From NCBI GenBank assembly GCA_038046005.1, contig JBBSXB010000007.1, positions 586 to 64,585 on the forward strand: a DNA stretch of 64,000 bases, read 5' to 3'. Shown here one piece after another: positions 1 to 64,000 of this stretch. Positions within the stretch are counted from its first letter, which is position 1, and the number at the start of each line of letters is the position of its first letter. Origin of the DNA: Nanobdellota archaeon (GTDB lineage: Archaea; Nanobdellota; Nanobdellia; Pacearchaeales; GW2011-AR1). Below the pieces are notes generated by a model. The model did no database searches, was not told the DNA's origin, and saw only the letters and a program-made list of their open reading frames with translations. A program made the position numbers and the translations under genes.

Positions 1-269
1 TTTCTCTGAATGATATTGAAGATGTGACAGAAGTTCCTGTCCTCGCAGTCATTCCTCACGATGTCAATATGTTAAAAGCTCTTTCAGAATTCAGGACTTA
101 TACTGATTTTAAACCTAAGTCTAAGGGAAGTGAAGAACTTAGAAGATTATCTTCAACATTGCTTGGCGAGAAATACGAACCTCCTATGCTGAGAAAGTTT
201 TTGTGGTGGTTTGCCCCTGAGAAACAGGAGATTAACAGGCAAGTTTTCTATGACGAAGTTTTTAGATGA
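1..269 (+). CDS. MinD/ParA-family ATPase, C-terminal fragment (5' end outside window)
   Basis: The frame is open from the window edge (...SLNDIEDVTEVPVLAVIPHD...). A VPVLxVIPxD segment followed by a short tail is typical of archaeal MinD-like ATPases. Walker motifs lie outside the window, so the assignment is weak. Confidence 0.4.
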   Translation, partial: SLNDIEDVTEVPVLAVIPHDVNMLKALSEFRTYTDFKPKSKGSEELRRLSSTLLGEKYEPPMLRKFLWWFAPEKQEINRQVFYDEVFR

Positions 270-321
270 AAGTTTTCCAAAACTCTTATAAATGGTGTTA
301 AAGTTTTTTCTTTATAGTGTT

Positions 322-394
322 AGCCCCTTAGTACAGCGGTCAAGTATACGGCCCTTTGGAGGCCGGGACCCAGGTTCGAATCCTGGAGGGGCTA
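322..394 (+). tRNA. tRNA-Gln (anticodon TTG)
   Basis: Cloverleaf read by eye: acceptor AGCCCCT/AGGGGCT, anticodon stem CGGCC/GGCCG, loop CTTTGGA, T-arm CCAGG-TTCGAAT-CCTGG. 73 nt, no intron, no encoded CCA. TATA-like CTTATAAAT lies ~30 nt upstream. Confidence 0.9.
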
Positions 395-434
395 TTATCT
401 AAATCTTTAAAATATAATCTTTTGTTTCTAAAAT

Positions 435-1259
435 ATGCAAAACTTAGTAGATGATTTATACAAGTTTGCTGGGAGAGAGTTGCATGAAGCCGCTTGGGTA
501 GCCAACCTACCAATTCATAATGGGGTTGCATTACACTCTTTTTTTAATGGTTTCAATTCTCATGGAGAAATTAAAGTTGAACTTGATGATAGAAATAGAA
601 AAGCGTCTTTTTATTTGCCTATAAACTTCAGGAAAAAGGAAAGAATCTTTAGCACACAAATTTCTTATTCTGAGCTTTTACAAGGTTGGAAGAATCATCT
701 TAGATCTTCACCAAAATCTATGTACGATTCAATATACCAAGTTTATGATAATATGGGAGAAAGCATAGAGAATATGGACAAAGGTTTTTTTAGATCTAGT
801 GAGTTAGATTGGTCAAGAAGATTTAGGAACTCAAGCCCTCGTGAAATTAGAGAATTCATGGAAGTTAGTTTACTAGAATACTTTGGAAGATATCATGAAG
901 GCGTGCTACTTAACTATAGGGATCAAAAATCTTCCGAGTTGCTTGAACCTAAAATATTTTGGGATGTTTTGAAAGAATTTCCTCTTGGTAAACTTCATAC
1001 TGCTGTTGTCAATGCAGAGGTTGATCACTCTTTTGCTCCTGTTGGACCTTGTTCAGAATATATTTTAGAAACGCCAGAAAGTGAGTTTGATTCTCAAGAA
1101 TATTTTCCCAGCGAGTCTGCATTAATGGACGTGTTTTGGGGAATGTATCTACAAAAATTAACTTTAAAAAAAGGCTATCCAACTTTTGACATTAAACCCT
1201 CGCTGAAATGTTTTATCACTCAACGAAACAATGCTTTAATGCCTCTTAGAGCTTCTTAA
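435..1259 (+). CDS. hypothetical protein
   Basis: Uninterrupted 274-aa ORF in a compact context. I recognise no motif. Confidence 0.5.
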   Translation: MQNLVDDLYKFAGRELHEAAWVANLPIHNGVALHSFFNGFNSHGEIKVELDDRNRKASFYLPINFRKKERIFSTQISYSELLQGWKNHLRSSPKSMYDSIYQVYDNMGESIENMDKGFFRSSELDWSRRFRNSSPREIREFMEVSLLEYFGRYHEGVLLNYRDQKSSELLEPKIFWDVLKEFPLGKLHTAVVNAEVDHSFAPVGPCSEYILETPESEFDSQEYFPSESALMDVFWGMYLQKLTLKKGYPTFDIKPSLKCFITQRNNALMPLRAS

Positions 1260-1993
1260 TACTTCTCCTTATACCTTCCTCTAGATTCAACTTTTTTCAG
1301 CTGGTTCAAAACAGCTTTTGAGTTTTTTGAGATAGAGTATCCTTGCTCAACTGCTTTCCAGAGTTCTTGCCAGTGTCTAAAGTGTTTTGCTTCCAAGGCT
1401 TGTTTTAACAAATGCAGGTCAACTGCTTTGTCCTCTATCTTGCGGCTTATGAATCCAAGACCGAAATCAATGAAGAAAACTTGCTCGCTGTCGCTCGCTA
1501 ATTGATGTTGCTCAGCGCCAGACTTTGTCAAGGCGCTTCGCTGATTTTTTTTATTTAATGTTAAATTTTTTGGTTGGTTACTTATATTATTGGCTTTCTT
1601 GTCTAGATTATCAACCAAAATCATGTTGGATGTTGTTAAATCTCCATGGATGATGCTTTCATCATGGAGTTTTGCAATTGATTCCCCTATTTTTTTGCAG
1701 ACTTCTAATCTGTTTTTTAAACTGTCAAGATGCTCAGAGAGTTTTTTGCCTTCAATAAAAGGCATAACAATCTGATTTTGTTTTTCAGATTTCAATGGAA
1801 TAGGTGCATTGATTATTTTAGAAGCTTTTTCAAGAAGTTTAGTTTCAGCTTTTGTCCTTCTTTTTCTAATCATGTCATCGAGTTCTTTTAGCCTGTAAGA
1901 TTTTTTTACTCTGTCCTTTGTTATGAAATTGTTTGAAAGAATTATTTTTGCTTCTGCGCCTTGTTGGATTATTTTTACCATTTTACTCTTCAT
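1256..1993 (-). CDS. bud32: Bud32/PRPK-type atypical protein kinase (KEOPS subunit)
   Basis: Carries the catalytic loop HGDLTTSNMIL, IDFGLG (DFG) and a C-terminal DKAVDLHLLKQALE, which together are the Bud32 signature. A ~40-aa low-complexity insert sits between the catalytic loop and DFG. Confidence 0.75.
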   Translation of the reverse strand: MKSKMVKIIQQGAEAKIILSNNFITKDRVKKSYRLKELDDMIRKRRTKAETKLLEKASKIINAPIPLKSEKQNQIVMPFIEGKKLSEHLDSLKNRLEVCKKIGESIAKLHDESIIHGDLTTSNMILVDNLDKKANNISNQPKNLTLNKKNQRSALTKSGAEQHQLASDSEQVFFIDFGLGFISRKIEDKAVDLHLLKQALEAKHFRHWQELWKAVEQGYSISKNSKAVLNQLKKVESRGRYKEKY

Positions 1994-2381
1994 ACCTCAA
2001 ACTTATTAATAAAACTATCAAAGATATAATTAATCCTATGTCAACTACAAGGCAGTATTTGCAATAACTTTTCAGGACAAAATGCTGCAGATACACAAAA
2101 TACATTGCTATTAAAGAGCCAAAAATAACTCCCAAGTTTATTATTATTTTTTTCTCTTTTGTTGGCTTTCTTATGTGTAAAAGTGTCAGGACCGACAAAA
2201 AAAGAAAAATAAATGTTCCATAAACACTGGTTTTTATTCCAAACATATAACCATATTTAGAAGTGGTTACCGTATCACACCCTCCCGTGCATATTGGCGG
2301 GGTTGCTTGTGTAGCTAGGATTGCAGATATAACTAAAGATAATGTGAAAATTACCCAAAATATTTTGTACTTGTGTTTCAT
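1983..2381 (-). CDS. vitamin K epoxide reductase (VKOR)-family membrane protein
   Basis: Has four hydrophobic segments, a loop Cys pair (CTGGC), SKYGYMFGIKTSVYG, and a CKYC redox motif in the last TM helix. Confidence 0.6.
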   Translation of the reverse strand: MKHKYKIFWVIFTLSLVISAILATQATPPICTGGCDTVTTSKYGYMFGIKTSVYGTFIFLFLSVLTLLHIRKPTKEKKIIINLGVIFGSLIAMYFVYLQHFVLKSYCKYCLVVDIGLIISLIVLLISLRYEE

Positions 2382-2428
2382 AGTTTTATTATTAAACTGG
2401 CATTTAAAAATCCTAATCTTCCCACATT

Positions 2429-3790
2429 TTAAAACATTTTTTTCTTGCCAAATTTTTTTGCCATTTTCATCAATTGCTTCTGGCTTATTCCTTTGCTTTC
2501 ATCAAATCCAGACTGAGATTTTATAAATTCATTCAACATGTCGTATTGTTTTAACAGAGATTTTATCTCGTTTGTTGTTACTCCGGCCCCTTTCGCAACC
2601 CTGTTTATTCTCGAGTGTTCTTCCTTAAACAAATCCGGATTTTGTTTTTCTTCTTTAGTCATGCTTTTTAGGATATGTTCCCATTTTGCGATTCTTGTTT
2701 GCTGAGTTTCAAGTGTGCCTTCAGGAATCTTGGCTTGGCCCAATCCCGGAATCATTGATTTTATCTTATCAAAGCTTCCAATAGAACTCATACTTTTTGT
2801 CTGTTCTATAACATCCTCAAGTGAAAGCTTTCCTTCCTCTAGTCTTAATTTTAATGCTTCCTGCTCATCCTCCCCAGTTATTGATTTTATTTTTTCAATC
2901 AATGTTTCCAAATCTCCCATTCCAAGAAGTCTCGAAAGGAAAGATTCTGGGTTAAATGATTCTAGGTCATTTACTTTTTCTCCCGTTCCTATAAAATAAA
3001 CGGGGGCTTTTGTTTCTGCGCATGCAGTTAAAGCTCCTCCCCCTTTAGCTGTGGAGTCCATTCTTGTAACTATTATTCCCGAGACATTTACTGCATCTAT
3101 AAATTGCTGTGAAAGTGTTTTTGCTGCCTGTCCAATATCTGCGGGCATTATCAAAATTGTTTCTGATGTGTTAATCGCTTTAGAAAGATCTTTTATCTCT
3201 TTGACTAGTTCGTTGTCGAGAGTGTGTCTTCCGGCTGTGTCAATCAGAACAACATTATAATCTTTCAACTTGTTTTCTAGTTTTTTCCATGTTTTTAATG
3301 CGTTGTTCTCTTCAAAATCAACAAAATAGTTTAGATTGTGTTTTTCTGCTAATTGTTTTAATTGTTCTTTTGCAGCTGGCCTATGGACATCCAACCCAAC
3401 TAAAGCCACTTTGTTCCCTCTTTTCGCATAATAATTTCCAAGCTTCGCAATTGTTGTTGTTTTTCCTGCACCATAAAGCCCCAAAAGCATTATCCTGTTT
3501 TGCCCTTTTTTCAGTTCTAATGGGGTGTATTTTCCAAGAATACTTACCAGCTCGTCATGAAGGACTTTTATCAAATGCTCTTTTTTCTCTATGTTTTTTA
3601 TCCTTTCATCAAAAGCTACTTTCCTTATTTTCTCACTCAGTTCTTTGACTAAAACTATGTTGACATCTGCTTCGATTAAAGCTCTTTGCAAGTCTCTGAC
3701 TATTATCTCAACCAGGTTTTTGTCAAGAAATATAGCATTAGCTATCTTGTCTGTTGTCTTTTTCAATATGTCTCCTAGTCTGCCGAACAT
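2429..3790 (-). CDS. srp54: signal recognition particle protein SRP54
   Basis: Shows P-loop GLYGAGKTTT, DTAGR and VTRMDSTAKGG, plus a Met-rich M domain (LLGMGDL...KSMIPGLG). Confidence 0.95.
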   Translation of the reverse strand: MFGRLGDILKKTTDKIANAIFLDKNLVEIIVRDLQRALIEADVNIVLVKELSEKIRKVAFDERIKNIEKKEHLIKVLHDELVSILGKYTPLELKKGQNRIMLLGLYGAGKTTTIAKLGNYYAKRGNKVALVGLDVHRPAAKEQLKQLAEKHNLNYFVDFEENNALKTWKKLENKLKDYNVVLIDTAGRHTLDNELVKEIKDLSKAINTSETILIMPADIGQAAKTLSQQFIDAVNVSGIIVTRMDSTAKGGGALTACAETKAPVYFIGTGEKVNDLESFNPESFLSRLLGMGDLETLIEKIKSITGEDEQEALKLRLEEGKLSLEDVIEQTKSMSSIGSFDKIKSMIPGLGQAKIPEGTLETQQTRIAKWEHILKSMTKEEKQNPDLFKEEHSRINRVAKGAGVTTNEIKSLLKQYDMLNEFIKSQSGFDESKGISQKQLMKMAKKFGKKKMF

Positions 3791-3867
3791 AGAAAAACAA
3801 GTGAAATAAAGGTTAATAAATTTTGGGTATGAGAAGATTTTATATAATTTGAATTATTTAAAATAAA

Positions 3868-4518
3868 ATGAATTGTAAGAATTGTGGAGAAATATCGGGA
3901 AATTATGACTTGTGCAGGGATTGTTATTACGATTATGAAGATGGATTAATAGATAAATGTAAATGTGGAAATTATAAAGGTGCAGAATTTGAATTCTGCT
4001 ATAATTGTTATAAAAACTTGAAATTAGATAAACCTCAAAAGAAGACCAAGATTAATGACTCTTCCATTAAAGGAAGGTTAGCAGAGGCAATAATTGAAGA
4101 AATGTTTATCTCTATGGGCTATAGAGTTTTTAGATTTGGGATGGAAAACACTATTCCTGGTTTTGCAGAGATGATAAGAGAAAAAGCAGGAACTAGAATA
4201 AGTCAAGTAAAAGAGCAGATTCGTAAAATGCCTGATTTTATTGTAGTTAAGGATTCAAATATAGCTTATGTTGAAGTGAAGTATCGAACAAGCGGGAATT
4301 TTGATTTTAATAAAGAGTATAATAAAAAAGGAGGCTATCCTTATAAAAATGCTTACTTCATTTTGGTTACTCCAAATCATATTAAAATTCAAAGAGCTTC
4401 TGAATTAGAGAAGGAAGAAGATTTTGTTTATTTAGGTGATTGTAAAGATTTTGAAACTGATAGAGAAATAATTCTTCAGTATATAGAATTTTGTAAGAAA
4501 TTTTTTGGTAATTGTTAA
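3868..4518 (+). CDS. zinc-ribbon protein with C-terminal PD-(D/E)xK nuclease-like domain
   Basis: Two CxxC...CxxC ribbons at the N-terminus (CKNCG..CRDC; CKCG..CYNC). The C-terminal part has MPDFIVVKDSNIAYVEVKYR, a D...E-x-K arrangement typical of the restriction-endonuclease-like fold. Confidence 0.5.
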   Translation: MNCKNCGEISGNYDLCRDCYYDYEDGLIDKCKCGNYKGAEFEFCYNCYKNLKLDKPQKKTKINDSSIKGRLAEAIIEEMFISMGYRVFRFGMENTIPGFAEMIREKAGTRISQVKEQIRKMPDFIVVKDSNIAYVEVKYRTSGNFDFNKEYNKKGGYPYKNAYFILVTPNHIKIQRASELEKEEDFVYLGDCKDFETDREIILQYIEFCKKFFGNC

Positions 4519-4522
4519 TTTT

Positions 4523-5704
4523 TCACAATCCTAAATCATCAAGAAATTTTCTTTTATCAAAAGGAATTAATGAGTCATAACCTTGTCCTATTCCAAGATA
4601 TAATATTGGCTTTTTTGTTACATATCCAACTGATAAAGCTGTTCCGCCTTTTTCATCCGTATCTGCTTTTGTCAATATAATTCCTCCAATTCCTATTGTC
4701 TCATTAAAGGATTTTATCTGTTCTATTGAATCATTTCCAGTTATTGATTCACCAACAAATATTTTTAAGTCAGGTTTACAGACTTTTGCTATTTTTTCCA
4801 ATTCCTTTAAGAGATTTTTCTCAGAGTGCATTCTTCCTGCGGTGTCAATCAGAACAACATCAATATAATTTTTTTTTGCGTAATTTATAGCATCAAAACC
4901 TACTGCTGCAGGGTCTGCCCCATAGTCTTGAGAAATGACTCTGATTCCTAATTTTTCCCCATGTTTTTTTATTTGTTCTATTGATGCAGCTCTAAACGTA
5001 TCTCCTGCGGCAAGGATACAGCTAAGCCCTTGTTTTTTGAAATTATGCGCTAGTTTTGCAATTGTTGTCGTTTTTCCTGTCCCGTTAATTCCACAGAACA
5101 AAATGACATACGGCTTTTCTTTTTTGTCAACAATCTTCCCTTCTATAGAAAAAGGGTCAACCAATATTTTTTCAATGATTTTTCTTAATGAATCTTTTAT
5201 TTCGCTTTCCAACTCTTTTTTTAGAATTTCTTTTCCGATAATTTCTTTTTCCAACTCTGTTATTATTTTGTCTGCCGCTTCAAAAGCCACATTATTCTCT
5301 ATCAAAAGCATTTTCAAATCTTCAGAGTATTCTTCAAAGTCTTTTTCACTTATCTTAATTTTTGATATTTTTGAAAAAACCTTTGAGAAAAAACCCCTTT
5401 TTTCTGGTTCTTCTTCAACATAACTTGTTTCTTGTTTAGCTTCTATTTTTTCTTTTATTTCCTTAAGCTTTTCAACATCTGGCTCATATTTTAATTCTCC
5501 AACTTCAAACTCCATTGGTATGGGAATTTCTTTTGTTTCCTCTTTGCTCTTTGATTTTTCCTTCTTTTCTTTTTTTTGCGGCTTTTCTAGTTTTTCTTCC
5601 TTTATTTCTTCTGCTGGAGTTTCCTTTATCTTTTCCTTCTCTTCTACTTTTTCTGTAAAGCTTTTTGCCCAGTTTTTTAGTTTTTCTTTAAATTTAGAGA
5701 ACAT
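4523..5704 (-). CDS. ftsY: SRP receptor FtsY
   Basis: K/E-rich N-terminal region followed by an NG domain with GINGTGKTTT, DTAGR and TKADTDEKGG. Confidence 0.95.
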   Translation of the reverse strand: MFSKFKEKLKNWAKSFTEKVEEKEKIKETPAEEIKEEKLEKPQKKEKKEKSKSKEETKEIPIPMEFEVGELKYEPDVEKLKEIKEKIEAKQETSYVEEEPEKRGFFSKVFSKISKIKISEKDFEEYSEDLKMLLIENNVAFEAADKIITELEKEIIGKEILKKELESEIKDSLRKIIEKILVDPFSIEGKIVDKKEKPYVILFCGINGTGKTTTIAKLAHNFKKQGLSCILAAGDTFRAASIEQIKKHGEKLGIRVISQDYGADPAAVGFDAINYAKKNYIDVVLIDTAGRMHSEKNLLKELEKIAKVCKPDLKIFVGESITGNDSIEQIKSFNETIGIGGIILTKADTDEKGGTALSVGYVTKKPILYLGIGQGYDSLIPFDKRKFLDDLGL

Positions 5705-5779
5705 ATTTTCAACAATCGAAAGCTATATATATAATTTTTCTTTTGTGATAAGTATTATTTAGTATGAAAGGGGGTTAAA

Positions 5780-6415
5780 ATGAATAAAAAAGGAATGTCG
5801 GCTAAAGGATGGTGGATTTTAGCTATTATTGCTGTTGTAGTAATTTTTCTTATTCTTTTTTTGAGCGGGACTCTTACTGGAAAGGCTGCGGCCTCTGTAA
5901 CACAGTGTAATGACCGGGTTGATAACGATGGAGATGGCAAATGTGATTATTCTGGCAACAGGAAGGGTTGCACTGATGGTTCAGTAAAAGGGGATGCAGG
6001 ATGTGCTAGCAGTAGTGATTCAACGGAAGCAAGCTGCATTGCAGGTTCTACAAATTGTGGGGTTGGAGAATGTATAAGGTCTTCAACATGTGTGAATGAC
6101 CAAAGTTCATGTACTCCCGGTACACCCGTAAGTGAAGTTTGTGGAGATGGAAAGGATAATGATTGTAATGGAGTTGTTGATAATGGATGTTTTACAAATA
6201 CATGTGCAGATAGTGATGGGGGACAAGTTTATAACGTATTAGGAACAGTTTCTGGACTGCTTAATAACACGGGATACAACTTTACAGACTCGTGTCCAAC
6301 AGGCTTTAGCCTAAAAGAGTATTATTGTAGTGGAAATCAGTATGCAAGCACAACAATTTCATGTAATATGACTGGGAATTCTACAGGAACTTGCTCTTCA
6401 GGCAGATGCATATAA
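5780..6415 (+). CDS. secreted/anchored cysteine-rich protein
   Basis: N-terminal TM/signal segment (WWILAIIAVVVIFLILFL) followed by Cys-rich repeats CNDRVDNDGDGKCDY and CGDGKDNDCNGVVDNGC, which resemble Asp-rich metal-binding motifs. Confidence 0.6.
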   Translation: MNKKGMSAKGWWILAIIAVVVIFLILFLSGTLTGKAAASVTQCNDRVDNDGDGKCDYSGNRKGCTDGSVKGDAGCASSSDSTEASCIAGSTNCGVGECIRSSTCVNDQSSCTPGTPVSEVCGDGKDNDCNGVVDNGCFTNTCADSDGGQVYNVLGTVSGLLNNTGYNFTDSCPTGFSLKEYYCSGNQYASTTISCNMTGNSTGTCSSGRCI

Positions 6416-6493
6416 ATTAATTTTTTAATTTATTTTTTTCTTCTTTTTTCTTCTTTTTGTAATATTTATAAAGATGTTTGACTTTTCTAGTGG

Positions 6494-7174
6494 ATGTTGA
6501 AAAAGGGGCAAAGTTTTAAGATTTACATCTTTAGGCATGGGCAGACAACTTACAATGCTAAAGGAATTTTTACTGGTTGGAAAGATCCAATCCTAACAAG
6601 AAAAGGGGCAGCCCAAGCTAAAAAAGTTGCAAGGGAACTCAAAAATAAAAAAATAGAAGTTGCTTTTCGTTCTAAACTTCTAAGATCGCGGGAGACTCTC
6701 AAAATTGTTTTGAAATTTCATCCAGAATGCAAGAAAATTATTGAGGACAACAGAATAATCGAAAGAAGATACGGAATTTTAGAAGGAACAACTCATGAAG
6801 CATTCATCAAAAAGATTGGGAAAAAAATTGGAGAGGACCTTGAAGCAATAGGGGACTCTATAGAGAATTTGGACAAAAGAGCAAGAAAAAAGGCAGACTT
6901 GTTTTTGGGGGAGCAAGAGTATAACGCAATCCACAGAGGTTATAATGTCAAGGTTCCCCAAGGTGAGAGCTTTGCAGATGTTGAGAAAAGGGTTGGAAGT
7001 TTTATAAAATTCTTGAAAAAATTTGTAAAGAAAAACAGAGTTAATGTTGTAATTTCTGCTCATGGAAATTCAATAAGACTTTTTAGAAAGATATGGGAAA
7101 ATGTTTCAAGAGAAGAAGCAATAAAATGGATAATCCCTTATGACGAGGTTTATGAGTATAAGATTAGAGTTTAG
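6494..7174 (+). CDS. histidine phosphatase family protein (dPGM-like)
   Basis: IFRHGQTTYNAKG (RHG phosphohistidine motif) and a distal SAHGNSIR. Confidence 0.75.
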   Translation: MLKKGQSFKIYIFRHGQTTYNAKGIFTGWKDPILTRKGAAQAKKVARELKNKKIEVAFRSKLLRSRETLKIVLKFHPECKKIIEDNRIIERRYGILEGTTHEAFIKKIGKKIGEDLEAIGDSIENLDKRARKKADLFLGEQEYNAIHRGYNVKVPQGESFADVEKRVGSFIKFLKKFVKKNRVNVVISAHGNSIRLFRKIWENVSREEAIKWIIPYDEVYEYKIRV

Positions 7175-7193
7175 AACAATGTTTTGGAGACTT

Positions 7194-7475
7194 TTAATCT
7201 ATGTAAATTCTAGATATTAAGAATAACGCCCAATCAATAAATAATAAAATTATAGAGAGTACTAACCAGAGCCAAAATTTCCAGTCTTTAGCTATACTTG
7301 TTTTTTCTTTATTATGTTTGACAATATTTATTATCAGATTTATCATAAAGAAGGGAGCTAGAAAAAATGAAATAAAAAATACTAAGTTTATTTTAAGAAA
7401 TGGGTACAAATAAACAATACTCAAAATCACAACAACAGTCCAATACCAAAACCACCACTTTTTCATAATATTCAT
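7194..7475 (-). CDS. small membrane protein
   Basis: 93-aa ORF with three hydrophobic helices. No family recognised. Confidence 0.45.
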   Translation of the reverse strand: MNIMKKWWFWYWTVVVILSIVYLYPFLKINLVFFISFFLAPFFMINLIINIVKHNKEKTSIAKDWKFWLWLVLSIILLFIDWALFLISRIYID

Positions 7476-7567
7476 AACAACATGAGTCTATTCGTGTTTA
7501 AGTATTTTTCAGACTTTATAGCTGTCATTATCTAAATTTATATAAAGAATGACTCCTTTGCATAATA

Positions 7568-8809
7568 ATGAAAGGCGTTCTGTTGGTTATTGATGGAATG
7601 GCGGATCTTCCTAACGAACAGCTTCAGGGAAAAACTCCACTCGAAGATGCTTACACCCCAAATATGAATTTTTTGGCTGCAAGGGGAAAAATTGGAATCA
7701 TGGATCCTGTGAAACCTGGATTTGCTCCAGAATCTGAACAGTCCATTCTTAATTTTTTCGGAAATGACTTGATGTTTGGCACGAGAGGACAATTAGAAGC
7801 GATTGGGGAAAATATAAATCTTATGAGGGGGGACATTGCATTGAGGGCAAATTTTGCAACTATTGATTCTTTAAATAATGGAAATATTTTAGACAGAAGA
7901 ACTGGAAGAACTTTGACTTCTAACGAAATAGACTCTTTGGCAAAGGCTGTAAGTAAAATTCAACTTCCATGCAAATTTATCTTTAAGCCGACTGTTTTGC
8001 ATCAGGCCATCTTAGTTTTCAGGGGAGGATTTTCAGATAACGTTTTGGGAAATGATACGACTTATATTCAAGGCAAAACAAACAAAGTGACAAAGGTAAG
8101 GAATTCAATCTCTTTAGATGATGAGGACAATTCTAAATTTACTGCAGATGTTCTCAATGAGTTTGCTCAAAAATCCCATACTGTTTTGGAAAACCATCCC
8201 ATAAATCAAGAGAGGAGACAAAAAGGGCTTCTTCCTGCCAATTATATTCTGTTCAGGGGGGTTGGAGTTGATTTTCCAAAACTTAAACAATACAAAAACT
8301 GGATGTCATTTAGTTATTTTCCTTTAGAAAAAGGATTTTCCAAGGCAAGCGGAATGCAAGTTTTTTCTTTTGATTATCCTAAACTGAAAAATGCAGATCC
8401 CTATTCTGTTATCTGGGATGGGTTAAGGAGAGCCTGCAACTTGGCGTCAAATATAATAAAAGCAAATCATAGGAAATTTGATTATGCCTACATCCATATT
8501 ATTGAGCCAGACATTCCTGGACACGATAACAAGCCTTTTGAGAAAAAAGCAATGATAGAGTATATTGATAGCACTCTTGTTAGATTTTTAAAAGATTTTG
8601 CGACAGTAAACAACGTTAAAGTTGTGGTTACTTCAAATCATTCAACTCCCTGCGGTCTTAAAGACCACTCTGCAGACCCAGTTCCTTTGCTTTTTTATAA
8701 TTCTTCAATTCCTAAAGAGAATGAATTTTCTGAGGTTAACGCTAAAAGAGGGGAATTGGGGAGAATTTTAGGAAAAGATTTGCTAAGCGTGACTGGATTT
8801 GACAGATAG
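7568..8809 (+). CDS. apgM: 2,3-bisphosphoglycerate-independent phosphoglycerate mutase, archaeal type
   Basis: N-terminus MKGVLLVIDGMADLP, then HIIEPDIPGHD and TSNHSTP, metal-ligand motifs typical of ApgM (alkaline-phosphatase superfamily). Confidence 0.85.
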   Translation: MKGVLLVIDGMADLPNEQLQGKTPLEDAYTPNMNFLAARGKIGIMDPVKPGFAPESEQSILNFFGNDLMFGTRGQLEAIGENINLMRGDIALRANFATIDSLNNGNILDRRTGRTLTSNEIDSLAKAVSKIQLPCKFIFKPTVLHQAILVFRGGFSDNVLGNDTTYIQGKTNKVTKVRNSISLDDEDNSKFTADVLNEFAQKSHTVLENHPINQERRQKGLLPANYILFRGVGVDFPKLKQYKNWMSFSYFPLEKGFSKASGMQVFSFDYPKLKNADPYSVIWDGLRRACNLASNIIKANHRKFDYAYIHIIEPDIPGHDNKPFEKKAMIEYIDSTLVRFLKDFATVNNVKVVVTSNHSTPCGLKDHSADPVPLLFYNSSIPKENEFSEVNAKRGELGRILGKDLLSVTGFDR

Positions 8810-8986
8810 TTTCCCACAATAATAATCATTAAAAACCTGCGCTTTTTACTTCTTCTATGATAACATATAATGATATTTACAAAGCAGCTGAAAACAACCC
8901 CTTGGTTTTTTTCGATTTTCCTCGAATTGTAGAAGGGCGATTTCTAATTGCCTCTTATGAAATCGCATGCTGCTTCAGGAGAAAAA

Positions 8987-9541
8987 ATGATAACTTATAA
9001 CGATATTTACGAAGCAGCGAGAAAAGAGAGATATACTGAGAATCTGCAGACTTTGCCAAAAGACTTTGTTGATAGTGTTTCTGTTTACATTAAAGACAAG
9101 AAGGGTATTATTTCAAAACAAGATGAGGGATTTTCAGACGTAATAGTCAAGACAAAAAAACAGCTGGAAAATGCCATAACTCTTTTTAAGGAGCTCATGA
9201 TAAGAAGAAGAAAGAAGATTCTTAACTTGGTCCTTATTGCTTCGGAAACAGGAATTTCAAAACAGGATTTTGACAACATGCTTTCTTTTGAAAAAGATCT
9301 TTTCGAAGAGCTTATGAAATGTGTGGAGGGGGCAGATAAGAAGCTTGACAAATCTTTGAATGGTGGTGAGGAACAGAAAAAAGCAAACGAGCTTGTTTTG
9401 TTTAAGGAGAAAGTTAGTGAATTTGTGGACTTTGACGGAGAGAAAGTCGGGCCTTTTGAAGAAGGGCAGATAGCGAACATATCCAAAGAAATTTCTAAAA
9501 TTTTGGTTGAAGATGGACGGGCAGAGGTCGTTAATGAATAA
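8987..9541 (+). CDS. GINS subunit-like protein (Gins51/Gins15-like)
   Basis: N-terminal helical pattern YNDIYEAARKERYTENLQTLPKDFVDSVSVYI...MIRRRKKIL and a C-terminal small beta domain VLFKEKVSEFVDFDGEKVGPFEEGQIANI match archaeal GINS by eye. I chose the ATG at 8987 rather than the TTG at 8948. Confidence 0.5.
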   Translation: MITYNDIYEAARKERYTENLQTLPKDFVDSVSVYIKDKKGIISKQDEGFSDVIVKTKKQLENAITLFKELMIRRRKKILNLVLIASETGISKQDFDNMLSFEKDLFEELMKCVEGADKKLDKSLNGGEEQKKANELVLFKEKVSEFVDFDGEKVGPFEEGQIANISKEISKILVEDGRAEVVNE

Positions 9542-9592
9542 CTGCAAGATTGTCTAAAGTCAATCTAGGGCAGACATGGTTAAGAGTTATTT

Positions 9593-9775
9593 TTATTCAC
9601 AATCTAATATTCTTTTTAATCTACTAATTCTAGCTATTCTTCTCAAGGATTCAGTGTCTACCCATACTTTAAAATAACCGCTTGTTGGAAAATTTTTATA
9701 AGAAATTTGACTCGAATATTCTATTTCATTTTCATAAACAGTTTCATTGTTATGAAGTGTGTTTGTTTCTGTCAT
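9593..9775 (-). CDS. hypothetical small protein
   Basis: 60-aa ORF with no motif. Coding status is uncertain. Confidence 0.25.
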   Translation of the reverse strand: MTETNTLHNNETVYENEIEYSSQISYKNFPTSGYFKVWVDTESLRRIARISRLKRILDCE

Positions 9776-9781
9776 TTTAAA

Positions 9782-9958
9782 TCACGTTTTTGCGAAAGGA
9801 AAAACTGAAATTGTTATGAGAAGAATTCCTAAAATCCCTAATACTGCTGCTTCAACAAAATTATTCTGGTTCAAAAGATAAATTCCAACTAAAAGCATCA
9901 CTGATCCTACTATTGCAAAGATGGCCCTGTACCAGTATCCTTTCTTATTTTTTATCAT
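9782..9958 (-). CDS. small membrane protein (58 aa, below the ORF-track cutoff)
   Basis: My own translation gives MIKNKKGYWYRAIFAIVGSVMLLVGIYLLNQNNFVEAAVLGILGILLITISVFPFAKT*, with two clear TM helices. Confidence 0.3.
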   Translation of the reverse strand: MIKNKKGYWYRAIFAIVGSVMLLVGIYLLNQNNFVEAAVLGILGILLITISVFPFAKT

Positions 9959-9995
9959 AGACTATTCAGGAAAAAGATGTATTTAAGGATTAAGG

Positions 9996-10307
9996 TTAGG
10001 AACTTTTGTACAGAATACTCTGGATAAAGAGCATAAGCCAAAGAGTTCCGTTTATGAATGATATTGCAAAGGAGAACATTAGATTTAAGCTGAAAAGTGT
10101 TATTGATGCAACATATAGTCCTAGCATTGTCAATAATGATGTTTGAAAATTTAGGTAACTTTTTCTGTTTTTGAAACCCTTGTAAACCGGGGTATCAATG
10201 CATATCCAAACAATACATTTGCTGTAGCTAATACTATATCTTGCCAGACCATTTTTTATTGAATTGAGATTGTTTAATCTCTTGCAACATTCTTTTTTGC
10301 TTCGCAA
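9996..10307 (-). CDS. membrane protein
   Basis: 103-aa ORF with hydrophobic C-terminal helices. No family recognised. Confidence 0.4.
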   Translation of the reverse strand: MRSKKECCKRLNNLNSIKNGLARYSISYSKCIVWICIDTPVYKGFKNRKSYLNFQTSLLTMLGLYVASITLFSLNLMFSFAISFINGTLWLMLFIQSILYKSS

Positions 10308-10365
10308 AAAAGCTGGACTGAAAAAACTTTGTTTTTTCGTCTCAGTCTTCCTAACTTCGTTAGTA

Positions 10366-10437
10366 AGCCTGTGGAGAGAATTGAACTCTCGACCCCCAGT
10401 TTACAAAACTGATGCTCTACCCCTGAGCTACACAGGC
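10366..10437 (-). tRNA. tRNA-Thr (anticodon TGT)
   Basis: The reverse complement folds as acceptor GCCTGTG/CACAGGC, D-arm GCTC-AGGGGTA-GAGC, anticodon stem TCAGT/ACTGG with loop TTTGTAA, and T-arm GAGAG-TTCAATT-CTCTC. 72 nt. Confidence 0.85.
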
Positions 10438-10482
10438 ATATACAAAATAGTTAGAAATAGATGATTTAAAAGAGTTTTTATC

Positions 10483-11019
10483 CTACTTTTCCTTTTCGAC
10501 TTTGAGAACTCTTATCTCACAGAGTGAAAGGGGGTAAATCTTTTTCAAGATTAAGCTAAGGGGTTTTTGGAGTTTTCCTGTTAAAATGTCTCTAAACATT
10601 GTTTCTGCAGTCTTGTCTTTTGAGTATTCAATAAGCTCTTCTTTTACTTTTATTCTTAAAGCGTTCCTGACTGCTCTTGAAACTTTTCTTCTTGTTACCA
10701 GGAAAGGTTTTATCCTTATTGTTGCATCTTCACATTCACATGAAAAAGAGCTCTCAACATAGTTTGTACCTTTTCTGACCATTTTTCTTAAAAAATATGG
10801 GAGGATTTTGAATTCTTTTGGTATTGTTTTTGCCTCGTTATCCTCGACTTTTATTTTTAATTGTATCAAAGTATTTTTACCTCTAAGCAATCTCGTTAAA
10901 TCATAGTTTATTATTCTGCCGTCTAGTTCTTTTAATTCAAAAGCGTAAAGCTGCGTTGTTGTGTTTAGCAATGGGATATCCACATCAAAAAACTTTTTCC
11001 TCTTTTTTGTTATTGCCAT
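10483..11019 (-). CDS. rps3ae: 30S ribosomal protein S3Ae (eS1)
   Basis: MAITKKRKKFFDVDIPLL...LDGRIINYDLTRLLRGKN... is the characteristic eS1 N-terminus, and the length fits. Confidence 0.9.
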   Translation of the reverse strand: MAITKKRKKFFDVDIPLLNTTTQLYAFELKELDGRIINYDLTRLLRGKNTLIQLKIKVEDNEAKTIPKEFKILPYFLRKMVRKGTNYVESSFSCECEDATIRIKPFLVTRRKVSRAVRNALRIKVKEELIEYSKDKTAETMFRDILTGKLQKPLSLILKKIYPLSLCEIRVLKVEKEK

Positions 11020-11022
11020 TGT

Positions 11023-11041
11023 AAGACACCTACGGTTTCTT
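11023..11041 (-). promoter_or_regulatory. conserved 19-nt leader element (copy 1), overlaps the SD of rps3ae
   Basis: The plus-strand AAGACACCTACGGTTTCTT is identical to 11456-11474. In mRNA sense it reads AAGAAACCGTAGGTGTCTT-ACA-ATG. It can form the hairpin GAAACC-GUA-GGUGUC, which contains the GGUG SD. Confidence 0.5.
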
Positions 11042-11131
11042 CAGAAGTTCTATTTGAACTTCGCACTCTTAAGTTACCTTTCTTAAGAGCTGGACAGTCA
11101 ACTTCCCTTGAAAATTTATTTTTAATCATTT

Positions 11132-11449
11132 TTATTCCTGTATTTGTTTTCCTACTCTTTTATTCCTTCTTCCTTGCCTGTATTTTGATTTATTACATAC
11201 AGTGCAGGTATAGAGTATATTTGTTTTCTTGTTGGTTTTTGTTTTTCTTTTATTTTTTGATATTGCTGGCTTAGAACCCCATTTACCTTTATTTCCAATG
11301 CCTCTGCCTAATCCTCTAGCTTTGGCCCTTGTGATTGAACCTCTTGTCAGAGTTCCCCTCTTAAAACCAGTGCTGACTAGCTTTATTTTTTGATTTGTTT
11401 TTTTCTTACAATACGGACAAAATCTTTTTGTTGTTTTCGGGAACTTCAT
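11132..11449 (-). CDS. rpl44e: 50S ribosomal protein L44e (eL42)
   Basis: MKFPKTTKRFCPYCKKKT...CTVCNKS gives a CxxC...CxxC zinc ribbon in a very basic 105-aa protein, matching the eL42 pattern. Confidence 0.85.
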   Translation of the reverse strand: MKFPKTTKRFCPYCKKKTNQKIKLVSTGFKRGTLTRGSITRAKARGLGRGIGNKGKWGSKPAISKNKRKTKTNKKTNILYTCTVCNKSKYRQGRRNKRVGKQIQE

Positions 11450-11455
11450 TGATAA

Positions 11456-11474
11456 AAGACACCTACGGTTTCTT
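11456..11474 (-). promoter_or_regulatory. conserved 19-nt leader element (copy 2), overlaps the SD of rpl44e
   Basis: Identical 19-mer AAGACACCTACGGTTTCTT. In mRNA sense it ends 6 nt before the ATG of rpl44e. Confidence 0.5.
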
Positions 11475-11562
11475 TTATGAAGCTTCCCTTAAGAAACTAC
11501 ATAACTCACCGAGATGCACTCCGATTTGATAGAAACATGAGAAAAAGTTTATTTTTAAAGCT

Positions 11563-11835
11563 TTAGATTTTGGATTTTCTTCTAAACACCAAATAAGAGA
11601 TAGCAATTATTAAAATAAAGGCAATAGTTGTGATTAGGCCTCTTATTATAAACCCATAGATTAAATCAAACAATCCAAACAAAGGCCAGCTGAGAATAAC
11701 AAGTGGAGTCCATGTAATTCCAGAGCAGGAAATATCTGAAGGTTTTTCAAATGAACAGGTATAAATTTGATATAAAATTCCAAATATCAAATATAATGTT
11801 ATAAAGACTATTACTGGCTTAATGTTTTTGTTCAT
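11563..11835 (-). CDS. membrane protein
   Basis: 90-aa ORF with three hydrophobic helices. Confidence 0.45.
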   Translation of the reverse strand: MNKNIKPVIVFITLYLIFGILYQIYTCSFEKPSDISCSGITWTPLVILSWPLFGLFDLIYGFIIRGLITTIAFILIIAISYLVFRRKSKI

Positions 11836-11867
11836 GCAAAATTATGGCTTTTTAATTTATAAAATCA

Positions 11868-11938
11868 TGGCCTCGCCCAGGATCGAACTGGGGCATTGTC
11901 CACGTCAAGGACATGGTCTACCATTAGCCTACGAGGCC
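11868..11938 (-). tRNA. tRNA-Val (anticodon GAC)
   Basis: The reverse complement has acceptor GGCCTCG/CGAGGCC, anticodon stem TGTCC/GGACA with loop TTGACGT, and T-arm CCCAG-TTCGATC-CTGGG. 71 nt. As I parsed it, the D-stem has one mismatch. Confidence 0.8.
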
Positions 11939-12108
11939 TCTCAAAACCTACGGTTTTGCATCCCTCAAGCGACTTCCTTTTGAGAACCTCTGCGGGTTCC
12001 TCACACCTCCCGCACGTTATGCCTCCGAGGGAAGTCTATGCAAACTGAAATCAAAACCTGTGGTTTTATACAAAAAATCAAACTTTTAGAAATATTTAAA
12101 TATAGCTG

Positions 12109-12327
12109 TTGTGTTTTTTTAACATGGTGAGATCAAGAAGTAGGAATGGCTTGTTTATACTCTTTTTAATATTTGGATTGTATTTTTTGAATTATGGATT
12201 TAGCTTTATTGCCCTACCAAAAGGAATGGATGTTGTTAATAAATGGATAATCGCTGCAGGCGGAGTTTTGATTCTTTTAGGTGGTATTAATTATCTTAGG
12301 GCAAGTAGATACACTGTGAGATACTAA
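12109..12327 (+). CDS. small membrane protein
   Basis: 72-aa ORF with two TM helices, upstream of the giant-protein module. Confidence 0.45.
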   Translation: MCFFNMVRSRSRNGLFILFLIFGLYFLNYGFSFIALPKGMDVVNKWIIAAGGVLILLGGINYLRASRYTVRY

Positions 12328-12371
12328 TTGTTTCTAATAAACTTTATATATATAATTTAACTGGTTTCTTC

Positions 12372-14270
12372 ATGTTTGTAAAAAGAGGTAATAGATTAGG
12401 AAACTCACGACCTGACCTAGAGATTAATAAAATTTTGCCCAGGTCAAATCGTTCGCAGGTCACGATTTTCATTATTGTTGCAATACTTATAGTTGCATCT
12501 GTTGTGCTTTTTTTTGTATTTAAGAATAATGCTGCAAAACAAGAACCAATTACTGTTTCTGTTGATCCCGCTTATACTACTTTTTTAAGCTGTGTTGAAG
12601 ATCAAGCTTCTAATGGCATTAAAGTTTTAGAAAGTCAAGGAGGTTATATCAATCCTCCAGAATTTGAGCCTGGTTCAAGGTATATGCCATTTTCTAATCA
12701 ACTGGATTTTTTAGGAAATCCAATTCCTTATTGGTATTATGTCTCTGCAAACAACATACAGAAAGAACAAGTTCCTTCAAAAAGTGAGATGGAAACTCAA
12801 ATAGCCAAATTTGTCGAGGGAAAAGCTAGAGACTGCGATTTTTCTTCTTATACTGCGCAAGGATATGAGATTACTCAAGGAGACCCTAAAGCTTCTGTCA
12901 GCATAAAAAATAATGAAGTAGATATTGACTTGAGCATGGATTTAGCGATAAACAAAACAGGCAGTAGTTCTTTCTTTAAGAATCATGCAATAGTCGTGAA
13001 GTCTAATCTTGGGGAACTTTACAATTCTGCGCTATCAGTCTATAACAAAGAACAGAGCGAGATGTTTTTGGAAAATTATAGCATAGACAATTTAAGACTT
13101 TATGCTCCAGTTGATGGTGTTGATCTTTTGTGTTCCCCTTTAACATGGAATGCAGACAAAGTTTTCGATGATCTGCAAAATGGAATACAGGCAAATACCT
13201 TGGCCATAAATGTAAAAAATGATAATTATTTTAAACCCAAATTTCAGAATGTTCCAGCTGATGTTCAAGTCAAGTTTCTTAATTCTAGAAATTGGACTTA
13301 CAGCTTCGAGGTAAATCCAAGTGATGGGCCTCTGATGATGGCTAGCCCTGTGGGAAATCAACCTGGCTTTGGAATTTTAGGATTTTGTTATGTTCCTTAC
13401 CATTTTGTTTATGATTTAAGATATCCTGTTTTAATTCAAGTTCAAAAAGGAGATGAAATTTTCCAATTCCCTGTTGCAATCGTGATTCTTGGAAACAAGC
13501 CAAGACAGCCGTTGAATGGTGAATCTGCAAATCTTGTGGCTTCTGATTTGTGCGCCAACAGCAATACAAAAACACAATTCAGCGTTCATGACAGCAGCCT
13601 TAAGAAGATAGACGCCGAAATTTTTTATGAGTGTTTAGGTGCCAGATGTGATCTTGGAAAAACTTCTAACGGAGCCTTAGAAAAAGAATTGCCTCAATGT
13701 GTAAACGGAATTGTAATAGCCAAGGCTGATGGATATAAAGATTCAAGAGAGATTTACACCAGTGTTGATGAAGGGCAAGTTCAGCTGATTATGAACAAAG
13801 TTTATCAAAAAAATGTGGATCTTAGAGTGGATGGAAAATCTTATCTTGGAAGTGCGATAATTTATTTTATTTCTGGAAATGATACCAAGACAGTTATTTA
13901 TCCTGAACAAAAATCAGTTGAAGTTGGAGAGGGCCAATATGAAATTCAAGTTTATATTTATCAAAATTCTTCCTTGAAAATAGATTCTAATGTGACAACT
14001 CAATGTGTAAGTGTTCCTCGTGGCGGAGTTTTGGGAATTGTTGGATTTACCCAGAAAAAATGTTTCGATGTAGAAATTCCTTCTCAGATAATTTCTAATG
14101 CTCTAGCTGGGGGCGGTAAACAACCCTATTACATTCTACAAGGAGAGCTGGAAAATTCTCAGTTTATTGAAATTAATGCTGGTAGTTTGGCAACTCCGAA
14201 AACAATTGACGAGTTGCAAAATAATTATATTTTATTTGACACTAAAGGTTTGGATGTGAATTTTAAATGA
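12372..14270 (+). CDS. membrane-anchored extracellular protein, unknown family
   Basis: 632 aa with an N-terminal anchor VTIFIIVAILIVASVVLFFVF and a large extracytoplasmic part. Its stop overlaps the next start (ATGA at 14267-14270). Confidence 0.7.
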   Translation: MFVKRGNRLGNSRPDLEINKILPRSNRSQVTIFIIVAILIVASVVLFFVFKNNAAKQEPITVSVDPAYTTFLSCVEDQASNGIKVLESQGGYINPPEFEPGSRYMPFSNQLDFLGNPIPYWYYVSANNIQKEQVPSKSEMETQIAKFVEGKARDCDFSSYTAQGYEITQGDPKASVSIKNNEVDIDLSMDLAINKTGSSSFFKNHAIVVKSNLGELYNSALSVYNKEQSEMFLENYSIDNLRLYAPVDGVDLLCSPLTWNADKVFDDLQNGIQANTLAINVKNDNYFKPKFQNVPADVQVKFLNSRNWTYSFEVNPSDGPLMMASPVGNQPGFGILGFCYVPYHFVYDLRYPVLIQVQKGDEIFQFPVAIVILGNKPRQPLNGESANLVASDLCANSNTKTQFSVHDSSLKKIDAEIFYECLGARCDLGKTSNGALEKELPQCVNGIVIAKADGYKDSREIYTSVDEGQVQLIMNKVYQKNVDLRVDGKSYLGSAIIYFISGNDTKTVIYPEQKSVEVGEGQYEIQVYIYQNSSLKIDSNVTTQCVSVPRGGVLGIVGFTQKKCFDVEIPSQIISNALAGGGKQPYYILQGELENSQFIEINAGSLATPKTIDELQNNYILFDTKGLDVNFK

Positions 14271-17200
14271 GAGAAAAAAACTTTTTAATATTCAGCGTGG
14301 TTTTGTTAGCACTTGCCCTGACAAGTCTCGTTTCTGCTGAATATATGAAATCTGGAGTTCAATATGCAACTCAGGGTGCTATAAGTGGTTTTTTTGGGGG
14401 AGGAACAGCCCCTACAAATTATAATGCTTGTCAGGCTGGCCAGGATTTTATTGTGCAAGTTTCTCCAATCGGTTGCACTCCTGTTCCTGTCAGGAGTGAT
14501 TTGTTACAAGACCAAAATAGTGCGGTTTTCTGTCCTTTGATGGCAACAAAAGTCAATCCTATGGTTAGTGTGAATGCGATAGACAGCATTCAATTTAGGT
14601 TGGACAAAGGATCAGATTATATAACTGGAGTTGACTTTTTGCCGGCTAAGGCTGCTTTGGGGATTAATAATCAATTAAACTCTCCAACTTTACAAAATAT
14701 TGGATATGCTGTTATAGTTTTAAAACAACAAAAAAATTCTTCAAAAATGCCTGATTATGTGAATGGAAGTTTAATTGCAACTATAAGGTATAACATAGAC
14801 AGCGCTTTTGGAGTTGGTGCCACGAGTTTTTATCTTCCAATAATTGCTGATGCCGACTGGAAAAATCAAAGAACAAAATATTCTTTCTTAAACGGGAAAT
14901 TTTATCTTAAAGCAGAAGGGATTGATTCCAGCGGGGCCCAGATTTCAATTTATGACGATACAAGAAGAATTTCAACTTCCAATTTGAATAATGGGCAAAA
15001 ATCTGGAACAATTTCCCTTCCAGGATTTGACTGTTATGGTGGACTTCAACTGAGTCTTAACGGACTTAGTGTTCCTGACACGAGAGCTAGCTTAGATGTT
15101 AATGGGCAGATTTATGAAGCTGCAATAGGAGAAAAGTTTTTTGACAATAAATGTACAGTCAGAGATTTAGGCAAATATGGAGTTTATGAAAGTGCAAGCA
15201 TTAATTGCAATGCTGATAAAAGAGGAGAGAGTTTTGTTTTAACAAAATCTCCTAAAGTTAAACTGGATTTTCCTGGAGCTAAAGAGGATGGTTATAAAGT
15301 TGGTGATTATCTATTCAATTACACAGATAACGGAAAACTAGATAATGGAAAATTAAAAGGAGTTTATTTAGGATTTGTTGGAAGCGTTAATGATTCTAAA
15401 AAAGAGAGTGACCTTTTTGCTATGGTTGTCGAAGTTCCTCAAGTAAAAGAAAAATTAACAAGTGATGAGATTGCAAAAGTTGCCAGATTTGCTGAGTCTT
15501 ATGAACCGCAAAAAGATTTAGTCAGTACTGGAGATTATATGCTCCAACATGGAAAAAGTATTTTTGGGTTTGTAACTGCAGCTATTGACTGGACTGTGGA
15601 AGGAAAAAGTTACCATTATATTAATCCTGCTAAGTCAGATACTATCAATGGTGTAACAGTTTCTTTAATTGGATTTGCAGGAGCAAAAGATTTTGACCTT
15701 TCAACCTTAAACCAAAATATCCAGGATTATTACACAAAAGCAAATGAGGATTATGACAAAATACTTGGAAGTTATTTGAATGAACAAAATGAAAACGGAA
15801 TTAGCTATGGCGAGGCAGCTTTATACAACAAAATGGCTTTGGTAAACAGCTTGAGCCAGAAAAGAACTTTGATTGACCTTTGCGAGCAGTTTAAAGAGAA
15901 TTACCCACAATCACAAAAAAACATAGATTTTTGTGAAAAAGATAAATTAGCAGACAGCGAATTATCCAGTTATTATATCTTGGTTAATGGAAAATTAAAA
16001 CAAATTTCTTTGGATAATGTTTATTCTCCTAAATTTGAGGATTATGGTGCAGAGATACTAATAAATGGAGAAAAATATGATTTCAAGAAAGATGAAGTTA
16101 AGTATTTGGAAGCTGGGCAAACTTCTACTGGAACTTTAGACAAGACTCAATTTACCACTGCTGTAAAAAATACTTTTGGAGCACAATGTTCACAATATGC
16201 TAGTGATGTTTTCGATATTGCAAATAAGTATAGCGTTGATCCTTCAAGATTAATTTCTGTTATGAAAAAAGAGTCCAGCTGCAACGCTGACACTGCAGAT
16301 TCAAGTGCTGGTGCTGTTGGATTGATGCAAATTTCCAGCTGGGATTTGTGCAAAAGTGCGCTAAAAATAAGCAGCTTAGGTGATTTAAGAGGAAAAAATA
16401 ATGTTAACAAAAATATTGAATGTGGAGCAATAATATTGAGTTCTTATTACCAGACTTATGGACAGACTTCGTCTGTATCTTTATATCAAAACAGAGTTAA
16501 ACGATATTGCCAAGATACAAATTATCAAACTAAATATTTGGAGTATCAAAGTTGGGATGCAGCATTAAGAGCTTACAACGGACTTGGGTGTACCCCTCCT
16601 GGTGCTGATGTGAATTATGTTGATGGTGTCAACCAAAATTACAACAACTTAAAGAGCGCAACACCAACTCTTGCAACAACTTCTGGTACTTCTGGAGCAA
16701 AATATGTCAAGCTTGCCGGAATTGGAGAAGATTATGTGGATGTTAGTATCTCTGGATTTTTTGGCACAAAAAGAATCACAAAAGGAGTTGTTGAAGATTT
16801 TGGAACAGGATATACATTTAATCTTCAATCAATCAATTTAAAGAAACTTGCTAAAGTAACTATTAATCCTCAAATACAAAATGCCGGTACTAGTGCAGTT
16901 GTTCCATTCAAGATTGGAATTGAGCAGAGTTTGATAAAATTGTCCCCTGAAAAAACTAAAGAGCAAATAGACAAAGTGAATAATTTAATTTCCAAGTGGC
17001 AGAGTGCTACAAACAAACTTGGAAATGTTGTGCAAGGAATGAATAAAGCATGTTTGGCGACTGGTGGGCTTTTGACTTTGAAGAATTTTCTAAGCGGCGA
17101 AGCGCTTGCAAGAAGCGCTGTCATGAGAAGTTCTGGAGGTTGGTATGAGAAATGCCAGGATTTAGTAAATCAACCTCAGTCTAAATATAAAAATGTTGAT

Positions 17201-20200
17201 GTATGCTTATCTCAAAATGCCGATGCAATAGGCAAAGACGTTAAATCTTATGATGATGCTATAAATAAACAAAATACTGAGATTAAAAAATTAGAAGAAC
17301 CTTATACAAAGACTGGAATTTTAGGGGCCAGAACAATTAATGATGATGATTTCTTAAAAGCTTATTTGGATAATGCTAAGCCAGAGATTACAAAGTGCTT
17401 AAATGACAGATATCCTAATGGAATAGACAATCATGGAAAAATAATCCAAGTTAAAGATTTCATGGCTTCTTTAAACAGCAACACAATATCTATTGGCGAA
17501 GTTAGAAACTTACAACTTAACTGCAGACTTGATGGTGGTTTGTTGGATGGAATGTCTAATAGTGTTTTGAAAAAAAGTGTTATTGATGTTAATACTAATT
17601 CTCAAGTTGTTAAAACAATTGGAGATGCTGAGAGTAGGTTTGGGGTTAAAGCAGATTATGGTGCTTCAAGAAAACTAACAGAAGTTTTAGTAAAAGAAGA
17701 CCAAACACTTTCTCAGATAACAGGAATTAATCCTATTCCATATACTCTTCAACCAGACCAGCTTGCAAGAATATATGTTGATGAAGCAACAAGCAAAACA
17801 TACCTTATTACATTGACTAAAGACTATGTTGTTGATCAAACATATGAAGTTGATAGCTTTGGGAATTTGCAGATGTCACAGGAAAAAAATCCTTTGTCTT
17901 TGAAATTTAAAAAATATGATTCATCAACTTATGCCCATCCTTACAAAAATCCTCAAGTGAGATATTTCGAGACAGATCCTTACAAAGGAATGCCCGCAAT
18001 TGTTCCATTTGATATTGAAAAAGGATGGTATGTTTCTGTTAAACAAACTCTGCCTGTTTTAGGGGGCATTAGAGCTTATGATGAATCCGGAAGAGTGAAT
18101 AGTTTCAATATCTGCAATGTTGGAGAAAATAACTTAGAAGAAAATATGGGTGGAGATGATAAATGCGAATTGATAAATCAAGGAACAGGGCAGCCTTATG
18201 GTCAGGTTTTTGGATTAATAGATTCTGATGCTAAAGTTCTTATTGATAAAGCTGTTGACGCCGTTAGCCAGGCAACCAGAGGTTATGGGGAACCAAAAGT
18301 AAGAATCGGAAAGAATACCTTTGATGTTGGCGAGCCAATGGTTGATATCCCCGATATAAAATGCCAAGACATAATGTCTCCAAGCGATTGCAAAATTTTA
18401 TTTAATGTCTGCGACCCTGTTGTTTGTCCTTCATCAAGGTGCGATTTGGGAGGAAATTATCCTGTAAAAGATGTAATTCAGTCTGGAATTTCTGGAAGCA
18501 TTGCGCTTTGCGCACCAAACTTTGTCGGATTTGGCGGAGATGTTTACATTCCAGTTTGTTTGAGCGGAGTTTATGCTGGAATGGATGGATGGCTTCAAAT
18601 CCAAAAAGCTTATAGAGATTGTCTTCAAAATAGTTTGACTACAGGTCAGCTTACTGGAATTTGCGATGAGATTTACAGCTTGCATAGCTGTGAATTTTTC
18701 TGGAGGCAAGGGCTTCCTATTGCAAAGTATTTGGCTCCTAAAGTAATAGAAACAATTGCAGGACAGAGTGTCAAAGGTGGGGGAGAATATTTAAGTATAA
18801 AGAGTGCATTCGATAATGCTGGAAAGTCTGTTGATTACTTCACGCAATATTATGCTAAAAATTCATTTGCGGCATTCAAAGCAAGAAGCGCTGAACAAGT
18901 TGGAACAGCTGCCTGCAAGAATTTTATATCTATAGCTTATCCAAGCCTGAGCGGTTTTGTCAATGCTTTGACACAGCCAAATTCACCTGCTCAATTTAGC
19001 GGAAGATTTGACGAGATTCCTTACACAACTGCCACAAATCCTCCTCTATCTCAATACAAAGTTTCGTACTTTATTTATGCAGGAAATATAAGGGGAGCTT
19101 ATTATCAGGTTTATTTAAAAGAGGGGGCTGAGAGCTCCTATTACCAAGATGCAGGCAATAGAAGAGTTGTTGCTGATGGCTATCTTGGGGCTGGAGAGAG
19201 AGTTGACCAGACTCCTGACTTTGTAGCACCTTCTGGATATAAACAACTTTGCATAAGAGTCAATGAACAGGAAACTTGCGGATTCAAGCAAGTCTCGACG
19301 GAGTTTGGCGTCAACTATGTGAAAGATTTGTACATGGCACAGCAGGCCAACAATACAAATATTCAGGGAACTAAAGAATGCATATCTGGAAGTCCAAGTT
19401 TGTACTCAGTTTTGAGCCCAAGTGTCGAGGGGGCTGCAAACGAAATTGCAAATCCTGCAATATACAATAGAGGAATCATAAGGATTTGCGCGACAGAAAA
19501 TCCTGGAAGCGGAAGTGATCCTAATTATGGGATAGCTAATAAACAAAGATGGCGTGAGGTTGGAAAATGTGATGACAATATGAAATGCTGGCTCGATTCG
19601 AAAAGTGTTTCAGATGTTATTGATGTAAAAAATATAAGAGAAGGTGTTTTGAATAATACTGCTGCAAATGAATTGGAAAAGTTGATGAATGAGAATGGTT
19701 ATATTAGTGATATAGATTATACAAATCTTATTAACACATTAAGCAAGACAAATGATCCTAATGAGAGAATAAAAGCTGTTGATGGAAATTTACCAAAGGT
19801 CTTTTTGAGCAATAAAAAAGCTGCATTGAACCTGATTAGAGGAGATGCTTATGCCGAGTTGGCGAAAGGATTGTTCTTAATTCCAAAACCTGTGAGCGAT
19901 AATTCTGGAATTGATTTGAGCGGAACGATGGATAATAACCCGCAGGCATCAACATCTCAAGATGAAGATGTTTACAAACAGGAATTAAATGCAATTTCAG
20001 ATGATGCTTTAGAAGATATCAATCGTGAGCTAATTGGAGAGGGTATAGATACAAGTGGTTTGTCTCAAGAAGAAATAATTCAAAAGTATGAAGAAATAAT
20101 TCCTAAACTGACTGGAGGATACATCGACTTTACATTGGAAGAGGGAGGTTTGTCAAATCCAACTACCTCTTATTCTCTTGTAAATGGCCAGTGGAGTTTT

Positions 20201-21943
20201 TCGCTTGGAAGGACTATTTTTTTAGGAAGAACTGACTGGAAAAGTTATTTTGGAGATTATAAATTTAAAGAAGCAAATTTAAACAAACTTATTGGGTATG
20301 AAATTGGAACTTCATTCATGGTTGTTGATCTTAGGAACAAAGATTATGATGGGGCTGTGAAAATATTCTTAGACACTGTAAATTTTGAGAATGGTGCTGA
20401 TGGAACAGCATGTATCTTTGATCAACTTAGGTGTGCAAAATTATCTACTGATGGCGTTGAATTTGGTTTTGGAAATGTTTTTAGATTTAAAGGTGAAATT
20501 GGTAATAAACCTCTTTATTTGAAATTTGTTGAATCTCCCCCTAGCCTGAATGTTGGAAAATGGTATTGGTCCAATGATGGAACAACATATTATCCATTTG
20601 TTATCATTGGTGATAATGGGGCTGCTGCTGTTTCTGGGCCTGGAGATTGGAGTTATTATAAACTTTGGATAATGGATTCTAATTTGTATCTTTTAGCTGG
20701 AGAGAACAAAGACTTTTATGAGGTGGCAAAAATAATTTTCAATTTTAATAGAAAATTAAAATACGACTTTGTTCAGAACAGGCAAATTGAAACACTCAAG
20801 CCTAGTGAGGCTAAACCTGTAATAAGAGAAGATAATATTATAACTTTAGGATTTTCTGACACTTTGAAAAAAGCAGCAGATGCTAAAATAATTAATTCTA
20901 AATGTGCTGATTTTGCTGCTAACATTCTTCAGTCTTCAAAAAATAATAACATTCCTGATCCTTTGCTTTTAGTTGCACTAATGCAAATAGAATCTGGTTG
21001 TGATAAAACAGCCAGTTCGGAAGGAAAGACCTTTAAAAAAGCAGATGGAACAAAATATGTTCTTACTTTTGAACTTGGGGCCTCTTATGGGCTTTTTGAA
21101 ATTAGTGGTAGAACTTGGTGTGGCCAGTTTGGATTACCTCAAGATAGGGTTTCGTGCGTAAAAATGTTATTAGAAACTCCTCCGAAAAATATTGATGTTG
21201 GTGCGGCTATATTAAGCAAGTACTATGGGCAGTATAAAAATGGTGTTACATACAGTAAGTGCAACAGGAAAGTGAAATATTATGAATGGGATGCGGCGCT
21301 AAGAGCTTATAATGGATTTGGGTGTTACAAAGGTGCAGAATATTATGTCGAGAATGTCATGAAGATCTATAACAAGCTCGGGAAGATTGCTGAAGGGAAG
21401 AGTGCTTTAGCCACCAACGAAAAAAAAAATGACGAATTGACTGTGGCAACACTTTCTAAAAATCAATGCGTACAAGCCTTTGATAATTTAAACGATGTTA
21501 GATTTAGTTATGGAAGAAAAAAATTAATTTGGGATGAAAGAGCATATAATCTTGCTTTAGCTAAAAGTAATGATATGTATGAAAGGAATTATTATGATCA
21601 TATCACTCCAGATGGAAAATATTTTTTTATTGATCTGAAGTCTAAATATGGATTTGTCCAAACCGAATATCTTGCTGAAAATATAGCAGCTGCAAGTGTT
21701 TATTCTAATGGTACCTTTGTGCCAGACATGACCTGCAATAAAGCGGTAGATGAGTTTTTGAATAGTCGTGCACATCGTTATTTTCTTCTTTATGTTAATG
21801 CCCCTGCTGGGGCGATAGGTTGTAACAATTATTTTTGCACGTTTTATACTGTTAATCCTGAAGGTTTTGCGACAGGGACAGTTACTTCAGCACAATCAAA
21901 AGAATTCTGGCAAAACGCTCCTTTACAACCTAGGGAAATTTAA
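14267..21943 (+). CDS. giant secreted protein (2,558 aa) with two lytic transglycosylase (SLT) domains and a C-terminal CAP/SCP domain
   Basis: Signal peptide LLALALTSLVSAEY. SLT-like block 1 is at ~16170-16650 (VMKKESSCNAD, GLMQIS, ALRAYNGLGC). SLT-like block 2 is at ~20890-21385 (LMQIESGCDK, GLFEISG, ALRAYNGFGC). A CAP/YkwD-like block is at ~21460-21870 (YYDHITPDG, LAENIA, LNSRAHRYF). Confidence 0.85.
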   Translation: MREKNFLIFSVVLLALALTSLVSAEYMKSGVQYATQGAISGFFGGGTAPTNYNACQAGQDFIVQVSPIGCTPVPVRSDLLQDQNSAVFCPLMATKVNPMVSVNAIDSIQFRLDKGSDYITGVDFLPAKAALGINNQLNSPTLQNIGYAVIVLKQQKNSSKMPDYVNGSLIATIRYNIDSAFGVGATSFYLPIIADADWKNQRTKYSFLNGKFYLKAEGIDSSGAQISIYDDTRRISTSNLNNGQKSGTISLPGFDCYGGLQLSLNGLSVPDTRASLDVNGQIYEAAIGEKFFDNKCTVRDLGKYGVYESASINCNADKRGESFVLTKSPKVKLDFPGAKEDGYKVGDYLFNYTDNGKLDNGKLKGVYLGFVGSVNDSKKESDLFAMVVEVPQVKEKLTSDEIAKVARFAESYEPQKDLVSTGDYMLQHGKSIFGFVTAAIDWTVEGKSYHYINPAKSDTINGVTVSLIGFAGAKDFDLSTLNQNIQDYYTKANEDYDKILGSYLNEQNENGISYGEAALYNKMALVNSLSQKRTLIDLCEQFKENYPQSQKNIDFCEKDKLADSELSSYYILVNGKLKQISLDNVYSPKFEDYGAEILINGEKYDFKKDEVKYLEAGQTSTGTLDKTQFTTAVKNTFGAQCSQYASDVFDIANKYSVDPSRLISVMKKESSCNADTADSSAGAVGLMQISSWDLCKSALKISSLGDLRGKNNVNKNIECGAIILSSYYQTYGQTSSVSLYQNRVKRYCQDTNYQTKYLEYQSWDAALRAYNGLGCTPPGADVNYVDGVNQNYNNLKSATPTLATTSGTSGAKYVKLAGIGEDYVDVSISGFFGTKRITKGVVEDFGTGYTFNLQSINLKKLAKVTINPQIQNAGTSAVVPFKIGIEQSLIKLSPEKTKEQIDKVNNLISKWQSATNKLGNVVQGMNKACLATGGLLTLKNFLSGEALARSAVMRSSGGWYEKCQDLVNQPQSKYKNVDVCLSQNADAIGKDVKSYDDAINKQNTEIKKLEEPYTKTGILGARTINDDDFLKAYLDNAKPEITKCLNDRYPNGIDNHGKIIQVKDFMASLNSNTISIGEVRNLQLNCRLDGGLLDGMSNSVLKKSVIDVNTNSQVVKTIGDAESRFGVKADYGASRKLTEVLVKEDQTLSQITGINPIPYTLQPDQLARIYVDEATSKTYLITLTKDYVVDQTYEVDSFGNLQMSQEKNPLSLKFKKYDSSTYAHPYKNPQVRYFETDPYKGMPAIVPFDIEKGWYVSVKQTLPVLGGIRAYDESGRVNSFNICNVGENNLEENMGGDDKCELINQGTGQPYGQVFGLIDSDAKVLIDKAVDAVSQATRGYGEPKVRIGKNTFDVGEPMVDIPDIKCQDIMSPSDCKILFNVCDPVVCPSSRCDLGGNYPVKDVIQSGISGSIALCAPNFVGFGGDVYIPVCLSGVYAGMDGWLQIQKAYRDCLQNSLTTGQLTGICDEIYSLHSCEFFWRQGLPIAKYLAPKVIETIAGQSVKGGGEYLSIKSAFDNAGKSVDYFTQYYAKNSFAAFKARSAEQVGTAACKNFISIAYPSLSGFVNALTQPNSPAQFSGRFDEIPYTTATNPPLSQYKVSYFIYAGNIRGAYYQVYLKEGAESSYYQDAGNRRVVADGYLGAGERVDQTPDFVAPSGYKQLCIRVNEQETCGFKQVSTEFGVNYVKDLYMAQQANNTNIQGTKECISGSPSLYSVLSPSVEGAANEIANPAIYNRGIIRICATENPGSGSDPNYGIANKQRWREVGKCDDNMKCWLDSKSVSDVIDVKNIREGVLNNTAANELEKLMNENGYISDIDYTNLINTLSKTNDPNERIKAVDGNLPKVFLSNKKAALNLIRGDAYAELAKGLFLIPKPVSDNSGIDLSGTMDNNPQASTSQDEDVYKQELNAISDDALEDINRELIGEGIDTSGLSQEEIIQKYEEIIPKLTGGYIDFTLEEGGLSNPTTSYSLVNGQWSFSLGRTIFLGRTDWKSYFGDYKFKEANLNKLIGYEIGTSFMVVDLRNKDYDGAVKIFLDTVNFENGADGTACIFDQLRCAKLSTDGVEFGFGNVFRFKGEIGNKPLYLKFVESPPSLNVGKWYWSNDGTTYYPFVIIGDNGAAAVSGPGDWSYYKLWIMDSNLYLLAGENKDFYEVAKIIFNFNRKLKYDFVQNRQIETLKPSEAKPVIREDNIITLGFSDTLKKAADAKIINSKCADFAANILQSSKNNNIPDPLLLVALMQIESGCDKTASSEGKTFKKADGTKYVLTFELGASYGLFEISGRTWCGQFGLPQDRVSCVKMLLETPPKNIDVGAAILSKYYGQYKNGVTYSKCNRKVKYYEWDAALRAYNGFGCYKGAEYYVENVMKIYNKLGKIAEGKSALATNEKKNDELTVATLSKNQCVQAFDNLNDVRFSYGRKKLIWDERAYNLALAKSNDMYERNYYDHITPDGKYFFIDLKSKYGFVQTEYLAENIAAASVYSNGTFVPDMTCNKAVDEFLNSRAHRYFLLYVNAPAGAIGCNNYFCTFYTVNPEGFATGTVTSAQSKEFWQNAPLQPREI

Positions 21944-21967
21944 CTTAACGTTTTCTAAACCTTTTTA

Positions 21968-22051
21968 TGGGGGAGACAGGATTCGAACCTGCGCAGACAC
22001 TAAGTCAGTAGGTCCTAAGCCTACCCCATTTGACCGCTCTGGCACTCCCCC
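21968..22051 (-). tRNA. tRNA-Leu (anticodon TAG), class II with long variable arm
   Basis: The reverse complement has acceptor GGGGGAG/CTCCCCC, D-stem CCA/TGG, anticodon stem GTAGG/CCTAC with loop CTTAGGA, variable arm TGACTTAGTGTCTGC, and T-arm GCAGG-TTCGAAT-CCTGT. 84 nt. Confidence 0.9.
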
Positions 22052-22709
22052 AATCTAGATTATCCATGTAATTTGATTTAAAAACTATTCCATAATATTC
22101 TTTGTTGTATTTTTTGTAAATCCATTTATCCTTTAATACTGGTATTTTTACACTTGAAAATAAATCTATTAAACCTAACCATAGCTCTTTGCTTGATGTA
22201 GATAATCCATAGCCTCTTTTTCTCTTTCCACCTTCTGTTGCCATTATTCCACTTAAAAACGCAATCCGCACATTTTTTTTTGATTTGGCTATATAATTTG
22301 GGATTTTTACTATGTTGCTTTTTTTCCCTATAGGTATTTGAAATACTTTATTAAATAAACTGTAAATTGATTTGTTATCAAGATTAATGTAATAAGTTTG
22401 CTTTCTGTTTTCCCTTATCTTTCTCAAATTTATACTAATGTCTTTATCAAAGAGTTTTTTGCATAATTTTACTATGTAAATAATTAATTCTTTATTTGAA
22501 AGTTCGATTGAAATTCTATACTTGGATTTATTTAAATGGCCATCTCCAATTATCACTCCTACTAAAAATGATAAATCTTCATCAAGTATTAATGGAATCT
22601 TAACAGGATTAGACAACCCAAACTTAGCTTTTGTGATTATTTCATTTTTGTTTTTTGAGATAATATTCAAACTATTTTGACTGTCAATAACTTCTTTTTG
22701 ATAAGACAT
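22005..22709 (-). CDS. LAGLIDADG homing endonuclease-like protein (double motif)
   Basis: Two LAGLIDADG-type motifs, LVGVIIGDGHL and FLSGIMATEGG, spaced ~100 aa apart. The last ~15 codons are encoded by the 5' half of tRNA-Leu. Confidence 0.8.
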   Translation of the reverse strand: MSYQKEVIDSQNSLNIISKNKNEIITKAKFGLSNPVKIPLILDEDLSFLVGVIIGDGHLNKSKYRISIELSNKELIIYIVKLCKKLFDKDISINLRKIRENRKQTYYINLDNKSIYSLFNKVFQIPIGKKSNIVKIPNYIAKSKKNVRIAFLSGIMATEGGKRKRGYGLSTSSKELWLGLIDLFSSVKIPVLKDKWIYKKYNKEYYGIVFKSNYMDNLDWGSARAVKWGRLRTY

Positions 22710-22841
22710 TCATTTTTTAAACCAAGCCCATTAATAAATGTTTTGTTGCCCAGCCTATTGTTCTATGTTTTCAATACAGGTTCAAATCCTGTACTCCGCA
22801 TGCGAGGACACCAAGGTTTCCTTCGCTTAACCTTCCTTTTA

Positions 22842-23537
22842 TTAGGCTGCTAGCTTTCCAGCTTCACTCCAATATCTTTGCCACTCTTTTAGATAAGGCA
22901 TAAATCTGTCTAGTGTTTTTTGTTTACCTTCTCTTGAGCATATTGTTTTGAAGTTAGCAAGATATAATTCTTGTTTTTGGTTTCTTTTTGTCTCATCAGC
23001 ATCAAAAATCATGTCTTCAACTTGTCCGAAAATAGTATTGCTGTGAGCACCGAATTCATATTTCTTTAATTGTTTGAATAATTCAACTAGCTGATCTGTT
23101 GCTTTCCAGCTGTCTCCCCAAGCCCACATTCCTCCAGGAAGAACTTTGTATCCAAGTTTTTCTACTTGTTCGTTAACTCTTTCTCTGAATTTTTCGTGTG
23201 ATTCTCCATTTTTGTTCAAAATTGTTGCATTAGGAATATTTGCATAGCCCGCTAAGAATATATCTGATGTTGAACCTCCGTAAAGATTGTCTTGGTTGTT
23301 TTCCACAAGTTCTTTTATTGGAGTAATAATCACAGAATCTGTGTGGTCCCATTTACCATAATTGTGATTTTGGACTAAATGATTTAAAGAAAAGTGAATA
23401 GTTGGCCTTTTTGGAGAGGCATAAAATCTGTCTCCTTTTCGGTTAAATTCGCTGCTAGAAAATGCTCTTACAGCTACTAGATCATCGAGGCTAACACCTT
23501 TTTCAAGTAACCCTCTTAAATTTTGATATTCATCCAT
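22842..23537 (-). CDS. hypothetical protein
   Basis: 231-aa ORF with no motif I recognise. Confidence 0.55.
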   Translation of the reverse strand: MDEYQNLRGLLEKGVSLDDLVAVRAFSSSEFNRKGDRFYASPKRPTIHFSLNHLVQNHNYGKWDHTDSVIITPIKELVENNQDNLYGGSTSDIFLAGYANIPNATILNKNGESHEKFRERVNEQVEKLGYKVLPGGMWAWGDSWKATDQLVELFKQLKKYEFGAHSNTIFGQVEDMIFDADETKRNQKQELYLANFKTICSREGKQKTLDRFMPYLKEWQRYWSEAGKLAA

Positions 23538-23637
23538 ATATCTTGATAATTTTGAACTATTTAAATATTCCTTTTTGTTACTTTTCTTTAGTAGCTACAA
23601 TAGAAAGATTTATAAATACCAATCTCTCATAAAAACT

Positions 23638-24081
23638 ATGGAAAAACACAATCCAAACAGAGAAACTGCAAAAGGCTTAGCAAAGCTATTGTATGTTACA
23701 GGGCAGAATTTGAAAGATGTAATAAAATCTGACGCACGAGGATTTTACTATGTTAATGTTGATTTAATGATTGAACATGCAGATGCTATGGGCCGAGAAA
23801 ATGGTGGAGTTAATTTTACAAGTTATGAATTAGAAAGTTTAAAAGGAAAGTATAGAAGTATCGCGGTTCCAACTCTAACACATCCTTTTAATAATGGAGC
23901 GCATATACTTACAAATAATGATTTAATTGGCTATGCTCAAACAGAAATTGGTTTAATAATTCCTAGTGAAATGTCTAAGACATTAAGTCAATTAACTGAA
24001 ACCGATATTCCTAGCAATATGTTAAGTGCATTAAAAACAAAACCTTACACGCCACAATTTCCACTTAAAATATTGGTTTAA
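23638..24081 (+). CDS. hypothetical protein
   Basis: I chose the ATG at 23638 because a TATA-like GATTTATAAATA sits ~25 nt upstream. The ORF track's longer ORF begins at 23575. Confidence 0.5.
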   Translation: MEKHNPNRETAKGLAKLLYVTGQNLKDVIKSDARGFYYVNVDLMIEHADAMGRENGGVNFTSYELESLKGKYRSIAVPTLTHPFNNGAHILTNNDLIGYAQTEIGLIIPSEMSKTLSQLTETDIPSNMLSALKTKPYTPQFPLKILV

Positions 24082-24087
24082 TAAAAT

Positions 24088-24459
24088 ATGAAAGCAAAAA
24101 ATTTACTAGCAACTTTAGGGATAATAGGAGCTTTAGCTTTGCCTATGGGATGCAGTGAAAGCTATGCTAAAAGAGAAGTAACCACAAGAAAACCCGAGAT
24201 TAAAAAACATGGAATTATACAACATACGACTACTGATGAAGGGGCAGAAGTTTTAAGTGTACAGACTAATATTTTCGGTACGTATTATGAATATTGGGAT
24301 GATGATAAAAATGGTTTTGTAAATAAAAGAATGAGAGTAGAACCTAGAGATGGGAGTGGTTACTTTACAACATATGCGGAGACTATTGAACAAATTTATC
24401 CAGAGAGTACTTTGAGTATGGCAGAATTAAAAAAAGAAGTGATGAGGAGATTCTTTTAA
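24088..24459 (+). CDS. putative lipoprotein/secreted protein
   Basis: Signal peptide with a lipobox-like LALPMGC, then a hydrophilic 100 aa. Confidence 0.5.
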   Translation: MKAKNLLATLGIIGALALPMGCSESYAKREVTTRKPEIKKHGIIQHTTTDEGAEVLSVQTNIFGTYYEYWDDDKNGFVNKRMRVEPRDGSGYFTTYAETIEQIYPESTLSMAELKKEVMRRFF

Positions 24460-24464
24460 ATAAC

Positions 24465-24986
24465 ATGGTATTCACACTTTTTAACACACAGAAGAAAAAT
24501 CCTAACGAAGAATTGAGTCAATCGTTAGTTAGAGGTTTAGATGAGATTGAAAGAAGAAAAATTGATAGATTGGTTTTAACATTATATGAATCTGAACCAG
24601 ATAAAAGTGTTTTTGGAAGATTTATTAATGCTTCTGAACATAATTATTATTCTCAAGATGTTTTAGATGAAAGCGAGTTAGATATGATTGATCAAGAAAA
24701 AAGTTATTCTATTATTTCTTTAGTAAGAGAAAACCCCTTTGGTCAAATTAGATATCCTTCAGCAGGTATAGAGGTTTTTCATAGAACACACGTTCATCCC
24801 TTTTTACCCAAGCTTGATAAGAGATCAAATTTCAATTATGTAAGTAAAGGCGGGATTTATCTTAGAGATGAATTTAAAGGCTTTATAGAAAATAATGTTT
24901 CTGGCGCATGGACTTCTGAAATAGTAGATGAGAGAGTAAGAAATGCAGTTGAAGAGTTCCAAACAAGACTGATAAAATCAAATTAA
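24465..24986 (+). CDS. hypothetical protein
   Basis: 173-aa ORF tightly packed after the previous two (6-nt gaps), suggesting an operon. Confidence 0.5.
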   Translation: MVFTLFNTQKKNPNEELSQSLVRGLDEIERRKIDRLVLTLYESEPDKSVFGRFINASEHNYYSQDVLDESELDMIDQEKSYSIISLVRENPFGQIRYPSAGIEVFHRTHVHPFLPKLDKRSNFNYVSKGGIYLRDEFKGFIENNVSGAWTSEIVDERVRNAVEEFQTRLIKSN

Positions 24987-24998
24987 GAAAAATAAAAA

Positions 24999-25163
24999 TT
25001 ATTTCCTATTCTTGTAGACTACAGCCAGAATTATGGTTATGATGATTGCGCAAACAGCAAGAACTAAATTTGTTGTTCCGCCCCTGTAACCCATCAAGAA
25101 ACCCAAAGCTATACCCAAAAATAGATTTGTTAGCTTGTTTATTTCAATACCTTTTTTTGCCAT
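24999..25163 (-). CDS. small membrane protein, paralog A (start MAKKG)
   Basis: I chose the internal ATG at 25163 because its 27 nt of start region are identical to those of the neighbouring paralog. Two TM helices. Confidence 0.4.
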   Translation of the reverse strand: MAKKGIEINKLTNLFLGIALGFLMGYRGGTTNLVLAVCAIIITIILAVVYKNRK

Positions 25164-25164
25164 T

Positions 25165-25380
25165 TTACCTCTTTTTATTTTTATATAACCACCCAAAAAA
25201 TAATCCTATAAACCAAAGGACAATTAATGAAGCTAAAGCCAAAAGAACCATCATGGCTGCCCCTAAATCACACATATCCCAATCACAATTGTAAGTGCTA
25301 AAAAATATTATCCATCCAATTATTCCAATACCTAACGCTATAAACCCTCCTCTAACAAGATAATTCCCTTTTTTTGCCAT
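25165..25380 (-). CDS. small membrane protein, paralog B (start MAKKG)
   Basis: 71 aa with two TM helices. The leader/SD/first five codons are identical to paralog A (25367-25393 vs 25150-25176). Confidence 0.45.
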   Translation of the reverse strand: MAKKGNYLVRGGFIALGIGIIGWIIFFSTYNCDWDMCDLGAAMMVLLALASLIVLWFIGLFFGWLYKNKKR

Positions 25381-25716
25381 TTTACCTCTTTTTCTACGGA
25401 CTAAATGTCCTTTTTATAAAGGATTTTATGATTTATAAATTATTTGATTTGAAATGTTTATCCCACCGCTATCACCCCGACCATCTCGCATCCCGAGTTT
25501 GAAATCAATGATAAAAATGCCAAACTCAAAATGCTCGCCCAGCCCCTAGTATGCTGCTGACGCAGGATTGATTTAGTATTAATGTAAAAACCTGTTTTGG
25601 TTGTCATAAAATTACTATTTACCACACTAACATTTTCATTAGCGAAAAATCTGACAAAGTCGATTTTGAGCAATATCAATCAGCGAGCGCATAGCGCGAG
25701 CGTAATTTAACAAATC

Positions 25717-26643
25717 TTATTTCTTTTTAGAAAATTCTTTTTCTTTTTGCCTTATTTTGTCTTCGAGGTCTAGTTTTTCAATCAGTTCTTTGTATCTGTT
25801 CCTGATTGTTACTTCAGTTATTCCTGCAATGTCTGCAACTTCCCTTTGTGTTTTCTTTTCGTCATTTATCAATGCTGCAACGTATAAGGCTGCTGCAGCA
25901 ATTCCTGCAGGACCTCTTCCCGAAGTTAATTCAACTCCTTCTGCTTGTCTTAAAACCTTTAATGCGTCGTTTTGTGTTTTTGGAGAGAGATGCAACACTG
26001 AAGAAAATCTTGAGATATAATCTTTTGGAGAGCTTTGCTTTACTTTTATCCCTAGTTTTCTTATTATGAACCTATAAGTTCTTCCTATTTCTTTTCTCTC
26101 GACGTCGGATGCTGTTGCCATTTCGTCTAGGGTTCTTGGAATGTTGTATGACCTGCAAGCCGCGTATAGGCATGCCGCAATTACTGACTCCATGCTTCTT
26201 CCTCTTACTAAGCCTCTTTGTAGAACATAATTGTAAATCCTTGAGGCTTCGTCTTTAACCACATTTGGCAAGTTTAAGTAAGAAGCTATAACTCTTAACT
26301 CGGCCATTGCGAGCCTTAAGTTTCTTTCAATACTTGTTGAAACTCTTTCCTGCCATTTTTTTAATCTTAAGAATTTTCTTGTTTGTTTTGGGTCCAATCT
26401 ATAAATATCTGAGATTTCTCCGACATTAGTCGTAAGACCTTTGTCGAATTTTTGGATTGAAGATGGTGCTCCACCTCTACCTTTTTTTTCTGATTTGTCA
26501 AATTTTCCCTGCAAATCCATTCCCGTATCAACCATTTTCTCTTCGATAACAAGACCGCAATCATTGCAGATTATTTCGCCTAAATGAGAATCAAAAGTCA
26601 GATTTACACTGTCGCATTCTGGGCATCTTTTCACACTTGTCAT
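25717..26643 (-). CDS. tfb: transcription initiation factor IIB (TFB)
   Basis: N-terminal Zn ribbon CPECDS...CNDCG, B-finger region, two cyclin-fold repeats, and C-terminal ITEVTIRNRYKEL. Confidence 0.95.
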   Translation of the reverse strand: MTSVKRCPECDSVNLTFDSHLGEIICNDCGLVIEEKMVDTGMDLQGKFDKSEKKGRGGAPSSIQKFDKGLTTNVGEISDIYRLDPKQTRKFLRLKKWQERVSTSIERNLRLAMAELRVIASYLNLPNVVKDEASRIYNYVLQRGLVRGRSMESVIAACLYAACRSYNIPRTLDEMATASDVERKEIGRTYRFIIRKLGIKVKQSSPKDYISRFSSVLHLSPKTQNDALKVLRQAEGVELTSGRGPAGIAAAALYVAALINDEKKTQREVADIAGITEVTIRNRYKELIEKLDLEDKIRQKEKEFSKKK

Positions 26644-26662
26644 ATTTAGAATTTTGGCGTTA

Positions 26663-26674
26663 GATTTATAAATC
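26663..26674 (-). promoter_or_regulatory. TATA box of tfb (leaderless start)
   Basis: GATTTATAAATC is centred ~25 nt upstream of the tfb ATG (26643). Confidence 0.5.
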
Positions 26675-26753
26675 TTTCTATGTGTTTTTGCTTTAAAAAG
26701 CTTTTGGTTTGTGTTTTAATGTATAAGAAGTAAAAGTATGTTGTATGTCGAGA

Positions 26754-27107
26754 TTACTTCACAAAAACACCATTGATAACACCTTCTTGAGAAGGCCTGT
26801 TTGTTATTCTTACTTTTCCAGAATCAGTTTGTACGATTGTTCCTTTTGTTATTATATTCTGTCTTGCAAGGAATCTGTTTGAAGGAGTTTCTAAAACATT
26901 TTTTATTTCAATTTTTTTCCCAGAAACATTTACAAACTTCCCTCTAAAAAAGAAAGATTTGATGTTTCCTCCTCTCACTCTCATTGTTTTTCTTTTTTCT
27001 TCTCCTAGCTTGACTATTCTTGGCTGTCCTTTTCTTTCGTAAAGTTTTTTCTTTCTTCTGACAATGTATCTTCCACCCGTTATTTTTCTTCCTGTTCTTG
27101 TTGACAT
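26754..27107 (-). CDS. rps8e: 30S ribosomal protein S8e (eS8)
   Basis: MSTRTGRKITGGRYIVRRKKKLYE...MRVRGGN... is a typical eS8. Confidence 0.9.
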   Translation of the reverse strand: MSTRTGRKITGGRYIVRRKKKLYERKGQPRIVKLGEEKRKTMRVRGGNIKSFFFRGKFVNVSGKKIEIKNVLETPSNRFLARQNIITKGTIVQTDSGKVRITNRPSQEGVINGVFVK

Positions 27108-27127
27108 AATTAAATGGGCTAAAAATG

Positions 27128-27136
27128 CTTTAAATA
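27128..27136 (-). promoter_or_regulatory. TATA box of rps8e (leaderless start)
   Basis: The reverse complement TATTTAAAG lies ~25 nt upstream of the ATG at 27107. Confidence 0.45.
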
Positions 27137-27170
27137 GGTTTCTGTTCAGGAATTTTTTATACGGGTCAAT

Positions 27171-27470
27171 ATGAATTTACGAAATGTTTATAAACGATTT
27201 ACAACCAAAATAATTATGGTTAACGGTATTGAGAGGCCATTAGACTTGTTGAACAATTCTAAAGGTAAGGAAGTTTTGGTTTATCTGAAGGGTGACAAAC
27301 AGTTCGTTGGGACTTTGTTAGCTTTTGATATCCACATCAACCTTGTGTTGGACAACATAAAAGAAATGGAGAAAGGCGAGATGAAAAGAAACCTCGGCCT
27401 GACTTTTTTAAGAGGAGATACGATAATCTTCATTTCTCCGGCTTCTACTGCATTAAAAAAGAATGAGTAA
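27171..27470 (+). CDS. Sm-like archaeal protein (SmAP/LSm)
   Basis: Sm1 motif (VLVYLKGDKQFVGTLLAFDIHINLVL) and Sm2 motif (FLRGDTIIFISP). The true start may be the ATG at 27216 (MVNGIERPLDLL). Confidence 0.85.
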   Translation: MNLRNVYKRFTTKIIMVNGIERPLDLLNNSKGKEVLVYLKGDKQFVGTLLAFDIHINLVLDNIKEMEKGEMKRNLGLTFLRGDTIIFISPASTALKKNE

Positions 27471-27570
27471 TTAAGCGTTTTTACCTTATTTTCGCAAGGT
27501 GGATTTTCGGCGCTTTGAGTTAGCGGATGCTTTGAGATAAATTAATAAGGAAAAATTTGTTTTATAGGCT

Positions 27571-27810
27571 ATGGGAAAGATTACTGAGGAAGGAAAGAAA
27601 GCTTATGTTAATGGAATGGCAAAAGATTTTGGACTAGACAGTATTGAAGCGTTAGCAAAAAAATTAGGTTTTGATAATCCAGATTTAATGGCAAAAGATT
27701 CTAATTTTGATAATATTTATGATTACTTTACAAAGAAAGGTTATGCTCATAGATATTTAGGTGTGCGAAGAAAACTTCTATCTAAAACAGTTGAAAATAG
27801 GCTAACATAA
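27571..27810 (+). CDS. hypothetical protein
   Basis: 79-aa ORF with no motif. Confidence 0.4.
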   Translation: MGKITEEGKKAYVNGMAKDFGLDSIEALAKKLGFDNPDLMAKDSNFDNIYDYFTKKGYAHRYLGVRRKLLSKTVENRLT

Positions 27811-27870
27811 ATAATTATCTCTTTTACTTTATTTCATAACTTTTATTAACTAATTTTCCCTCTACATCTC

Positions 27871-28776
27871 ATGACAGAAAAAATAAAAATCACATTTTTG
27901 GGAACGGCTGACTCTGTGCCTAGCGCTAAGAGAAATCACACAGCCATTTTACTTAGCTACAAAGATGAAAATATTCTTGTTGATTGTGGTGAGGGAACTC
28001 AAAGGCAGTTTAGAATGGTTGGATTGAATCCTTGTAAAATTACAAAGATATTGATAACTCACTGGCATGGAGATCATGTTCTGGGAATTCCGGGATTATT
28101 GCAAACGCTTGCATTTAGCGGTTATAATAAAACTTTACATATTTACGGGCCAAAAGGAACTAAAGAATACATGAATGAGATGTTCAGAGTTTTTGCATTT
28201 TCAGGAAATATATCTCTTAAAGTTGAAGAAATTTCAAACGGAGTTTTTTTTGATAATGGAGAATTTTTTTTAGAGGCTGAAAGAATGCAACATGGTGTTC
28301 CTTGCAATGCTTACAACTTTGTTAAAAAAGGCCAAATAAGAATCGACAAAAAGAAATTGAAAAAATCAAAGATTAAAGAAGGTCCGCATTTGCAGGAATT
28401 AAAGAAAGGAAAAGATATTGTTTTCAACGGAAATAAATATTTTGCAAGAAATTTGACTTTTAGCGAGAAAGGCAAAAAGATATCATTTGTTTTAGATACG
28501 GGGGTCAATGAAAGAATAGCCCCTTTTGCAAAAGATGCTGATTTGTTGGTGATTGAATCTAGCTTTGATGCTGAATCTATGGCTAGGGCGAAAGAATACA
28601 ATCATCTTACATGCGAACAGGGGGCAAATATCGCAAAGAAGGCTAAAGTTAACAAATTGGTCTTAACTCATGTTAGTCAGAGGTATGATAACAATCCTTT
28701 GAAGGTGCTGAAACAATCAAAAAAAATATTCAGAAATTCTTTTTTGGCTTCTGACTTTAATGTTTTTGAAGTGTAA
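27871..28776 (+). CDS. rnz: ribonuclease Z (tRNA 3' endonuclease)
   Basis: Metallo-beta-lactamase fold with ITFLGTADSVP, VDCGEGTQRQ, the HWHGDH motif and C-terminal LTHVSQRY. Confidence 0.85.
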   Translation: MTEKIKITFLGTADSVPSAKRNHTAILLSYKDENILVDCGEGTQRQFRMVGLNPCKITKILITHWHGDHVLGIPGLLQTLAFSGYNKTLHIYGPKGTKEYMNEMFRVFAFSGNISLKVEEISNGVFFDNGEFFLEAERMQHGVPCNAYNFVKKGQIRIDKKKLKKSKIKEGPHLQELKKGKDIVFNGNKYFARNLTFSEKGKKISFVLDTGVNERIAPFAKDADLLVIESSFDAESMARAKEYNHLTCEQGANIAKKAKVNKLVLTHVSQRYDNNPLKVLKQSKKIFRNSFLASDFNVFEV

Positions 28777-28810
28777 TAAAGCTTAAAAATTTGGGTTTTG
28801 TCTTTTTAGG

Positions 28811-29128
28811 ATGAGAGAGTATACTGATCAAGATAATAGGAAAGATTTTGGATTGCCTTCGCACGTAGATTTTTATCCCTCACCCAAAGAAAGTTCGCAT
28901 AGATACCAGCCTCCAATGAGAGACCAACCTAATGATTTTAGAAAATATAATCAAAGAAATTTTAGAATATCGAGTTCTAGAGTTAAATCTCGCAGTGCTT
29001 TGGCTCAATTGACATTAAAAGAGGAGTCTGACAATAAGTCACTTGTGGTTGATTGCGCAATTGGTAATAACTATTCTCTACAACCTAATTCAGACAACAT
29101 CTTAGATTGTGACAATAATAACTCCTAA
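28811..29128 (+). CDS. hypothetical protein (low complexity)
   Basis: 105-aa polar ORF. Coding status is uncertain. Confidence 0.3.
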   Translation: MREYTDQDNRKDFGLPSHVDFYPSPKESSHRYQPPMRDQPNDFRKYNQRNFRISSSRVKSRSALAQLTLKEESDNKSLVVDCAIGNNYSLQPNSDNILDCDNNNS

Positions 29129-29144
29129 CTCCAAAATGAAAAGG

Positions 29145-29155
29145 TTTTAAATATA
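29145..29155 (+). promoter_or_regulatory. TATA box of tRNA-Arg
   Basis: TTTTAAATATA lies 22-27 nt upstream of the mature 5' end at 29177. Confidence 0.5.
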
Positions 29156-29176
29156 GTTTTTTCTTCTAATTTTCAA

Positions 29177-29251
<75 letters not shown>

Positions 29252-29254
29252 TAT

Positions 29255-29659
29255 ATGCAGAAAATAATTTTTGTTTGTAGACATAACAAATTTAGAAGTA
29301 AGGTAGCTGAAGCCATGTTCAATAAGCTAAACAAAAACAAAAATATCAAGGCTGAAAGCGCGGGGCTATTTGTTGATTCGGCTCATTTGTTTATTGAACC
29401 GATAGTTTTGGGCGAAATTGGGAGAAGAGGCTATAATATTGTCGGAAGCCCTAGGCAACTTACAAGAGAGCTGGCTGAGAAATTTGATAAGATAATAATT
29501 GTTGCCGATGACATTGATAAGGAATTCTTTTTTGACTTTAAAGGAAAAGTGATGCAATGGAATATTTCTGACTGTGACCCTTCTGATGTTGTCTGCATTG
29601 AAGACACAATTGATGATATTGAGAAAAGAGTTGAAGATTTTGTGTCATCTTTAGAATAA
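29255..29659 (+). CDS. low-molecular-weight phosphotyrosine phosphatase / ArsC-like family protein
   Basis: CX5R(S) P-loop in IIFVCRHNKFRSKVAEAMF. 134 aa. The start is only 4 nt after tRNA-Arg. Confidence 0.75.
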   Translation: MQKIIFVCRHNKFRSKVAEAMFNKLNKNKNIKAESAGLFVDSAHLFIEPIVLGEIGRRGYNIVGSPRQLTRELAEKFDKIIIVADDIDKEFFFDFKGKVMQWNISDCDPSDVVCIEDTIDDIEKRVEDFVSSLE

Positions 29660-29694
29660 TGCTGTTTGATCTTGATAATGTTTTTAAATGAATC

Positions 29695-30603
29695 ATGTAT
29701 TGTTTTTATATGTGTGAACAAAAGTGGGTTGTAATTTTGGCTTTGCTTTTTTTGATGCCAAATATTCTAGCTTCTACAATAGATCAATTTCATGAGGTAT
29801 CTGAAGGACAGCGTTTGACTTTTGCTGAAAGACAAGATTCATGGGGAGTCACATGGAGTTATATAACTACAGATTCACAGCCTCCTACTCCTGCATTTAA
29901 GGGAATTCCTCCTGGTGTTGACAACTTAGGAGTGCCTCCAGGAGCAAATATGCATAAGGTTTTTGGATACTTGAAAACAGATAATTATTCTAGCAATGGG
30001 ACTAATCTTGGATGCATATTGAACTGCAATATTACTGCCACATTTAATTGGACTCCAGGACATTGTCAGGCTATTCAGTCAAATTATACTTTCTACAACA
30101 CAACCAGCAACACAACAAGAAAATATAATTACCATTTTAATTTATTGAAATGGAGAAGTGATCTACCTTTTCCTGGAGTTCCTATTGATACTATAATTGA
30201 AAAAATAGTTGTTTACAATGTTAATAGAGCTCCAACATTAAATGGAATTCCCATTTATACTTCGGTGAGGCCTTATAATGGAGTTTACCCTCCATTTAAT
30301 ATTCAGTTTGTTGCTTATGATGCTGATGAAGTGGAGTGTGGTGATGACAAAGTTAATCCTGTTATTTTCTTGGCTAATGGCACTGGTGCAACAATAACCA
30401 GAATAGGCAACAGCTCAACTTATATCTTTAATTGGGATCCAAGTTATGTTCCTCGTACTAGATATTATTTTAATTTTTCAACGAGTGACAAGTATAATGC
30501 TACTTCACAAAAACAAATGATCATCGATGTGTTTCCTCCAAAGTCTTTTGTAAAATATCCTCCTGTTTCTCAAGTAGCTCCTGATACAAATCCTCTTAAT
30601 TAA
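29695..30603 (+). CDS. secreted sequon-rich protein, unknown family
   Basis: Signal-like WVVILALLFLMPNILAST and many N-x-S/T sequons. Confidence 0.6.
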   Translation: MYCFYMCEQKWVVILALLFLMPNILASTIDQFHEVSEGQRLTFAERQDSWGVTWSYITTDSQPPTPAFKGIPPGVDNLGVPPGANMHKVFGYLKTDNYSSNGTNLGCILNCNITATFNWTPGHCQAIQSNYTFYNTTSNTTRKYNYHFNLLKWRSDLPFPGVPIDTIIEKIVVYNVNRAPTLNGIPIYTSVRPYNGVYPPFNIQFVAYDADEVECGDDKVNPVIFLANGTGATITRIGNSSTYIFNWDPSYVPRTRYYFNFSTSDKYNATSQKQMIIDVFPPKSFVKYPPVSQVAPDTNPLN

Positions 30604-30666
30604 TTGTAGTTTTGAGCAGGCAAAACATTAAAAAGGATTACGAGATTAATTTTTCTGTACTATTTC

Positions 30667-30739
30667 GCGGAGGTGGCACAGCGGCTACTGCGGTTGCCTG
30701 CAAAGCAACTTTTCGTGGGTTCGAGTCCCACCCTCCGCT
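30667..30739 (+). tRNA. tRNA-Cys (anticodon GCA)
   Basis: Acceptor GCGGAGG/CCTCCGC, anticodon stem GTTGC/GCAAC with loop CTGCAAA, T-arm GTGGG-TTCGAGT-CCCAC, discriminator T. 73 nt. Confidence 0.85.
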
Positions 30740-30758
30740 TTTTGGGTTTTGTTTTTTT
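30740..30758 (+). terminator. oligo-T tract after tRNA-Cys
   Basis: TTTTGGGTTTTGTTTTTTT lies directly after the tRNA. Archaeal RNA polymerase terminates at T-runs. Confidence 0.4.
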
Positions 30759-30799
30759 ATAAGGCAAGAAATAAAAAGCTAGAAACTTTTGAAACTACA

Positions 30800-31366
30800 A
30801 TGGTGAAAAAAATATATCTAGTTCATGGGTGGGGAGGAAGCAGCCAAGAACCTTGGTTTAACTGGCTTAAGAAAGATATGGAAAAAAAGAAATTTGAAGT
30901 TCATGCTTTTGATATGCCTGATACGGAGAATCCTAAGATAAGTGAATGGGTTAATTATTTAAGAGAGAATATTGAAATTGATGAAATTGATGAGCATACT
31001 TATTTTGTTGGGCACAGTATCGGGTGCCAAACCATATTGCGATTTTTGGAGAAACTTCCTAAAAGTAAAAAAATTGGTGGATGTATATTTGTTGCTCCTT
31101 GGCTAGACCTAATTAATATTGGGTCGGAGGAACTTGAAATAGTCCAGCCATGGATAAATTCCAAAATAGACTTTGGAAGGATTTTAACTCACGATACCAA
31201 ATTTTTCTGTATTTTTTCTGATAATGATCCATATGTCCATTTAGATGAAGCAAAAAAATTCAAAGATAAACTGGGTGCAAAGATAATTTTTAAAAAGAAA
31301 CAAGGACATTTCAATTCTGAGTCTGGGGTGAAAGAAATTCCAGAAATTTTGCAGTTTTTGAGATAA
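30800..31366 (+). CDS. alpha/beta serine hydrolase (YdeN/RBBP9-like)
   Basis: IYLVHGWGGS, nucleophile elbow GHSIGC, and a late D...H (NDPYV...QGHF). I chose the ATG at 30800 because it lies downstream of the tRNA terminator. Confidence 0.7.
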   Translation: MVKKIYLVHGWGGSSQEPWFNWLKKDMEKKKFEVHAFDMPDTENPKISEWVNYLRENIEIDEIDEHTYFVGHSIGCQTILRFLEKLPKSKKIGGCIFVAPWLDLINIGSEELEIVQPWINSKIDFGRILTHDTKFFCIFSDNDPYVHLDEAKKFKDKLGAKIIFKKKQGHFNSESGVKEIPEILQFLR

Positions 31367-31470
31367 AAAACTAAATCTTCTTCTCTTTTCTTAATTGATA
31401 TAACTTAATCATTATTCCTAAAGTTGCTAATATACTCAAATAAAGTAAAAGATAGTCTGTTGTTGTCATA

Positions 31471-32238
31471 TTATTTTCCAGAGACTTTTTTGTATCTTCT
31501 TTCAACTGCAATTAGGATTGTTGCAGCAAAGATTACTGCAATAAAAACATAAACGAATTTATTACTTTTCAGATAACTAAACCAGGCTATTCCATCCTGG
31601 TCTGGGCTAATCCCTCCAGTAATCCCTGTTCTTTTTGAAGCAGAATCATCTACTGCTCCAATTACGTTACCTGTTCCCGTTAGCTGTACATCTGACCTAA
31701 TCAAAGAGGTCTCACCATCTGTGACCCTTAAATTATAGACTCCTTCTGGTGCTACCAGTCTGTATGACGCAGATTCGCCAATTCCCAGATTGGGAGTTTG
31801 AGTTCCTGTTGTTTCCCCAATTGTTATTTTTATTGTTCTTGTGTAAGGGGTGTTTCCAATGTTTTTTACAACAAGAGTCTCTCCCTGTAATTCAAAACTT
31901 ACCAATTCTTTTCTTCCAATATTAAAAAATTCTATCGCTTCTGTATTTCCATTTGTGGCTCTTATTATTGCTTGCCCTGAACTTGCCTCATCTAATCTTA
32001 TAGTTGCTATTTGTGTTGAGGAAACTGCTGACTTTGTTATTCTCTTTGCAGAGTCTTGTATTGTTATATCCACCTGGCCGTCAATAGGATTTCCAGAATT
32101 GTCATATAATGTTGCTTTGAAATTTATTGGATTTCCTGCTGAAATTTCCTTCCCATTTGGGAATTCTATTGTAATTGAATTAGCTGAAACTAAAGAAACA
32201 GCCAAGATTATTCCTAGAAAAAATAATATTTTTTTCAT
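31471..32238 (-). CDS. surface protein with signal peptide and C-terminal TM anchor
   Basis: N-terminal LFFLGIILAVSLVSA, beta-rich repeats, and C-terminal FVYVFIAVIFAATILIAV followed by a basic tail. Confidence 0.65.
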   Translation of the reverse strand: MKKILFFLGIILAVSLVSANSITIEFPNGKEISAGNPINFKATLYDNSGNPIDGQVDITIQDSAKRITKSAVSSTQIATIRLDEASSGQAIIRATNGNTEAIEFFNIGRKELVSFELQGETLVVKNIGNTPYTRTIKITIGETTGTQTPNLGIGESASYRLVAPEGVYNLRVTDGETSLIRSDVQLTGTGNVIGAVDDSASKRTGITGGISPDQDGIAWFSYLKSNKFVYVFIAVIFAATILIAVERRYKKVSGK

Positions 32239-32344
32239 GTTTTTAATAGGCTTGATGCTTATTTAAAAGTTTTTGTTATATTCTAGAGAACAACAATGTT
32301 TAAATAAAAAATTGCGGTGTTTTTTGTACAAGGAGGTGAAAGAG

Positions 32345-33711
32345 ATGAAAAGAAATTTGTTTTTTGGATTGTTGTTTTTATTTATAGTTATGATGGTTGT
32401 TTCTGCAAAGCCTTCTTCAGGAGTTTGTCCAATTCAACAGGACACAAATGTTGTTTTTTATGGTCAAACAGGGTTTGGAGGTGTAGGCGACTTAAGTAGG
32501 TCATGGATTCTCATTTTTTGGATTGGTGGAAACAGCAAGATCTTTCTGTTAAATATGCAATTCTTGATGCAAACGACATTAAGAGTGATTGCAATCTTGT
32601 TAATTATCCAAACGTCAAGGTTTACATACAGCCGGGAGGAAATGCTTACTACCAACAAAAACAGCTCGGCTCTGTTGGAAAAACTAACATAAATAATTAT
32701 ATCAATTCTGGAAGAGGATATGTTGGAATTTGCGCTGGGTTTTATTATGCTGCAGGAGACTATTATTGGCAAGGCAGTTACTACAACTGGCCTAATTTGC
32801 TTAATAAATATCCTACAGTTGAAGGTTCAATAACAAACATAGCTGACTATGATTCAAGTTCCGGATATGCTTTAACTACTTTAAGCAACGGGGAACAAAT
32901 GATTTACTATGGGGGCCCAACTCGTGGTTGGAGACAAACTCCTAGCAGTTTTCCTGGACAAGCTTTAATGTCTTTCGCAAGTATTTCTAACAACTTACCA
33001 GCTTCTATAGAATACAACAACATGCTTTTGATGAGCGTACATGCAGAGGCTTATGAAAATGACGGGATTTATGGACTTACAACAAATCAGAGAGTAAGGA
33101 ATTATATTTGGTTCGCAAATGCAATCAATAATGTTTCAGGAACAAGCTTTTATGTTCCTGTTTTGCCTAGTTCTGCTGTTTGCGGGAATGGGATTTGCGA
33201 AGCGGGAGAGGATAGTTATTCATGTCCTGCAGATTGTTATGTAAGCTCAGGAAATGTGACAAACATTTTTTATGATGATTTTGAATCTGGATTGGGCAAC
33301 TGGGCAACAACTGCTGTTTCTGGAGGAAATTCTTGGAACATTGCTACAACAGATCCTTATCAGGGAAGCTATGCAGAGTCAAATCCAATGTCTACAACAG
33401 ATCCTGCTTCAATATTAGAGAAGGGGATTTCGACTGTTGGCTATGGAAACATAAAAGTCAGCTATTATAGGAAGCTTGTCGGATTAGACATAGCTGATGA
33501 ATTCCAAGCTAAGTGGTTTGACGGCGTAAATTGGAATATTTTAGAGCAAACTGGAAGCAATTCTGCCGACGATGTAAGCTATTTGTATAAAGAGTTTAAT
33601 ATTCTAGCAATGGCTTACAACAACTCTAACTTTAAGATAAGATTCGAGTGTACAGCCGGCGCTGTTTCAGAATTCTGCAGAGTTGATAATGTCTTGGTTT
33701 CAGGACAATAA
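32345..33711 (+). pseudogene. secreted GATase1/BPL_N-like protein with a C-terminal DxFESG jelly-roll-like module, interrupted by a 1-nt frameshift at a T6 run
   Basis: SD AGGAGGTGA is followed by an ATG at 32345 and a signal peptide in one frame (ORF 32273-32692). The rest is in another frame (ORF 32503-33711). Adding one T to the run at 32514-32519 joins them as ...SRSWILIFLDWWKQQ.... The PGG...GICAG motif resembles class I amidotransferase / biotin-ligase N-terminal domains. Confidence 0.6.
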
Positions 33712-33790
33712 TCTTTATTTTATTCTTTTTTCTTTTTCTTTTTTATTTACTTGGAAACGTTTAAATACTTTAAATGGTACTATAAAAAGT

Positions 33791-34027
33791 ATGGTGAAAA
33801 GTAGATTAAAAAGTACTGTAAAAAGTGCGATTAATCGTGCTATAATTAAGGAGGCCATAATAAAGACAATTGTGGGTTCAGAAAAACCACTTTCTACAGA
33901 AGAAATAGCAAAAAATCTATCTAAATCTTGGCATACCATTATTCGTTATTGTTTGGATTTAACAAACGAAGACAAACTCGTTAAGTTTGAAATTGGGAGG
34001 ATAAGTGTCTGGCAAATTAAAAAATGA
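33791..34027 (+). CDS. small winged-helix DNA-binding protein
   Basis: I chose the ATG at 33791 because it is ~25 nt after TTTAAATAC. PLSTEEIAKNLSKSWHTIIRYCLDL...KLVKFEIGRISVW is an HTH plus wing pattern. Its stop overlaps the next start (ATGA). Confidence 0.55.
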   Translation: MVKSRLKSTVKSAINRAIIKEAIIKTIVGSEKPLSTEEIAKNLSKSWHTIIRYCLDLTNEDKLVKFEIGRISVWQIKK

Positions 34028-37000
34028 AAAAAATAGCGATTAAGAATGAAAAGCAATTTGCAACTTGGTTTAAAAAGAACTTTAAAAAAATTGGTTACTC
34101 AAAAATTATTAGAGGAGACATTTCAAAATGTCCAGATTTTGTTATGTTAAAAAATGGAAAAGAGGTGAGGGTTGAATTGGAAACTACTTCTTCCAATTTC
34201 ATTGCCCATAAACACTCTTATGACGATGTTGATGAGATTGTTTGTTTAGTTAAAGATGTTAAATTAGATAAGCCGGTGATAGTTGTTGATGAATTAAAAT
34301 ATGAAGGAAAAATGAAAGTTACACTAAGCATAGATAGTAAGACATATTCCGAATTCCAAAAATATTGTGAAGATCATGCCATAATGCTTTTTAAAAAGAT
34401 TGAGCTGGCAATCAAAGATATTATGAAAAAAAAGAGGGTCTTGATGTTTTTTTTGTTTTCTTTTATTTTAATTTTTTCTTTGCAAGGAATTCTTGGCGAC
34501 CAAATATTCTTTGATGGATTTGAATCTGGGGGAGTGGCCAATTGGACTTTATGGAGCAATGCTGGGGCAAACACAAACTGGACTGCTTCTTCGGTAGATC
34601 CTGCTTCTGGATTATTCCATGCTAATGGGAATCCAAGGACAACGAATGATCCTGGAATAGTGATGAATCGAAGCATGAGCACTTTAGGATATCAAAATAT
34701 CACTCTTAATTATTCCAGAAAACTTAACATTGGAACAGCTCTTAAGACATTCAGAGTCAGATGGTATAATGGTAGCACTTGGGCCATTTTGGAAAATGCA
34801 AATAACACTGTGGATTCCGTTTATCTAAATAAGAGTTTTGTTTTTCCGTCTTCTGCTAGCAATAATTCAAATTTTAAAATAAGTTTTGAGTGCACAGAAG
34901 GCACAACGACTGATTTTTGCAGGGTCGATAATGTGAACATAACTGGAAACAGCATCGCTTCAAATACTGCTCTAGGAGTAACAATAAATTCGCCTACAAA
35001 TTTGACTTTTAATGCATCAACTTTGAATCTGAATGTTAGCGTCACTGGCTCAAATATAAGCAGTGTCTGGATTTCTTTAGATGGTGGGCAAAATATTACT
35101 TATGCGCATAGAAATGGCACAATAGACTTTGGATATCTTGACTTAACTTTTGTTGACGATTTTGATTCTTATTCTGAAGGAAGCAACGCCAGCCCAGTGT
35201 GGGATGTCAAGCCCTGGTTTCAAACAGCAATAATAGAGAATAGGACTTACAAACTTTATAACGAGACTGCATTAATTGATGCATTGGCTTCTATAAACGG
35301 TTTTAGTCAGCTGGATTATTGGGCTTCTGCAAAGGTTAGGGTTCCAAGCGGCTCAAATGGAAGTGCTTATCTGACTCCGAGATTTGGCGATGTAAATAAC
35401 AAGTATGAGATCGCTCTGGATTATGATTTCAGCTCTATCAATATAAATAAAGCCGTGAATGGAAATTGGTCTAGTCTGGCTGCTTTGTGGACAGGGAATT
35501 TACCAACGCCTGTTTTTGTTAGCAAGAACGAGTGGCATTTACTTGGCTCTAGGGTGAAAGGGAACAATATTTCTGCTTATGTCGATGGGCAATTAGCATT
35601 GAACGTTACAGATTCAGATTTGAACAATGCAACTTTTTCAGGATTTTCTTTGATAGCTCTGGATGACGTGGCCCTTCACACGGCTTATTTTGACGATTTA
35701 GAAATTCATAAGGAACTAACTTATGGTTCGCATACTTTAACTGTTTATGTAAACAACACTAATGGAGAAATTAATTCAAGTGCTGTGACTTTCTTTATAA
35801 ACACTAGTAGTCAAATCCCATTTTTCTCTAATTATTCTGAGAGTCCCTCTAATAATTCTAATTATTCTCAAGGGCAGTTTTATGAATTTAATGTTACAAT
35901 AACCAGCACTAATGTTTCTGCTGTGAAAATAAACTTTAATGGGACTAACTATACGGCTATATACTCAATGGGAAGCAGTGTCTACTCTTTTAACAGATCT
36001 GATTTAGCTGCTGGCACTTACACTTATTATTGGTGGGCCAACGACAGTTTTGGAAATACAAATACAAGCTCTAGCAGAGATTATGCTGTGACAAAGGCAT
36101 CAACAACAACCAATATCATTGCGGTTCCTAGTTCTCCTATAATCTATGGAACGCAAAGTAATTTCTCATGTTCCAACTCTGCCGGGCTTTCAACAACCTT
36201 ATACATTGATGGAACAGATAAATCAAGCGAAAAAAACATTAATTTAACGAGAGCTGCAGGCAGTTACATTGTCAATTGCACTTCTGTCACCAACCAAAAT
36301 TATTCTGCAAGTTCTCAACAGTCTGCCTATGTTATCAATAATGCCTCTGGCCAGGTCGGATTATCCCTCAATGGTGTTGCAGATAACTTAAGTTTAGTTT
36401 ACCCAAGTCAGATAAACGCTTCAGCTTTAACGCTTTACGGAGCGATAATCATTTATAGGAATGGCGTTGATGTTACTTCGCAAAACAACCAAAATGTAAG
36501 CCTGGGGGCCGATTATTATAATTATACTGCTGTAAGCTATGGAGATGCGAATCATAGTTCAGCCAGTTTAACTTATTGGGTTAATGTAACGCAAAACAGC
36601 TCTGAAATATTCTTATATCTAAATAATTCTAGATTAAATATCACTATTGCTCAAGGGAATACTATTTCCATAAATTCAACACTGCAACAAGGACAGGGAA
36701 ATATATTTGTTTATAATGGAGGAAGCTTGATTTACTGGGGAGATTCTCCATCATATAACTTTACAACTTTTTCATCTTTTGGGCTTTATAATGTAACTGC
36801 AATATACCAACAAACACAAAACTATACAGGTTCTTTTGAAACTTGGTTCGTAAATGTTACAGGAACTTCACAGAATTTGACAGCCACAACTCCTCAAATA
36901 AAATTGTTTTATCCAAGCTATGTCTCGACTTATGGAGATAATGCTGCAATTCCATTAAACTTTTCTGTTGCTGGGAATAACACGCTTTCTTGTTGGTATA

Positions 37001-38589
37001 CCTTTGATGGTTTGAACAATATTTCAATTCCAGGCTGCTTAAACACAACTTTCTTGAAGTCTGATGGATTATACAACCTAACAGTTTATGCAAATGAAAG
37101 CGTGCAAGGGTTGCAGAACTTTACGGCGAAGAGATTTTATGTAAACAACAACAATCCTACGATCCATTTACTTTCCCCTGAAAATGAATTTTACACAAAT
37201 AGAAGTTTGGTTAATTTTAGCTACATTCCAACATCGTTGAATTTAAGCCTTTGCGAATTGTGGGGGAATTTTAGTGGAATGTTTTCATTAAATCAATCCA
37301 ACAATAGTGTTATTTCTGATGTAGCGCAATTATTCCAAAATCGAGAATTAGGTGATGGAGCATATTCTTGGGCGGTTGCCTGTAATGCAAGCGGAAATTA
37401 TTCAATCACCGGTAATAGGACTTTTTTTGTGGACAATAACGCTCCAAATGTGACTCTGACAAATTCAGTCTCTGGAACGCAGTCTTCTGCAGGTGTTAAT
37501 TTTGAATATTTAATCAATGATTCAAGTCCAACAACTTGCTTATTCAATGTGACCTCAATCTCCAGTGGCAGTGTTGTCTTCAGCAACCTGACACAGAGAT
37601 GTGACAATATAATTTTGGTTTTTAACGTTGAGAATTTAACTAATGGTGAATATCAATCAAATTTTGTTGCAACTGATGCTGCAGGAAACTCACAAACTTC
37701 AACAGCTACCTTTACAGTTGTGGTTAATTCAGTCACTACTTCTTCCGGTGGAGGCGGTGGCGGGGGCGGAGGAGCCATTCCATTAAGGTTTGGATTGTCA
37801 ATAAGCAATATCACTGACATAAATGTCAACAATGTTGGAATAAAGAAAATTTTGAGTTTAAAAGCAAAAAATACTGGAACAGGCTATCTTAATGATTGCA
37901 CTTTTAAGAGCAAAGGCGCATTCGCTTCATGGACGACAAAAACTGAAACTAAAGGACTGGCTGCGGGAGAAGGATACGAATTTATTTTTGATGTGAACAT
38001 TCCTGAAAAAACTGTCTCTGGAAATTACAAGATTGAATTGGAAGTGGTCTGCAAAGAAGCTAACGCTTCTACGTCATTTAACATAGCAATCACAGACAAG
38101 GCTTTGGACTTTACATTGGACGGCGTTGAAAGAAGCGGACAGGACAAAGTCAAGGTAGATTATTCCATTGGAGAACTTTTGGGAAAAGACCAGAATGTTG
38201 ACATACAGTTTTTCCTTTATGACAAGGATGGTAAAAAAATAGGAGAGATTAATGAGACAAGATTTGTCAATAAAAGCTCCAAAGAACAGTTTGAAAATTT
38301 TATTCCAATTCCTTCTGACCTTCAAGGTGAAATTGGCCTGTTAATAAATTTCAATTCTGAAAAGTATTCTGGATTTGTGCAGGAAAAAGTCATTCTTGGA
38401 AGCTCAATTAGCGGTTTTACTATTCTTGACAGACTTGGCGGACGTGATAATGTCTTTAGTGTCTTAATTGTCATATTATTTTTAGCATTTGCTTTCTTTA
38501 TTGTCAGAAGGATAAGAAGGCATAATGAATCTGTGAAGCATCATACCAGAAAAATGATAAGTTCCTATGTCAAAAAGAGAAAAGGCTAA
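34024..38589 (+). CDS. 1,521-aa ORF: N-terminal PD-(D/E)xK-like plus RHH-like module (aa 1-133) continuous with a giant sequon-rich surface protein (internal ATG and signal peptide at 34423; C-terminal TM anchor)
   Basis: aa 1-133 contain GYSKIIRGDISKCPDFVMLKNGKEVRVELE and KVTLSIDSKTYSEFQKY. These are followed by MKKKRVLMFFLFSFILIFSLQGILG, a DGFESG module, many Ig-like segments, a GGGGGGGG linker, two beta-sandwich-like domains, and the TM helix VLIVILFLAFAFFIV with an RRIRRH tail. Confidence 0.8.
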   Translation: MKKIAIKNEKQFATWFKKNFKKIGYSKIIRGDISKCPDFVMLKNGKEVRVELETTSSNFIAHKHSYDDVDEIVCLVKDVKLDKPVIVVDELKYEGKMKVTLSIDSKTYSEFQKYCEDHAIMLFKKIELAIKDIMKKKRVLMFFLFSFILIFSLQGILGDQIFFDGFESGGVANWTLWSNAGANTNWTASSVDPASGLFHANGNPRTTNDPGIVMNRSMSTLGYQNITLNYSRKLNIGTALKTFRVRWYNGSTWAILENANNTVDSVYLNKSFVFPSSASNNSNFKISFECTEGTTTDFCRVDNVNITGNSIASNTALGVTINSPTNLTFNASTLNLNVSVTGSNISSVWISLDGGQNITYAHRNGTIDFGYLDLTFVDDFDSYSEGSNASPVWDVKPWFQTAIIENRTYKLYNETALIDALASINGFSQLDYWASAKVRVPSGSNGSAYLTPRFGDVNNKYEIALDYDFSSININKAVNGNWSSLAALWTGNLPTPVFVSKNEWHLLGSRVKGNNISAYVDGQLALNVTDSDLNNATFSGFSLIALDDVALHTAYFDDLEIHKELTYGSHTLTVYVNNTNGEINSSAVTFFINTSSQIPFFSNYSESPSNNSNYSQGQFYEFNVTITSTNVSAVKINFNGTNYTAIYSMGSSVYSFNRSDLAAGTYTYYWWANDSFGNTNTSSSRDYAVTKASTTTNIIAVPSSPIIYGTQSNFSCSNSAGLSTTLYIDGTDKSSEKNINLTRAAGSYIVNCTSVTNQNYSASSQQSAYVINNASGQVGLSLNGVADNLSLVYPSQINASALTLYGAIIIYRNGVDVTSQNNQNVSLGADYYNYTAVSYGDANHSSASLTYWVNVTQNSSEIFLYLNNSRLNITIAQGNTISINSTLQQGQGNIFVYNGGSLIYWGDSPSYNFTTFSSFGLYNVTAIYQQTQNYTGSFETWFVNVTGTSQNLTATTPQIKLFYPSYVSTYGDNAAIPLNFSVAGNNTLSCWYTFDGLNNISIPGCLNTTFLKSDGLYNLTVYANESVQGLQNFTAKRFYVNNNNPTIHLLSPENEFYTNRSLVNFSYIPTSLNLSLCELWGNFSGMFSLNQSNNSVISDVAQLFQNRELGDGAYSWAVACNASGNYSITGNRTFFVDNNAPNVTLTNSVSGTQSSAGVNFEYLINDSSPTTCLFNVTSISSGSVVFSNLTQRCDNIILVFNVENLTNGEYQSNFVATDAAGNSQTSTATFTVVVNSVTTSSGGGGGGGGGAIPLRFGLSISNITDINVNNVGIKKILSLKAKNTGTGYLNDCTFKSKGAFASWTTKTETKGLAAGEGYEFIFDVNIPEKTVSGNYKIELEVVCKEANASTSFNIAITDKALDFTLDGVERSGQDKVKVDYSIGELLGKDQNVDIQFFLYDKDGKKIGEINETRFVNKSSKEQFENFIPIPSDLQGEIGLLINFNSEKYSGFVQEKVILGSSISGFTILDRLGGRDNVFSVLIVILFLAFAFFIVRRIRRHNESVKHHTRKMISSYVKKRKG

Positions 38590-38849
38590 TTTTTTACTTT
38601 GATTCTGCCAATAGAAACTTTTTTGTTTAAACGCTTTAATTTGGATTCAACATCTTTTTTGTCTTTTGTTAATTTTCTTAATATTTTTGCCTCTTTTCTT
38701 TTGATATCTATTATCTCTTTTTCTTTTACTTCTGTTTTTCTTTTATCATTATTGGAAACTCTCTTTTTTATTAATAAGTACACAAGAATTATTACAAGTA
38801 TAATCACAATTACAATTGTGGACATATTAATATCACTATAATTTACCAT
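38586..38849 (-). CDS. small TM plus K/E-rich coiled-coil protein
   Basis: TIVIVIILVIILVYLLI followed by a charged helix. It is the last gene of the minus-strand surface cluster. Confidence 0.4.
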   Translation of the reverse strand: MVNYSDINMSTIVIVIILVIILVYLLIKKRVSNNDKRKTEVKEKEIIDIKRKEAKILRKLTKDKKDVESKLKRLNKKVSIGRIKVKN

Positions 38850-38890
38850 ATTATCTTCTTTTCTTTGATAGGTTTCTTTTATATAAAAAA

Positions 38891-40486
38891 CTATCTTTTT
38901 TTCTTTAGTGTAAAGATTATTAATATTATAAGTATGATTATAACAATAACTAACATTATATTCTGCCAGCTCATATGTTCTTCAGATACGACATTAAACC
39001 ATGTGGAACTGCTTGCTGTTTCGTTGTCATAGTTTGCTTTGGCCTGTAGAATATAGTTTCCTAACTTTGCAGAAGATGGGATTTTTATTTCTTTTACAAA
39101 ACTTGTCTGGGTTTCTACGGCGATGCTTTCATCTTCCCTTGAAATGATATTTTCGTCCATGTCTTTGATTGTGTAGGTTACTTCTGTATCAACTCTGCCT
39201 GTTTTACCCAAGCTGAATATTTGTATATTTGCAAAGATTTCTCCGCCAGGTGCTACGTTTAGGAATGCTTTAGGTATTTCTATTTTCAAATCAAACAAAG
39301 CTTTTTTGGAGCTGACATCAATAGCCATTAAAATTTCTTTTTTCATACTCTCTGTGCTTATAATTATTTTACCAAGATATAAACCCGGAGCAGTAGTTAC
39401 TCTTGCCAGAAGGTATAATGGAATTGTTTTTGATTCGCCAGGATTTAAAACAACCATATCTTCTCCTCTTACTACAAAATCGGTAAAGAGATTTTCTATT
39501 TCAACTTTTATAGTCTGACTTCCTGGATTGGTTATTATGATTTCTTCTGTTTTAACCTCTCCTTGCTTCAATTTTATAGTTATCTTTTCTTGGTCTAGCG
39601 TGAAATTGTCTGAGGCTTTTTGTGCGCTGCCTCCTCCACCTCCAGAGGAACTTACTACTGAGCCTGTTTGAGAACTGGCTGGTGTTTCTTCTGTGGTGTA
39701 AGTTGAAAATTGAGTTACAGTGAAAGTTAATATTCCGTTAGAATAACTTTGTGTGGAACAAATTGATGCAGGACAAACTGCTCCATCTTTTAAAATTCTT
39801 GGATTTGTAAATATTAAATTATATAGAGTTAGAGTTGCGGATTTGTTTAAGTTTGGAAGGGCTGTTGAATTTATTTCTATTCTATTGAATGAGATGTTTG
39901 TGTTGGTGTCTAAATCAAGTTCACTGTCGCTTGAGTTTAAATCGTCCGTCAAATTTATCAGCTCATCAAAGTGGATTTTTCCATAATCAGTCTTTTCTAA
40001 AACTAGACCATTAAGATCTTGGATTTCATTGTAGCCGGAAATATTCAAGTTGGTTGAATTTCCCTTGTAGAGTCCTGAAAATTCTTCATAATGTACCGTA
40101 AATTTAGAAAGATTTACAAAGAAACTTACGTTTTTTGCTGTAAGTCCATAGGTGTTATTTGCATATAGATAAATGGTGTGACTTCCAGAACTTACGTTAA
40201 AATAAGTTGAAGACGTGATTGTCGTATTTGCAGAATTGTCTATATTGTAGAATATGTAACTCGCATAACGAGATGTGAAATTTAATAAAAGAGACTGGTT
40301 GTTAAAGTAAGTATCATTTTTTGGAGTTATTATTGTCAATTCTGGAGGACCGACAACGCTTATGTTTATGGCCACGTTCGAGCTGACTGCTTCTCCAACA
40401 GGCTTCCCTCTTTCAGCTATCCTCATAGAAACCAGTATTAAAAGAAGCAATAAAATTGAGCATCCAAATACCACCCATCTTTTCAT
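38891..40486 (-). CDS. surface protein (531 aa) with poly-Gly linker, beta-sandwich domains and C-terminal TM anchor
   Basis: Signal peptide, sequon-rich N-terminal half, a SSSGGGGGS linker, then two CARDB-like segments (NPGESKTIPLYL; SSAKLGNYIL) and the TM helix LVIVIIILIILIIF with a KKKR tail. The C-terminal architecture matches that of the 1,521-aa protein. Confidence 0.75.
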   Translation of the reverse strand: MKRWVVFGCSILLLLLILVSMRIAERGKPVGEAVSSNVAINISVVGPPELTIITPKNDTYFNNQSLLLNFTSRYASYIFYNIDNSANTTITSSTYFNVSSGSHTIYLYANNTYGLTAKNVSFFVNLSKFTVHYEEFSGLYKGNSTNLNISGYNEIQDLNGLVLEKTDYGKIHFDELINLTDDLNSSDSELDLDTNTNISFNRIEINSTALPNLNKSATLTLYNLIFTNPRILKDGAVCPASICSTQSYSNGILTFTVTQFSTYTTEETPASSQTGSVVSSSGGGGGSAQKASDNFTLDQEKITIKLKQGEVKTEEIIITNPGSQTIKVEIENLFTDFVVRGEDMVVLNPGESKTIPLYLLARVTTAPGLYLGKIIISTESMKKEILMAIDVSSKKALFDLKIEIPKAFLNVAPGGEIFANIQIFSLGKTGRVDTEVTYTIKDMDENIISREDESIAVETQTSFVKEIKIPSSAKLGNYILQAKANYDNETASSSTWFNVVSEEHMSWQNIMLVIVIIILIILIIFTLKKKR

Positions 40487-40516
40487 AAATTAAATACACT
40501 TAAAATATATTTAAAC

Positions 40517-41098
40517 CTATTGCGATTGTTTTTTCACTTGCTTTTTGGCTTTCATTACAAGGAAGAATATTATAATCACAACTATCAAAATAGCGATTAT
40601 CAACCATATTGCAGTGTTAGTTGTTTCTTTTGGCTGTTCTTTTGGAGTTGCTGAAGTGTTTACGCCTTGGCTTATCACCACTATAGGTATGTTTGTCGTG
40701 AAACCGCTTGCAACCTGTACCATTTGACCTGAGCCGGAAGCAATTTGCTGGAAGGATACAGTTACTGTGTAAGAATCTCCCGCTTTTGCGTTTGAAGGAA
40801 TGTCTATTTTAACATTTACAGGAACATCATCCTTTCCAAAAGGGACAAAGTAATTCAGATTTTTGTCAATCAAAGTGGCCACTCCTGCATTGTTTGTCAA
40901 ATTTGCGATTAGCGTTATATCTTCATTCCCAACCATATTCTGGAGCGTCAGTGCAACTGTTTTTGATTCTCCAGGAGTCATTGTCAATGGATCGCTAGCC
41001 CAGTATGGTGTTACAACTCCTGAAGCGCTGGCATATGAAATTGCTAGAATTCCAAAGAGGAATAACAATCCAATTTTTGTGTATTTTGTGTTTATCAT
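40517..41098 (-). CDS. small surface protein with C-terminal TM anchor
   Basis: Signal peptide, one beta-sandwich-like domain (TPGESKTVALTLQN...AKAGDSYTVTVSF), and the TM helix WLIIAILIVVIIIFFLV with a basic tail. Confidence 0.65.
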   Translation of the reverse strand: MINTKYTKIGLLFLFGILAISYASASGVVTPYWASDPLTMTPGESKTVALTLQNMVGNEDITLIANLTNNAGVATLIDKNLNYFVPFGKDDVPVNVKIDIPSNAKAGDSYTVTVSFQQIASGSGQMVQVASGFTTNIPIVVISQGVNTSATPKEQPKETTNTAIWLIIAILIVVIIIFFLVMKAKKQVKKQSQ

Positions 41099-41105
41099 TT
41101 TATTT

Positions 41106-42038
41106 TTATGCTACTGCAACACTCCAAGCACCATACGCAGATGACGAATATGATTGCTGGCTTATTGATGGGGGAAGCCCTTTAAGGCAGAAATAAATCT
41201 GTTCCTGCCCCGATGTCTCATTATTGTTATTTATAGAATTGTTCCCTTTGAATAATATAGACGAAGTGACATTTGTCGATGTTGCGTTAACCATTGCTGT
41301 TCCCGTACATCCTTGCGAGGTATTTTCAACTGTGAAATTTGCAGCATATATAAAGTCAGTAATTGTCGTTTCACCTCTAAGGTTGTATGATGTAACGTTG
41401 ACACTTAGCGCATTTGCATTACCTGTATTGTTAACGATGATTGGATCATTATTTGAACCAACATCTGTGTCGGTAGATGAAAGTGTCTGCCATGTCATTG
41501 CTGTTGGAGACATTGCCATTGCCGTAAGCAAATTGTAGGTGAAAGTTGGTGTTGAATTTGTAGCGTACCCTCCATTTTTATCAGTTATTGTTGTGTTGAC
41601 TGTCCATGCACCATTCACATCATAATAGTACATGTTTATAGTGCATGTAAAATTAATATTATTTCCTACACCAACAGAAAGATTTATGCAAGAAGTATTT
41701 GATCTTGTGGTTTCGCTTGCTTTCTGAAAATAGGCTGTTGCGGTGCTCGTGTTAATGTTCGAAGCTCCGTCAGTGTCTGTTGCGGTGAAATTAAAAGTTA
41801 TTGACTTTGTTGTTGATTCTGTCGGGTTTTGTGCAGAGATTGCATTAACTATTGGGATTGTTGGGGCTGAATTTCCCAAAGTAATGTTTAGTGTTGTGGT
41901 GCTGCTTGTTGCAAATCCAGTTATCTCTGCTACTTTGTTAAAAAAGTTAGTATGATTTAAAACCAATATTAAGAATATCAGCAGAACAGCTCCAGCAATA
42001 AAATACACTCCTCCTTTACCCATCAAGGTTTTAGTCAT
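41106..42038 (-). CDS. truncated paralog (310 aa) of the C-terminal extracellular part of the 1,501-aa surface protein
   Basis: It has its own N-terminal anchor (VYFIAGAVLLIFLILVL). From APTIPIVNAISAQ onward it is homologous to the upstream large gene, including 422 nt of perfect identity. Confidence 0.7.
   Translation of the reverse strand: MTKTLMGKGGVYFIAGAVLLIFLILVLNHTNFFNKVAEITGFATSSTTTLNITLGNSAPTIPIVNAISAQNPTESTTKSITFNFTATDTDGASNINTSTATAYFQKASETTRSNTSCINLSVGVGNNINFTCTINMYYYDVNGAWTVNTTITDKNGGYATNSTPTFTYNLLTAMAMSPTAMTWQTLSSTDTDVGSNNDPIIVNNTGNANALSVNVTSYNLRGETTITDFIYAANFTVENTSQGCTGTAMVNATSTNVTSSILFKGNNSINNNNETSGQEQIYFCLKGLPPSISQQSYSSSAYGAWSVAVA
41124..41545. repeat. 422-bp perfect direct repeat, copy 1 (in the 310-aa gene)
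   Basis: Identical base for base, compared by eye, to 42645-43066 (offset 1,521 bp). The flanks are diverged and mosaic. Confidence 0.9.
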
Positions 42039-42047
42039 TTTTCCTTT

Positions 42048-45000
42048 TTAAATATTATTGTTATTCAGCTTCTTTGCCGCCCTTGCATAAATTGTCCATA
42101 TGTTCCTTTGGTCTCTTGAAAGCAGACTGGCTATCTCAACAAATTTCATTTGTTTGGCTTTTAGGTATACAACGAGAGATTCTAATGTGGTTAAGTTTTT
42201 GTTCTTGAAAATTTCTATTGGAATTTTTGCCCCTTCTTTAACATCAAAAGGTTCTTTTTGCTTTTTCACTGACTTTTTGTAAGAAGTCCAAATGGTTCTT
42301 TCATCTCTTCCTATCATATCTGAAATCTCTTTGTAGTTCATGTTTAGATTTTCTTTCATGTATTTGACAATCGTCTCTAAACCTCCAAGGTTTTTTGAGA
42401 ATATTGTTGCAGGTATGTTCACTTCTTTAGTATTGTTCAGTATTTCTACAATCTCTTTTTTGCTTATCTTGTGTTTTTCTTTTAGCTTGTCAATTATAAT
42501 GTTGACCATTTCCTTCTTATTCAAGGAATATTCTTCCTTTAACTCTTCTAAAATAAGTTCAAGTGCTTCTATTAATTTGTCATCTTTTACATTTTTCTTC
42601 TTCTTTTTTCTTGGAATCAACAAGACCAAACTTATTCTTATAACCCAAGCACCATACGCAGATGACGAATATGATTGCTGGCTTATTGATGGGGGAAGCC
42701 CTTTAAGGCAGAAATAAATCTGTTCCTGCCCCGATGTCTCATTATTGTTATTTATAGAATTGTTCCCTTTGAATAATATAGACGAAGTGACATTTGTCGA
42801 TGTTGCGTTAACCATTGCTGTTCCCGTACATCCTTGCGAGGTATTTTCAACTGTGAAATTTGCAGCATATATAAAGTCAGTAATTGTCGTTTCACCTCTA
42901 AGGTTGTATGATGTAACGTTGACACTTAGCGCATTTGCATTACCTGTATTGTTAACGATGATTGGATCATTATTTGAACCAACATCTGTGTCGGTAGATG
43001 AAAGTGTCTGCCATGTCATTGCTGTTGGAGACATTGCCATTGCCGTAAGCAAATTGTAGGTGAAAGCTTCTGAAGAATTTTCAACATATAATCCGGTGTT
43101 ATCCTGAACGGTAGCATTTATTGTCCATGCGCCATTCAAATCAAAATACCACATGTCTATTGTGCATGTAAAATTAATATCGTTTCCAGAGGCGGCTGTT
43201 TGATTTATACAAGAAGTATTTGATCTTGTTGTTTCCCCTGCTTTTTGAAAATATGCTCTTGCAGTGCTTATGTTCACAGTTGATCCTCCATTCAAATCTG
43301 TTGCAGTGAAATTAAAAGTTATTGACTTTGTTGTTGATTCTGTTGGGTTTTGTGCAGAGATTACATTAACTATTGGGATTGTTGGGGCTACTTGGCTGAT
43401 TATATTAACAACAAAACTATTGTTCAATCCAAGATTATTTGCAGAATCATTTGCATAAACATTTATTATTTTATTGCCATCCGCAAGATTTGTTAAAGGT
43501 ATAGATGTGGTGTTACACCATCCATTAGAAACAGCCAGCGTTGTATTTGTTCCGTTCACTTCAATATTACAGAAACTAGGGGGGGTTGTTGCGTCAATTA
43601 CAGAGATATTCAACGTTAGAGTATCTGTGTTTTGCTTTTGGGTGGCATTTGTGTAGACTGGCAAAGTAATTGTCGGTGCTGTTGTGTCAATCCAGACTGC
43701 ATAAGAATTATTTAAAGCCAAATTTCCAGCACTATCGTTGGCGTAAGCATTTATTGTCTGATTTCCGTCTGCAATTCCCGTCAATGCATAAGTTCCGTTG
43801 CACCATCCACCAGATGCTGCAACTGTCTGGTTTGCATTGCCATTTACATTTATCGAGCAGTATGAAGCCCCAACTCCTACGTCTGAGATTGATAAATTGA
43901 ATGTCAGGCTTTGGGTGTTTTGTTTTTGAGTTGCGTTCGTGTAAACTGGCAAGGTTATTGTTGGTGCTGCGTTTTGGATTGTGTAAGCTTGTAAAGTTGT
44001 AACATTCCAATTATTTGATGAATCGTTTGCGTATTGTTTCCACCCTATTGTTTTTCCTTCGCATTCATTTGGCACTGTCCAGCTCATGTTACTCCAGTTA
44101 GTTGTTCCTGCAAAAGTTGAGTTTATTGTGACATTTGCAAGAGTGTTACAGCTTGCGCCTGTGGAATTAATCTCTAAAATCACATAACTTAGCTGAGTGT
44201 CGTCTGTCCAATTTGTGTTGTGCGAAACTGTTGAGCCTGGAAGAGGGTTTGAGTCGTTTGTCAAGGGATTGCTATAATTTGGGGCTGCTACATCTGGATC
44301 AGGCGTTGTTTTATTGACTACAAAATCATCAACCCATAAATTTTCTCCGGAGCCAAGAACTGCGTTGAATCTTACTCTAAAATTGGACTTGAAATATTGG
44401 CTGTCAGATGTAGTGAAACTTACCCATTGCCAGGTGTCTTCTGTTCCGCTTTCAAGGGATTCAGTTATTGCGTCATAAGCTGAGCCGTCAAAGAAATAAA
44501 AGTCTATATCTGTTGCATCTAAATCATCATCCATAAACCAAAAACTCACATTTATGAATGTTGCATCGCTAGTGTCAATGTCGTCTGTTATTAAATCGCC
44601 CTCATTTCCATTAGAAGCCAGCACAGATTGTGCTCCTGCATGTTTTTGCGCTGTTGATATATCCCAAGTCGTAGCACCATTCCCATCCCATTTAGCTAAA
44701 GCAGACTCAAAATCATCTGAAAATATACTAGTAATCGGATCAACTATATAATCAAATTCGATACTTCCTCCAACAACTTTTAAGTCAAATGTGTCTTGAG
44801 AACTTTGCAAGTTTGTTAAGAATATTTTATTATCTTGGTTCGAATTTATCGAGGAGAATTCTGCAATCTTTGTTGTTTGATTTAATTCATAGACCTCAAT
44901 CCTTGGATTTCCAGAGATTACTCTTGGAAATAGAGTTATATCATTTTCTGAAGTTAAATTTTTTTCAAATGTAACTCTTACATAATCTTGATTTGAGATT

Positions 45001-46553
45001 TCTTCACTCCATACATTGTCAAGAGTTTTTACTTGATCGTAAATATTGGAGATGAAAGTTTTATCTTTGTATAAATGTTCAGCCTTGGTTATCACGATAA
45101 TATCAAAGGTCTGGTTTGAAAGATGAGGAACAATCCATTCAATGTAATCATAAATTCCATTTCCATCTTTATCTTGGACATTTTCTGGAGAGATATAGGC
45201 ATTTTGCTCTTCCCAGAAGATTTTTACTGTCGAAGGATTTTTTATGTTTAAATTTTCGCTGAGATTAGCAAAAGCCAAGACATCAGTGTAGTGGACATTA
45301 TCTGGCGAGGAAATTTTTATTTTTTTCCCTCTCGAGATTTGTTCTTCTACAACAGATGGAGCAGGAGTTTCATAACTTATTTCATAGTCTCCTGGATTAT
45401 CTTGAATTGTTACCTCTTTATCTTGAGCTAGATTGTCAACGTTAAACTTAGTTTTTCCCCCTTGCGAGTTTAATGTTTCTATCTTTTCTGCTTCTTTTGG
45501 AATTTTGACATTTGGATTTTTTTCTTCAGCAATAAATCTTTTTGTCCATTTTACTGGCTGACCTAAAATCGCTCTGCTTTGGGTTGTTGTTATCCTTTCT
45601 TCAGCAATGGTGTTATTTTTTTCTGAAGTTATGTTTGTTTCTGGCGTGATATTGGTTTTTGGCTCTTCCTGAATAATTTCTTTCAGCGTTTGATACTTGG
45701 CTGATTCTAAAAATAATTCTGCGTTGTCTATCTCAATCCTTAAATTGTAAGAAGTTTTGCTGAGATTCAATCCTGTGAGGTCGCAAGTTTCTTCACAGAT
45801 GTTTGCAAATTTTTTTGTCATTTCTTTTTCGATTATGTTAACTTGGCTTTCATTTCCTTTTTCAGTTTGGTCTTGCGAGACGTTAGTTGTGTTTTCAGAG
45901 GAAGGAGACTCCCCTTGGAAAGGACTCGACTCGTTTGAATCATTTTGAGGAGTCTCATTTATTCCTTCTGAATTTGAAATTGATGCACCTGTGATATAGT
46001 CTGTTTCTTTTATTTTTGTACTATCTAGAATTAACAAATTATCAAGATAAATTTTAACTGAGCCCTTTACTTTTATTAATCCGCTTAGTTTTAGATATCC
46101 AAGTTGCCCAAAATTTTCTGGCTTCCATTCATAATTTGTTGATTCATTAAAATTTATATTTAGAGTCTGGCTAAATTCCTGATTTTGAACATTTGGCTGA
46201 GCAAAAAATCCTGTCAATCCGGGCTTAAAATAAAAAATTGTTAAAGATAAAATACCTAGAATCAATATAAAAACAAAAAAGTTAAAACTAAACCTTTTGT
46301 GCGTATGTTTTTTTATATGTCTTTCAGAATAGCCGATAAAGTGATCATAATGGTGAATTAACTCTTGGATATTTCTTCCATTGTGCTTTTTGTGCGAGAT
46401 TTCTAGATACTCTGCTTGAGAGATTTTTCCTTTTGAACAAGCTTCATTTAACTCTAAAATATAGTTTTGGAGTTTTTCTTTTCCGACTTTTGCAACCTTT
46501 AATGCTTTTTTGTACTCTTCTATTGGGGCTTTTGCTAGTCGAGTCTTTTCCAT
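42048..46553 (-). CDS. 1,501-aa surface protein: N-terminal cytoplasmic segment and TM, DxFES module, tandem Ig-like repeats, then a C-terminal double HTH tail
   Basis: N-terminal TM helix FNFFVFILILGILSLTIFYF and a long sequon-rich ectodomain. After ...SAYGAW comes a short hydrophobic stretch VIRISLVLLIP plus KKKKK, then two HTH repeats (LETIVKYMKENLNMNYKEISDMIGRDERTIWTSY and LESLVVYLKAKQMKFVEIASLLSRDQRNIWTIY). Confidence 0.8.
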   Translation of the reverse strand: MEKTRLAKAPIEEYKKALKVAKVGKEKLQNYILELNEACSKGKISQAEYLEISHKKHNGRNIQELIHHYDHFIGYSERHIKKHTHKRFSFNFFVFILILGILSLTIFYFKPGLTGFFAQPNVQNQEFSQTLNINFNESTNYEWKPENFGQLGYLKLSGLIKVKGSVKIYLDNLLILDSTKIKETDYITGASISNSEGINETPQNDSNESSPFQGESPSSENTTNVSQDQTEKGNESQVNIIEKEMTKKFANICEETCDLTGLNLSKTSYNLRIEIDNAELFLESAKYQTLKEIIQEEPKTNITPETNITSEKNNTIAEERITTTQSRAILGQPVKWTKRFIAEEKNPNVKIPKEAEKIETLNSQGGKTKFNVDNLAQDKEVTIQDNPGDYEISYETPAPSVVEEQISRGKKIKISSPDNVHYTDVLAFANLSENLNIKNPSTVKIFWEEQNAYISPENVQDKDGNGIYDYIEWIVPHLSNQTFDIIVITKAEHLYKDKTFISNIYDQVKTLDNVWSEEISNQDYVRVTFEKNLTSENDITLFPRVISGNPRIEVYELNQTTKIAEFSSINSNQDNKIFLTNLQSSQDTFDLKVVGGSIEFDYIVDPITSIFSDDFESALAKWDGNGATTWDISTAQKHAGAQSVLASNGNEGDLITDDIDTSDATFINVSFWFMDDDLDATDIDFYFFDGSAYDAITESLESGTEDTWQWVSFTTSDSQYFKSNFRVRFNAVLGSGENLWVDDFVVNKTTPDPDVAAPNYSNPLTNDSNPLPGSTVSHNTNWTDDTQLSYVILEINSTGASCNTLANVTINSTFAGTTNWSNMSWTVPNECEGKTIGWKQYANDSSNNWNVTTLQAYTIQNAAPTITLPVYTNATQKQNTQSLTFNLSISDVGVGASYCSINVNGNANQTVAASGGWCNGTYALTGIADGNQTINAYANDSAGNLALNNSYAVWIDTTAPTITLPVYTNATQKQNTDTLTLNISVIDATTPPSFCNIEVNGTNTTLAVSNGWCNTTSIPLTNLADGNKIINVYANDSANNLGLNNSFVVNIISQVAPTIPIVNVISAQNPTESTTKSITFNFTATDLNGGSTVNISTARAYFQKAGETTRSNTSCINQTAASGNDINFTCTIDMWYFDLNGAWTINATVQDNTGLYVENSSEAFTYNLLTAMAMSPTAMTWQTLSSTDTDVGSNNDPIIVNNTGNANALSVNVTSYNLRGETTITDFIYAANFTVENTSQGCTGTAMVNATSTNVTSSILFKGNNSINNNNETSGQEQIYFCLKGLPPSISQQSYSSSAYGAWVIRISLVLLIPRKKKKKNVKDDKLIEALELILEELKEEYSLNKKEMVNIIIDKLKEKHKISKKEIVEILNNTKEVNIPATIFSKNLGGLETIVKYMKENLNMNYKEISDMIGRDERTIWTSYKKSVKKQKEPFDVKEGAKIPIEIFKNKNLTTLESLVVYLKAKQMKFVEIASLLSRDQRNIWTIYARAAKKLNNNNI
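42645..43066. repeat. 422-bp perfect direct repeat, copy 2 (in the 1,501-aa gene)
   Basis: Identical to 41124-41545. The identical antisense shadow ORFs 41224-41538 and 42745-43059 in the ORF track confirm it. Confidence 0.9.
43389..43967 (-). repeat. tandem in-frame repeat, 2 x ~96 aa (APTITLPVYTNATQKQNT... units)
   Basis: Units 43680-43967 and 43389-43679 both start with APTITLPVYTNATQKQNT and share conserved Cys and N-x-S/T positions. A third APTI-initiated unit follows and forms the start of the region shared with the 310-aa paralog. Confidence 0.8.
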
Positions 46554-46626
46554 ACTTATTATGTATGTATTAAAACTTATAAATGTATGTAAAAATATTA
46601 AAAATACTTATTATGTGTGTATTAAA
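46552..46626. repeat. 23-nt direct repeat ATACTTATTATGT(A/G)TGTATTAAA x2 in the divergent intergenic region
   Basis: Copies at 46552-46574 (overlapping the start codon of the 1,501-aa gene) and 46604-46626, with one mismatch. Confidence 0.75.
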
Positions 46627-46641
46627 TGTATGGGCCAAAAA

Positions 46642-46686
46642 TTTGTAGTGCCTACAAAAGATTTAAATAGTTTTTTGTAGTGCCTA
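46642..46686 (+). promoter_or_regulatory. glyS promoter: TATA box (46661-46670) bracketed by two TTTGTAGTGCCTA repeats
   Basis: The 13-mer occurs at 46642-46654 (extended to the palindrome TTTGTAG-TGC-CTACAAA) and at 46674-46686. ATTTAAATAG between them lies ~25 nt upstream of the ATG at 46691. Confidence 0.55.
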
Positions 46687-46690
46687 ATGA

Positions 46691-48400
46691 ATGTTTGTTG
46701 TTAAAAAAAATATCAAAGGCGGGGAATACTACTACCTCAATGAAAACAAAAGAGTTGGGGGAAAAGTAAAAACGAAGAGTTTGGCTTATCTTGGTAAAAA
46801 TAAAAAAGAAGCAATTAAAAAGGCAAATGAAATCATGGATTCAATGAAAAAAGAAACTGAAAAAGAGATTGTCGTTACACCTGAACCTGAAAAAGAAATT
46901 AAAGTCGGCAAAAAAATAGACGAGATAAATAAAATTGCGACCAGCAGAGGTTTTTTCTTCCAGACTGCAGAAATTTACGGAGGAAATGCAGGATTTTATA
47001 CTTACGGTCATTTAGGGAAGCTCTTAAAAATTAATTGGGAAAATTTATGGAGAAAACATTTTCTTTCCTTAGATGACAATTTCCATGAGATTCAAAGCAA
47101 CAATATTCTTCCGGAAGCGGTGTTTAAGGCCTCTGGACATTTGGAAAATTTTAATGATCCTATGACGGAATGCAAGAAATGCCGTTTTAGATTTAGGGCC
47201 GATCAGTTTTTGGAAGATAATGGGGTTGGGGAAGCTGAGAAACTTTCAATTGAGGAAATGAGCAATGTTATTCGTGAAAAAAAACTAAAATGTCCAAAGT
47301 GTGGGGGAGAGCTTGGAGAGGTCAAACAATTTAACATGATGTTTTCTGTTAATGTCGGATTTAATGATGAGAAATCCTACTTAAGTCCAGAAACAGCACA
47401 AGGAGCTTACATAACCTTTTTGAATGAATTCAAGGCCACGAGGGGAAAACTTCCTTTAGGTTTGGCCATAATTGACAAGGCTTACAGAAATGAAATTTCT
47501 CCAAGACAAATGTTTTTTAGACTCAGGGAATTTTCACAAGCAGAATTGCAGATATTTTTTGATTCAAACAAAATTGATGAGCATGATAAATGGAAAGATG
47601 TGGCAAAGAAAATTTTGCGAGTTAAATTGGCGAAAGATAAAGATATAGGGGAAAAAAGCTGTGAAAATTTGCATAAAGATGGAATTCCAAAATTTTATGT
47701 CTACTATTTGGCAAAAGTTCAAGAGTTCTATTTAGACATTCTAATGATTCCTAAGGAAAAATTTAGATTTAGGGAACTTGGAAAAGAAGAAAGAGCTTTC
47801 TACAATAAAATTCATTTTGATGTTGAGGTTGATTTGGAAACTTTTGGCGGATTCAGGGAAGTTGGGGGAATTCATTATAGGGGAGAACATGATTTAATCG
47901 GCCATGCCAAGATTTCTGGAAAAAATTTTGAGGTTTTTTATGACGGGAAAAAAGTTTTGCCACATGTTTTAGAGTTAAGCTTTGGGGTTGACAGGAATAT
48001 TTGGACTTTGTTAGATATTTTTTACAGAGTTGGTAAAGATGGGAGTATGTTCTCATTTCCAACAACTATATCTCCAATAAAAGCCGCAGTCTTTCCGATT
48101 GTTAAGAGGGATGATTTTGAAAAAATGGCCGATGAAATTGTTTCTGATCTTGGGAAAGAGTCTAAAATTGTCTACGATAAAGGTGGAAGTATTGGAAGAA
48201 GATACGCCAGAAACGACGAAATTGGAACACCTTTTTGCATAACAATAGATGAAGAGTCATTAAAAGGAAAAGATGTGACTATAAGAGAAAGAGATACAAC
48301 AAAACAGATTAGAGTTAAGATTGCGGATTTGAAAAATTCACTGAAAAAAATTGTCGACGGTGATTTAGAATTCGAAAAAGCGGGAAAAATTTTCAAATAG
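46691..48400 (+). CDS. glyS: glycyl-tRNA synthetase (archaeal/eukaryotic class II type) with a ~75-aa N-terminal extension
   Basis: The core starts at SRGFFFQTAEIYGGNAGFYTYGHLG. Class II motifs (RNEISPR, GVDR) and a C-terminal anticodon-binding domain are present. Confidence 0.9.
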   Translation: MFVVKKNIKGGEYYYLNENKRVGGKVKTKSLAYLGKNKKEAIKKANEIMDSMKKETEKEIVVTPEPEKEIKVGKKIDEINKIATSRGFFFQTAEIYGGNAGFYTYGHLGKLLKINWENLWRKHFLSLDDNFHEIQSNNILPEAVFKASGHLENFNDPMTECKKCRFRFRADQFLEDNGVGEAEKLSIEEMSNVIREKKLKCPKCGGELGEVKQFNMMFSVNVGFNDEKSYLSPETAQGAYITFLNEFKATRGKLPLGLAIIDKAYRNEISPRQMFFRLREFSQAELQIFFDSNKIDEHDKWKDVAKKILRVKLAKDKDIGEKSCENLHKDGIPKFYVYYLAKVQEFYLDILMIPKEKFRFRELGKEERAFYNKIHFDVEVDLETFGGFREVGGIHYRGEHDLIGHAKISGKNFEVFYDGKKVLPHVLELSFGVDRNIWTLLDIFYRVGKDGSMFSFPTTISPIKAAVFPIVKRDDFEKMADEIVSDLGKESKIVYDKGGSIGRRYARNDEIGTPFCITIDEESLKGKDVTIRERDTTKQIRVKIADLKNSLKKIVDGDLEFEKAGKIFK

Positions 48401-48595
48401 TTATTTTGCGTAAGACTTTTAAACTTTGATTTCTTAACTAAATTACTTTAACAAGTAAATTCAAATAAATAAGAGGTGAAAAATGGCAAAGAAAAAAGTT
48501 GGAAAGAAAAAGAAGAGATAATATCTCTAATTATTTTTATTTTTATTTTTTAATTATATCAAAACTTTTTTAAGTCTTATTCTGCTTTATATTTT

Positions 48596-48997
48596 ATGGT
48601 TGATTGTGTTTTTTGCAAGATAGCTGAGAAGGAAATTCCGTCTGAAAAGATTTACGAGAATAAAAGCTTTTTTTCTATATATGACCATAAACCCGAAGTT
48701 GAAGGACATGCTCTGATAATATCTAAGAAACATTTTGAAACTGTGCTAAATCTTCCAGACACTCTTGGAAAACAGTTAATTGATGCTATAAAACATACGA
48801 CTCTTGTCTTAATTAAGAAATATTCTCTGAAGGGATTTGATGTCATTAGCAACAATATGAAGGTCGGTGGACAGGCTGTGCCTCATGTGCATTTTCATAT
48901 AATTCCTAGGAGAGAGGGAGATAGTTTTAGGGCGTGGAATCTTAAGGAAAGAATAAAGGGGTTCAATAAAAGTATGATTCTCTCGGAGGATAAATAA
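48596..48997 (+). CDS. HIT family (histidine triad) protein
   Basis: CVFCKI at the N-terminus and HVHFHIIPR (HxHxHxx). Confidence 0.85.
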   Translation: MVDCVFCKIAEKEIPSEKIYENKSFFSIYDHKPEVEGHALIISKKHFETVLNLPDTLGKQLIDAIKHTTLVLIKKYSLKGFDVISNNMKVGGQAVPHVHFHIIPRREGDSFRAWNLKERIKGFNKSMILSEDK

Positions 48998-49215
48998 TGG
49001 CTTTAGATTTAAACACTACAAATGTTCCTGAATTGGTTGCTGAAGTTGGTAAACTTGGATCATGGCTTCAGGCCATTGGAATAATTGTTATTGTCTGGCT
49101 TATTTTTCAGATAATTTCATTGATAGTAAACCTTAAGAAAAAGAAGCTGCTTGAGAAGATTTCTGAAGATATTAAAAGACTAGAAAAAAAGATTGATAGA
49201 TTGAAGAAAAAATAA
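48997..49215 (+). CDS. small TM plus coiled-coil protein
   Basis: 72 aa with the TM helix IGIIVIVWLIFQIISLIV and a K/E-rich tail. The start overlaps the stop of the HIT gene. Confidence 0.45.
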   Translation: MALDLNTTNVPELVAEVGKLGSWLQAIGIIVIVWLIFQIISLIVNLKKKKLLEKISEDIKRLEKKIDRLKKK

Positions 49216-49327
49216 TTACTCTAGGATTCTTGCAACGAGATCTCTTTGGATTGAAGTTAAGCCTTCTTCAACTTCCTTGGCAATATCTTCTTTGGGTCTA
49301 TTTGTAGTGTATGGAATTTCTTTTTCG

Positions 49328-49582
49328 TTAAGAATTCTTTTTAGCATTAATCTCTCTCATTACATTACCATTAGGATTATGTTCACAATGATCTGGAAAA
49401 ATAATCAAAACTGACCCATCTTTATTAACTTCACCTATACGTGATCCATCCAAAAGGCCTGGAGAATAACCTAGAATTGGTAAGTAATCTGATTCGCTAT
49501 CCCAATAATTATCAAACCAAATATATGGTCTACCTACACTTCCTTTAAGCTTTTCATAAGTTTTTTCTTGTATTGCGTTCAT
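49328..49582 (-). CDS. hypothetical protein
   Basis: 84-aa ORF with no motif. Confidence 0.4.
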   Translation of the reverse strand: MNAIQEKTYEKLKGSVGRPYIWFDNYWDSESDYLPILGYSPGLLDGSRIGEVNKDGSVLIIFPDHCEHNPNGNVMREINAKKNS

Positions 49583-49644
49583 AAAAACTTTATTAACTTT
49601 TTATTTATATTCCTTGCTTATTTGAAGTATTTTATGTAGAGTCA

Positions 49645-49716
49645 TGGCTGCACTGAGAATTGAACTCAGGACCTCCTGCTCATGAGACAGGCGTTCTACC
49701 GCTGAACTATGCAGCC
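49645..49716 (-). tRNA. tRNA with CAT anticodon (elongator Met, or Ile2 if C34 is modified)
   Basis: The reverse complement has acceptor GGCTGCA/TGCAGCC, D-arm GTTC-AGCGGTA-GAAC, anticodon stem CCTGT/GCAGG with loop CTCATGA, and T-arm CTGAG-TTCAATT-CTCAG. The G1-C72 pair and the lack of a GGG/CCC anticodon stem argue against an initiator. Confidence 0.85.
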
Positions 49717-49766
49717 AAGATTAGGAAATATAAACTGTTTAAAAATCTTTATAGTCGATTATAGAA

Positions 49767-49946
49767 TTATTCTCTCTTGCTGAGTGTTACCAGATAGCCG
49801 GCAAGCTGGTTTCTGATTTTCTTGCTGGGCATTGTGTTGCTTCCAAGCACTTTTTTGTTTCTTTCAAAATCCGTGCCGAATGGAAGTTTTTTTTCTTTAA
49901 ACTCCTTGGCAGATCTTTTTATCATCTTTGACTTTATTTTTCCCAT
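49767..49946 (-). CDS. rps17e: 30S ribosomal protein S17e (eS17)
   Basis: MGKIKSKMIKRSAKEF...DFERNKKV...SKKIRNQLAGYL is the eS17 pattern. The GTG-initiated extension to 49988 in the ORF track is probably not translated. Confidence 0.85.
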   Translation of the reverse strand: MGKIKSKMIKRSAKEFKEKKLPFGTDFERNKKVLGSNTMPSKKIRNQLAGYLVTLSKRE

Positions 49947-50056
49947 GTTTGAATTTGTAACCCCACCACCATCTCCCCGACCGCCCACCCCAACGTTCGG
50001 AAAATATCATAGTGAATCGAATGTTATCAAAAGAAAAAGAGGGTTTTTAAGGGTTT

Positions 50057-51067
50057 TTATTCAACCCTTTCCAGTCCAGACATGCCTTTGATTGCTTCAA
50101 TAAATGTTGTTAGTTTTTTTGGGGTTTCTCCAAAGGACATAATTGTGTATTGCATTCCCGCATCTGAAGCTTTTTTGTAGGCTTTTAAGATGTCTGCTTC
50201 CCCAATCCTTTTTTTATTGAATGCTATGAGCAAACTTTCTTTTTTTCCTTCCCTTACTCTTAACATCAGCTCTGTGTTGTTGAAACTTTCAATATCAATT
50301 ATCTCTATATTTTTTGATGTTAAAACTTCTTTTACTTTGTTGAAGAATGTGTCGTTCCCTTTTTTCTGTAGTTTTTTTACAGGTTTCTTAATTTTTTTCT
50401 GTTTTTCTTTTTGGGGTTTTTGTTGCTTATGTTTTACTTCTTCCCCGCCACCCGCCCCAACTCTTGGCGCTTCTTCTTTTAACTCACTTTCTTCTTCATC
50501 TTCTGTTTCTTTGTCTTCATCATATTCAACTTCTTTTGCAATTTCAATCACTTTTACTGGAATCTCGATTGGTTTTTCTTCTTTAATATCTAGTATTTCT
50601 GGTTTTTTTATTTCTACAATCTGCTTGGGGGTTTCAATCTTGTCCATTGAAAAATCTCCTTCTGGGGTTGTAAAATATCTCCAGTATATCTCATTGTCTC
50701 TTTGGAAAGGAACCGCAAAATCTTTTATTTCTCTTAGCGCAACTCTTATTGCTGGATGCAACACAGAATCTTTTAGAAATTTTTTTTCTTTCAAAAGCAA
50801 ATAGGCGTCTTTTTCTTTGCTTTTTAGATGTTCGGAGAACCTTTCTAGTTGTGGTGCGTGTTCTGGGAGAAAGTAAACTGGCGAGCTTCCGACTTTGATA
50901 TTGCTTATTTTCACTTTTTTGTCTGCAGCTAATTCGGACAAAAATGCTGCTGAGAAAAGAATGCTTAATCCTGTTTCCCTTGCTACATGAACAGGCAAAG
51001 CAGGGCCTCTTCGGTTTAGTAACATAAGAATTTTCTCTTTTAGCTGCATGGCATTTTGTGCTGGCAT
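50057..51067 (-). CDS. winged-helix domain protein with an acidic/lysine-rich linker and a conserved-looking C-terminal domain, function unknown
   Basis: The N-terminal ILMLLNRRGPALPVHVARETGLS...VGSSPVYFLP looks like a winged helix. It is followed by an E/K-rich linker and a ~100-aa C-terminal alpha/beta segment. It lies downstream of endA on the same strand. Confidence 0.55.
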   Translation of the reverse strand: MPAQNAMQLKEKILMLLNRRGPALPVHVARETGLSILFSAAFLSELAADKKVKISNIKVGSSPVYFLPEHAPQLERFSEHLKSKEKDAYLLLKEKKFLKDSVLHPAIRVALREIKDFAVPFQRDNEIYWRYFTTPEGDFSMDKIETPKQIVEIKKPEILDIKEEKPIEIPVKVIEIAKEVEYDEDKETEDEEESELKEEAPRVGAGGGEEVKHKQQKPQKEKQKKIKKPVKKLQKKGNDTFFNKVKEVLTSKNIEIIDIESFNNTELMLRVREGKKESLLIAFNKKRIGEADILKAYKKASDAGMQYTIMSFGETPKKLTTFIEAIKGMSGLERVE

Positions 51068-51099
51068 ATAAAATCAACAAGGAGGTAGTATAAATATTT

Positions 51100-51618
51100 T
51101 TATGGCCTAACCCAACTAACTTCGTAATATGAAACATCACCTTCTTCATCGATAATGGCTAAAAGAAGCTTCTTTTTTGTTGAATGTGCTACTCTGTTTT
51201 TTGCTGAGAACTCGTTCCAGTTTAGTTTCTTAGCTTCATGGTCAACAAATACAATCCATTTGGCATGTTCATTGCCTGGCTTTTTGCCTTTTTCATAGAC
51301 TCTGAAATCTGCTCCAAACTTCAATGCTGTTTTAACAATATACCCCTTTTCTCTTAGGTCTTTGAAAACACAATATTTTAGATTGATTCTTTTGTCAATA
51401 GACTGGAGTTTTTTTAATAGTTCTTTTTGAGATAAAGGTTTTTTCCCTTGTATTATTTCCAATTTTCCCTTTTCAACTAAATATAATGCTTCTGAAAGAG
51501 CATATTGTATTTTATCTCCTAAAGGCTCTCCAAAATGGCTTTTTTTGTGCAAAGAATGGGCTTCAGAAGCGTTGCTAGAAATCATTCCTCCTGAAATATG
51601 TGCTTGGATTTTTTCCAT
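51100..51618 (-). CDS. endA: tRNA-splicing endonuclease (homotetramer-size EndA)
   Basis: LSEALYLVEKGKLEI and VFKDLREKGYIVKTALKFGADFRVYEKG...HAKWIV (catalytic Y/H/K region). 172 aa. Confidence 0.85.
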   Translation of the reverse strand: MEKIQAHISGGMISSNASEAHSLHKKSHFGEPLGDKIQYALSEALYLVEKGKLEIIQGKKPLSQKELLKKLQSIDKRINLKYCVFKDLREKGYIVKTALKFGADFRVYEKGKKPGNEHAKWIVFVDHEAKKLNWNEFSAKNRVAHSTKKKLLLAIIDEEGDVSYYEVSWVRP

Positions 51619-51695
51619 AATTAACAGAACACAGATTGATATTTAAAATCTTCTAAAACCCTCAAATTTTTAAACAGATTTTATCTTAATATTAG

Positions 51696-52448
51696 ATGGC
51701 TTTAAACATATATGAAATGGACCCTAAAGTTTATGACGAATACATAAACACAAAAATTGAACAAATTAATTTTGATAGAGTTTTTTCAGTCATCAGAAAT
51801 TTCTCTAAAAACAAAAATAAGATAAAAATTTTGGATTTGTGTTGTGGAACTGGTATTTTTCCATTTAAATGGTTGTCTCAATTAGATAATGTGGAATATA
51901 CAGGTGTTGATATTAATAAAAGATTTATCGAATATGCTAAAAAAAGATTAAATAAAAATAAATCTTATTCTTTTATTGTTAAAGATGCTGTAGAAGTAAA
52001 ATTAAAAGATAAATTTGATATTGTTTTGGCTACTTCTTCTTACCATCATATTGTAGATAAAGATAAACAAAAATTCTTACAAAATGTAAATTATCATCTT
52101 GACGCAGATGGACTTTTTATAGTTTATGAAAAAATTCTTGCTCCATTCAATAATAAAATTCAGGCTGTTCAAAGCGGGACTATATTTTATCTTGAAAGAA
52201 TTAAAGATATGCTGGGAAAAGAAAAATTAAATGAAAATCAATTGTTTGCCTTGTTTAATGAACAATATTTAACTTCTATACGGAAAGGGGAATATAAAGT
52301 TGATTATGCTTATTTTGTTAATGATATAAAGCTGGCAGGCTTTAAACTTGTAAAAGCAATAAAACTATGGCCTAAAAAGAATATTTTCAATAATCTTCAT
52401 GTGGGAGATTTCATATTTATAATCAAAAAAATTAATATTGATAAATAA
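51696..52448 (+). CDS. class I SAM-dependent methyltransferase
   Basis: Motif I ILDLCCGTGIF, and an acidic residue at the end of beta-2 (TGVDIN). Confidence 0.75.
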   Translation: MALNIYEMDPKVYDEYINTKIEQINFDRVFSVIRNFSKNKNKIKILDLCCGTGIFPFKWLSQLDNVEYTGVDINKRFIEYAKKRLNKNKSYSFIVKDAVEVKLKDKFDIVLATSSYHHIVDKDKQKFLQNVNYHLDADGLFIVYEKILAPFNNKIQAVQSGTIFYLERIKDMLGKEKLNENQLFALFNEQYLTSIRKGEYKVDYAYFVNDIKLAGFKLVKAIKLWPKKNIFNNLHVGDFIFIIKKINIDK

Positions 52449-55161
52449 TATGGAATACAATTTCAAAAATATAGAGAGTAAATGGCAGAAGAAGTGGGAA
52501 GAGAAAAAAGTTTTTGAGCCAGAGGTTGACAGAAAAAAGCAAAAGTTCTTTTTCACAACACCTTATCCTTATATTTCTGGGAGCCTCCATTTGGGGCATG
52601 GAAGAGCTGTGACTGAAAGTGATATTTATTCAAGATACATGAGAATGAAAGGATTTAATGTTCTTTATCCGATGTCTTTCCACATAACTGGAACTCCTGT
52701 TTTGGGAATTGCTGCTGCGATAAAAAATAAAGACAAAGAAAAAATAAAACTTTACGAGGACTATGTTTCCGCTTATGTTAAGGACAAGAAAAAAGTAAAG
52801 AGTACTGTGCAATCTTTTTCTGATCCTAATAATATTGTGAAATTTTTTATTCCTAAGATGATTGAGGAGTACAAACAATTAGGTTTGGGTGTTGATTGGA
52901 GAAGGAGCTTTACTTCTGGAGATGCTGAACATCAGGCAATGGTAACCTGGCAGTTTCGCAAATACAAAGAAAATGGCTATTTGACAAAAGAAAAACATCC
53001 TGTGCTTTATTCTATTCAAGATGAGAGCGCAATGGGGGAGGATGACATTCAAGATGCTGACTCTTCTCCTGTTGAAAAAATGGAATTTACTTTGTTAAAG
53101 TTCAAGTTTAAAGACAAGTTTTTGGTTGCTGCAACTCTAAGGCCAGAGACAATTTATGGGCAGACAAATTTGTGGATTAATCCTAAAATTGTTTATTGGG
53201 AAATTAAAATTGACGATGAGACATGGATTGTAAGTGAACAGTGCGTTGAAAAATTAAAATATCAGGGAAGAAATATAAAAATCATTGGGAAAACAAAAGA
53301 ACATCTACTTGGAAAAAAAGTTTCAGCGTCAATGATAAATAGAGAATTAATTATTCTACCTTCTGGTTTTGTTGATCCTGATGTTGGGACGGGAATTGTT
53401 ACCTCTGTTCCTAGTGATGCACCTTATGATTATGTTGCTTTAAGAGAGATTCAAGATAATAAGGAATTAGAAAAAAGTTATGGTTTTGATTTTGAACAGA
53501 TTGAAGAAATAGAAGAAATTGATATTATTCCAATAATCAAAACAAAAAAATATGGCGATAAGGCAGGAGTTAAAGTTGTTGAGGATGCAGGAATTGTTTT
53601 ACAAAATGATAAAAGACTTGAAGCGTTAACTCAACAGGTTTACAAAGAAGGATTTCACAATGGAATTATGAATGAAAACTGCGGAAAGTATTCTGGAATG
53701 GGTGTTAAAGAAGCCAAAGAGAAAGTAAAAGAAGATTTGATAAAGAGGAAAGTTGCTGACAAAATGTATGAGACTTCAAGAAAGGCTGTTTCGAGGAGTG
53801 GCGGGAAAATTATCGTTGCTGTTTTGGATAATCAGTGGTTTATTGATTTTAATGTGCAGGGCTGGAAAAAAAGGGCTTATGATTGTTTAAACAAAATGGA
53901 AATTGTCCCTGAAAACATGAAGAAACAGTTTGAAGATACTTTTGAGTGGCTGGATAAAAGACCTTGCGCCAGGAGAAGAGGTCTTGGAACAGAATTCCCT
54001 TATGACAAAGGATGGATAATTGAATCTTTGTCTGATTCAACAATTTACATGACTCTTTACACGATTAATCACATAATAAGAAAGAACAAAATTAAAAAAG
54101 AAAGTTTAACAAGTGATTTTTTTGATTTTGTATTTTTGGGAGACAGGAAAATTGGTGAGGTTGCTAAGAAAATAAAAGTAAAAGAAAAAGTTTTGGAACA
54201 ATTAAGAGAAAGCTTTGAATATTGGATGCCTGTTGATCAAAGGCACACTTTCTTATTGCATCTTTCAAATCATTTATCATTTATGATTTTTGCATTTGCA
54301 GGACTTTTTCCTGAAAAATATTGGCCAAAAAAAATTAGCTTTCACGGATTAGTTGTTAGTGAAGGATCGAAGATGTCAAAGAGTAAAGGGAATGTGATAA
54401 CTCTGCTTCACATTAAGGAAAATTATGGCGCTGATGTCTTTAGGTTTTATCTTACAAATTCAACCAATGTTGATAGTGTTTTTGATTGGCGGCAATCTGA
54501 AGCTTCGAATGCAAAATCAAGTATAGAAAAAATTTACTATGAAATGCTTGAGATTATAAAAAAGAGGAAGAAAGGGAAAACAAGGCCAGTTTTTGAGTCT
54601 AAGTTTAACAGCATCATAAAAAATGCGACGGAGAAGATTGAGAAAATGAAGTTTAGGGAATATAATTCTTTAGTTGTTTTTGATATGTTCAGGCTTGTTA
54701 AAGATGCTAAAATGATTTTGAAAGATGATGAACTAAAAGCTTTTTATGATTTAATAATTGATAAATGGGTTAAATTAATCTCTCCTGTTTGCCCCCATGT
54801 TTCTGAAGAAATTTGGAGTAAGCTTGGAAATAAGGGGTTTGCATCTTTGGCTGAATGGCCTAAGGCTGATGAATCTAAGATTGACAAAAAACTTGAAGAA
54901 TCAGAAAAAGCAATTGGAAAATTCATTGATGATGTCAACAATATTGCAAAGATTGTAAAAGAACGCGGAGAAAATGTGAGAAAAGCTTTTGTTTATGTTA
55001 TCCCAAATGAAAGAGATATGTATGTTGAGAATTTGCCTTTGATTGAAAGAAAAACAAATTTGATTGTGAAGATTTTTTCAGTTAATGACAGGAACATGCA
55101 TGATCCTCAGGGCAAAGCTAAGAAAGCTAAGCCTGGAAAACCTGGAATATATTTGGAGTGA
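52438..55161 (+). CDS. leuS: leucyl-tRNA synthetase (archaeal type)
   Basis: HIGH-type HLGHGR, KMSKS, a CP1 editing insertion, and 907 aa length. Confidence 0.95.
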   Translation: MINNMEYNFKNIESKWQKKWEEKKVFEPEVDRKKQKFFFTTPYPYISGSLHLGHGRAVTESDIYSRYMRMKGFNVLYPMSFHITGTPVLGIAAAIKNKDKEKIKLYEDYVSAYVKDKKKVKSTVQSFSDPNNIVKFFIPKMIEEYKQLGLGVDWRRSFTSGDAEHQAMVTWQFRKYKENGYLTKEKHPVLYSIQDESAMGEDDIQDADSSPVEKMEFTLLKFKFKDKFLVAATLRPETIYGQTNLWINPKIVYWEIKIDDETWIVSEQCVEKLKYQGRNIKIIGKTKEHLLGKKVSASMINRELIILPSGFVDPDVGTGIVTSVPSDAPYDYVALREIQDNKELEKSYGFDFEQIEEIEEIDIIPIIKTKKYGDKAGVKVVEDAGIVLQNDKRLEALTQQVYKEGFHNGIMNENCGKYSGMGVKEAKEKVKEDLIKRKVADKMYETSRKAVSRSGGKIIVAVLDNQWFIDFNVQGWKKRAYDCLNKMEIVPENMKKQFEDTFEWLDKRPCARRRGLGTEFPYDKGWIIESLSDSTIYMTLYTINHIIRKNKIKKESLTSDFFDFVFLGDRKIGEVAKKIKVKEKVLEQLRESFEYWMPVDQRHTFLLHLSNHLSFMIFAFAGLFPEKYWPKKISFHGLVVSEGSKMSKSKGNVITLLHIKENYGADVFRFYLTNSTNVDSVFDWRQSEASNAKSSIEKIYYEMLEIIKKRKKGKTRPVFESKFNSIIKNATEKIEKMKFREYNSLVVFDMFRLVKDAKMILKDDELKAFYDLIIDKWVKLISPVCPHVSEEIWSKLGNKGFASLAEWPKADESKIDKKLEESEKAIGKFIDDVNNIAKIVKERGENVRKAFVYVIPNERDMYVENLPLIERKTNLIVKIFSVNDRNMHDPQGKAKKAKPGKPGIYLE

Positions 55162-55190
55162 AGATATTCTTAAAACTGAAAGATTGTAAA

Positions 55191-55610
55191 TTAATTTTCG
55201 TTATCTAAATACTTTTTTTGTAGGAAAACAATAATTTTATTAATTTCTTTAATATTTTCCTCTACCTCTTCCGCAGAAATATTTTTTCCATAATAATTTA
55301 TGCTGTTTTTTATTCTCCTAAATCTCTCAAATTTTTCAGAAATAACAGGCTCACTGAGCTTCTTAAGAAAATATGTAAAAGCTTCGTGAGAGTATATTTT
55401 ATAGCCATGTTTAGAGGCTATTGCTTCAAGAATACTTCTCAAAACATCATAATAGTTACTCATGGTTTTCCTTGCGGAATTTTCATTAATTGAAATATTT
55501 TTAAGAAAAGACAAATCTGTTTTAGATGTAAGAACAAGAGATTTAATTAAAGCTTTGTCTGGAGAAGCTTTCTTTACCTGACCATTCTTTATAAAATCGT
55601 CAAAATTCAT
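55191..55610 (-). CDS. HEPN domain protein (toxin partner of MNT)
   Basis: All-helical 139 aa with ...FERFRRIKNSINYYG... (HEPN R-x-x-x-N-x-x-Y region). It overlaps the upstream MNT gene by 4 nt. Confidence 0.65.
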   Translation of the reverse strand: MNFDDFIKNGQVKKASPDKALIKSLVLTSKTDLSFLKNISINENSARKTMSNYYDVLRSILEAIASKHGYKIYSHEAFTYFLKKLSEPVISEKFERFRRIKNSINYYGKNISAEEVEENIKEINKIIVFLQKKYLDNEN

Positions 55611-56149
55611 TTAAGAACCTCCCAATATCCTTCTAAGACAATTCCATTTATAAAATTATTTAATAATTCTTTGCTTGAAGATTTCATTTTTTCTATTTCT
55701 TGGTTTGAATGGATAAAAAGTTGTATTTCATGATCTAATTTTTTTTCAAATCTCTCTAAGTTGAGTATTTTTTTCAAAGAAGAGATGATTAAAATGTCAA
55801 TATCACTAGAATAAATATTCTCTCCTTTGCTAAATGACCCGAATAGAATTATTGCTTGCGGATGGTTTAAAAACTCATTAAGATAATCTATCAAGCCGGA
55901 CCTTCTTATTTTTTCTATGTTGTAATGAATTTTTCTCTGTTTAAACAGCTTATTTTCAGTATTGGCTCTAAAAAGAAGATGATTATATTTTCTAATATGC
56001 AAAAGAAGACCCTCTTTCTCGAGACTTTTAAGATTTTTAGATATTGTTGTTGGAGATTTTTTAAGAAGCCTTGCTAGTTCCCTTACATAATATTCTTTTT
56101 CTGGGTTTTCATAAAAATAAGCTAATATTTCGTCCATTTTATAATACAT
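55607..56149 (-). CDS. winged-helix plus minimal nucleotidyltransferase (MNT) protein
   Basis: N-terminal HTH (YVRELARLLKKSPTTISKNLKSLEKEGLL) and the NTase motif GSFSKGENIYSSDIDILI. Confidence 0.75.
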   Translation of the reverse strand: MYYKMDEILAYFYENPEKEYYVRELARLLKKSPTTISKNLKSLEKEGLLLHIRKYNHLLFRANTENKLFKQRKIHYNIEKIRRSGLIDYLNEFLNHPQAIILFGSFSKGENIYSSDIDILIISSLKKILNLERFEKKLDHEIQLFIHSNQEIEKMKSSSKELLNNFINGIVLEGYWEVLK

Positions 56150-56292
56150 ATGTCTAATTAAATGAACAATTGTCCATTTATAAGGTTTTCTGGTGATTGA
56201 GTTTGAAATTAACTTGAAGTGAATTTTGATCGAAAGATTTATAAGTTATACTTCTGTATAACTTATGTATAACTAAACAATATTAAATAAAA

Positions 56293-56508
56293 ATGGCAAC
56301 AGAAGTTATTGTAAAGAAATGGGGAAATTCCATGGGAATTATTCTTCCTAAAGAATTAGTTGAAAAAGAGCAATTAAGGGAGAACAAAAAGATATTCATA
56401 GACATTATCAAAGAGGCAGATTTTTCAGATATTTTTGGCCTTGTAAAGAATAGAAAAATGTCGGGCCAGAAGATGAAAGATATTTCAAGAAAAGAATGGG
56501 AGAATTAA
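56293..56508 (+). CDS. AbrB/SpoVT-family antitoxin (VapB/MazE-like)
   Basis: VIVKKWGNSMGIILPKELV is the swapped-hairpin AbrB motif. It overlaps the PIN gene. Confidence 0.7.
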   Translation: MATEVIVKKWGNSMGIILPKELVEKEQLRENKKIFIDIIKEADFSDIFGLVKNRKMSGQKMKDISRKEWEN

Positions 56509-56870
56509 AAAAATTCTTTTTTGACACATATGCATTATTTGAAATAATACATGAAAATAAGAATTATATTCCTTATTTAAAAGTAGGAGTCATGACTACA
56601 AAGCTAAATCTGATGGAGCTTCACTATAGATTATTATCTTTATACGGCAAAGAAATAGCAGATACAGCATTCAAGAGGTTTCTTCCTTTTTCTGTTGAAT
56701 TTTTGGATGATGACATAAAAGAGGCAAACCAATTCAAACTTATTAACAAAAAGAAGAAATTATCTTATGTTGATTGTTTGGGCTATATTATTTCTAGAAA
56801 AAGAAATGTGAAATTTTTGACAGGAGACATTCAATTCAAAGATGTTGAAAATGTGGAGTTTGTCAAGTAA
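56496..56870 (+). CDS. vapC: PIN domain ribonuclease toxin (VapC-like)
   Basis: Acidic quartet candidates FFFDTYAL, LMELHY, SYVDCLGY and LTGDIQF. 124 aa. Confidence 0.65.
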   Translation: MGELKKFFFDTYALFEIIHENKNYIPYLKVGVMTTKLNLMELHYRLLSLYGKEIADTAFKRFLPFSVEFLDDDIKEANQFKLINKKKKLSYVDCLGYIISRKRNVKFLTGDIQFKDVENVEFVK

Positions 56871-56903
56871 AAACTAAACATTTTTATATTGATTTGATTT
56901 ATC

Positions 56904-59162
56904 TTGTTTATGAAGAAAAGAGGTTTGATTTTTAACAAAACATTAGTTCTTGCGCTGTCGTTGATATTGGTTTTTGAGATTATTGCTTTGGGTTTTGATT
57001 ATAATTTTGAAAGCACAGGAAATCTTGTGAAGAAGATTGTTGGGACAGATACGTCTGGTGTGAAGACAGCGACAACACAAATTACGACGCCGAAAGTTAA
57101 TACGCCGACGCAACCTAATATTCCCCCAGAAACTACAACACAAATAAAATCAGATGATGACATCATTTCTGGAGAATTTATTGTAAAATTCAAGTCTTCT
57201 TCTAGCTTTAAAAAGAATATTGCTTCTGCAACGGCAACAGGTTTAAGCTCTATTGATTCTCTTAACAAAAAGAATGGTGTTCAAAAAATTGAAAAGCTGG
57301 TTGCAAATGTAAAAGGCATAGACAAAGTTGGCTTAAACAGAATCCATAAATTTTATGTAGATGAAAAAACAGATTTGAAGTCTCTTATATTAAATTACCA
57401 GCTAGATCCAAATGTGGAATATGCTGAACCTGTTTACAAACCAATACCATTATCAGAGCCAAATGACCCTTACTATTCTTCTTACGGAAGCTGGAACCAG
57501 AGTTATTCAGATCAATGGTGGATTCATCTTATTAATGCAAATTATGGCTGGATTTATTCCAATGGATCTGGAGTGATCGTAGGTGATATGAGTTATGACC
57601 CAACCTTTGATATGACTCACTTAGAATTAGTTGGAAAATCTTTAATTAATTTAGATGAAATTCCCAATAATAAAATTGATGACGATAATGACGGCCAAAC
57701 TGATAACGTTTATTACAGATGTGGAAATAATCCTTGCAATATAAATTCGGGATTACCACACGAAACAGCTGGAGTGGGGCTTATAACTGCAAATACAAAT
57801 AATATTGAAGGTATAGCCAGCATAGCATTTGGTTCTAAAGTAATTAGTGATGATCATTTTAGTTTTGGCTTTAGCGAAGGAGCAAAAATATGGTATCACA
57901 GTTGGACTGGGAGAAGTAATTATAATGAAGACGAGCTACAATATGTCTATGATAATGGAGGTTTAACTTTTGTGGCAGCAGGGAATTTAAATGCCTACAC
58001 TACATTATTAGGGACTTTACCTACAACTATTAATGTTGGAAGTGTTGATCCTCAAGATAGCAGGTATTGGAGTTCTGGCTGGGGAGATACATTAGACGTT
58101 GTTGCGCCTGGAGCAGATATTTTAACTATTGGAACATTGAAAGGATATCCAATCAATGGGCAGTATACAAGAGTTACTGGGACGTCTTTTGCAGCCCCAA
58201 TAACTGCAGGACTTGGAGCATTGCTTTTATCATATAAACCTAGTCTTACACCAGGACAATTAAGGTATATAATTTTAAATTCTGTTGTTGATAAAGGAGA
58301 CCCAGGATGGGATCCTTATTATGGATATGGAAGGATAGATGTGAAAAAAGCATTTGAGATTGCTACTTCAAATAAAACAATTCCGAGTTGGGATTTTGAG
58401 TCTAAAATAGTTGATCCAAGATGGAACAAAGTCTTTAATATAAACAGCGGAGAGATAATTATCAAAGGGACAGCAAATAGTCTTAATTTTAAAAATTATT
58501 CTCTGGAAATATGTAGGCACACCTCTTATGGTAGAAATTTTTATACTCAAGATTTTAAGTTAGTTAACTGTACTAAAATGTTTAGTTCAAATAAATCAGT
58601 AATTAATAATATTTTAGGAAAAATCAGTATAGAGGGAGTAATCAAAGAAGGAGATTTTAAATACAGAGATGAGACAATTTATTTATTCTTATTATTAAAA
58701 ATAAATGATAATAAAATTCCTTATTATAAACCATACATCACAAGTTTTGGTATTTATCGCCCCGCCATTAATTGTGGTGATTTGGATAATGATCCCCTCC
58801 ATATTGACTTCGGAGATTTTAGTTATTTAAATGATATTGTCAATTTAAATTATACAAAGCCTTTAAATTGGAGAAACGGAGACATGAATGGAGATGGAAA
58901 ATTAGACAGTGTTGATGTAAAAATCATGAGTGATTATATGTTTTCAATAACCAATGTGAAACCAACATGCCAGCCAAATATGTATTGTGGTACAACTCCA
59001 AAAGACCAATGTGTTAATTACAAAGTTTGTGATGGAGTTAATTTTGTTTCAGATTGTTTAACCTGTGGTTGTGATCCAGGCTCTTCATGCCAAAAGGTTG
59101 CAGGATATTTCAAATGTGTTGCACCATCAACCGCAGATAGAAATGTAAATCCTGAGGGGTAA
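56904..59162 (+). CDS. secreted subtilisin-like (S8) serine protease with a C-terminal dockerin/EF-hand-like and Cys-rich region
   Basis: Signal anchor. Asp region VIVGDMSYD..THLEL, His region LPHETAGVGLI, oxyanion FVAAGN, and Ser in GTSFAAPITAG. The C-terminus has GDMNGDGKLDSVDVKIM plus a Cys-rich tail. Confidence 0.8.
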   Translation: MFMKKRGLIFNKTLVLALSLILVFEIIALGFDYNFESTGNLVKKIVGTDTSGVKTATTQITTPKVNTPTQPNIPPETTTQIKSDDDIISGEFIVKFKSSSSFKKNIASATATGLSSIDSLNKKNGVQKIEKLVANVKGIDKVGLNRIHKFYVDEKTDLKSLILNYQLDPNVEYAEPVYKPIPLSEPNDPYYSSYGSWNQSYSDQWWIHLINANYGWIYSNGSGVIVGDMSYDPTFDMTHLELVGKSLINLDEIPNNKIDDDNDGQTDNVYYRCGNNPCNINSGLPHETAGVGLITANTNNIEGIASIAFGSKVISDDHFSFGFSEGAKIWYHSWTGRSNYNEDELQYVYDNGGLTFVAAGNLNAYTTLLGTLPTTINVGSVDPQDSRYWSSGWGDTLDVVAPGADILTIGTLKGYPINGQYTRVTGTSFAAPITAGLGALLLSYKPSLTPGQLRYIILNSVVDKGDPGWDPYYGYGRIDVKKAFEIATSNKTIPSWDFESKIVDPRWNKVFNINSGEIIIKGTANSLNFKNYSLEICRHTSYGRNFYTQDFKLVNCTKMFSSNKSVINNILGKISIEGVIKEGDFKYRDETIYLFLLLKINDNKIPYYKPYITSFGIYRPAINCGDLDNDPLHIDFGDFSYLNDIVNLNYTKPLNWRNGDMNGDGKLDSVDVKIMSDYMFSITNVKPTCQPNMYCGTTPKDQCVNYKVCDGVNFVSDCLTCGCDPGSSCQKVAGYFKCVAPSTADRNVNPEG

Positions 59163-59212
59163 TTCTTTAAAAACCGAAAAGCTTAAATAAGTGAGCTCAC
59201 TTATTCTTACAA

Positions 59213-59449
59213 GTGAAAAACATGACAAATATAACCCTTTCAATTGATGATGAAGTCTACAAAAAGATGAAAACGTATTCTGAAATAAAGTGGAGTGAGT
59301 TTGTCAGAAAGATGATAAAAAAAAGGATTGATGAGCTAGAAAAACTAAAAAATTTTGATTTTGACAGTACTCCTTTCTTAGGCGATGAAAAGCTTCTTGC
59401 AGAAGATTGGCTGAGCGAAGAGGATAATAAAGCATGGAACAATTTGTAA
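59213..59449 (+). CDS. putative RHH-type antitoxin
   Basis: NITLSIDDEVYKKMKTYS...FVRKMIKKRIDE is a beta-strand plus two helices. It overlaps the downstream MazF-like gene by 16 nt. Confidence 0.5.
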   Translation: MKNMTNITLSIDDEVYKKMKTYSEIKWSEFVRKMIKKRIDELEKLKNFDFDSTPFLGDEKLLAEDWLSEEDNKAWNNL

Positions 59450-59772
59450 AAGGAGAAGTTATCGTAACTCCTTTTCCTTTTTCAGATCTGACTACGTCTA
59501 TAAGAAGACCGGCTCTCATTGTTGCAAATTTAAAGGGAGATGATGTGATGTTATGCCAAATCACAACGAAAAAAAGACAAGACCCTTATGTAATAGACTT
59601 AAGTAAAGAAGATTTTAAATCAGGAAGCATAAAAATTGCGAGTTTTATAAAACCATCGAAGATTTTTACTTTGCGTAAAAAAATTATTCTTTACAAGATA
59701 GGAAAATTAACCGAAAATAAAATTAAAGAAGTTGAGAATAAAATTTTTGAAATAATAAAGAATTCTCAATGA
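59434..59772 (+). CDS. MazF/PemK-family toxin
   Basis: GEVIVTPFPFSDLTTSIRRPALIV...MLCQITTK is the characteristic PemK/MazF N-terminal SH3-like pattern. Confidence 0.75.
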   Translation: MEQFVKGEVIVTPFPFSDLTTSIRRPALIVANLKGDDVMLCQITTKKRQDPYVIDLSKEDFKSGSIKIASFIKPSKIFTLRKKIILYKIGKLTENKIKEVENKIFEIIKNSQ

Positions 59773-59831
59773 TAAATTTTTTTAGAAACATTTATTAAAT
59801 AATATTGCCATTTATTAACATAAAAAGGTGA

Positions 59832-60815
<984 letters not shown>

Positions 60816-60936
60816 GGCTCATACATTCTGTTATGTAGCATAAAGATTGCTGAGGTAATCTTTATAAGGAAATTATTATAAAGTTGGAAATTATAAAAAT
60901 CTTTTTTTCAAAATGTTTAAATACTATGTAACATAA

Positions 60937-61494
60937 ATGTTACATATGGAACAAAAAGATTACAAACTTGAAATAATTGATTCTTTGCTGGAAAAGAACC
61001 GGCATATACGGGCTCTTGCCAAAAAACTTAAAGTAAACCATATGATCATTCTTAGAAAGCTTAAGGATTTGTATGATGGAAATATTGTTGATTATACTGA
61101 AGAGGGAAAAAACAAAGTCTATTTTTTGAAAAAAACAACAGAAGCTAAGTCTTATGTATTTATAACTGAAAATTACAAGCTTAGCAAGATTTTGAAAAAA
61201 CACCCTTTTTTAAGAAATATAATTGAGAAAACACAAGAAAATAATAAAATAAAGATAGCTGTTTTGTTTGGCTCTTATGCTAAAGACACAGAAAAAGATA
61301 AAAGTGATATAGATATTTATGTAGAGACGATAAATAGAAAAATAAAAAAAGATTTAGAATCTATTAATTCAAGAGTTAGTGTTAAAATTGGAAAATATGA
61401 CAAAAAAAGTCCATTAATCAAGGAAATTGAAAAAAATCATATTATAATAAAAGGAGTTGAAGAGTTTTATGGGAGATATAAATTTTTTGATTAA
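60937..61494 (+). CDS. winged-helix plus minimal nucleotidyltransferase (MNT) protein
   Basis: HTH (HIRALAKKLKVNHMIILRKLKDL) and the NTase motif GSYAKDTEKDKSDIDIYV. Confidence 0.75.
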   Translation: MLHMEQKDYKLEIIDSLLEKNRHIRALAKKLKVNHMIILRKLKDLYDGNIVDYTEEGKNKVYFLKKTTEAKSYVFITENYKLSKILKKHPFLRNIIEKTQENNKIKIAVLFGSYAKDTEKDKSDIDIYVETINRKIKKDLESINSRVSVKIGKYDKKSPLIKEIEKNHIIIKGVEEFYGRYKFFD

Positions 61495-61942
61495 ATTAAA
61501 AAAAGAAAAAAAGATTAGCTTGGTTGAACCGAGCGATGAGCTGAGAAAATCTTATTTGCAGAAATCTGAAAGCAATTTAATCTCTGCAAAATTACTGCTT
61601 AAAAATGGGAGATTGGAAGAGTCTGTATCTTTGGCTTATTACAGCATGTACAATATTTTAATATCCTTGTTTTTTAAGACTGGAATAAAGAGCGAGAATC
61701 ATTCTGCTACATTAATTTTGCTTAAGGAAATCTATGGTTTAGATAATTCATTCATTCTTTTTGCAAAAAAAGAGAGAATTGATAAACAATACTATGTTGA
61801 TTTTAGCGTAACAAAAGAGGAAGTTAGTGATTTAATCAAACAAGCTGAGGAATTTAATGCGAGCTTGCTTGATTTTGTATCAAAGCTAACAAATGAGGGA
61901 ATTAAAATGCATAGAACTAAATTTATTAGTTTGCTAAACTAA
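61457..61942 (+). CDS. HEPN domain protein
   Basis: Helical 161 aa that overlaps the MNT gene by 38 nt. It has an ...AKKERIDKQYY... region like the first HEPN. The start may be an internal ATG. Confidence 0.6.
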   Translation: MKSFMGDINFLIKLKKEKKISLVEPSDELRKSYLQKSESNLISAKLLLKNGRLEESVSLAYYSMYNILISLFFKTGIKSENHSATLILLKEIYGLDNSFILFAKKERIDKQYYVDFSVTKEEVSDLIKQAEEFNASLLDFVSKLTNEGIKMHRTKFISLLN

Positions 61943-61956
61943 TAAAAGGTGATAAA

Positions 61957-62895
61957 ATGTATGACTTAATTATTGTTGGTGCTGGGCCTGCAGGAATAAC
62001 TGCTGCAATTTATGCGGCTAGAAGAAAGATTAATTTTATAATCATAAGTTTAGATGTTGGAGGTCAGATGTCATGGAGTTCTGATGTTGATAATTATCCT
62101 GGAATAACACATATTTCGGGAGTTGAACTCGCAAATAATTTTAGAAAACATCTAGAGATTTATGGAATAAAAATAAAACAAGAGGAGATAGAAAAGATAT
62201 CTAAAAAAAAGAATATTTGTGTTGTTAAAACAAAGAAAAACACTTACGAGTCCAAAGCTGTTCTGATTGCTTCTGGAAAATCCCCTAAGAAGCTTGGAGT
62301 TCTAGGCGAGGAAGAATTTTTAGGCAAAGGAGTTAATTATTGTGCTGTTTGTGATGCTCCTCTTTATGGAAATAAAACAGTTGTTGTTGTCGGAGGGGGA
62401 AATTCTGGAATGGATGCTGCTTTGTTTTTGTCTAAGTATGCTAAAAAAATTTATATTCTAGAATCAAGGCCAGAAATAACTGGTGAGAGTTATATGAAAG
62501 AAAAAGTTTTGCATAATAATAAAATAGAGATTATTACTAGAGTAAATGTTAAAGAAATTAAAGGAAAGGATTTTGTTAAATTTTTAGTTTACGAAAAAGA
62601 TGGAAAAAATACGGAATTAAAGGTTGATGGAGTTTTTGTTGAGATAGGACTAGTTACTAAAGCTGATTTTACAGATGTTCAAAAAAATAGATGGGGGGAT
62701 ATAATGATCTTTAGGAGTACTAAGACACACGATGAAAATATGACTAGTGTTCCTGGAATTTTTGCTGCGGGAGATGTTACTGATATTCCTGCAAAACAGA
62801 TTGTTGTTGCTGCAGGGGAGGGATGCAAGGCATTTTTGGCGGCTTCTGATTATGTTTCTAGGTGGGATGCAAAACATAAAGGAAATAAACAATGA
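61957..62895 (+). CDS. trxB: thioredoxin-disulfide reductase
   Basis: FAD motif IIVGAGPAGITAAIYAAR, redox CAVCDA, NADPH motif VVVGGGNSGMDAA, and GIFAAGDV. Confidence 0.9.
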   Translation: MYDLIIVGAGPAGITAAIYAARRKINFIIISLDVGGQMSWSSDVDNYPGITHISGVELANNFRKHLEIYGIKIKQEEIEKISKKKNICVVKTKKNTYESKAVLIASGKSPKKLGVLGEEEFLGKGVNYCAVCDAPLYGNKTVVVVGGGNSGMDAALFLSKYAKKIYILESRPEITGESYMKEKVLHNNKIEIITRVNVKEIKGKDFVKFLVYEKDGKNTELKVDGVFVEIGLVTKADFTDVQKNRWGDIMIFRSTKTHDENMTSVPGIFAAGDVTDIPAKQIVVAAGEGCKAFLAASDYVSRWDAKHKGNKQ

Positions 62896-63230
62896 AATTT
62901 AAAGAATTCATAAAACCTAAACTTGTAAAAGTTGTTGTTTTTATTATTATTGGTGGATATTTTACCTTTTTCTCGAACTCTATAATTGAACCTTCATGTC
63001 AAAGTGAAAAAATCTACATCCCTGAGGGAATTTTGGCGAATTTGATGCTTTGTCCTCATTTTTATGGCAACCCTTTACCAGCTAGGACTAATGATCCAAG
63101 AACAATTGACTATGTTATTGATAATTATGGAATTCCTAACTATATTACAATTGTAATTGACATTTTATTTTGGTATATAATAAGCTGTGTTGTTGTTGAA
63201 TTATACTATTTACTAAGGAATAAAAAATGA
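62892..63230 (+). CDS. membrane protein
   Basis: 112 aa with N- and C-terminal TM helices. It has ATGA overlaps with both neighbours. Confidence 0.45.
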   Translation: MKFKEFIKPKLVKVVVFIIIGGYFTFFSNSIIEPSCQSEKIYIPEGILANLMLCPHFYGNPLPARTNDPRTIDYVIDNYGIPNYITIVIDILFWYIISCVVVELYYLLRNKK

Positions 63231-64000
63231 AATTCATTTCAAAGGCTAGAAATTTGGAAGGGAAAAGAATTTTGCTTAGATCAGACATTAATTCTGATGT
63301 TGTTAATGGCAGGGTTTTTATTTCTGGGAGAATAAAAGAAGCATCAAAAACAATAAAATTTTTGAAAAATAAAAGGGCCAGAATTGTTGTTGTAGCTCAT
63401 CAAGGGCAAAAGGGAAAAGAAGATTTTATAAGTTTGAAAGAGCATTCAAAAATTCTTAGTAAATTTGTTAAGATAAAGTTTGTAAAGGATGTTGTTGGAG
63501 AAAAAGCTGTAAAGGCAATAAAAAAATTGAAAAATGGCGATGTGCTTTTACTTGATAATTTAAGATTTTTAGATGAAGAAACAAATCCGAGTGTAAAAAA
63601 CAATAGGTTGACTAAAGTACTAGTTCCTTTATTTGATTTATACGTAAATGATGCTTTTTCTGTCTGCCACAGGGAGCATACTTCAATGGTTGAATTCCCA
63701 AAAAAACTTCCTGGTTTTGCGGGTTTATTGTTGGAAAAGGAGCTTAATGCTCTTAAAAAAATAAAAATGAATGGCTCGGTTTACATTTTAGGCGGAGCAA
63801 AACCCAAAGATTATATCCCTCTTCTTGGAGAAAATAAAGTTTTGTCATGCGGTTTATTTGGGCAGTCGTGTTTAGTTGCTCAAGGAAAAAATCTTGGTTT
63901 TCAGGATAAATATCTTGAAAAAGAGGCTGATTTGAATAGTGAACTAAAAGAAAAATTAAAAAATAAAATGAGAAATGTTGTAACTCCTTCAGATTTTGCA
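63227..64000 (+). CDS. pgk: phosphoglycerate kinase (3' end outside window)
   Basis: My own translation from the ATG at 63227 gives MKFISKARNLEGKRILLRSDINSDV...VVVAHQGQKG...LLLDNLRFLDEE..., the PGK N-domain motifs. The frame is open to the window end. Confidence 0.9.
   Translation, partial: MKFISKARNLEGKRILLRSDINSDVVNGRVFISGRIKEASKTIKFLKNKRARIVVVAHQGQKGKEDFISLKEHSKILSKFVKIKFVKDVVGEKAVKAIKKLKNGDVLLLDNLRFLDEETNPSVKNNRLTKVLVPLFDLYVNDAFSVCHREHTSMVEFPKKLPGFAGLLLEKELNALKKIKMNGSVYILGGAKPKDYIPLLGENKVLSCGLFGQSCLVAQGKNLGFQDKYLEKEADLNSELKEKLKNKMRNVVTPSDFA

Follow-up and report, generated by a model that had tools for sequence, protein, structure and literature searches.

The locus lies in a 64-kb stretch of DNA that was analysed as a whole (the window) and consists of three genes, all on the + strand. 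The smallest appears in the ORF list with a TTG start (12109–12327, 72 aa), the ATG at 12124 being the more likely start of a protein of ~67 aa (12124–12327) with two hydrophobic segments, both scored as transmembrane (TM) in a hydropathy scan. A TATA-like sequence, AAATATTTAAATATA, is located ahead of this ORF (12090–12104) and is a putative promoter element. The second gene (12372–14270), delineated by its ORF, hydropathy and homologs, encodes a protein of 632 aa, hereafter the partner, with a single-pass N-terminal anchor (one TM segment, aa 24–56). The third (14267–21943) encodes a secreted protein of 2,558 aa, hereafter the giant, whose start overlaps the stop of the partner in an ATGA read directly at 14267–14270. 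The only hydrophobic segment of the giant is N-terminal and signal-like (aa 3–29), and the signal peptide predicted there (aa 1–24, 14267–14338) would be cleaved at ...LTSLVSA/EY. The initial annotation had already reported the two long ORFs, the membrane anchoring of the first, the overlap and a signal peptide; the ORF boundaries proved exact to the base and the signal-like segment was recovered. It had also placed the DNA in an archaeal genome. This is supported by the presence of SRP54, FtsY, rpS3Ae and GINS51 in the window (the match to rpL44e is weak and below cutoff) and by the named homologs of the giant, which all come from Pace-, Woese- and Nanoarchaeota MAGs; the host genome is that of a DPANN archaeon.

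Three domains of the giant could be named, and HMM searches recovered each of them where it had been proposed. SLT1, a GH23 lytic transglycosylase (aa 631–800, 16157–16666), sits in a slot between two conserved regions, Core-A and Core-B, and scores 49.4 bits against PF01464 (E=4e-13; gathering score 21.3). Its catalytic Glu is E669, in a KKES context (nt 16271–16273): the stretch MKKESS aligns on MQTESS of E. coli MltC (PDB 4c5f), Glu on Glu. SLT1 also matches PHROG transglycosylase and endolysin families. SLT2, a second and divergent GH23 domain located in the tail (aa 2196–2380, 20852–21406), scores 35.5 bits against the same profile (E=8e-9), and the whole giant matches it over two stretches with E=1.4e-20. 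SLT2 carries SYGLFEISGRTWC, is 31% identical to SLT1 over the catalytic region and weakly resembles GH22 and alpha-lactalbumin. Its E2242, in a MQIES context (nt 20990–20992), falls in register with E669 within one residue, as judged from the SLT1–SLT2 BLAST ranges; alignment and motif together point to E2242 as the probable catalytic Glu. Motifs of the lysozyme-like fold are found at aa 685 (GLMQI), aa 2275 (GLFEI) and aa 766 and 2344 (ALRAYNG). All of these had been read correctly from the letters, KKES at ~16271, QIES at ~20990, GLMQI/GLFEI and ALRAYNG(L/F)GC standing at the positions originally given. Compared with the nearest relative, L003, the computed dN/dS is ~0.15 for SLT1 and ~0.14 for SLT2 with dS near saturation, which suggests that both domains are maintained by purifying selection. 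Gene-wide, no signal of positive selection was detected against this relative (dN/dS ~0.15–0.19), in a comparison of low power with dS near saturation.

The third domain, CAP/SCP/YkwD-like (aa 2406–2521, 21482–21829), scores 27.6 bits against PF00188 as an isolated segment and 22.2 bits within the whole protein, for a gathering score of 21.1. Its score against the YkwD model TIGR02909 (30 bits, E=3.7e-7) is far below the cut-off of 171, so that the domain is not a YkwD equivalog; the segment matches an SCP-domain protein of the PDB (4ifa, E=5e-4). CAP is rare, being common to only 1–2 of 119 homologs, clearly so in P0003. A search of the giant for the murein-binding domains LysM, PG_binding and SH3b found none.

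The initial annotation had noted about 1,900 residues that it could not name, and these indeed have no match in Pfam, NCBIfam, PHROG or the PDB sequences. Most of them belong to two regions that are present throughout the family. Core-A (aa 25–615, 14339–16111), which contains 8 mostly conserved Cys, is found in all 119 homologs compared, as well as in every related locus of sufficient length, and matches nothing in Pfam or PHROG. Core-B (aa 811–1870, 16697–19876), present in all homologs compared, is composed in order of a beta-sandwich, a long helical region, beta domains, a Cys-rich segment, a second beta-sandwich and a helical end, and is represented by 1,179 clusters at 50% identity among 1.84 billion representatives. 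A Cys-dense stretch, first placed at ~18350–18720, is confirmed at aa 1366–1475 (18362–18691), where ten Cys are arranged around the motif CQDxMSPxDCxxLFNVCDPVxCPSSRC...; 22 of the 24 Cys in aa 811–1870 are invariant or at least 90% conserved among 34 homologs. Core identity across the clade is 43–53%. The AF2 model of Core-B reaches a pLDDT of 65.8, with low confidence across the Cys-dense segment. Foldseek searches with this model returned nothing from the PDB at E<=1e-3 and one meaningless match from BFVD (E 8.8e-5, TM 0.07), and a family-profile search of PDB sequences was empty. A lead to a T4SS component, VirB5 (PF07996), at aa 898–1008 was dropped, since the score is non-significant (E=0.071), the region is helical and no T4SS genes lie nearby.

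Beyond Core-B, the variable tail starts with a segment devoid of any known domain (aa 1871–2190, 19877–20836; no match in Pfam or PHROG). It includes one weak copy (aa 2059–2173, nt 20441–20785; 19 bits against the module HMM) of a recurrent tail module of ~95 aa that occurs in 61 of 120 giants. We considered this module as a murein-binding companion of SLT and rejected the idea, no association being found between the two (Fisher p=0.42).

The partner shares with the giant a wealth of conserved Cys, ten of them invariant, and is built of the N-terminal anchor, a helical region and tandem beta-sandwich domains. Its homologs, at about 55% identity, number more than 2,284. Like the cores, it matched nothing in Pfam, NCBIfam, PHROG or the PDB sequences, the last being searched both with single sequences and with family profiles. 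With its AF2 model (pLDDT 65.9), Foldseek retrieved just generic Ig-like, pilin or SlaB-type structures, all with TM<0.3; the structural follow-up of the two proteins thus yielded models of both partner and Core-B and no specific fold match from which an assignment could be made. Gene order was more informative. In 78 of 78 loci that extend far enough, the partner is followed directly, on the same strand, by Core-A and Core-B, and homologs of the small membrane protein, with the motif GLYFxN..F.F..PE...WII..GG.L...G..NY.R, occur just upstream of the partner in 54 of 80. The proposal that the three proteins belong to one system is therefore borne out, and the pair formed by the partner and the giant is conserved in related genomes. 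Further upstream, related loci contain rpS3Ae (60/82) and an rpL44e-like gene (67/82); downstream of the giant lie, on the opposite strand, a convergent tRNA-Leu gene and a LAGLIDADG-like ORF. Because ribosomal-protein genes adjoin the locus in most relatives and the cores have no PHROG match, we discarded the idea that it derives from a phage or mobile element.

While the core is found in all 119 homologs, the segments corresponding to aa 615–810 and to everything beyond aa 1870 vary. Homologs range in length from 1,774 to 3,120 aa and tails from 6 to 910 aa, some orthologs being effectively tail-less (6–26 aa). GH23-like domains are present in 24 of 55 complete orthologs (~44%) and absent, according to the family HMM, from the other 31; roughly 40% of orthologs have no recognisable hydrolase at all. 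No GH23-like domain was seen outside the giant ORF, or a frameshifted continuation of it, in 1.1 Mb of related loci. Orthologs without GH23 can carry other enzymes: Peptidase_M15_4 in two tails, Amidase_2, Glucosaminidase and SLT_2 in one each, and weak NlpC/P60 matches in four; VanY is found in one tail that also has GH23, and M23 occupies the slot of P0120. Six classes of murein hydrolase (GH23, GH73, amidase, M15, NlpC/P60 and M23) are thus encountered at the same positions. An SLT domain in the slot is seen in only 6 of 120 homologs and the SLT2 subtype in the tail in 18 of 120. The giant described here is alone among the 120 in having two GH23 domains, to which CAP is added; L003 independently shows the same layout of slot-SLT and tail-SLT, and P0003 independently shows a C-terminal CAP. 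PT-HINT, absent from our giant, is rare among orthologs (for example P0079). On the core tree, payload type is patchy.

The initial annotation had described the protein by its SLT and CAP modules. These do not define it: the family is defined by the ~1,650-aa Cys-rich core (aa 25–615 and 811–1870), on which SLT and CAP are optional accessory payloads. Given the 31 of 55 complete orthologs without GH23, the ~40% without hydrolase and the few that are tail-less, the primary role of the module cannot be murein cleavage. The hydrolase classes all have murein as their substrate and differ in the bonds that they cleave, which points to repeated recruitment against this polymer; judged from these sequence comparisons, the case for murein as the probable target of the payloads is strengthened by the occurrence of six classes at the same positions.

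Large SLT proteins of this lineage have been described before. Castelle et al. (2021, PMC8204110) present 'fam00969', predicted extracellular proteins of up to 3,000 aa with SLT, restricted to Woesearchaeota and Pacearchaeota, and both this paper and Vigneron (2022, PMC9723730) propose binding or degradation of bacterial walls for large murein transglycosylases. They trace such proteins back to three DPANN genomes described before them (Rinke 2013; Castelle 2015); the AR20 protein in the second of these studies belongs with the same large proteins. For another system, the killing of bacteria by archaeal peptidoglycan hydrolases has been reported (PMC12352652). Our giant fits the description of fam00969 by its length of 2,558 aa, its signal peptide, its SLT domains and its Pace-, Woese- and Nanoarchaeota homologs (the named ones are annotated 'transglycosylase SLT domain-containing protein [Candidatus Pacearchaeota archaeon]'), and going by that description it is probably a member. 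Neither the occurrence of such an SLT giant in an archaeon nor its proposed action against bacterial walls is therefore new to the literature. The conserved core, the partners and the swappable payloads are poorly described so far: the published account characterises the family by its SLT domain, an optional payload here, and the family descriptions given in these papers mention neither the obligate partner nor the small membrane protein, and neither the further hydrolase classes nor the sequon depletion reported below.

We favour, as rather likely, the interpretation that the three genes form a surface module in which a scaffold core carries enzyme payloads that act on bacterial murein, for attachment, penetration or feeding. 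The trio would be a chromosomally fixed cell-surface module specific to DPANN archaea of the Woesearchaeota/Pacearchaeota type. The giant, which has no membrane anchor of its own, would be held at the surface by the translationally coupled partner, and its core would serve as a scaffold showing swappable enzymes at two permissive sites, the slot and the C-terminal tail; in the giant described here the payload would be the two GH23 lytic transglycosylases plus CAP. On meeting a bacterium, the GH23 domains would cut the MurNAc–GlcNAc strands of its murein, and the local opening of the sacculus could then allow attachment, penetration or feeding. The suggestion that the locus encodes a device aimed at another cell's wall, made at the outset, thus gains from the six hydrolase classes found at the same sites, while the function remains a deduction from sequence and the idea itself is not new.

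The same hydrolase domains would also fit nutrient scavenging without contact with any living host or prey, in which surface enzymes digest the murein of dead bacteria (necromass) and so provide a metabolically poor archaeon with amino sugars and amino acids. Glycosidases, amidases and peptidases together would be well suited to breaking the polymer down completely, and the peptidoglycan of dead cells has been proposed as an amino-acid source for Pacearchaeota (PMC11537232). Each giant, however, usually carries one or two hydrolase types and no full digestive set; the enzymes form part of a large protein with a conserved scaffold and an anchored partner, instead of being released in small, soluble form; and the locus has as neighbours ribosomal-protein and tRNA genes, with no adjacent genes for muropeptide uptake or catabolism. 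We regard scavenging as unlikely, if the most serious of the competitors. Another substrate than murein would be a chitin-like polymer, the wall polysaccharide of an archaeal host or, during growth or division, the cell's own envelope glycan. GH23 and lysozyme-like folds do include chitin-active enzymes, the giant has no murein-binding domain, and SLT2 is divergent with weak GH22-like features. Against this, Amidase_2, M15/VanY (D-Ala-D-Ala carboxypeptidase families), M23 and NlpC/P60, which occupy the same sites in relatives, are directed at murein, where they act on peptide stems and the amide bond, rather than at chitin, and pseudomurein, with its beta-1,3 links to N-acetyltalosaminuronic acid, resists lysozyme-type enzymes. 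A non-murein substrate seems to us very improbable.

The pair could also be part of a structural envelope, a two-component S-layer-like coat similar to SlaB/SlaA of Sulfolobales, with the enzymes decorating the lattice. Like SlaA and SlaB, the giant and the partner are a large secreted protein and a smaller, anchored, beta-sandwich-rich one; all relatives sampled have the two together at a constant position in the chromosome, and SlaB (8qox_B, E=8e-5) is one of many Ig-like proteins to which the partner model shows a weak resemblance. This likeness is generic, however (TM 0.13–0.17), and the anchor of the partner is N-terminal, at the end opposite to that of SlaB. N-glycosylation sequons, moreover, are depleted rather than enriched in the giants (ratio 0.39 in 40 of them; z=-3.7 for the one described here), which disfavours the S-layer reading, whereas strong enrichment (z=+11 and +6) is seen in two other large secreted ORFs of the window, the sequon-rich ORFs at 34024–38589 and 42048–46553, which resemble glycosylated surface-coat proteins far more than the giant does. 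Both giant and partner are also Cys-rich and strongly conserved, the core keeping its 43–53% identity across the clade; such conservation and Cys richness are unusual among S-layer proteins. A coat function seems to us improbable, less so than a different substrate. Finally, the 7.7-kb ORF might be artificial, whether as an assembly chimera or through the joining of genes that are really separate, a suspicion prompted only by its unusual length and by its mix of bacterial-type domains on a contig of archaeal origin. Exactly this product of 2,558 aa is encoded on 10 contigs from independent assemblies, so that the ORF is not a chimera; the giant aligns colinearly with P0002 (60% identity over 75%) and P0003 (38% over 84%, CAP included), L003 shares the two-SLT layout, and GC content is even along the gene. 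An artefact is next to impossible.

The favoured interpretation, a surface scaffold with anti-murein payloads, has parallels in known systems. Bacterial polymorphic toxins similarly combine a long conserved N-terminal body with shuffled, variable C-terminal enzymes; their payloads are likewise patchy, and PT-HINT, a domain of that class, is also present in some orthologs of the giant. Their Rhs, CdiA and LXG scaffolds, on the other hand, showed no sequence or fold relation to the giant, which differs further by a second, internal payload slot and by a single fixed locus beside ribosomal-protein genes in place of a mobile cassette array. Polymorphic toxins are also followed by an immunity gene, whereas none lies downstream of the giant; a producer that has no murein could dispense with one. 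VirB1, IagB, FlgJ-type enzymes and phage tail or virion lysins are comparable in that GH23 is tied to a large murein-crossing apparatus. SLT1 matches the PHROG families 'lytic tail protein' and 'internal virion protein with endolysin domain', below cut-offs and over the GH23 domain only, and its weak NCBIfam matches to IagB and to a flagellar lytic transglycosylase again cover GH23 only, all scores being far below cut-offs (IagB 14.8 versus 208, BB0259 20.6 versus 234, MltC 31.4 versus 375). Among the neighbours scanned in the window, no secretion-system, flagellar, pilus or phage genes were found. In contrast with these systems, the wall cut here would be that of another organism, the producer being an archaeon.

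Woesearchaeota and Pacearchaeota rank among the most widespread uncultured archaea, and in the literature retrieved no cultured representative or known host is reported for them. The locus offers a testable handle, namely a conserved surface module that carries bacterial-wall-specific enzymes as payloads. If the hydrolase domains cut murein, this would be direct molecular evidence of cross-domain attachment or predation by DPANN archaea, and a new type of cell–cell contact machinery might then be sought in the large, disulfide-rich core, for which no known fold was recognised, and in its obligate partner. More tentatively, and with less than even confidence, we consider that the trio may be a host-contact or penetration apparatus of its own fold, specific to Woese- and Pacearchaeal DPANN, whose hydrolase warheads mark the lineages that parasitise or prey on bacteria, not archaea; if this is true, the payload type of each genome could predict its kind of host.

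Three forward-strand genes make up the module: a small open reading frame (ORF) at 12109-12327 (72 aa counted from a TTG codon), an ORF of 632 aa at 12372-14270, hereafter the partner, and an ORF of 2,558 aa at 14267-21943, the giant. The small ORF more likely starts at the ATG at 12124 than at the TTG at 12109; a TATA-like element, AAATATTTAAATATA, lies 20-34 nt 5' of this ATG. The end of the partner ORF and the start of the giant ORF overlap in ATGA, as the initial annotation had described for this 632-aa and 7.7-kb pair. A hydropathy scan revealed two transmembrane (TM) segments in the small protein, one N-terminal TM segment in the partner and, as the sole hydrophobic segment of the giant, an N-terminal signal-type stretch, in agreement with the signal peptide previously claimed. 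The window (GC ~34%) encodes SRP54, FtsY, aminoacyl-tRNA synthetases, rpS3Ae and GINS51, with a weak rpL44e match below the cut-off, and all named homologs come from Pace-, Woese- or Nanoarchaeota MAGs; hence, the window is archaeal, of DPANN type. Ten contigs from independent assemblies, GCA_964356645.1 among them, encode an identical 2,558-aa protein. Thus, the ORF is not a chimera, a possibility raised at the outset, and an assembly artefact is excluded. Directly downstream of the giant gene and convergent with it, a LAGLIDADG homing-endonuclease-like ORF (22005-22709, reverse strand) overlaps the 5' part of a tRNA-Leu(TAG) gene (21967-22052, reverse strand), an arrangement repeated on the other contigs with the identical giant.

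Segments of the giant were run individually against Pfam. The two SLT domains and the CAP domain that had been proposed all exceed the cut-offs (21.3 bits for PF01464, 21.1 bits for PF00188): SLT1, a GH23 lytic-transglycosylase domain (aa 616-810; PF01464, 49.4 bits), SLT2, a second, divergent one (aa 2191-2395; PF01464, 35.5 bits), and CAP at the C terminus (aa 2396-2558; PF00188, 27.6 bits). The catalytic motifs lie exactly where predicted, with E669 at nucleotide 16271 and E2242 at 20990, and E669 aligns in register with the catalytic Glu context of MltC. SLT1 and SLT2 share 31% identity. Among 120 giants, that of the window is alone in having two GH23 domains, one of subtype 1 in the slot (the variable segment between two conserved cores) and one of subtype 2 in the tail (beyond aa ~1870); its CAP domain is common to just one or two homologs, clearly to the one labelled P0003. 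Within SLT2 (20852-21406), the segment SYGLFEISGRTWCGQFGLPQD has alpha-lactalbumin and C-type lysozyme as best PDB-sequence matches (E ~0.02) and looks by eye like the GH22 motif YGLFQIS..WC; we read this likeness as the common lysozyme-fold hairpin, not GH22 ancestry.

The recognisable domains are add-ons. In a comparison set of 119 homologs (1,774-3,120 aa), Core-A (aa 1-615) and Core-B (aa ~811-1870) are present in every member, and the inter-core segment and all that lies beyond aa ~1870 vary; therefore, the ~1,900 residues are the family-defining core, not filler. As had been noticed, they match nothing nameable: neither core has a match in Pfam, NCBIfam, PHROG or PDB sequences, family-profile PDB search included. 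The Core-B query retrieved 1,179 clusters at 50% identity in 1.84 billion representatives; for 940 clusters the match was at E<=1e-30. Both cores are rich in conserved Cys. Of the 24 in Core-B, 22 are either invariant or conserved to 90% or more, and ten conserved Cys packed in aa 1366-1475 account for the Cys-dense stretch already remarked upon. In the AF2 model of Core-B (pLDDT 65.8), beta-sandwiches are accompanied by a long helical stretch and by a Cys-rich helical part of low confidence, and Foldseek gave no meaningful match in PDB or BFVD.

Homologs of the partner number more than 2,284, at ~55% identity; it has ten invariant Cys and no Pfam domain. Its AF2 model (pLDDT 65.9) begins with a TM helix, followed by a helical part and then tandem beta-sandwiches, and Foldseek returned generic Ig-like relatives only (pilins, TIE, SlaB; TM<0.3). 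With a partner profile and one genome per species, we found loci in 230 genomes and fetched 80 loci. Core-A and Core-B follow the partner directly, on the same strand, in 78/78 loci reaching past it, and in 54/80 a two-TM protein of ~65 aa that bears a conserved motif is encoded 5' of the partner; the pair is conserved in related genomes, and the suggestion that the partner and the small protein share the giant's system holds. Genes for rpS3Ae (60/82 loci) and an rpL44e-like protein (67/82) lie 5' of the operon wherever coordinates were inspected. The locus is a fixed chromosomal site, not a mobile element. One contig binned as 'Bacillota bacterium' (L029, DATKUW010000047.1) carries the complete archaeal operon with archaeal rpS3Ae and rpL44e and is most likely misbinned.

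The nearest relative, L003, has diverged unevenly from the window, with 95-98% identity in ribosomal proteins, 70% in the partner and 59-63% in the cores; clade-wide median identities are 53% for the partner, 43% for Core-B and 62% for S3Ae. Computed dN/dS against L003 is ~0.15-0.19, and ~0.14-0.15 for both SLT domains, with dS near saturation and no gene-wide sign of positive selection; SLT1 and SLT2 both look maintained.

Payloads were sampled in 55 complete orthologs retrieved via the partner, a set unbiased regarding SLT, with tails as short as 6 aa and as long as 910 aa. A Pfam scan of 59 tail and slot segments picked up SLT in 12; a family-specific HMM detected lysozyme-like domains, with E-S, GxMQI and RxYNG motifs intact, in 24/55 orthologs, a count that includes a divergent subtype missed by Pfam. 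Among the 29 tails without GH23 are Peptidase_M15_4 (two), Amidase_2, Glucosaminidase and SLT_2 (one each), weak NlpC/P60 (four), PT-HINT and ankyrin repeats; VanY occurs alongside GH23 in one further tail, and an M23 peptidase occupies the internal slot of homolog P0120. Thus, one or more murein hydrolases are predicted in roughly 60% of orthologs; six catalytic classes are represented, which cut different bonds of one polymer, and payload type is patchy across the Core-B tree. About 40% of orthologs are without a recognisable hydrolase and a few without a tail, implying that the core has a function of its own. Throughout 1.1 Mb of related loci, all lysozyme-like domains lie within the giant ORF, save for an apparent frameshifted continuation in locus L080. 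There (17146-20452) the giant ORF stops early, with an 81-aa tail, and an overlapping ORF in another frame runs ~1,000 aa with GH23; the break probably reflects a frameshift or an error of sequencing, the alternative being a genuine split gene. A divergent GH23-like subtype (FECLVLQxAxxES ... GIMQIN ... ALRxYNGWNTxC ... LFPEC), mostly unseen by Pfam SLT, is common at ortholog C-termini (in related loci, for example L005:18234-18473, L029:16847-17125 and L069:15436-15756), and Pfam- or CAZy-based surveys probably undercount murein hydrolases in Woese-/Pacearchaeota-type archaea. A ~95-aa module, PIFEFxDG..YFKY...WKWSFDK..W....LIKSLEGKNYEEGLKIL, recurs in 61/120 giants (P0020, P0053, P0021 and others) in up to seven copies, both tail and slot being sites where it is seen, with a weak copy at 20441-20785 of the window, no Pfam match and no association with SLT presence (p=0.42).

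The architecture, conservation and domain identities of the module being established, we infer its tethering, substrate and purpose. In the best-supported reading, the partner, membrane-anchored and translationally coupled to the giant, would keep this anchor-less secreted protein at the cell surface, possibly helped by the two-TM protein; the conserved core would be a scaffold or contact apparatus, and the payloads would attack the murein of bacteria touched by the archaeon, the GH23 domains of the window organism cleaving glycan strands. The strongest new argument for murein as the target is that different murein-specific enzymes were repeatedly recruited to the same two sites, and the amidase and peptidase payloads of orthologs make action on a non-murein glycan unlikely. 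Scavenging of necromass, in which the hydrolases would digest the murein of dead bacteria, agrees with the enzymology but sits less easily with the fusion of the enzymes to a scaffold that is large and anchored, and with genomes that each have one or two enzyme types.

An S-layer-like coat made of partner and giant would suit the anchor-plus-giant pair and its presence in all sampled relatives; it is disfavoured by the shortage of N-glycosylation sequons in the giant family (40 giants, 6.5 observed against 16.6 expected), the window giant being itself depleted (z=-3.7). Two other large secreted ORFs of the window are strongly sequon-enriched and are better candidates than the giant for glycosylated surface-coat or adhesin proteins of this archaeon: 34024-38589 (forward strand, 1,521 aa; 83 observed against 32 expected, z=+11) and 42048-46553 (reverse strand, 1,501 aa; 58 against 29, z=+6). 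A 310-aa ORF (41106-42038, reverse strand) shares 86% identity with aa 1074-1326 of the adjoining 1,501-aa ORF, a ~339-nt stretch (41197-41535 and 42718-43056) having the same translation in both; a tandem duplication of part of the gene, a cassette or a repeat introduced by assembly could each account for it. Over its C-terminal ~150 aa, a 402-aa ORF (32503-33711, forward strand) shares 44% identity with aa 162-309 of the 1,521-aa protein downstream; the 1,501-aa ORF has a weaker copy, so that three ORFs share this domain.

The giant family and the murein-attack hypothesis were previously published. In the parts cited here, Castelle 2021 (PMC8204110) describes fam00969 as a Woese-/Pacearchaeota-specific family with proteins of up to 3,000 aa and cites earlier sightings in three genomes, and Vigneron 2022 (PMC9723730) refers to a "large lytic murein transglycosylase" and to predatory Woesearchaeota. 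These parts do not say that the three-gene operon is obligate, that the fold-less, Cys-rich core is what truly marks the family, that payloads of six hydrolase classes occupy two sites, or that sequons are avoided; supplements or other papers may carry any of these points. A 2025 PLoS Biology survey of archaeal peptidoglycan hydrolases demanded a known wall-binding domain and would therefore miss the giant scaffold family. The observation made on the giant in the initial annotation is confirmed; its interpretation, a device against another cell's murein, gains from the varied hydrolases at the same sites and has partial support, but it had been proposed before, and the function is inferred rather than demonstrated. 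More tentatively, and with the balance somewhat against it, the module may be a lineage-specific contact apparatus whose warheads would report the bacterial hosts.

Follow-up and report, generated by a model that had tools for sequence, protein, structure and literature searches.

Among the closest described counterparts of the locus analyzed here are the SPEARE proteins of Nanohaloarchaeota, very long DPANN proteins with a proposed role in host interaction (Hamm et al. 2019, PMC6642349). Outside the cytoplasm they have a variable part with many laminin-G and other adhesion domains; a TM near one end is followed by a more conserved cytoplasmic nucleic-acid-related domain, which was reported not to be found in Nanoarchaeota (PMC6642349). 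Attachment to bacterial walls was proposed for another group, the SLT-domain giants of Pacearchaeota and Woesearchaeota (Castelle et al. 2021, PMC8204110).

The whole stretch of DNA that was analyzed, 64 kb from a Nanobdellota archaeon, is referred to below as the window. Judging from sequence comparison, its part at ~33.8–46.6 kb is a cell-surface locus of Pacearchaeota that is specific to this lineage, conserved in synteny and common to many tiny groundwater archaea; g1, g2 and g3 are peripheral to this core. The features are as follows:

29695..30603, plus strand: g1, 302 aa; secreted, sequon-rich, no C-terminal anchor
31471..32238, minus strand: g2, 255 aa; signal peptide, Ig-like domains, TM, basic tail, zero sequons
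32345..33711, plus strand: g3; signal peptide, BPL_N domain, Cys-rich linker, DxFESG jelly-roll (33253-33708)
33791..34027, plus strand: wHTH gene, ~78 aa; overlaps the g4 start with its stop (ATGA)
34024..38589, plus strand: g4, 1,521 aa
38586..38849, minus strand: g5, 87 aa; N-terminal TM, Lys-rich coiled tail
38891..40486, minus strand: g6, 531 aa; signal peptide or anchor, N-half (aa 30-280) Ig-like and rich in sequons, G5 linker (aa 282-286), CARDB-like pair (aa 290-508), TM, KKKR tail
40517..41098, minus strand: g7, 193 aa; signal peptide, one CARDB/NEW3-like beta-sandwich, TM, basic tail
41106..42038, minus strand: g8, 310 aa; N-terminal anchor, two-domain module, no C-terminal anchor
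42048..46553, minus strand: g9, 1,501 aa
46552..46622, minus strand: g9 promoter region with two direct copies of the 19-nt motif A

The gene order g9, g8, g7, g6 and convergent g4, with GlyRS adjoining, is common to the window, the sister genome (L009/L063) and the other syntenic loci compared (L060, L061 and L062); the wHTH gene is usually located 5' of g4, and g3 is also present in some loci. Hypervariability between strains, which the first-pass annotation had considered, was not found: the core is conserved with its synteny in at least five Pacearchaeota genomes, where every gene has an orthologue. It is surrounded by housekeeping genes, and the surface genes diverge much faster than these (47% identity to the sister genome for g6 and 40% for g7 versus 90% for GlyRS). 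Eight of the nine ORFs listed in that annotation are present exactly as described. The ninth, g3, spans 1,367 nt and has no open frame, since a 1-nt deletion near position 32504, recognized by reference to the intact 453-aa orthologue in L063, places the signal peptide and the body in different frames. In addition, the 17-kb run of surface genes is broken by tRNA-Cys (30667-30739), a cytoplasmic Ser_hydrolase gene and the wHTH gene. The one-operon appearance of the minus-strand genes was upheld, with intergenic gaps of 9, 7, 30 and 41 nt from g9 to g5.

Among the peripheral genes, g3 encodes a domain of the BPL_N type, resembling class-I glutamine amidotransferases, which passes the Pfam cut-off (E 1.3e-6), and the g3 orthologue in L060, 71% identical, adjoins the wHTH gene. 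The g2 protein gave weak Pfam matches to Big_3_5 and Big_1 and has orthologues in L063 and L012. The accessory gene g1, flanked by an LMW-PTP gene and tRNA-Cys, is missing from the sister genome and has no match in Pfam or NCBIfam. The wHTH product matched HTH_12, TBPIP and HTH_11 in Pfam (E 0.003-0.03); its orthologues of 74-78 aa (61-66% identity) lie directly upstream of g4 in L060, L061 and L062, and the gene is missing from the sister genome L063. The wHTH gene is immediately preceded by a direct repeat resembling TAAATGGTA and by a TATA box that is conserved.

The two largest proteins of the locus were divided into the following predicted parts:

34024-34308, plus strand: g4 aa 1-95, cytoplasmic PD-(D/E)xK-like domain
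34309-34434, plus strand: g4 aa 96-137, RHH
g4 aa 139-157: TM1
34495-34959, plus strand: g4 aa 158-312, DxFESG jelly-roll
g4 aa 431-561: LamG-like domain
g4 up to aa 1241: Ig-like array
37747-37773, plus strand: g4 G9 linker
37777-38448, plus strand: g4 aa 1252-1475, CARDB-like pair
g4 aa 1476-1494: TM2, then a basic tail
46293-46553, minus strand: g9 aa 1-87, cytoplasmic helical N-domain
g9 aa 88-106: TM1
g9 aa 107-324: sequon-rich stalk
44736-45581: g9 aa 325-606, conserved three-beta-sandwich core
44304-44735: g9 aa 607-750, jelly-roll
43389-44303: g9 aa 751-1055, Ig-like APTI units
42630-43388: g9 aa 1056-1308, g8-like module
42594-42653: g9 aa ~1301-1320, short hydrophobic segment and poly-K
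42051-42563: g9 cytoplasmic tail of ~180-190 aa with two HTHs

Both proteins are most likely N-in/C-in, with beta-sandwich ectodomains of 1,200-1,300 aa, and basic residues border the hydrophobic segments. For g9, we infer a C-in topology that is not secure because the second hydrophobic segment is short (~13-16 residues; median KD15 1.62) and has an internal Arg or Lys. The C-terminal TM and basic tail previously ascribed to most of the nine proteins are found in g2, g4, g6 and g7 and are missing from g1, g3 and g8; in g5 the TM is N-terminal, and g9 continues after its hydrophobic stretch and poly-K with a domain of ~180 aa.

The very dense sequons attributed to all nine proteins were confirmed by a shuffle test for g1 (11 observed versus 3.7 expected), g4 (83 versus 31.5), g6 (18 versus 8), g8 (17 versus 10.3) and g9 (58 versus 27.5), whereas g2 (0 versus 2.7), g3 (3 versus 5.8) and g7 (2 versus 2.1) are not enriched; a simple count gave two sequons in the 87 aa of g5. 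The enrichment is restricted to the distal ectodomains, and the cytoplasmic parts, pedestals and core are at expectation. Thus, aa 158-1241 of g4 contain 78 sequons versus 31 expected (z 10) and its cytoplasmic part contains none; the N-half of g6 contains 16 versus 7.4, its CARDB-like pair 2 versus 1.8, and the distal ectodomain of g9 reaches z 5.5. Orthologues reproduce this enrichment. The comparisons establish the order of the genes, the homologies of their domains, the sequon counts, the traces of recombination and the conservation of motif A; the topology, glycosylation, adhesion and DNA binding of the locus proteins are predictions.

The reading that we favour, with moderate confidence, is that the locus encodes an apparatus for adhesion or a coat that is specific to the lineage and may be coupled to transcription. 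The giants g4 and g9 would be anchored at both ends and would each display their long ectodomain, and g6, g7 and g8 would be three smaller co-encoded anchored partners. The common plan would be a membrane-proximal pedestal without glycosylation, formed by a CARDB-like pair or by the g8-like module, which bears the distal modules (jelly-roll, LamG and Ig-like). These distal modules, in which N-glycosylation sequons are strongly enriched, would most likely serve to bind glycans or the surfaces of partner cells, or make an outer coat. The beta-sandwich folds themselves reveal no ligand-binding specificity.

The claim that modules recur in varying combinations was borne out for beta-sandwich proteins, membrane-anchored or secreted, both within the window and across homologues. 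The arrangement of poly-Gly, two beta-sandwiches and TM is indeed present in g4 and g6, with remote homology only (pairwise E 0.012); profile-profile comparison of the two pedestals (probability 95%, E 1e-8, 19% identity) indicates that they are homologous. As for the DxFESG module, said to occur three times, the copies in g3 (aa 255-401 of the 32503 ORF) and g4 (aa 161-308) share 44% identity (E 1e-32); the third is a much more distant copy in g9 (aa 607-746; 27% identity, E 2.5e-7), in which CRVDN is missing and LWVDDF is found instead. This jelly-roll gave weak matches to CBM22 and gingipain adhesin. The tandem APTI-initiated units were found at aa 863, 959 and 1056 of g9 and at aa 58 of g8, with 64% identity between units 1 and 2.

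The most distinctive feature of the locus lies in the cytoplasmic domains of g9 (HTH) and g4 (RHH), which had been overlooked in the first-pass annotation, as had the g8/g9 repeat described below. The g4 RHH matched a PHROG Arc-like repressor (E 7e-4) and PDB 2kel (E 0.14). The preceding N-domain is possibly nuclease-like: its model has the order alpha-beta-beta-beta-beta, as in PD-(D/E)xK proteins, and its top structural neighbours in Foldseek are the nucleases EndA, Hjc, BamHI and RecU (E 0.04-3). Together with the SPEARE-parallel architecture of variable adhesion ectodomain, TM and conserved cytoplasmic nucleic-acid enzyme domain (PMC6642349), this would suit surface proteins that open a conduit to a partner cell, with nuclease-like, RHH and HTH domains binding or processing incoming nucleic acid. 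We regard such DNA handling as very improbable: the model has a pLDDT of 52 with all Foldseek E values at 0.04 or above, the canonical E-x-K lysine is replaced (E50-L-E52), the domain is restricted to 4 of 26 homologues of g4 and missing from the sister genome, and no pore-forming, toxin or protease domain was found in the locus proteins. Against the favoured reading, the cytoplasmic modules are dispensable in nature: neither the wHTH gene nor the nuclease-like domain is present in the sister genome, the N-terminus of L062 g4 is degenerate and a tail-less g9 exists in L108.

The 124 homologues of g9 belong exclusively to Pacearchaeota or Nanoarchaeota and are 840-2,623 aa long. In these, the N-domain invariably begins at residue 1; the core was found in 113 of 127 subjects, and the tail is located at the extreme C-terminus. 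The AF2 model of the core is all-beta (pLDDT 89) and its structural neighbours are only generic CBM or discoidin-like folds (best TM-scores ≤0.3). In the tail, Sigma70_r4_2 matched 20 of 20 members (best E 4.7e-13) and HTH_23 matched 18 of 20; PDB 8hno, an 'archaeal transcription regulator', was matched with E 9e-4. The tail family comprises 2,198 representative clusters; among the best 150 of these, the tail is at the extreme C-terminus in almost all, in proteins of up to 5,919 aa, and a minority are soluble proteins consisting of repeated HTH-pair modules and nothing else.

In the g9 promoter region, two copies of motif A (ATACAYACATAATAAGTAT) are located at 46604-46622 and 46552-46570, 52 nt apart, with a TATA-like box (TTTATAA) between them. 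The transcript is probably leaderless, since the proximal copy overlaps the g9 ATG. Within the window, motif A occurs only at this promoter (0.06 chance matches expected). The pair was found at identical offsets in L009, L060, L061 and L062 and is absent elsewhere in 1.09 Mb of fetched loci. Among 80 metagenome matches, a second copy lies 34-69 nt upstream in 16 and in none of the other 64. Fifteen of the 16 paired loci open with a g9-type N-terminus (10 by BLAST, 5 by eye), and the remaining one (L105) ends at a contig edge.

These data bear on signal transduction as the main function, with g9-family proteins as membrane-tethered transcription factors whose ectodomain senses contact or a glycan and whose HTH tail, possibly released by proteolysis, acts on motif-A operators. 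The strongly conserved tail, in which the recognition-helix residues R117, R120, T121, W123, R181, R184 and N185 are invariant while the ectodomains vary, would agree with this, as would the soluble HTH-pair proteins, the motif pair around the TATA box and the start codon of each g9-family gene found, and the retention of motif A and the tail in the sister genome, which has no wHTH gene. However, the natural tail-less g9 retains motif A, neither a protease site nor a partner protease was identified, and DNA binding by the tail is a prediction; moreover, motif A at g9 alone, in the window and in the 1.09 Mb of loci, does not form a regulon. We consider signalling as the main function unlikely. 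Instead of an operator, motif A could also represent an unusual core-promoter or initiator element. For the favoured adhesion or coat apparatus, the DNA-binding-type folds at the cytoplasmic ends (the tandem sigma70-r4/Tfx-type HTH tail of g9 and the RHH of g4) suggest that it would be tied to DNA, most likely as feedback on the g9 operon via the motif pair around the TATA box and leaderless start. If true, surface contact might be wired to gene control.

Among the smaller proteins, g6 has a total of 403 homologues; the best 120 are full-length with 43-62% identity, and the named organisms among them are only Pacearchaeota, Nanoarchaeota or an unclassified archaeon. Orthologues of g7 occur in every syntenic locus (dN 0.58 for the sister orthologue), and its Pfam matches are weak (NPCBM_assoc E 0.012, Ig_VWA7 E 0.008). 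The stop codons of g5 and g4 overlap by 4 nt. Other genomes have unrelated small ORFs at the g5 position, and g5 is probably a non-conserved component. The locus could be a structural envelope, an S-layer-like coat in which g6 would be the abundant glycoprotein of the lattice or coat, with g4 and g9 acting as scaffolds or spacers, without a specific host-recognition role, the divergence reflecting phage or predator pressure on the exposed coat. In keeping with this, the g6 family is near-universal and its members are full-length (500-620 aa), with a signal peptide, C-terminal TM and enriched sequons, like many archaeal S-layer glycoproteins; its identity plateaus at 45-50% even against the sister species, like allelic replacement of surface antigens; and the locus is conserved and located among housekeeping genes. 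Nevertheless, as the first-pass annotation anticipated for S-layer proteins, no matches to known S-layer or adhesin families were found in Pfam, NCBIfam or PDB, and neither PGF-CTERM nor another sortase-type signal was visible. The giants bear variable CBM, LamG or beta-helix-type modules typical of binding proteins, and a coat leaves the cytoplasmic HTH and RHH domains unexplained. A purely structural role seems unlikely.

The module of g8 is paralogous to aa 1056-1308 of g9 (86% aa identity). At the DNA level, it is a direct repeat (41124..41868 versus 42645-43389, spacing 1,521 nt) with 100% identity across ~400 nt and then 55-95%. Logan contigs break at this repeat, and an independent ENA assembly reads across it. 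The identity of g8 and g9 within five genomes is 86, 83, 87, 77 and 67%, as against 60-69% between genomes, which indicates that the two modules evolve in concert. A natural g9::g8 hybrid without the tail (P0030 in L108), which retains motif A, is the product expected of recombination between the repeats, and an in-frame g8-g7 fusion was found in L060. In the g9 core and jelly-roll, dS is 0.08-0.18 against a background of ~1.2 (GlyRS, EndA and the 336-aa gene at 50057-51067). All 11 differences between the independent assemblies are inside g9 (44487-45006). The mosaic structure of g9 and g4 homologues, the concerted evolution, the low-dS segment and the hybrid all argue that the ectodomains evolve by recombination, which would diversify the distal modules of the adhesion or coat apparatus. 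In this apparatus, g8 probably pairs with, or replaces, the matching g9 module and would be tethered via g7.

A role in cell-cell interaction, for which the first-pass annotation took the locus to be the obvious candidate, is plausible from sequence. The same window encodes an SLT/CAP protein of 2,558 aa (14267-21943), which is an equally good attachment candidate. Like the locus giants, SLT giants are secreted or surface proteins confined to the same lineages, with a proposed role in host attachment; unlike g4 and g9, the one in the window has a murein-lytic enzymatic domain, is depleted in sequons (7 versus 23 expected) and is unrelated to them in sequence.

In pilE/pilS and vlsE-type systems, surface variation is driven by gene conversion. 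Similarly, the partial paralogue g8 is held near-identical to a g9 segment, and recombination between the copies yields new forms; here, however, there is a single donor-like copy, g8 is a complete anchored operon gene rather than a silent cassette, and no sign of programmed switching was found at g8/g9. Bacterial membrane-tethered regulators of the ToxR/CadC type and RsgI anti-sigma factors, which have CBM sensors, respond to signals outside the cell by acting on DNA or sigma factors within it; archaea are not known to have sigma factors. The locus giants share with them an extracytoplasmic carbohydrate-binding-type sensor, a TM and a cytoplasmic transcription-related domain. They differ in being non-homologous, in the C-terminal position of the HTH pair, in an ectodomain 10-20 times larger and in that their function is predicted.

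With archaeal S-layer and surface glycoproteins, the locus proteins share a signal peptide or anchor, beta-sandwiches, a high potential for N-glycosylation and, at the C-terminal end, a TM accompanied by basic residues, but they are giant and mosaic, carry DNA-binding-type domains and match no S-layer sequence, profile or PGF-CTERM signal. With SPEARE proteins, g4 and g9 share their length, an adhesion-type variable ectodomain, a TM near one end, a cytoplasmic nucleic-acid-related domain and a proposed role in host interaction. The serine-protease, toxin and type III restriction-enzyme domains of SPEARE were not found in the locus proteins, whose cytoplasmic modules are tandem sigma70-r4-type HTH and RHH; unlike SPEARE, they appear to be anchored at both ends and belong to a conserved multi-gene locus with small partners. 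On this comparison, no known S-layer or adhesin family fits, and the locus is a variant on a SPEARE-like theme.

The cluster of putative surface-protein genes is real, and its anatomy is corrected here. Eight of the nine ORFs were found exactly as listed in the first-pass annotation. The genes, with the winged-helix-type (wHTH) gene next to g4, are located as follows:

29695-30603, g1
31471-32238, g2
32345-33711, g3 (frameshifted)
33791-34027, wHTH gene
34024-38589, g4
38586-38849, g5 (small ORF)
38891-40486, g6
40517-41098, g7
41106-42038, g8
42048-46553, g9

The ninth entry, g3, does not form an ORF; the signal peptide is in one frame and the body in another, and when g3 is aligned with its intact orthologue in the sister genome (453 aa), a single nucleotide is missing near 32504. 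This gene is either a pseudogene or the product of an assembly error. It encodes a secreted GATase1/BPL_N-like domain and a jelly-roll; an ATG at 32503 could allow translation to restart without the signal peptide. The proposed single cluster of about 17 kb is broken by tRNA-Cys (30667-30739), which is the sole RNA gene inside the span, by a cytoplasmic Ser_hydrolase gene and by the wHTH gene. No structured RNA was found in the core locus (33.8-46.6 kb). Three elements had been overlooked, namely a repeat shared by g8 and g9, the regions of g4 and g9 outside their hydrophobic segments, and the wHTH gene, which encodes 78 aa and overlaps the g4 start by ATGA.

The window has a GC content of about 33% and its housekeeping genes are archaeal. 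An identical copy of GlyRS was found on contigs from Hainich groundwater 0.1-µm filtrate (ENA Hain_H41) and in several Logan assemblies. The closest species-level genome is 'Nanoarchaeota archaeon H41-bin116_1' (GlyRS identity 90%), remoter relatives carry the labels Pacearchaeota or Woesearchaeota, and all named homologues of the cluster proteins belong to Pacearchaeota or Nanoarchaeota MAGs. The N-terminus of GlyRS is extended by about 75 aa (46691-46915, aa 1-75; KKxIKGGEYYYLNENKR...GKVKTK..AYLG), an extension also found in relatives from Pacearchaeota; GlyRS sequences of CPR and others match it from residue 75-76 onwards. Downstream of LeuRS, at 55191-56870, there are a nucleotidyltransferase gene (NTP_transf_2/Polbeta, 180 aa) and a 139-aa partner without a family match, followed by a MazE/PIN toxin-antitoxin-like pair according to the Pfam marks on the gene calls.

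The core of the cluster (about 33.8-46.6 kb) has the same arrangement in the sister genome (L009/L063), in GCA_016201665 (L060), in GCA_964497435 (L061) and on a Hainich H43 contig (L062): GlyRS on one side, then g9, g8, g7, g6, a small non-conserved ORF and a convergent g4 located after the wHTH gene. This shared order identifies the core as a locus conserved in Pacearchaeota, and not as a strain-specific pile of genes. Over 400 relatives belong to the g6 family; all 120 that are listed are full-length. The small gene g5 was ruled out as a conserved component, since the ORFs at its position are unrelated between genomes. The genes g2 and g3 are peripheral to the core; in L060, g3 directly precedes the wHTH gene. 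The tRNA-Cys gene is flanked by g1 and the Ser_hydrolase gene in the window (29660-31470), and both neighbours are missing from the sister genome (L063 7035-7660), where tRNA-Cys is identical; this neighbourhood is an indel hotspot.

To evaluate the reported very dense sequons, counts were judged against 2,000 composition-preserving shuffles. Strong enrichment (observed/expected) was found in g4 (83/31.5), g9 (58/27.5), g6 (18/8.0) and g1 (11/3.7) and moderate enrichment in g8 (17/10.3); the same test revealed none in g2 (0 sequons), g3 and g7, so the description holds for five of these proteins and fails for three. The enrichment is regional, being located in g4 at aa 158-1241 (78 vs 31, z = 10), in g9 at aa 607-1308 (41 vs 21) and in the stalk, and in the N-half of g6. 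Predicted cytoplasmic segments, membrane-proximal domain pairs and the g9 core are at expectation, and orthologues from four other genomes repeat this pattern.

The claimed modular composition was retained with some changes. The tandem APTI units were confirmed. The jelly-roll DxFESG modules of g3 and g4 are 44% identical; the g9 copy shows 27% identity and has no CRVDN, and thus the third copy does not conform to the motif as proposed. This module has weak profile matches to CBM22 and gingipain-adhesin. The unit of poly-Gly, two sandwiches and TM is indeed common to g4 and g6 (hhalign probability 95%), and, with an identity of 19%, recent shuffling was rejected in favour of ancient homology. 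CARDB/NEW3-like sandwiches followed by a TM segment form the C-termini of g4, g6 and g7. NPCBM_assoc scores were below the cut-off of 24.4 (g4, 20.5 bits; g7, 16.3 bits), and PF10633 or PF07705 was found in some homologues. Likewise, LamG-like 3keto-disac_hyd matched g4 aa 431-561 below the cut-off (E 2.5e-4), and homologues carry Laminin_G_3.

Homologues of g9 keep four parts: an N-domain, the core, a g8-like module and a tail. The N-domain (aa 1-87) is helical and stands at residue 1 in every homologue. The core (aa 325-606), found in 113 of 127 subjects, was modeled as three beta-sandwiches (pLDDT 89); a fold search returned generic CBM/discoidin-like sandwiches only, with TM-scores of 0.3 or less, and a profile search found no relative of the core in the PDB; neither search points to a specific function. 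A comparison of full-length g4 and g9 with PDB sequences found nothing useful. The middle region is variable and includes LamG, parallel beta-helix, MAM, Big_13 and NHL-like repeats, and the ectodomain terminates in the g8-like module.

This module (g9 aa 1056-1308) is 86% identical to g8, and the corresponding DNA repeat (41124-41868 / 42645-43389) includes about 400 nt of 100% identity. An assembly artefact was ruled out, as an independent ENA assembly spans the repeat and the paralogy is kept in four other genomes. In five genomes, g8 was 67-87% identical to the module of its own g9 and at most 69% identical to any orthologue, a pattern read here as concerted evolution. In one metagenome contig (L108, protein P0030), g9 ends in a g8-type C-terminus with neither a tail nor a separate g8; this is just the deletion that the repeats should give rise to when they recombine. 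Comparison with the sister genome gave dS of about 1.2 and dN of 0.04-0.07 for housekeeping genes, and dN of 0.58 for g7 and 0.44 for g6. The dS of the g9 core (0.18) and jelly-roll (0.08) is low, which points to recent exchange of these parts between co-resident lineages. Independent assemblies show 11 differences from the window, every one of them inside g9, at 44487-45006.

The g8 protein has no C-terminal anchor of its own. In L060 (14548-16011) g8 and g7 are fused in one 487-aa ORF, which gives Rosetta-stone-type support for g8 being tethered through g7. A type IV pilin-like nature of g8 was also considered, since KG followed by a hydrophobic N-terminus is found in three of five orthologues; this feature is absent from L060 and L062, there are no pilus genes nearby, and this candidate was rejected. 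In L061 (14471-15901) the g9 orthologue is split: the ORF stops within the g8-like module, with the HTH tail in another frame, owing to either a frameshift or an assembly error.

The g9 tail (aa 1331-1501) contains two repeats of a sigma70-region-4/LuxR/Tfx-type HTH. Sigma70_r4_2 matched 20/20 aligned tails (best E 4.7e-13) and HTH_23 matched 18/20; the window's own tail scored 25.6 bits for Sigma70_r4_2 against a cut-off of 25.7. The tail profile retrieved PDB 8hno, an 'archaeal transcription regulator' (E 9e-4). These matches place the tail in the Sigma70-r4/LuxR/Tfx-type HTH domain superfamily. Could the tail be a sigma-70/ECF factor? Only region-4-type HTHs (Sigma70_r4_2, Sigma70_r4) were matched, no match to region 2 was found, and the module ends a 1,501-aa membrane protein, so this was rejected. 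The profile matched 2,198 representative clusters, 715 of them below 1e-30. In nearly all matches listed the tail forms the very C-terminus of the protein, whose length can reach 5,919 aa; a few soluble proteins are composed of nothing but repeated HTH pairs. For g4 and g9 we infer that both ends lie inside (N-in/C-in), and since only about 13-16 residues (median KD15 1.62) make up the second hydrophobic segment of g9, its C-in step is to be read as a prediction. About eight Lys or Arg residues lie within 15 residues directly after this segment.

The N-terminus of g4 may also contain DNA-binding-type features. Residues 96-137 are ribbon-helix-helix (RHH)-like, with a PHROG match to 'Arc-like repressor' (E 7e-4 over 41/50 positions) and a weak match to PDB 2kel (E 0.14); the AF2 model of the monomer shows two helices without a confident strand. 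Residues 1-95 have an alpha-beta-beta-beta-beta order that fits the PD-(D/E)xK secondary structure. D38 and E50 are present, and the Lys position is occupied by E52 in 5/5 sequences. The AF2 model of this domain was poor (pLDDT 52), and its top Foldseek neighbours EndA, Hjc, BamHI and RecU were weak (E 0.04-1 for EndA and Hjc); because of the low model confidence these nuclease-like neighbours are only suggestive. The window, L060 and L061 contain a block of about 600 nt with the wHTH gene and this N-domain (33747-34344 in the window). In the sister genome (L063 9937-10048) it is replaced by 112 nt and g4 begins at the RHH; in L062 the g4 N-terminus is degenerate.

Two repeat pairs were found next to g9:

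46552-46570 and 46604-46622, ATACAYACATAATAAGTAT, in the GlyRS-g9 spacer, 52 nt apart, on either side of a TATA-like box
46643-46654 and 46675-46686, TAGGCACTACAA, flanking a TTTAAAT box, just upstream of GlyRS

The proximal copy of the first pair overlaps the g9 ATG. In the window this sequence occurs only in the spacer; the pair has identical offsets in four other loci and was not found elsewhere in 1.09 Mb of fetched DNA. A metagenome scan revealed a second copy 34-69 nt upstream in 16/80 exact matches and in none of the remaining 64; 15 of the 16 paired matches open with a recognisable g9-type N-terminus (10 by BLAST), and one is cut by the contig end. Copies similar to the second pair precede GlyRS in L007, L008 and L010, loci without an adjacent g9. 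It was for this reason removed from the g9 control region and reassigned to the GlyRS promoter, where it probably serves GlyRS specifically, as a promoter or regulatory element. A TATA box and a direct repeat are likewise conserved at the wHTH/g4 promoter.

The best-supported reading of the locus is a lineage-specific surface apparatus, in which conserved pedestals and anchors would carry glycan-shielded, recombining binding modules. This reading would suit a role in adhering to partner cells, or an exposed coat on which diversifying pressure acts. That the apparatus may be coupled to transcription is suggested by its cytoplasmic HTH and RHH domains, together with the dedicated repeat pair; feedback on expression of the g9 operon would be the simplest form. 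Variants that naturally lack the tail or the RHH show that such coupling is not essential. Pacearchaeota are abundant, uncultured and presumed episymbionts. Their 'hypothetical surface proteins' here become a defined conserved locus of pedestal and variable tips with predicted glycosylation. This locus also yields explicit diversity-generating recombination mechanisms, cytoplasmic DNA-binding-type domains and a conserved candidate operator, is usable as a marker for strain typing and host-range studies, and comes with a testable regulatory hypothesis.

A bolder proposal, which we consider unlikely, is that the g9 family is a large new class of trans-membrane signalling proteins in archaea, with over 2,000 representative clusters and members as long as 5,919 aa, and that it responds to contact through the tail acting on its own promoter. 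The modular ectodomain would sense glycan or contact, and one short TM would link it to the tandem sigma70-r4-type HTH, which would act on the dedicated direct-repeat operator at a leaderless g9 promoter. Contact with a host or a surface would thereby directly set how strongly the adhesion operon is expressed, the cells being so small that a factor tethered to the membrane can reach its own gene. If true, this would explain part of the 'sigma-70 factors without anti-sigma factors' reported in DPANN genomes (PMC8204110) as region-4-only tails of surface proteins.

Castelle et al. 2021 described unannotated, membrane or extracellular, Pacearchaeota-specific families, SLT giants and unexplained 'sigma-70' genes in DPANN (PMC8204110). 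Some g9 homologues are annotated by JGI as 'sigma24 family protein', which suggests that part of this 'sigma-70' signal may come from g9-type tails, and many DPANN 'sigma factor' annotations may be mis-annotations. The window also encodes an SLT giant (14267-21943, + strand; 2,558 aa). This secreted protein combines an SLT lytic-transglycosylase domain (E 1.4e-20) with a CAP/YkwD domain and, in contrast to g4 and g9, is significantly depleted in sequons (7 vs 23 expected, z -3.8). Binding of bacterial walls was proposed for its family by Castelle et al. 2021 (PMC8204110), which hints that the host of this archaeon may be bacterial.

Searches of Pfam, NCBIfam and PDB sequences gave no match to an S-layer family or a solved S-layer structure for the cluster proteins. 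Archaeal S-layer glycoproteins are secreted, N-glycosylated and anchored at the C-terminus; in the cluster, sequon enrichment and C-terminal TMs were observed. A ToxR/CadC-like membrane-tethered one-component regulator would bind specific DNA sequences with its cytoplasmic domain; for the g9 family the evidence is indirect, namely the conserved HTH pair and a conserved repeat pair at its own putative promoter. The closest described concept for g4 and g9 is SPEARE, the giant surface proteins of Nanohaloarchaeota, which are defined by protease and restriction-enzyme domains (PMC6642349). Unlike SPEARE with its serine protease domain and cytoplasmic type III restriction-enzyme domain, g4 and g9 had no peptidase family in Pfam and NCBIfam and no ResIII or helicase match; their cytoplasmic parts contain instead an HTH pair, an RHH and a small nuclease-like domain. 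The predicted TM layout of g4 and g9 agrees with that of SPEARE, in which a TM segment sits close to one end of a lengthy extracytoplasmic part. For the laminin-G and other adhesion domains that SPEARE carries there, g4 offers the LamG-like match below the cut-off, and its homologues offer Laminin_G_3. The finding fits giant DPANN surface proteins with cytoplasmic nucleic-acid-type domains.

Follow-up and report, generated by a model that had tools for sequence, protein, structure and literature searches.

Probable recent gene conversion between a giant surface-protein gene and an adjacent gene for a small secreted protein in a Nanobdellota archaeon

Two co-oriented genes of one surface-protein operon in a Nanobdellota archaeon share 422 bp of sequence that is identical base for base. 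This identity is most simply read as the trace of a very recent, non-reciprocal conversion event between two genes of the same operon, both old and functional, a reading to which we give a probability of roughly 85%. The genes lie in the window analysed here, a stretch of 64,000 nucleotides from contig JBBSXB010000007.1 (assembly GCA_038046005.1), and encode a giant membrane-anchored surface protein and a small protein predicted to be secreted. The mechanism is a known one and the gene pair is new and uncharacterised; a programmed switch at this locus is not proven. The features that enter the argument are the following.

38891-40486, minus strand: p531, a downstream operon partner whose translation has a signal peptide, beta-rich domains and a C-terminal membrane anchor
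40517-41098, minus strand: p193, a downstream operon partner whose translation has a signal peptide, an Ig-like domain and a C-terminal membrane anchor
41106-42038, minus strand: small gene, 310 aa, starting 9 nt after the stop codon of the large gene
41124-41545, minus strand: exact repeat, small-gene copy, spanning the second module domain, FTYN motif through ...GAW
41546-41783, minus strand: old unconverted core of the first module domain, small gene (partner 43067-43304)
41784-41868, minus strand: near-identical 5' module end, small gene (partner 43305-43389)
41869-42038, minus strand: unique leader of the small gene (n-region, hydrophobic helix and linker), with no counterpart in the large gene
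42048-46553, minus strand: large surface-protein gene, 1,501 aa, from its open reading frame and translation
42048-42644, minus strand: unique tail of the large gene, with no counterpart in the small gene
42645-43066, minus strand: exact repeat, large-gene copy, ending at the last residue before a hydrophobic and basic anchor

The exact repeat (41124-41545 = 42645-43066) is maximal on both sides, and its offset of 1,521 bp amounts to 507 codons, in frame. It is part of a longer homology, 41124-41868 against 42645-43389, which runs gap-free for 745 bp with 72 mismatches, all of them confined to the first 323 bases of the coding strand. When the 72 mismatches were placed at random over the 745 bp, 200,000 times, the longest stretch free of mismatches had a mean length of 47 bp and a maximum of 155 bp, against the 422 bp observed. 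Synonymous divergence (dS) along the module, 5' to 3' on the coding strand, takes the values 0.10, 0.93 and 0. The first belongs to the near-identical 5' end (3 differences in 84 bp, 41784-41867), which probably marks an older, separate conversion tract; the second to the core of the first domain, which is ~70% identical with dN 0.26 and dN/dS 0.27 (codons of 41544-41783); and the third to the repeat itself, with 97 synonymous sites. The initial annotation had described a perfect 422-bp direct repeat at this offset, followed by a diverged middle and a return to near-identity over ~80 bp, and sequence comparison upholds it on both points; the contrast in synonymous divergence inside and outside the identical block, which it had put forward as a check, is the one just given.

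These values also bear on a plain recent duplication, in which the small gene would be a new copy of the large gene's 3' module and the divergence would reflect relaxed selection. The copies are indeed adjacent, in the same orientation and without indels relative to each other, but such an origin is extremely improbable. The small gene, with a leader of its own, is orthologous across the clade, and the dS and dN/dS of the middle segment speak of old divergence under purifying selection. Moreover, the intervening sequence has no second copy: the 776 bp separating the homologous parts are unique, and only 745 of the 1,521 bp of the period are homologous. A single duplication is excluded because three levels of divergence occur within 745 bp, and the unique 776 bp together with the strongly uneven divergence rule out a recent tandem duplication.

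Diversity-generating retroelements are common in DPANN and CPR organisms, and the locus resembles them in that two repeats lie close together, one within the 3' portion of a gene for a surface protein, and include a variable block. It differs in that the repeat greatly exceeds a template/variable pair in length and in that both copies are coding and in frame. All 12 substitution types occur among the mismatches, without adenine bias, a spectrum that rules out such an element, and no reverse transcriptase was found among the 7 genes scanned around the locus. Between 36 and 46 kb there were no inverted repeats and no invertible element.

The small protein consists of a signal-peptide-like leader, the same two-domain module as the large protein, and five further residues (SVAVA*). 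In an alignment of its family, an end just after ...GAW is the usual one. The family is sizeable, with 155 word-index matches and 1,649 profile matches (representatives at 50% identity, from DPANN Nanoarchaeota/Pacearchaeota). Judged from its sequence, the small gene is thus a complete and conserved gene for a putative secreted protein. It had been taken for a truncated downstream paralogue of the large gene. The homology stands, with the correction that both genes lie on the minus strand, but the complete reading frame with its leader, the family-typical end and the number of matches in both searches contradict 'truncated'. An AlphaFold2 model of the small protein shows two beta-sandwich domains (mean pLDDT 79), for which a fold search returned only generic Ig/Fab fold matches and nothing functional.

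The large protein (P0241 in our protein collection) begins with a charged region and a hydrophobic segment near residues 92-110, continues through a long middle region rich in N-X-S/T and carrying Ig-like repeats, and reaches the two-domain module at about residues 1052-1303. Behind the module come a hydrophobic stretch of ~13 aa, the cluster RKKKKK and, in the tail, two helix-turn-helix units of the sigma-70 region 4 type. Homologues of 1,200-3,000 aa share this layout, and the hydrophobic stretch with its basic cluster is kept in about 50 homologues; in tail-less variants the helix-turn-helix part lies on a separate open reading frame directly upstream. The isolated tail matches Pfam Sigma70_r4_2 at threshold (26.2 bits, cutoff 25.7), and its two three-helix units are predicted with pLDDT 85-93. 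That match was the only one, and it was confined to the tail; no sigma-70 region 2 was found, and a bacterial sigma-70 factor was ruled out, there being no region 2 alongside region 4. Searched against solved structures, the tail sequence gave no significant match. A model of module plus tail has a mean pLDDT of 55, being poor everywhere but in the first domain and the helix-turn-helix units, and its fold search returned only generic Ig-fold matches (antibodies, nanobodies) and nothing functional. The DNA encoding the lysine run contains no long homopolymer, and slippage at that site was ruled out on this ground.

The operon was compared across 79 loci, made up of 78 fetched loci and the window. 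p193 directly follows the small gene in 70 of the 79, and p531, which has a weak MG2-domain match, was found in 53. The order large-small-p193-p531 is conserved across dozens of genomes. Among the 77 related loci with enough flanking sequence, most carry two module copies on the same strand, one in a large and one in a small gene with type-specific flanks; typically the tail of the large reading frame measures ~145-270 aa and the small reading frame ~300 aa, ending ~5 aa after the module. The duplication is old, because the large-small pair together with the two anchored genes recurs in dozens of genomes. This wider comparison, which the initial annotation had suggested, favours its proposal of gene conversion, as do the mosaic of dS values and the fact that the partners within a genome are usually each other's closest relatives.

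Set against all other genomes, the modules of adjacent pairs are mutual nearest relatives in 28 of 45 cases for the second domain and in 21 of 45 for the first. Between genomes, copies of the same type are hardly closer than copies of different type (40.1 vs 39.3% and 43.5 vs 43.1% identity), and no large-versus-small signal is left. Exact tracts of 107-734 bp occur independently in nine other genomes. The longer ones are 734 bp (L051), 403 bp (L074), 381 bp (L032), 329 bp (L002) and 287 bp (L065), and the shorter ones 155 bp (L006), 129 bp (L082), 128 bp (L021) and 107 bp (L020, a single-cell genome). The homogenised segment differs among the window, L082 and L002. Median protein identity within pairs is 65-68%, and conversion is sporadic, because many pairs are not homogenised. 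Taken at the level of sequence, these modules show recurrent gene conversion, a form of concerted evolution, across the lineage. The small gene may have been the donor of the converted stretch in the window: the second domain there is closer to the small than to the large copy both at L082 (74% vs 67%) and at L002 (70% vs 67%), comparisons that involve about 30 sites, a small sample. No donor was found in the window for the clusters of single-nucleotide differences that distinguish assemblies. We found nothing specific in the literature on gene conversion in DPANN archaea or in this protein family.

Homologous recombination would thus copy a stretch of one module onto the other, the partners being the giant anchored protein and the small secreted one with their common module of two Ig-like domains. 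Here the copied stretch would start at the domain boundary, marked by the conserved FTYN motif, and extend as far as the homology does; an earlier event would have left the near-identical 84 bp at the 5' end, and the diverged middle segment would be a remnant of the old divergence. Such events would be repeated within the lineage, affecting different domains in different genomes. As conversion recurs across genomes, the modules would undergo concerted evolution, with the unique flanks remaining distinct. The data show the mosaic, an old and conserved pair, the similarity of partners within genomes and the repeated tracts; from these we infer both the recombination pathway and the direction of transfer, and homogenisation may be neutral or selected.

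The exactness of the repeat must be read with the nature of the assemblies in mind. The genome was assembled from a metagenome at about 12-13x coverage (from contig names), the 422-bp repeat is longer than any assembly k-mer, and the short contigs L026 and L050 show possible collapse or expansion, so it may be asked whether short-read assembly created or homogenised the repeat, the copies being in truth not identical or not both present. We consider this very improbable. The loci L001, L079 and L080, from the same population, reproduce both copies base for base, and four assemblies (three from separately assembled samples or replicates and one further genome assembly) agree on a 21-kb structure with both copies and the unique sequence between them. 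Two copies are the usual arrangement in dozens of genomes sampled by many studies, single-cell genomes included, and independent data sets also contain pairs homogenised in part, their exact tracts varying in length. All four assemblies are short-read based and derive from one groundwater population, and the figure of 100% may for that reason be a rounding: identity is very high, and bubble-popping could have raised ~98-99% to 100%.

Reciprocal recombination across the repeat, as the initial annotation pointed out, would delete 1,521 bp in frame. Its arithmetic is correct: the deletion would remove the tail of the large gene and the leader of the small one, and the computed product, large-protein residues 1-1303 (...GAW) followed by SVAVA*, has 1,308 aa. 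A fusion of this kind is plausible, since its end is the one usual in the family. The further suggestions, that the locus exists in two forms within the population or belongs with antigenic-variation loci, fare less well. In one version a programmed or selected deletion would toggle between the anchored, tailed form plus the small protein and the 1,308-aa fusion; in the other the large gene would vary antigenically, with the small gene as its donor cassette. Many large proteins of the family end directly behind the module, the locus lies within an island that evolves fast, and module copy number varies (three in L038, four in L070, and a 1.35-kb exact tandem duplication in L050). Compared with L020, the locus L026 recombines a large with a small gene, the crossover falling at the domain boundary (near L026 3233-3263). 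Tail and small gene are both missing from it, p193 comes directly next, and the layout is exactly that of the predicted deletion recombinant. L058 has the same layout. The small-gene homologue P0094 (locus L081), compared for L026, is from another lineage and ~94% identical.

Even so, both versions are quite improbable. The full form is present in all four assemblies of the population, which are consensus sequences and may hide deletion variants of low frequency, and the protein cluster holds four members of 1,501 aa and none of 1,308 aa. L026 and L058 are short contigs, of the sort in which an assembler would collapse the repeat; L026 may be such a collapse because its contig is only 4.2 kb long, and that of L058 measures 4.7 kb at about 4x coverage. 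Where the large gene is tail-less, a separate small gene is in most cases still found downstream. As for antigenic variation, only two module copies occur in the 64 kb, the four assemblies are identical across both, and conversion makes the copies alike and generates no variants. A silent-cassette system was ruled out, the single partner being a complete, conserved reading frame with a leader. Under the preferred reading of gene conversion, the 1,521-bp deletion would be mechanically possible as an occasional by-product and not as a programmed switch.

The closest parallels are linked paralogues that evolve in concert by intrachromosomal conversion, such as the Helicobacter pylori adhesin genes babA/babB, Salmonella tufA/tufB and the archaeal thermosome (chaperonin) paralogues. 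These share with the present pair the coexistence of two functional paralogues in one genome, abrupt boundaries of the mosaic tracts, paralogues closer within a genome than orthologues between genomes, and preservation of unique flanks. Unlike them, the present case pairs a module lying within a giant multi-domain membrane protein with a small secreted protein encoded on its own, 1.5 kb away in the same operon; the process is documented over a whole uncultivated DPANN lineage, and the homogenised domain varies by genome. Cassette-based antigenic variation, as in Neisseria pilE/pilS, Borrelia vlsE and Anaplasma msp2, likewise acts on a gene for a surface protein by transferring segments non-reciprocally from a nearby homologue, at a locus that evolves fast between strains. 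In contrast to those systems, there is here a single partner and no archive of cassettes, the partner is complete, conserved and probably expressed, and the outcome is homogenisation and not diversification, with no heterogeneity seen among four consensus assemblies.

Life attached to host cells is the presumed habit of DPANN archaea, and no part of their small genomes evolves faster or is more poorly understood than the surface proteins. The comparison defines a conserved four-gene surface operon comprising a giant protein with a helix-turn-helix tail, its small secreted paralogue and two anchored proteins, which homologous recombination would actively reshape through concerted evolution of the common module and changes in copy number. 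Its value lies in the example and the operon and not in a new principle, because the mechanism itself is textbook. The locus also serves as a warning, being prone to repeat collapse in short-read assemblies. It is conceivable, although unlikely, that homogenisation is functional. The small protein would then pair in Fab-like fashion with the identical membrane-proximal module of the giant, the tail would act as a membrane-tethered transcription regulator of episymbiotic archaea, and conversion would keep the partners matched as the surface island evolves fast; occasional deletion of tail and small gene across the repeat, as in L026 and L058, would bring about a heritable on/off change of this signalling arm.

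Genes annotated as 'sigma-70' have been reported in Woesearchaeota, the annotations being left unexplained (Castelle et al. 2021, PMC8204110). The present tail resembles them in matching Sigma70_r4_2, and homologues of the large protein are labelled 'sigma24 family protein' in databases. It differs in that only the region-4-type helix-turn-helix is present, twice, behind the anchor of a giant surface protein. A correspondence of the tail with family fam00359 of that study is a candidate only. The arrangement suggests that at least some of the 'sigma24/sigma-70' labels given to DPANN proteins in databases denote the tails of surface proteins.

The adjacent genes considered here encode a large surface protein and a short secreted protein that share a module of two Ig-like domains, and 9 nt separate the stop codon of the large gene from the start of the small one.

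42048-46553, minus strand, large gene, 1,501 aa
41106-42038, minus strand, small gene, 310 aa

The 422-bp identity between 41124-41545 and 42645-43066, at an offset of 1,521 bp, was confirmed as exact and as maximal at both ends, and it lies within a gap-free homology of 745 bp (41124-41868 vs 42645-43389). All 72 mismatches in this homology fall within bases 1-323 of the coding strand; with their positions randomised 200,000 times, the longest run free of mismatches was 47 bp on average and 155 bp at most. Synonymous divergence was compared inside and outside the identical block by Nei-Gojobori estimates for each segment in the correct reading frame, and it is uneven.

Divergence between the two module copies
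41784-41867, 5' end of the homology, 84 bp, dS 0.10, dN 0.016
41544-41783, middle of the homology, 240 bp, dS 0.93, dN 0.26, dN/dS 0.27
41124-41543, 3' end of the homology, 420 bp, dS 0 over 97 synonymous sites, dN 0

These values would represent three ages within the homology. A single duplication cannot produce them, and a plain tandem duplication, whose defining features the locus lacks, was rejected. An old divergence under purifying selection would have been followed by at least two transfers overwriting parts of the homology, the latest of them very recent. FTYN, a motif nearly invariant in the family, marks the start of this recent tract, whose other end coincides with the end of the homology. 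As mismatches between the copies cover all substitution types, a diversity-generating retroelement was ruled out; the defining features of such elements, and those of cassette-type antigenic variation, are absent from the locus. The mechanism is a known one, classical gene conversion with concerted evolution, and the gene pair is a new example of it. No paper in the library that was searched deals with the large-small pair or its conversion. The closest analogues are babA/babB of H. pylori, tufA/tufB and the archaeal chaperonin paralogues.

The initial annotation had suggested gene conversion, and this reading gains support from the mutual similarity of partners and the recurrence of exact tracts in other genomes as well as from the uneven dS. 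Compared with all copies in all other genomes, the two members of an adjacent large-then-small pair are mutual nearest relatives in 28 of 45 pairs for the second domain and in 21 of 45 for the first. Between genomes, identity is nearly the same for copies of the same type and of different type (40.1 vs 39.3% in the first domain, 43.5 vs 43.1% in the second), and the large-versus-small signal is gone from the module, while the flanks are still type-specific. Exact tracts are found within L002 (329 bp), L032 (381 bp), L074 (403 bp), L065 (287 bp) and L051 (734 bp), all related loci from other assemblies, and shorter ones in L006 (155 bp), L021 (128 bp), L082 (129 bp) and L020 (107 bp, a single-cell genome); such long tracts have arisen independently and repeatedly. 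The homogenised segment also differs among close relatives, being the second domain in the window (100% DNA identity) and in L002 (93%) and the first domain in L082 (92%), the last two being among the closest relatives of the window. With the two copies in L082, the second domain of the window shares 74% identity (small copy) and 67% (large copy), which hints at the small gene as the donor. Median protein identity within pairs is only 65-68%, so homogenisation is sporadic, not obligatory, and a neutral or opportunistic process fits it better than a strict functional requirement.

The pair itself is old and conserved. A species scan with one genome each gave 77 loci, and most of those with enough flank carry two module copies on the same strand, typically 1.5-1.9 kb apart. 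One copy belongs to a large ORF that usually has a C-terminal tail of ~145-270 aa, the other to an ORF of ~300 aa with a leader of ~57 aa. Gene content was counted on 79 loci (78 fetched plus the window): tail-like sequence is present in 68, and p193 and p531, the two anchored surface-protein genes downstream of the small gene in the window, in 70 and 53, respectively. A divergently oriented GlyRS gene often lies upstream. A few loci come from bins named Patescibacteria, Bacillota or Coxiellaceae, probably through mis-binning.

The small gene had been described as a truncated paralog, which comparison with its relatives does not bear out. Its product has a signal-peptide-like leader, then the module, then SVAVA at the C-terminus. 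By word-index search, 155 relatives were identified, most of them 296-320 aa long, in Nanoarchaeota, Pacearchaeota and 'Woesearchaeota' genomes, and in all aligned sequences (the window protein and 21 relatives) the chain ends a few residues past ...G(A/S)W. A profile search gave 1,649 representatives (50% identity) at E <= 0.001 and 682 at E <= 1e-30, some of them small proteins and the others large proteins in which the module sits at the C-terminus or close to it. The model of the module shows two beta-sandwich domains (mean pLDDT 79), and a fold search gave only generic Ig-fold matches.

Recombination between the repeat copies was predicted to delete 1,521 bp and to create a fusion protein, so that the locus might exist in two forms; alternatively, the duplication might be an artefact of assembly. 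The two-copy structure is reproducible: three further assemblies from the same groundwater population, L001 (ERZ1292625), L080 (ERZ1292619) and L079 (GCA_964356645.1), match both copies exactly, at the 1,521-bp offset. Because all these assemblies are short-read and from one population, the perfect identity over 422 bp could be a slight rounding-up. The 90% cluster of the large protein consists of four members of 1,501 aa and two 31-aa fragments that are unrelated, with no fusion of ~1,308 aa, and at consensus level the deletion form was not seen in the assemblies or protein cluster of this population, leaving the two-form switch unsupported. In a relative, L026 (JBBTWD010000015.1, 219-3671) follows the large copy of L020 to ~3260 and its small copy thereafter, crossing over near 3233-3263 at the domain boundary; it has neither tail nor small gene, and the small-gene-type C-terminus is followed directly by p193. 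L058 (2-3022) has the same layout. The L026 arrangement would be exactly the predicted recombinant, and a collapsed assembly rather than a true deletion allele is an equally good reading, as the contig is only 4.2 kb long. Module copies number three in L038 and four in L070. In L050, the entire small gene and the beginning of p193 occur twice, as an exact direct repeat of ~1.35 kb (~170-1520 vs ~1834-3184, period 1,664 bp), through either recent tandem duplication or assembly expansion. Such copy-number variation is consistent with unequal crossing-over in this array.

From its charged N-terminus on, the large protein comprises a hydrophobic segment at about residues 92-110, a long region rich in N-X-S/T with Ig-like repeats, and the module, followed by WVIRISLVLLIP-RKKKKK and a tail of ~185 aa. 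Two adjacent diverged Ig-like repeats (~43390-44060, residues ~832-1050), each beginning APTITLPVYTNATQKQNT, sit immediately upstream of the module, which begins APTIPIVN. The short hydrophobic stretch and basic cluster before the tail are kept in ~50 homologues and would form a stop-transfer anchor, placing the tail in the cytoplasm. The isolated tail matches Sigma70_r4_2 of Pfam at 26.2 bits (cutoff 25.7) and is modelled as two three-helix units (pLDDT 85-93); a full sigma factor was rejected. Some large genes stop 5-9 residues past the module. A tail-like helix-turn-helix sequence is then usually encoded by an ORF of its own a short way upstream, which directly abuts the large gene in six loci (L029, L046, L055, L062, L066, L074) and lies ~1.8 kb away in L032. 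The pattern of fusion and fission connects the surface protein with the helix-turn-helix protein. On several large homologues, the database name 'DNA-directed RNA polymerase specialized sigma24 family protein' derives from the region-4-type tail alone. Sigma-70 annotations in Woesearchaeota were noted, unexplained, by Castelle et al. (PMC8204110), and some may be tails of this kind.

DNA identity to L002 is ~87% over 43648-48658, ~69% or below detection from ~43650 down to ~38600, and then ~80% again. The low stretch takes in the large gene's 3' third, with the last Ig repeats, the module and the tail, as well as the small gene, p193 and p531. The converted module is therefore part of a fast-evolving surface island, which is hypervariable and has conserved housekeeping genes on its flanks. 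Over 16-21 kb, the window differs from the three assemblies of its own population only by small SNP clusters and one SNP at 45434. The clusters, at 44487-44513 and 44970-45006 in the large gene, are near residues 516-528 and 681-689; L001 has 8 changes in 37 bp, among them a +1/-1 pair of indels that compensate each other. The rest of the window yielded no donor sequence for the clusters. Two giant ORFs are also present.

14267-21943, plus strand, giant ORF, 2,558 aa
34024-38589, plus strand, giant ORF, 1,521 aa, Big_13 Ig-like hits

The 1,521-aa ORF converges on the operon, and 22 of the 79 loci have relatives of this ORF close to the operon.
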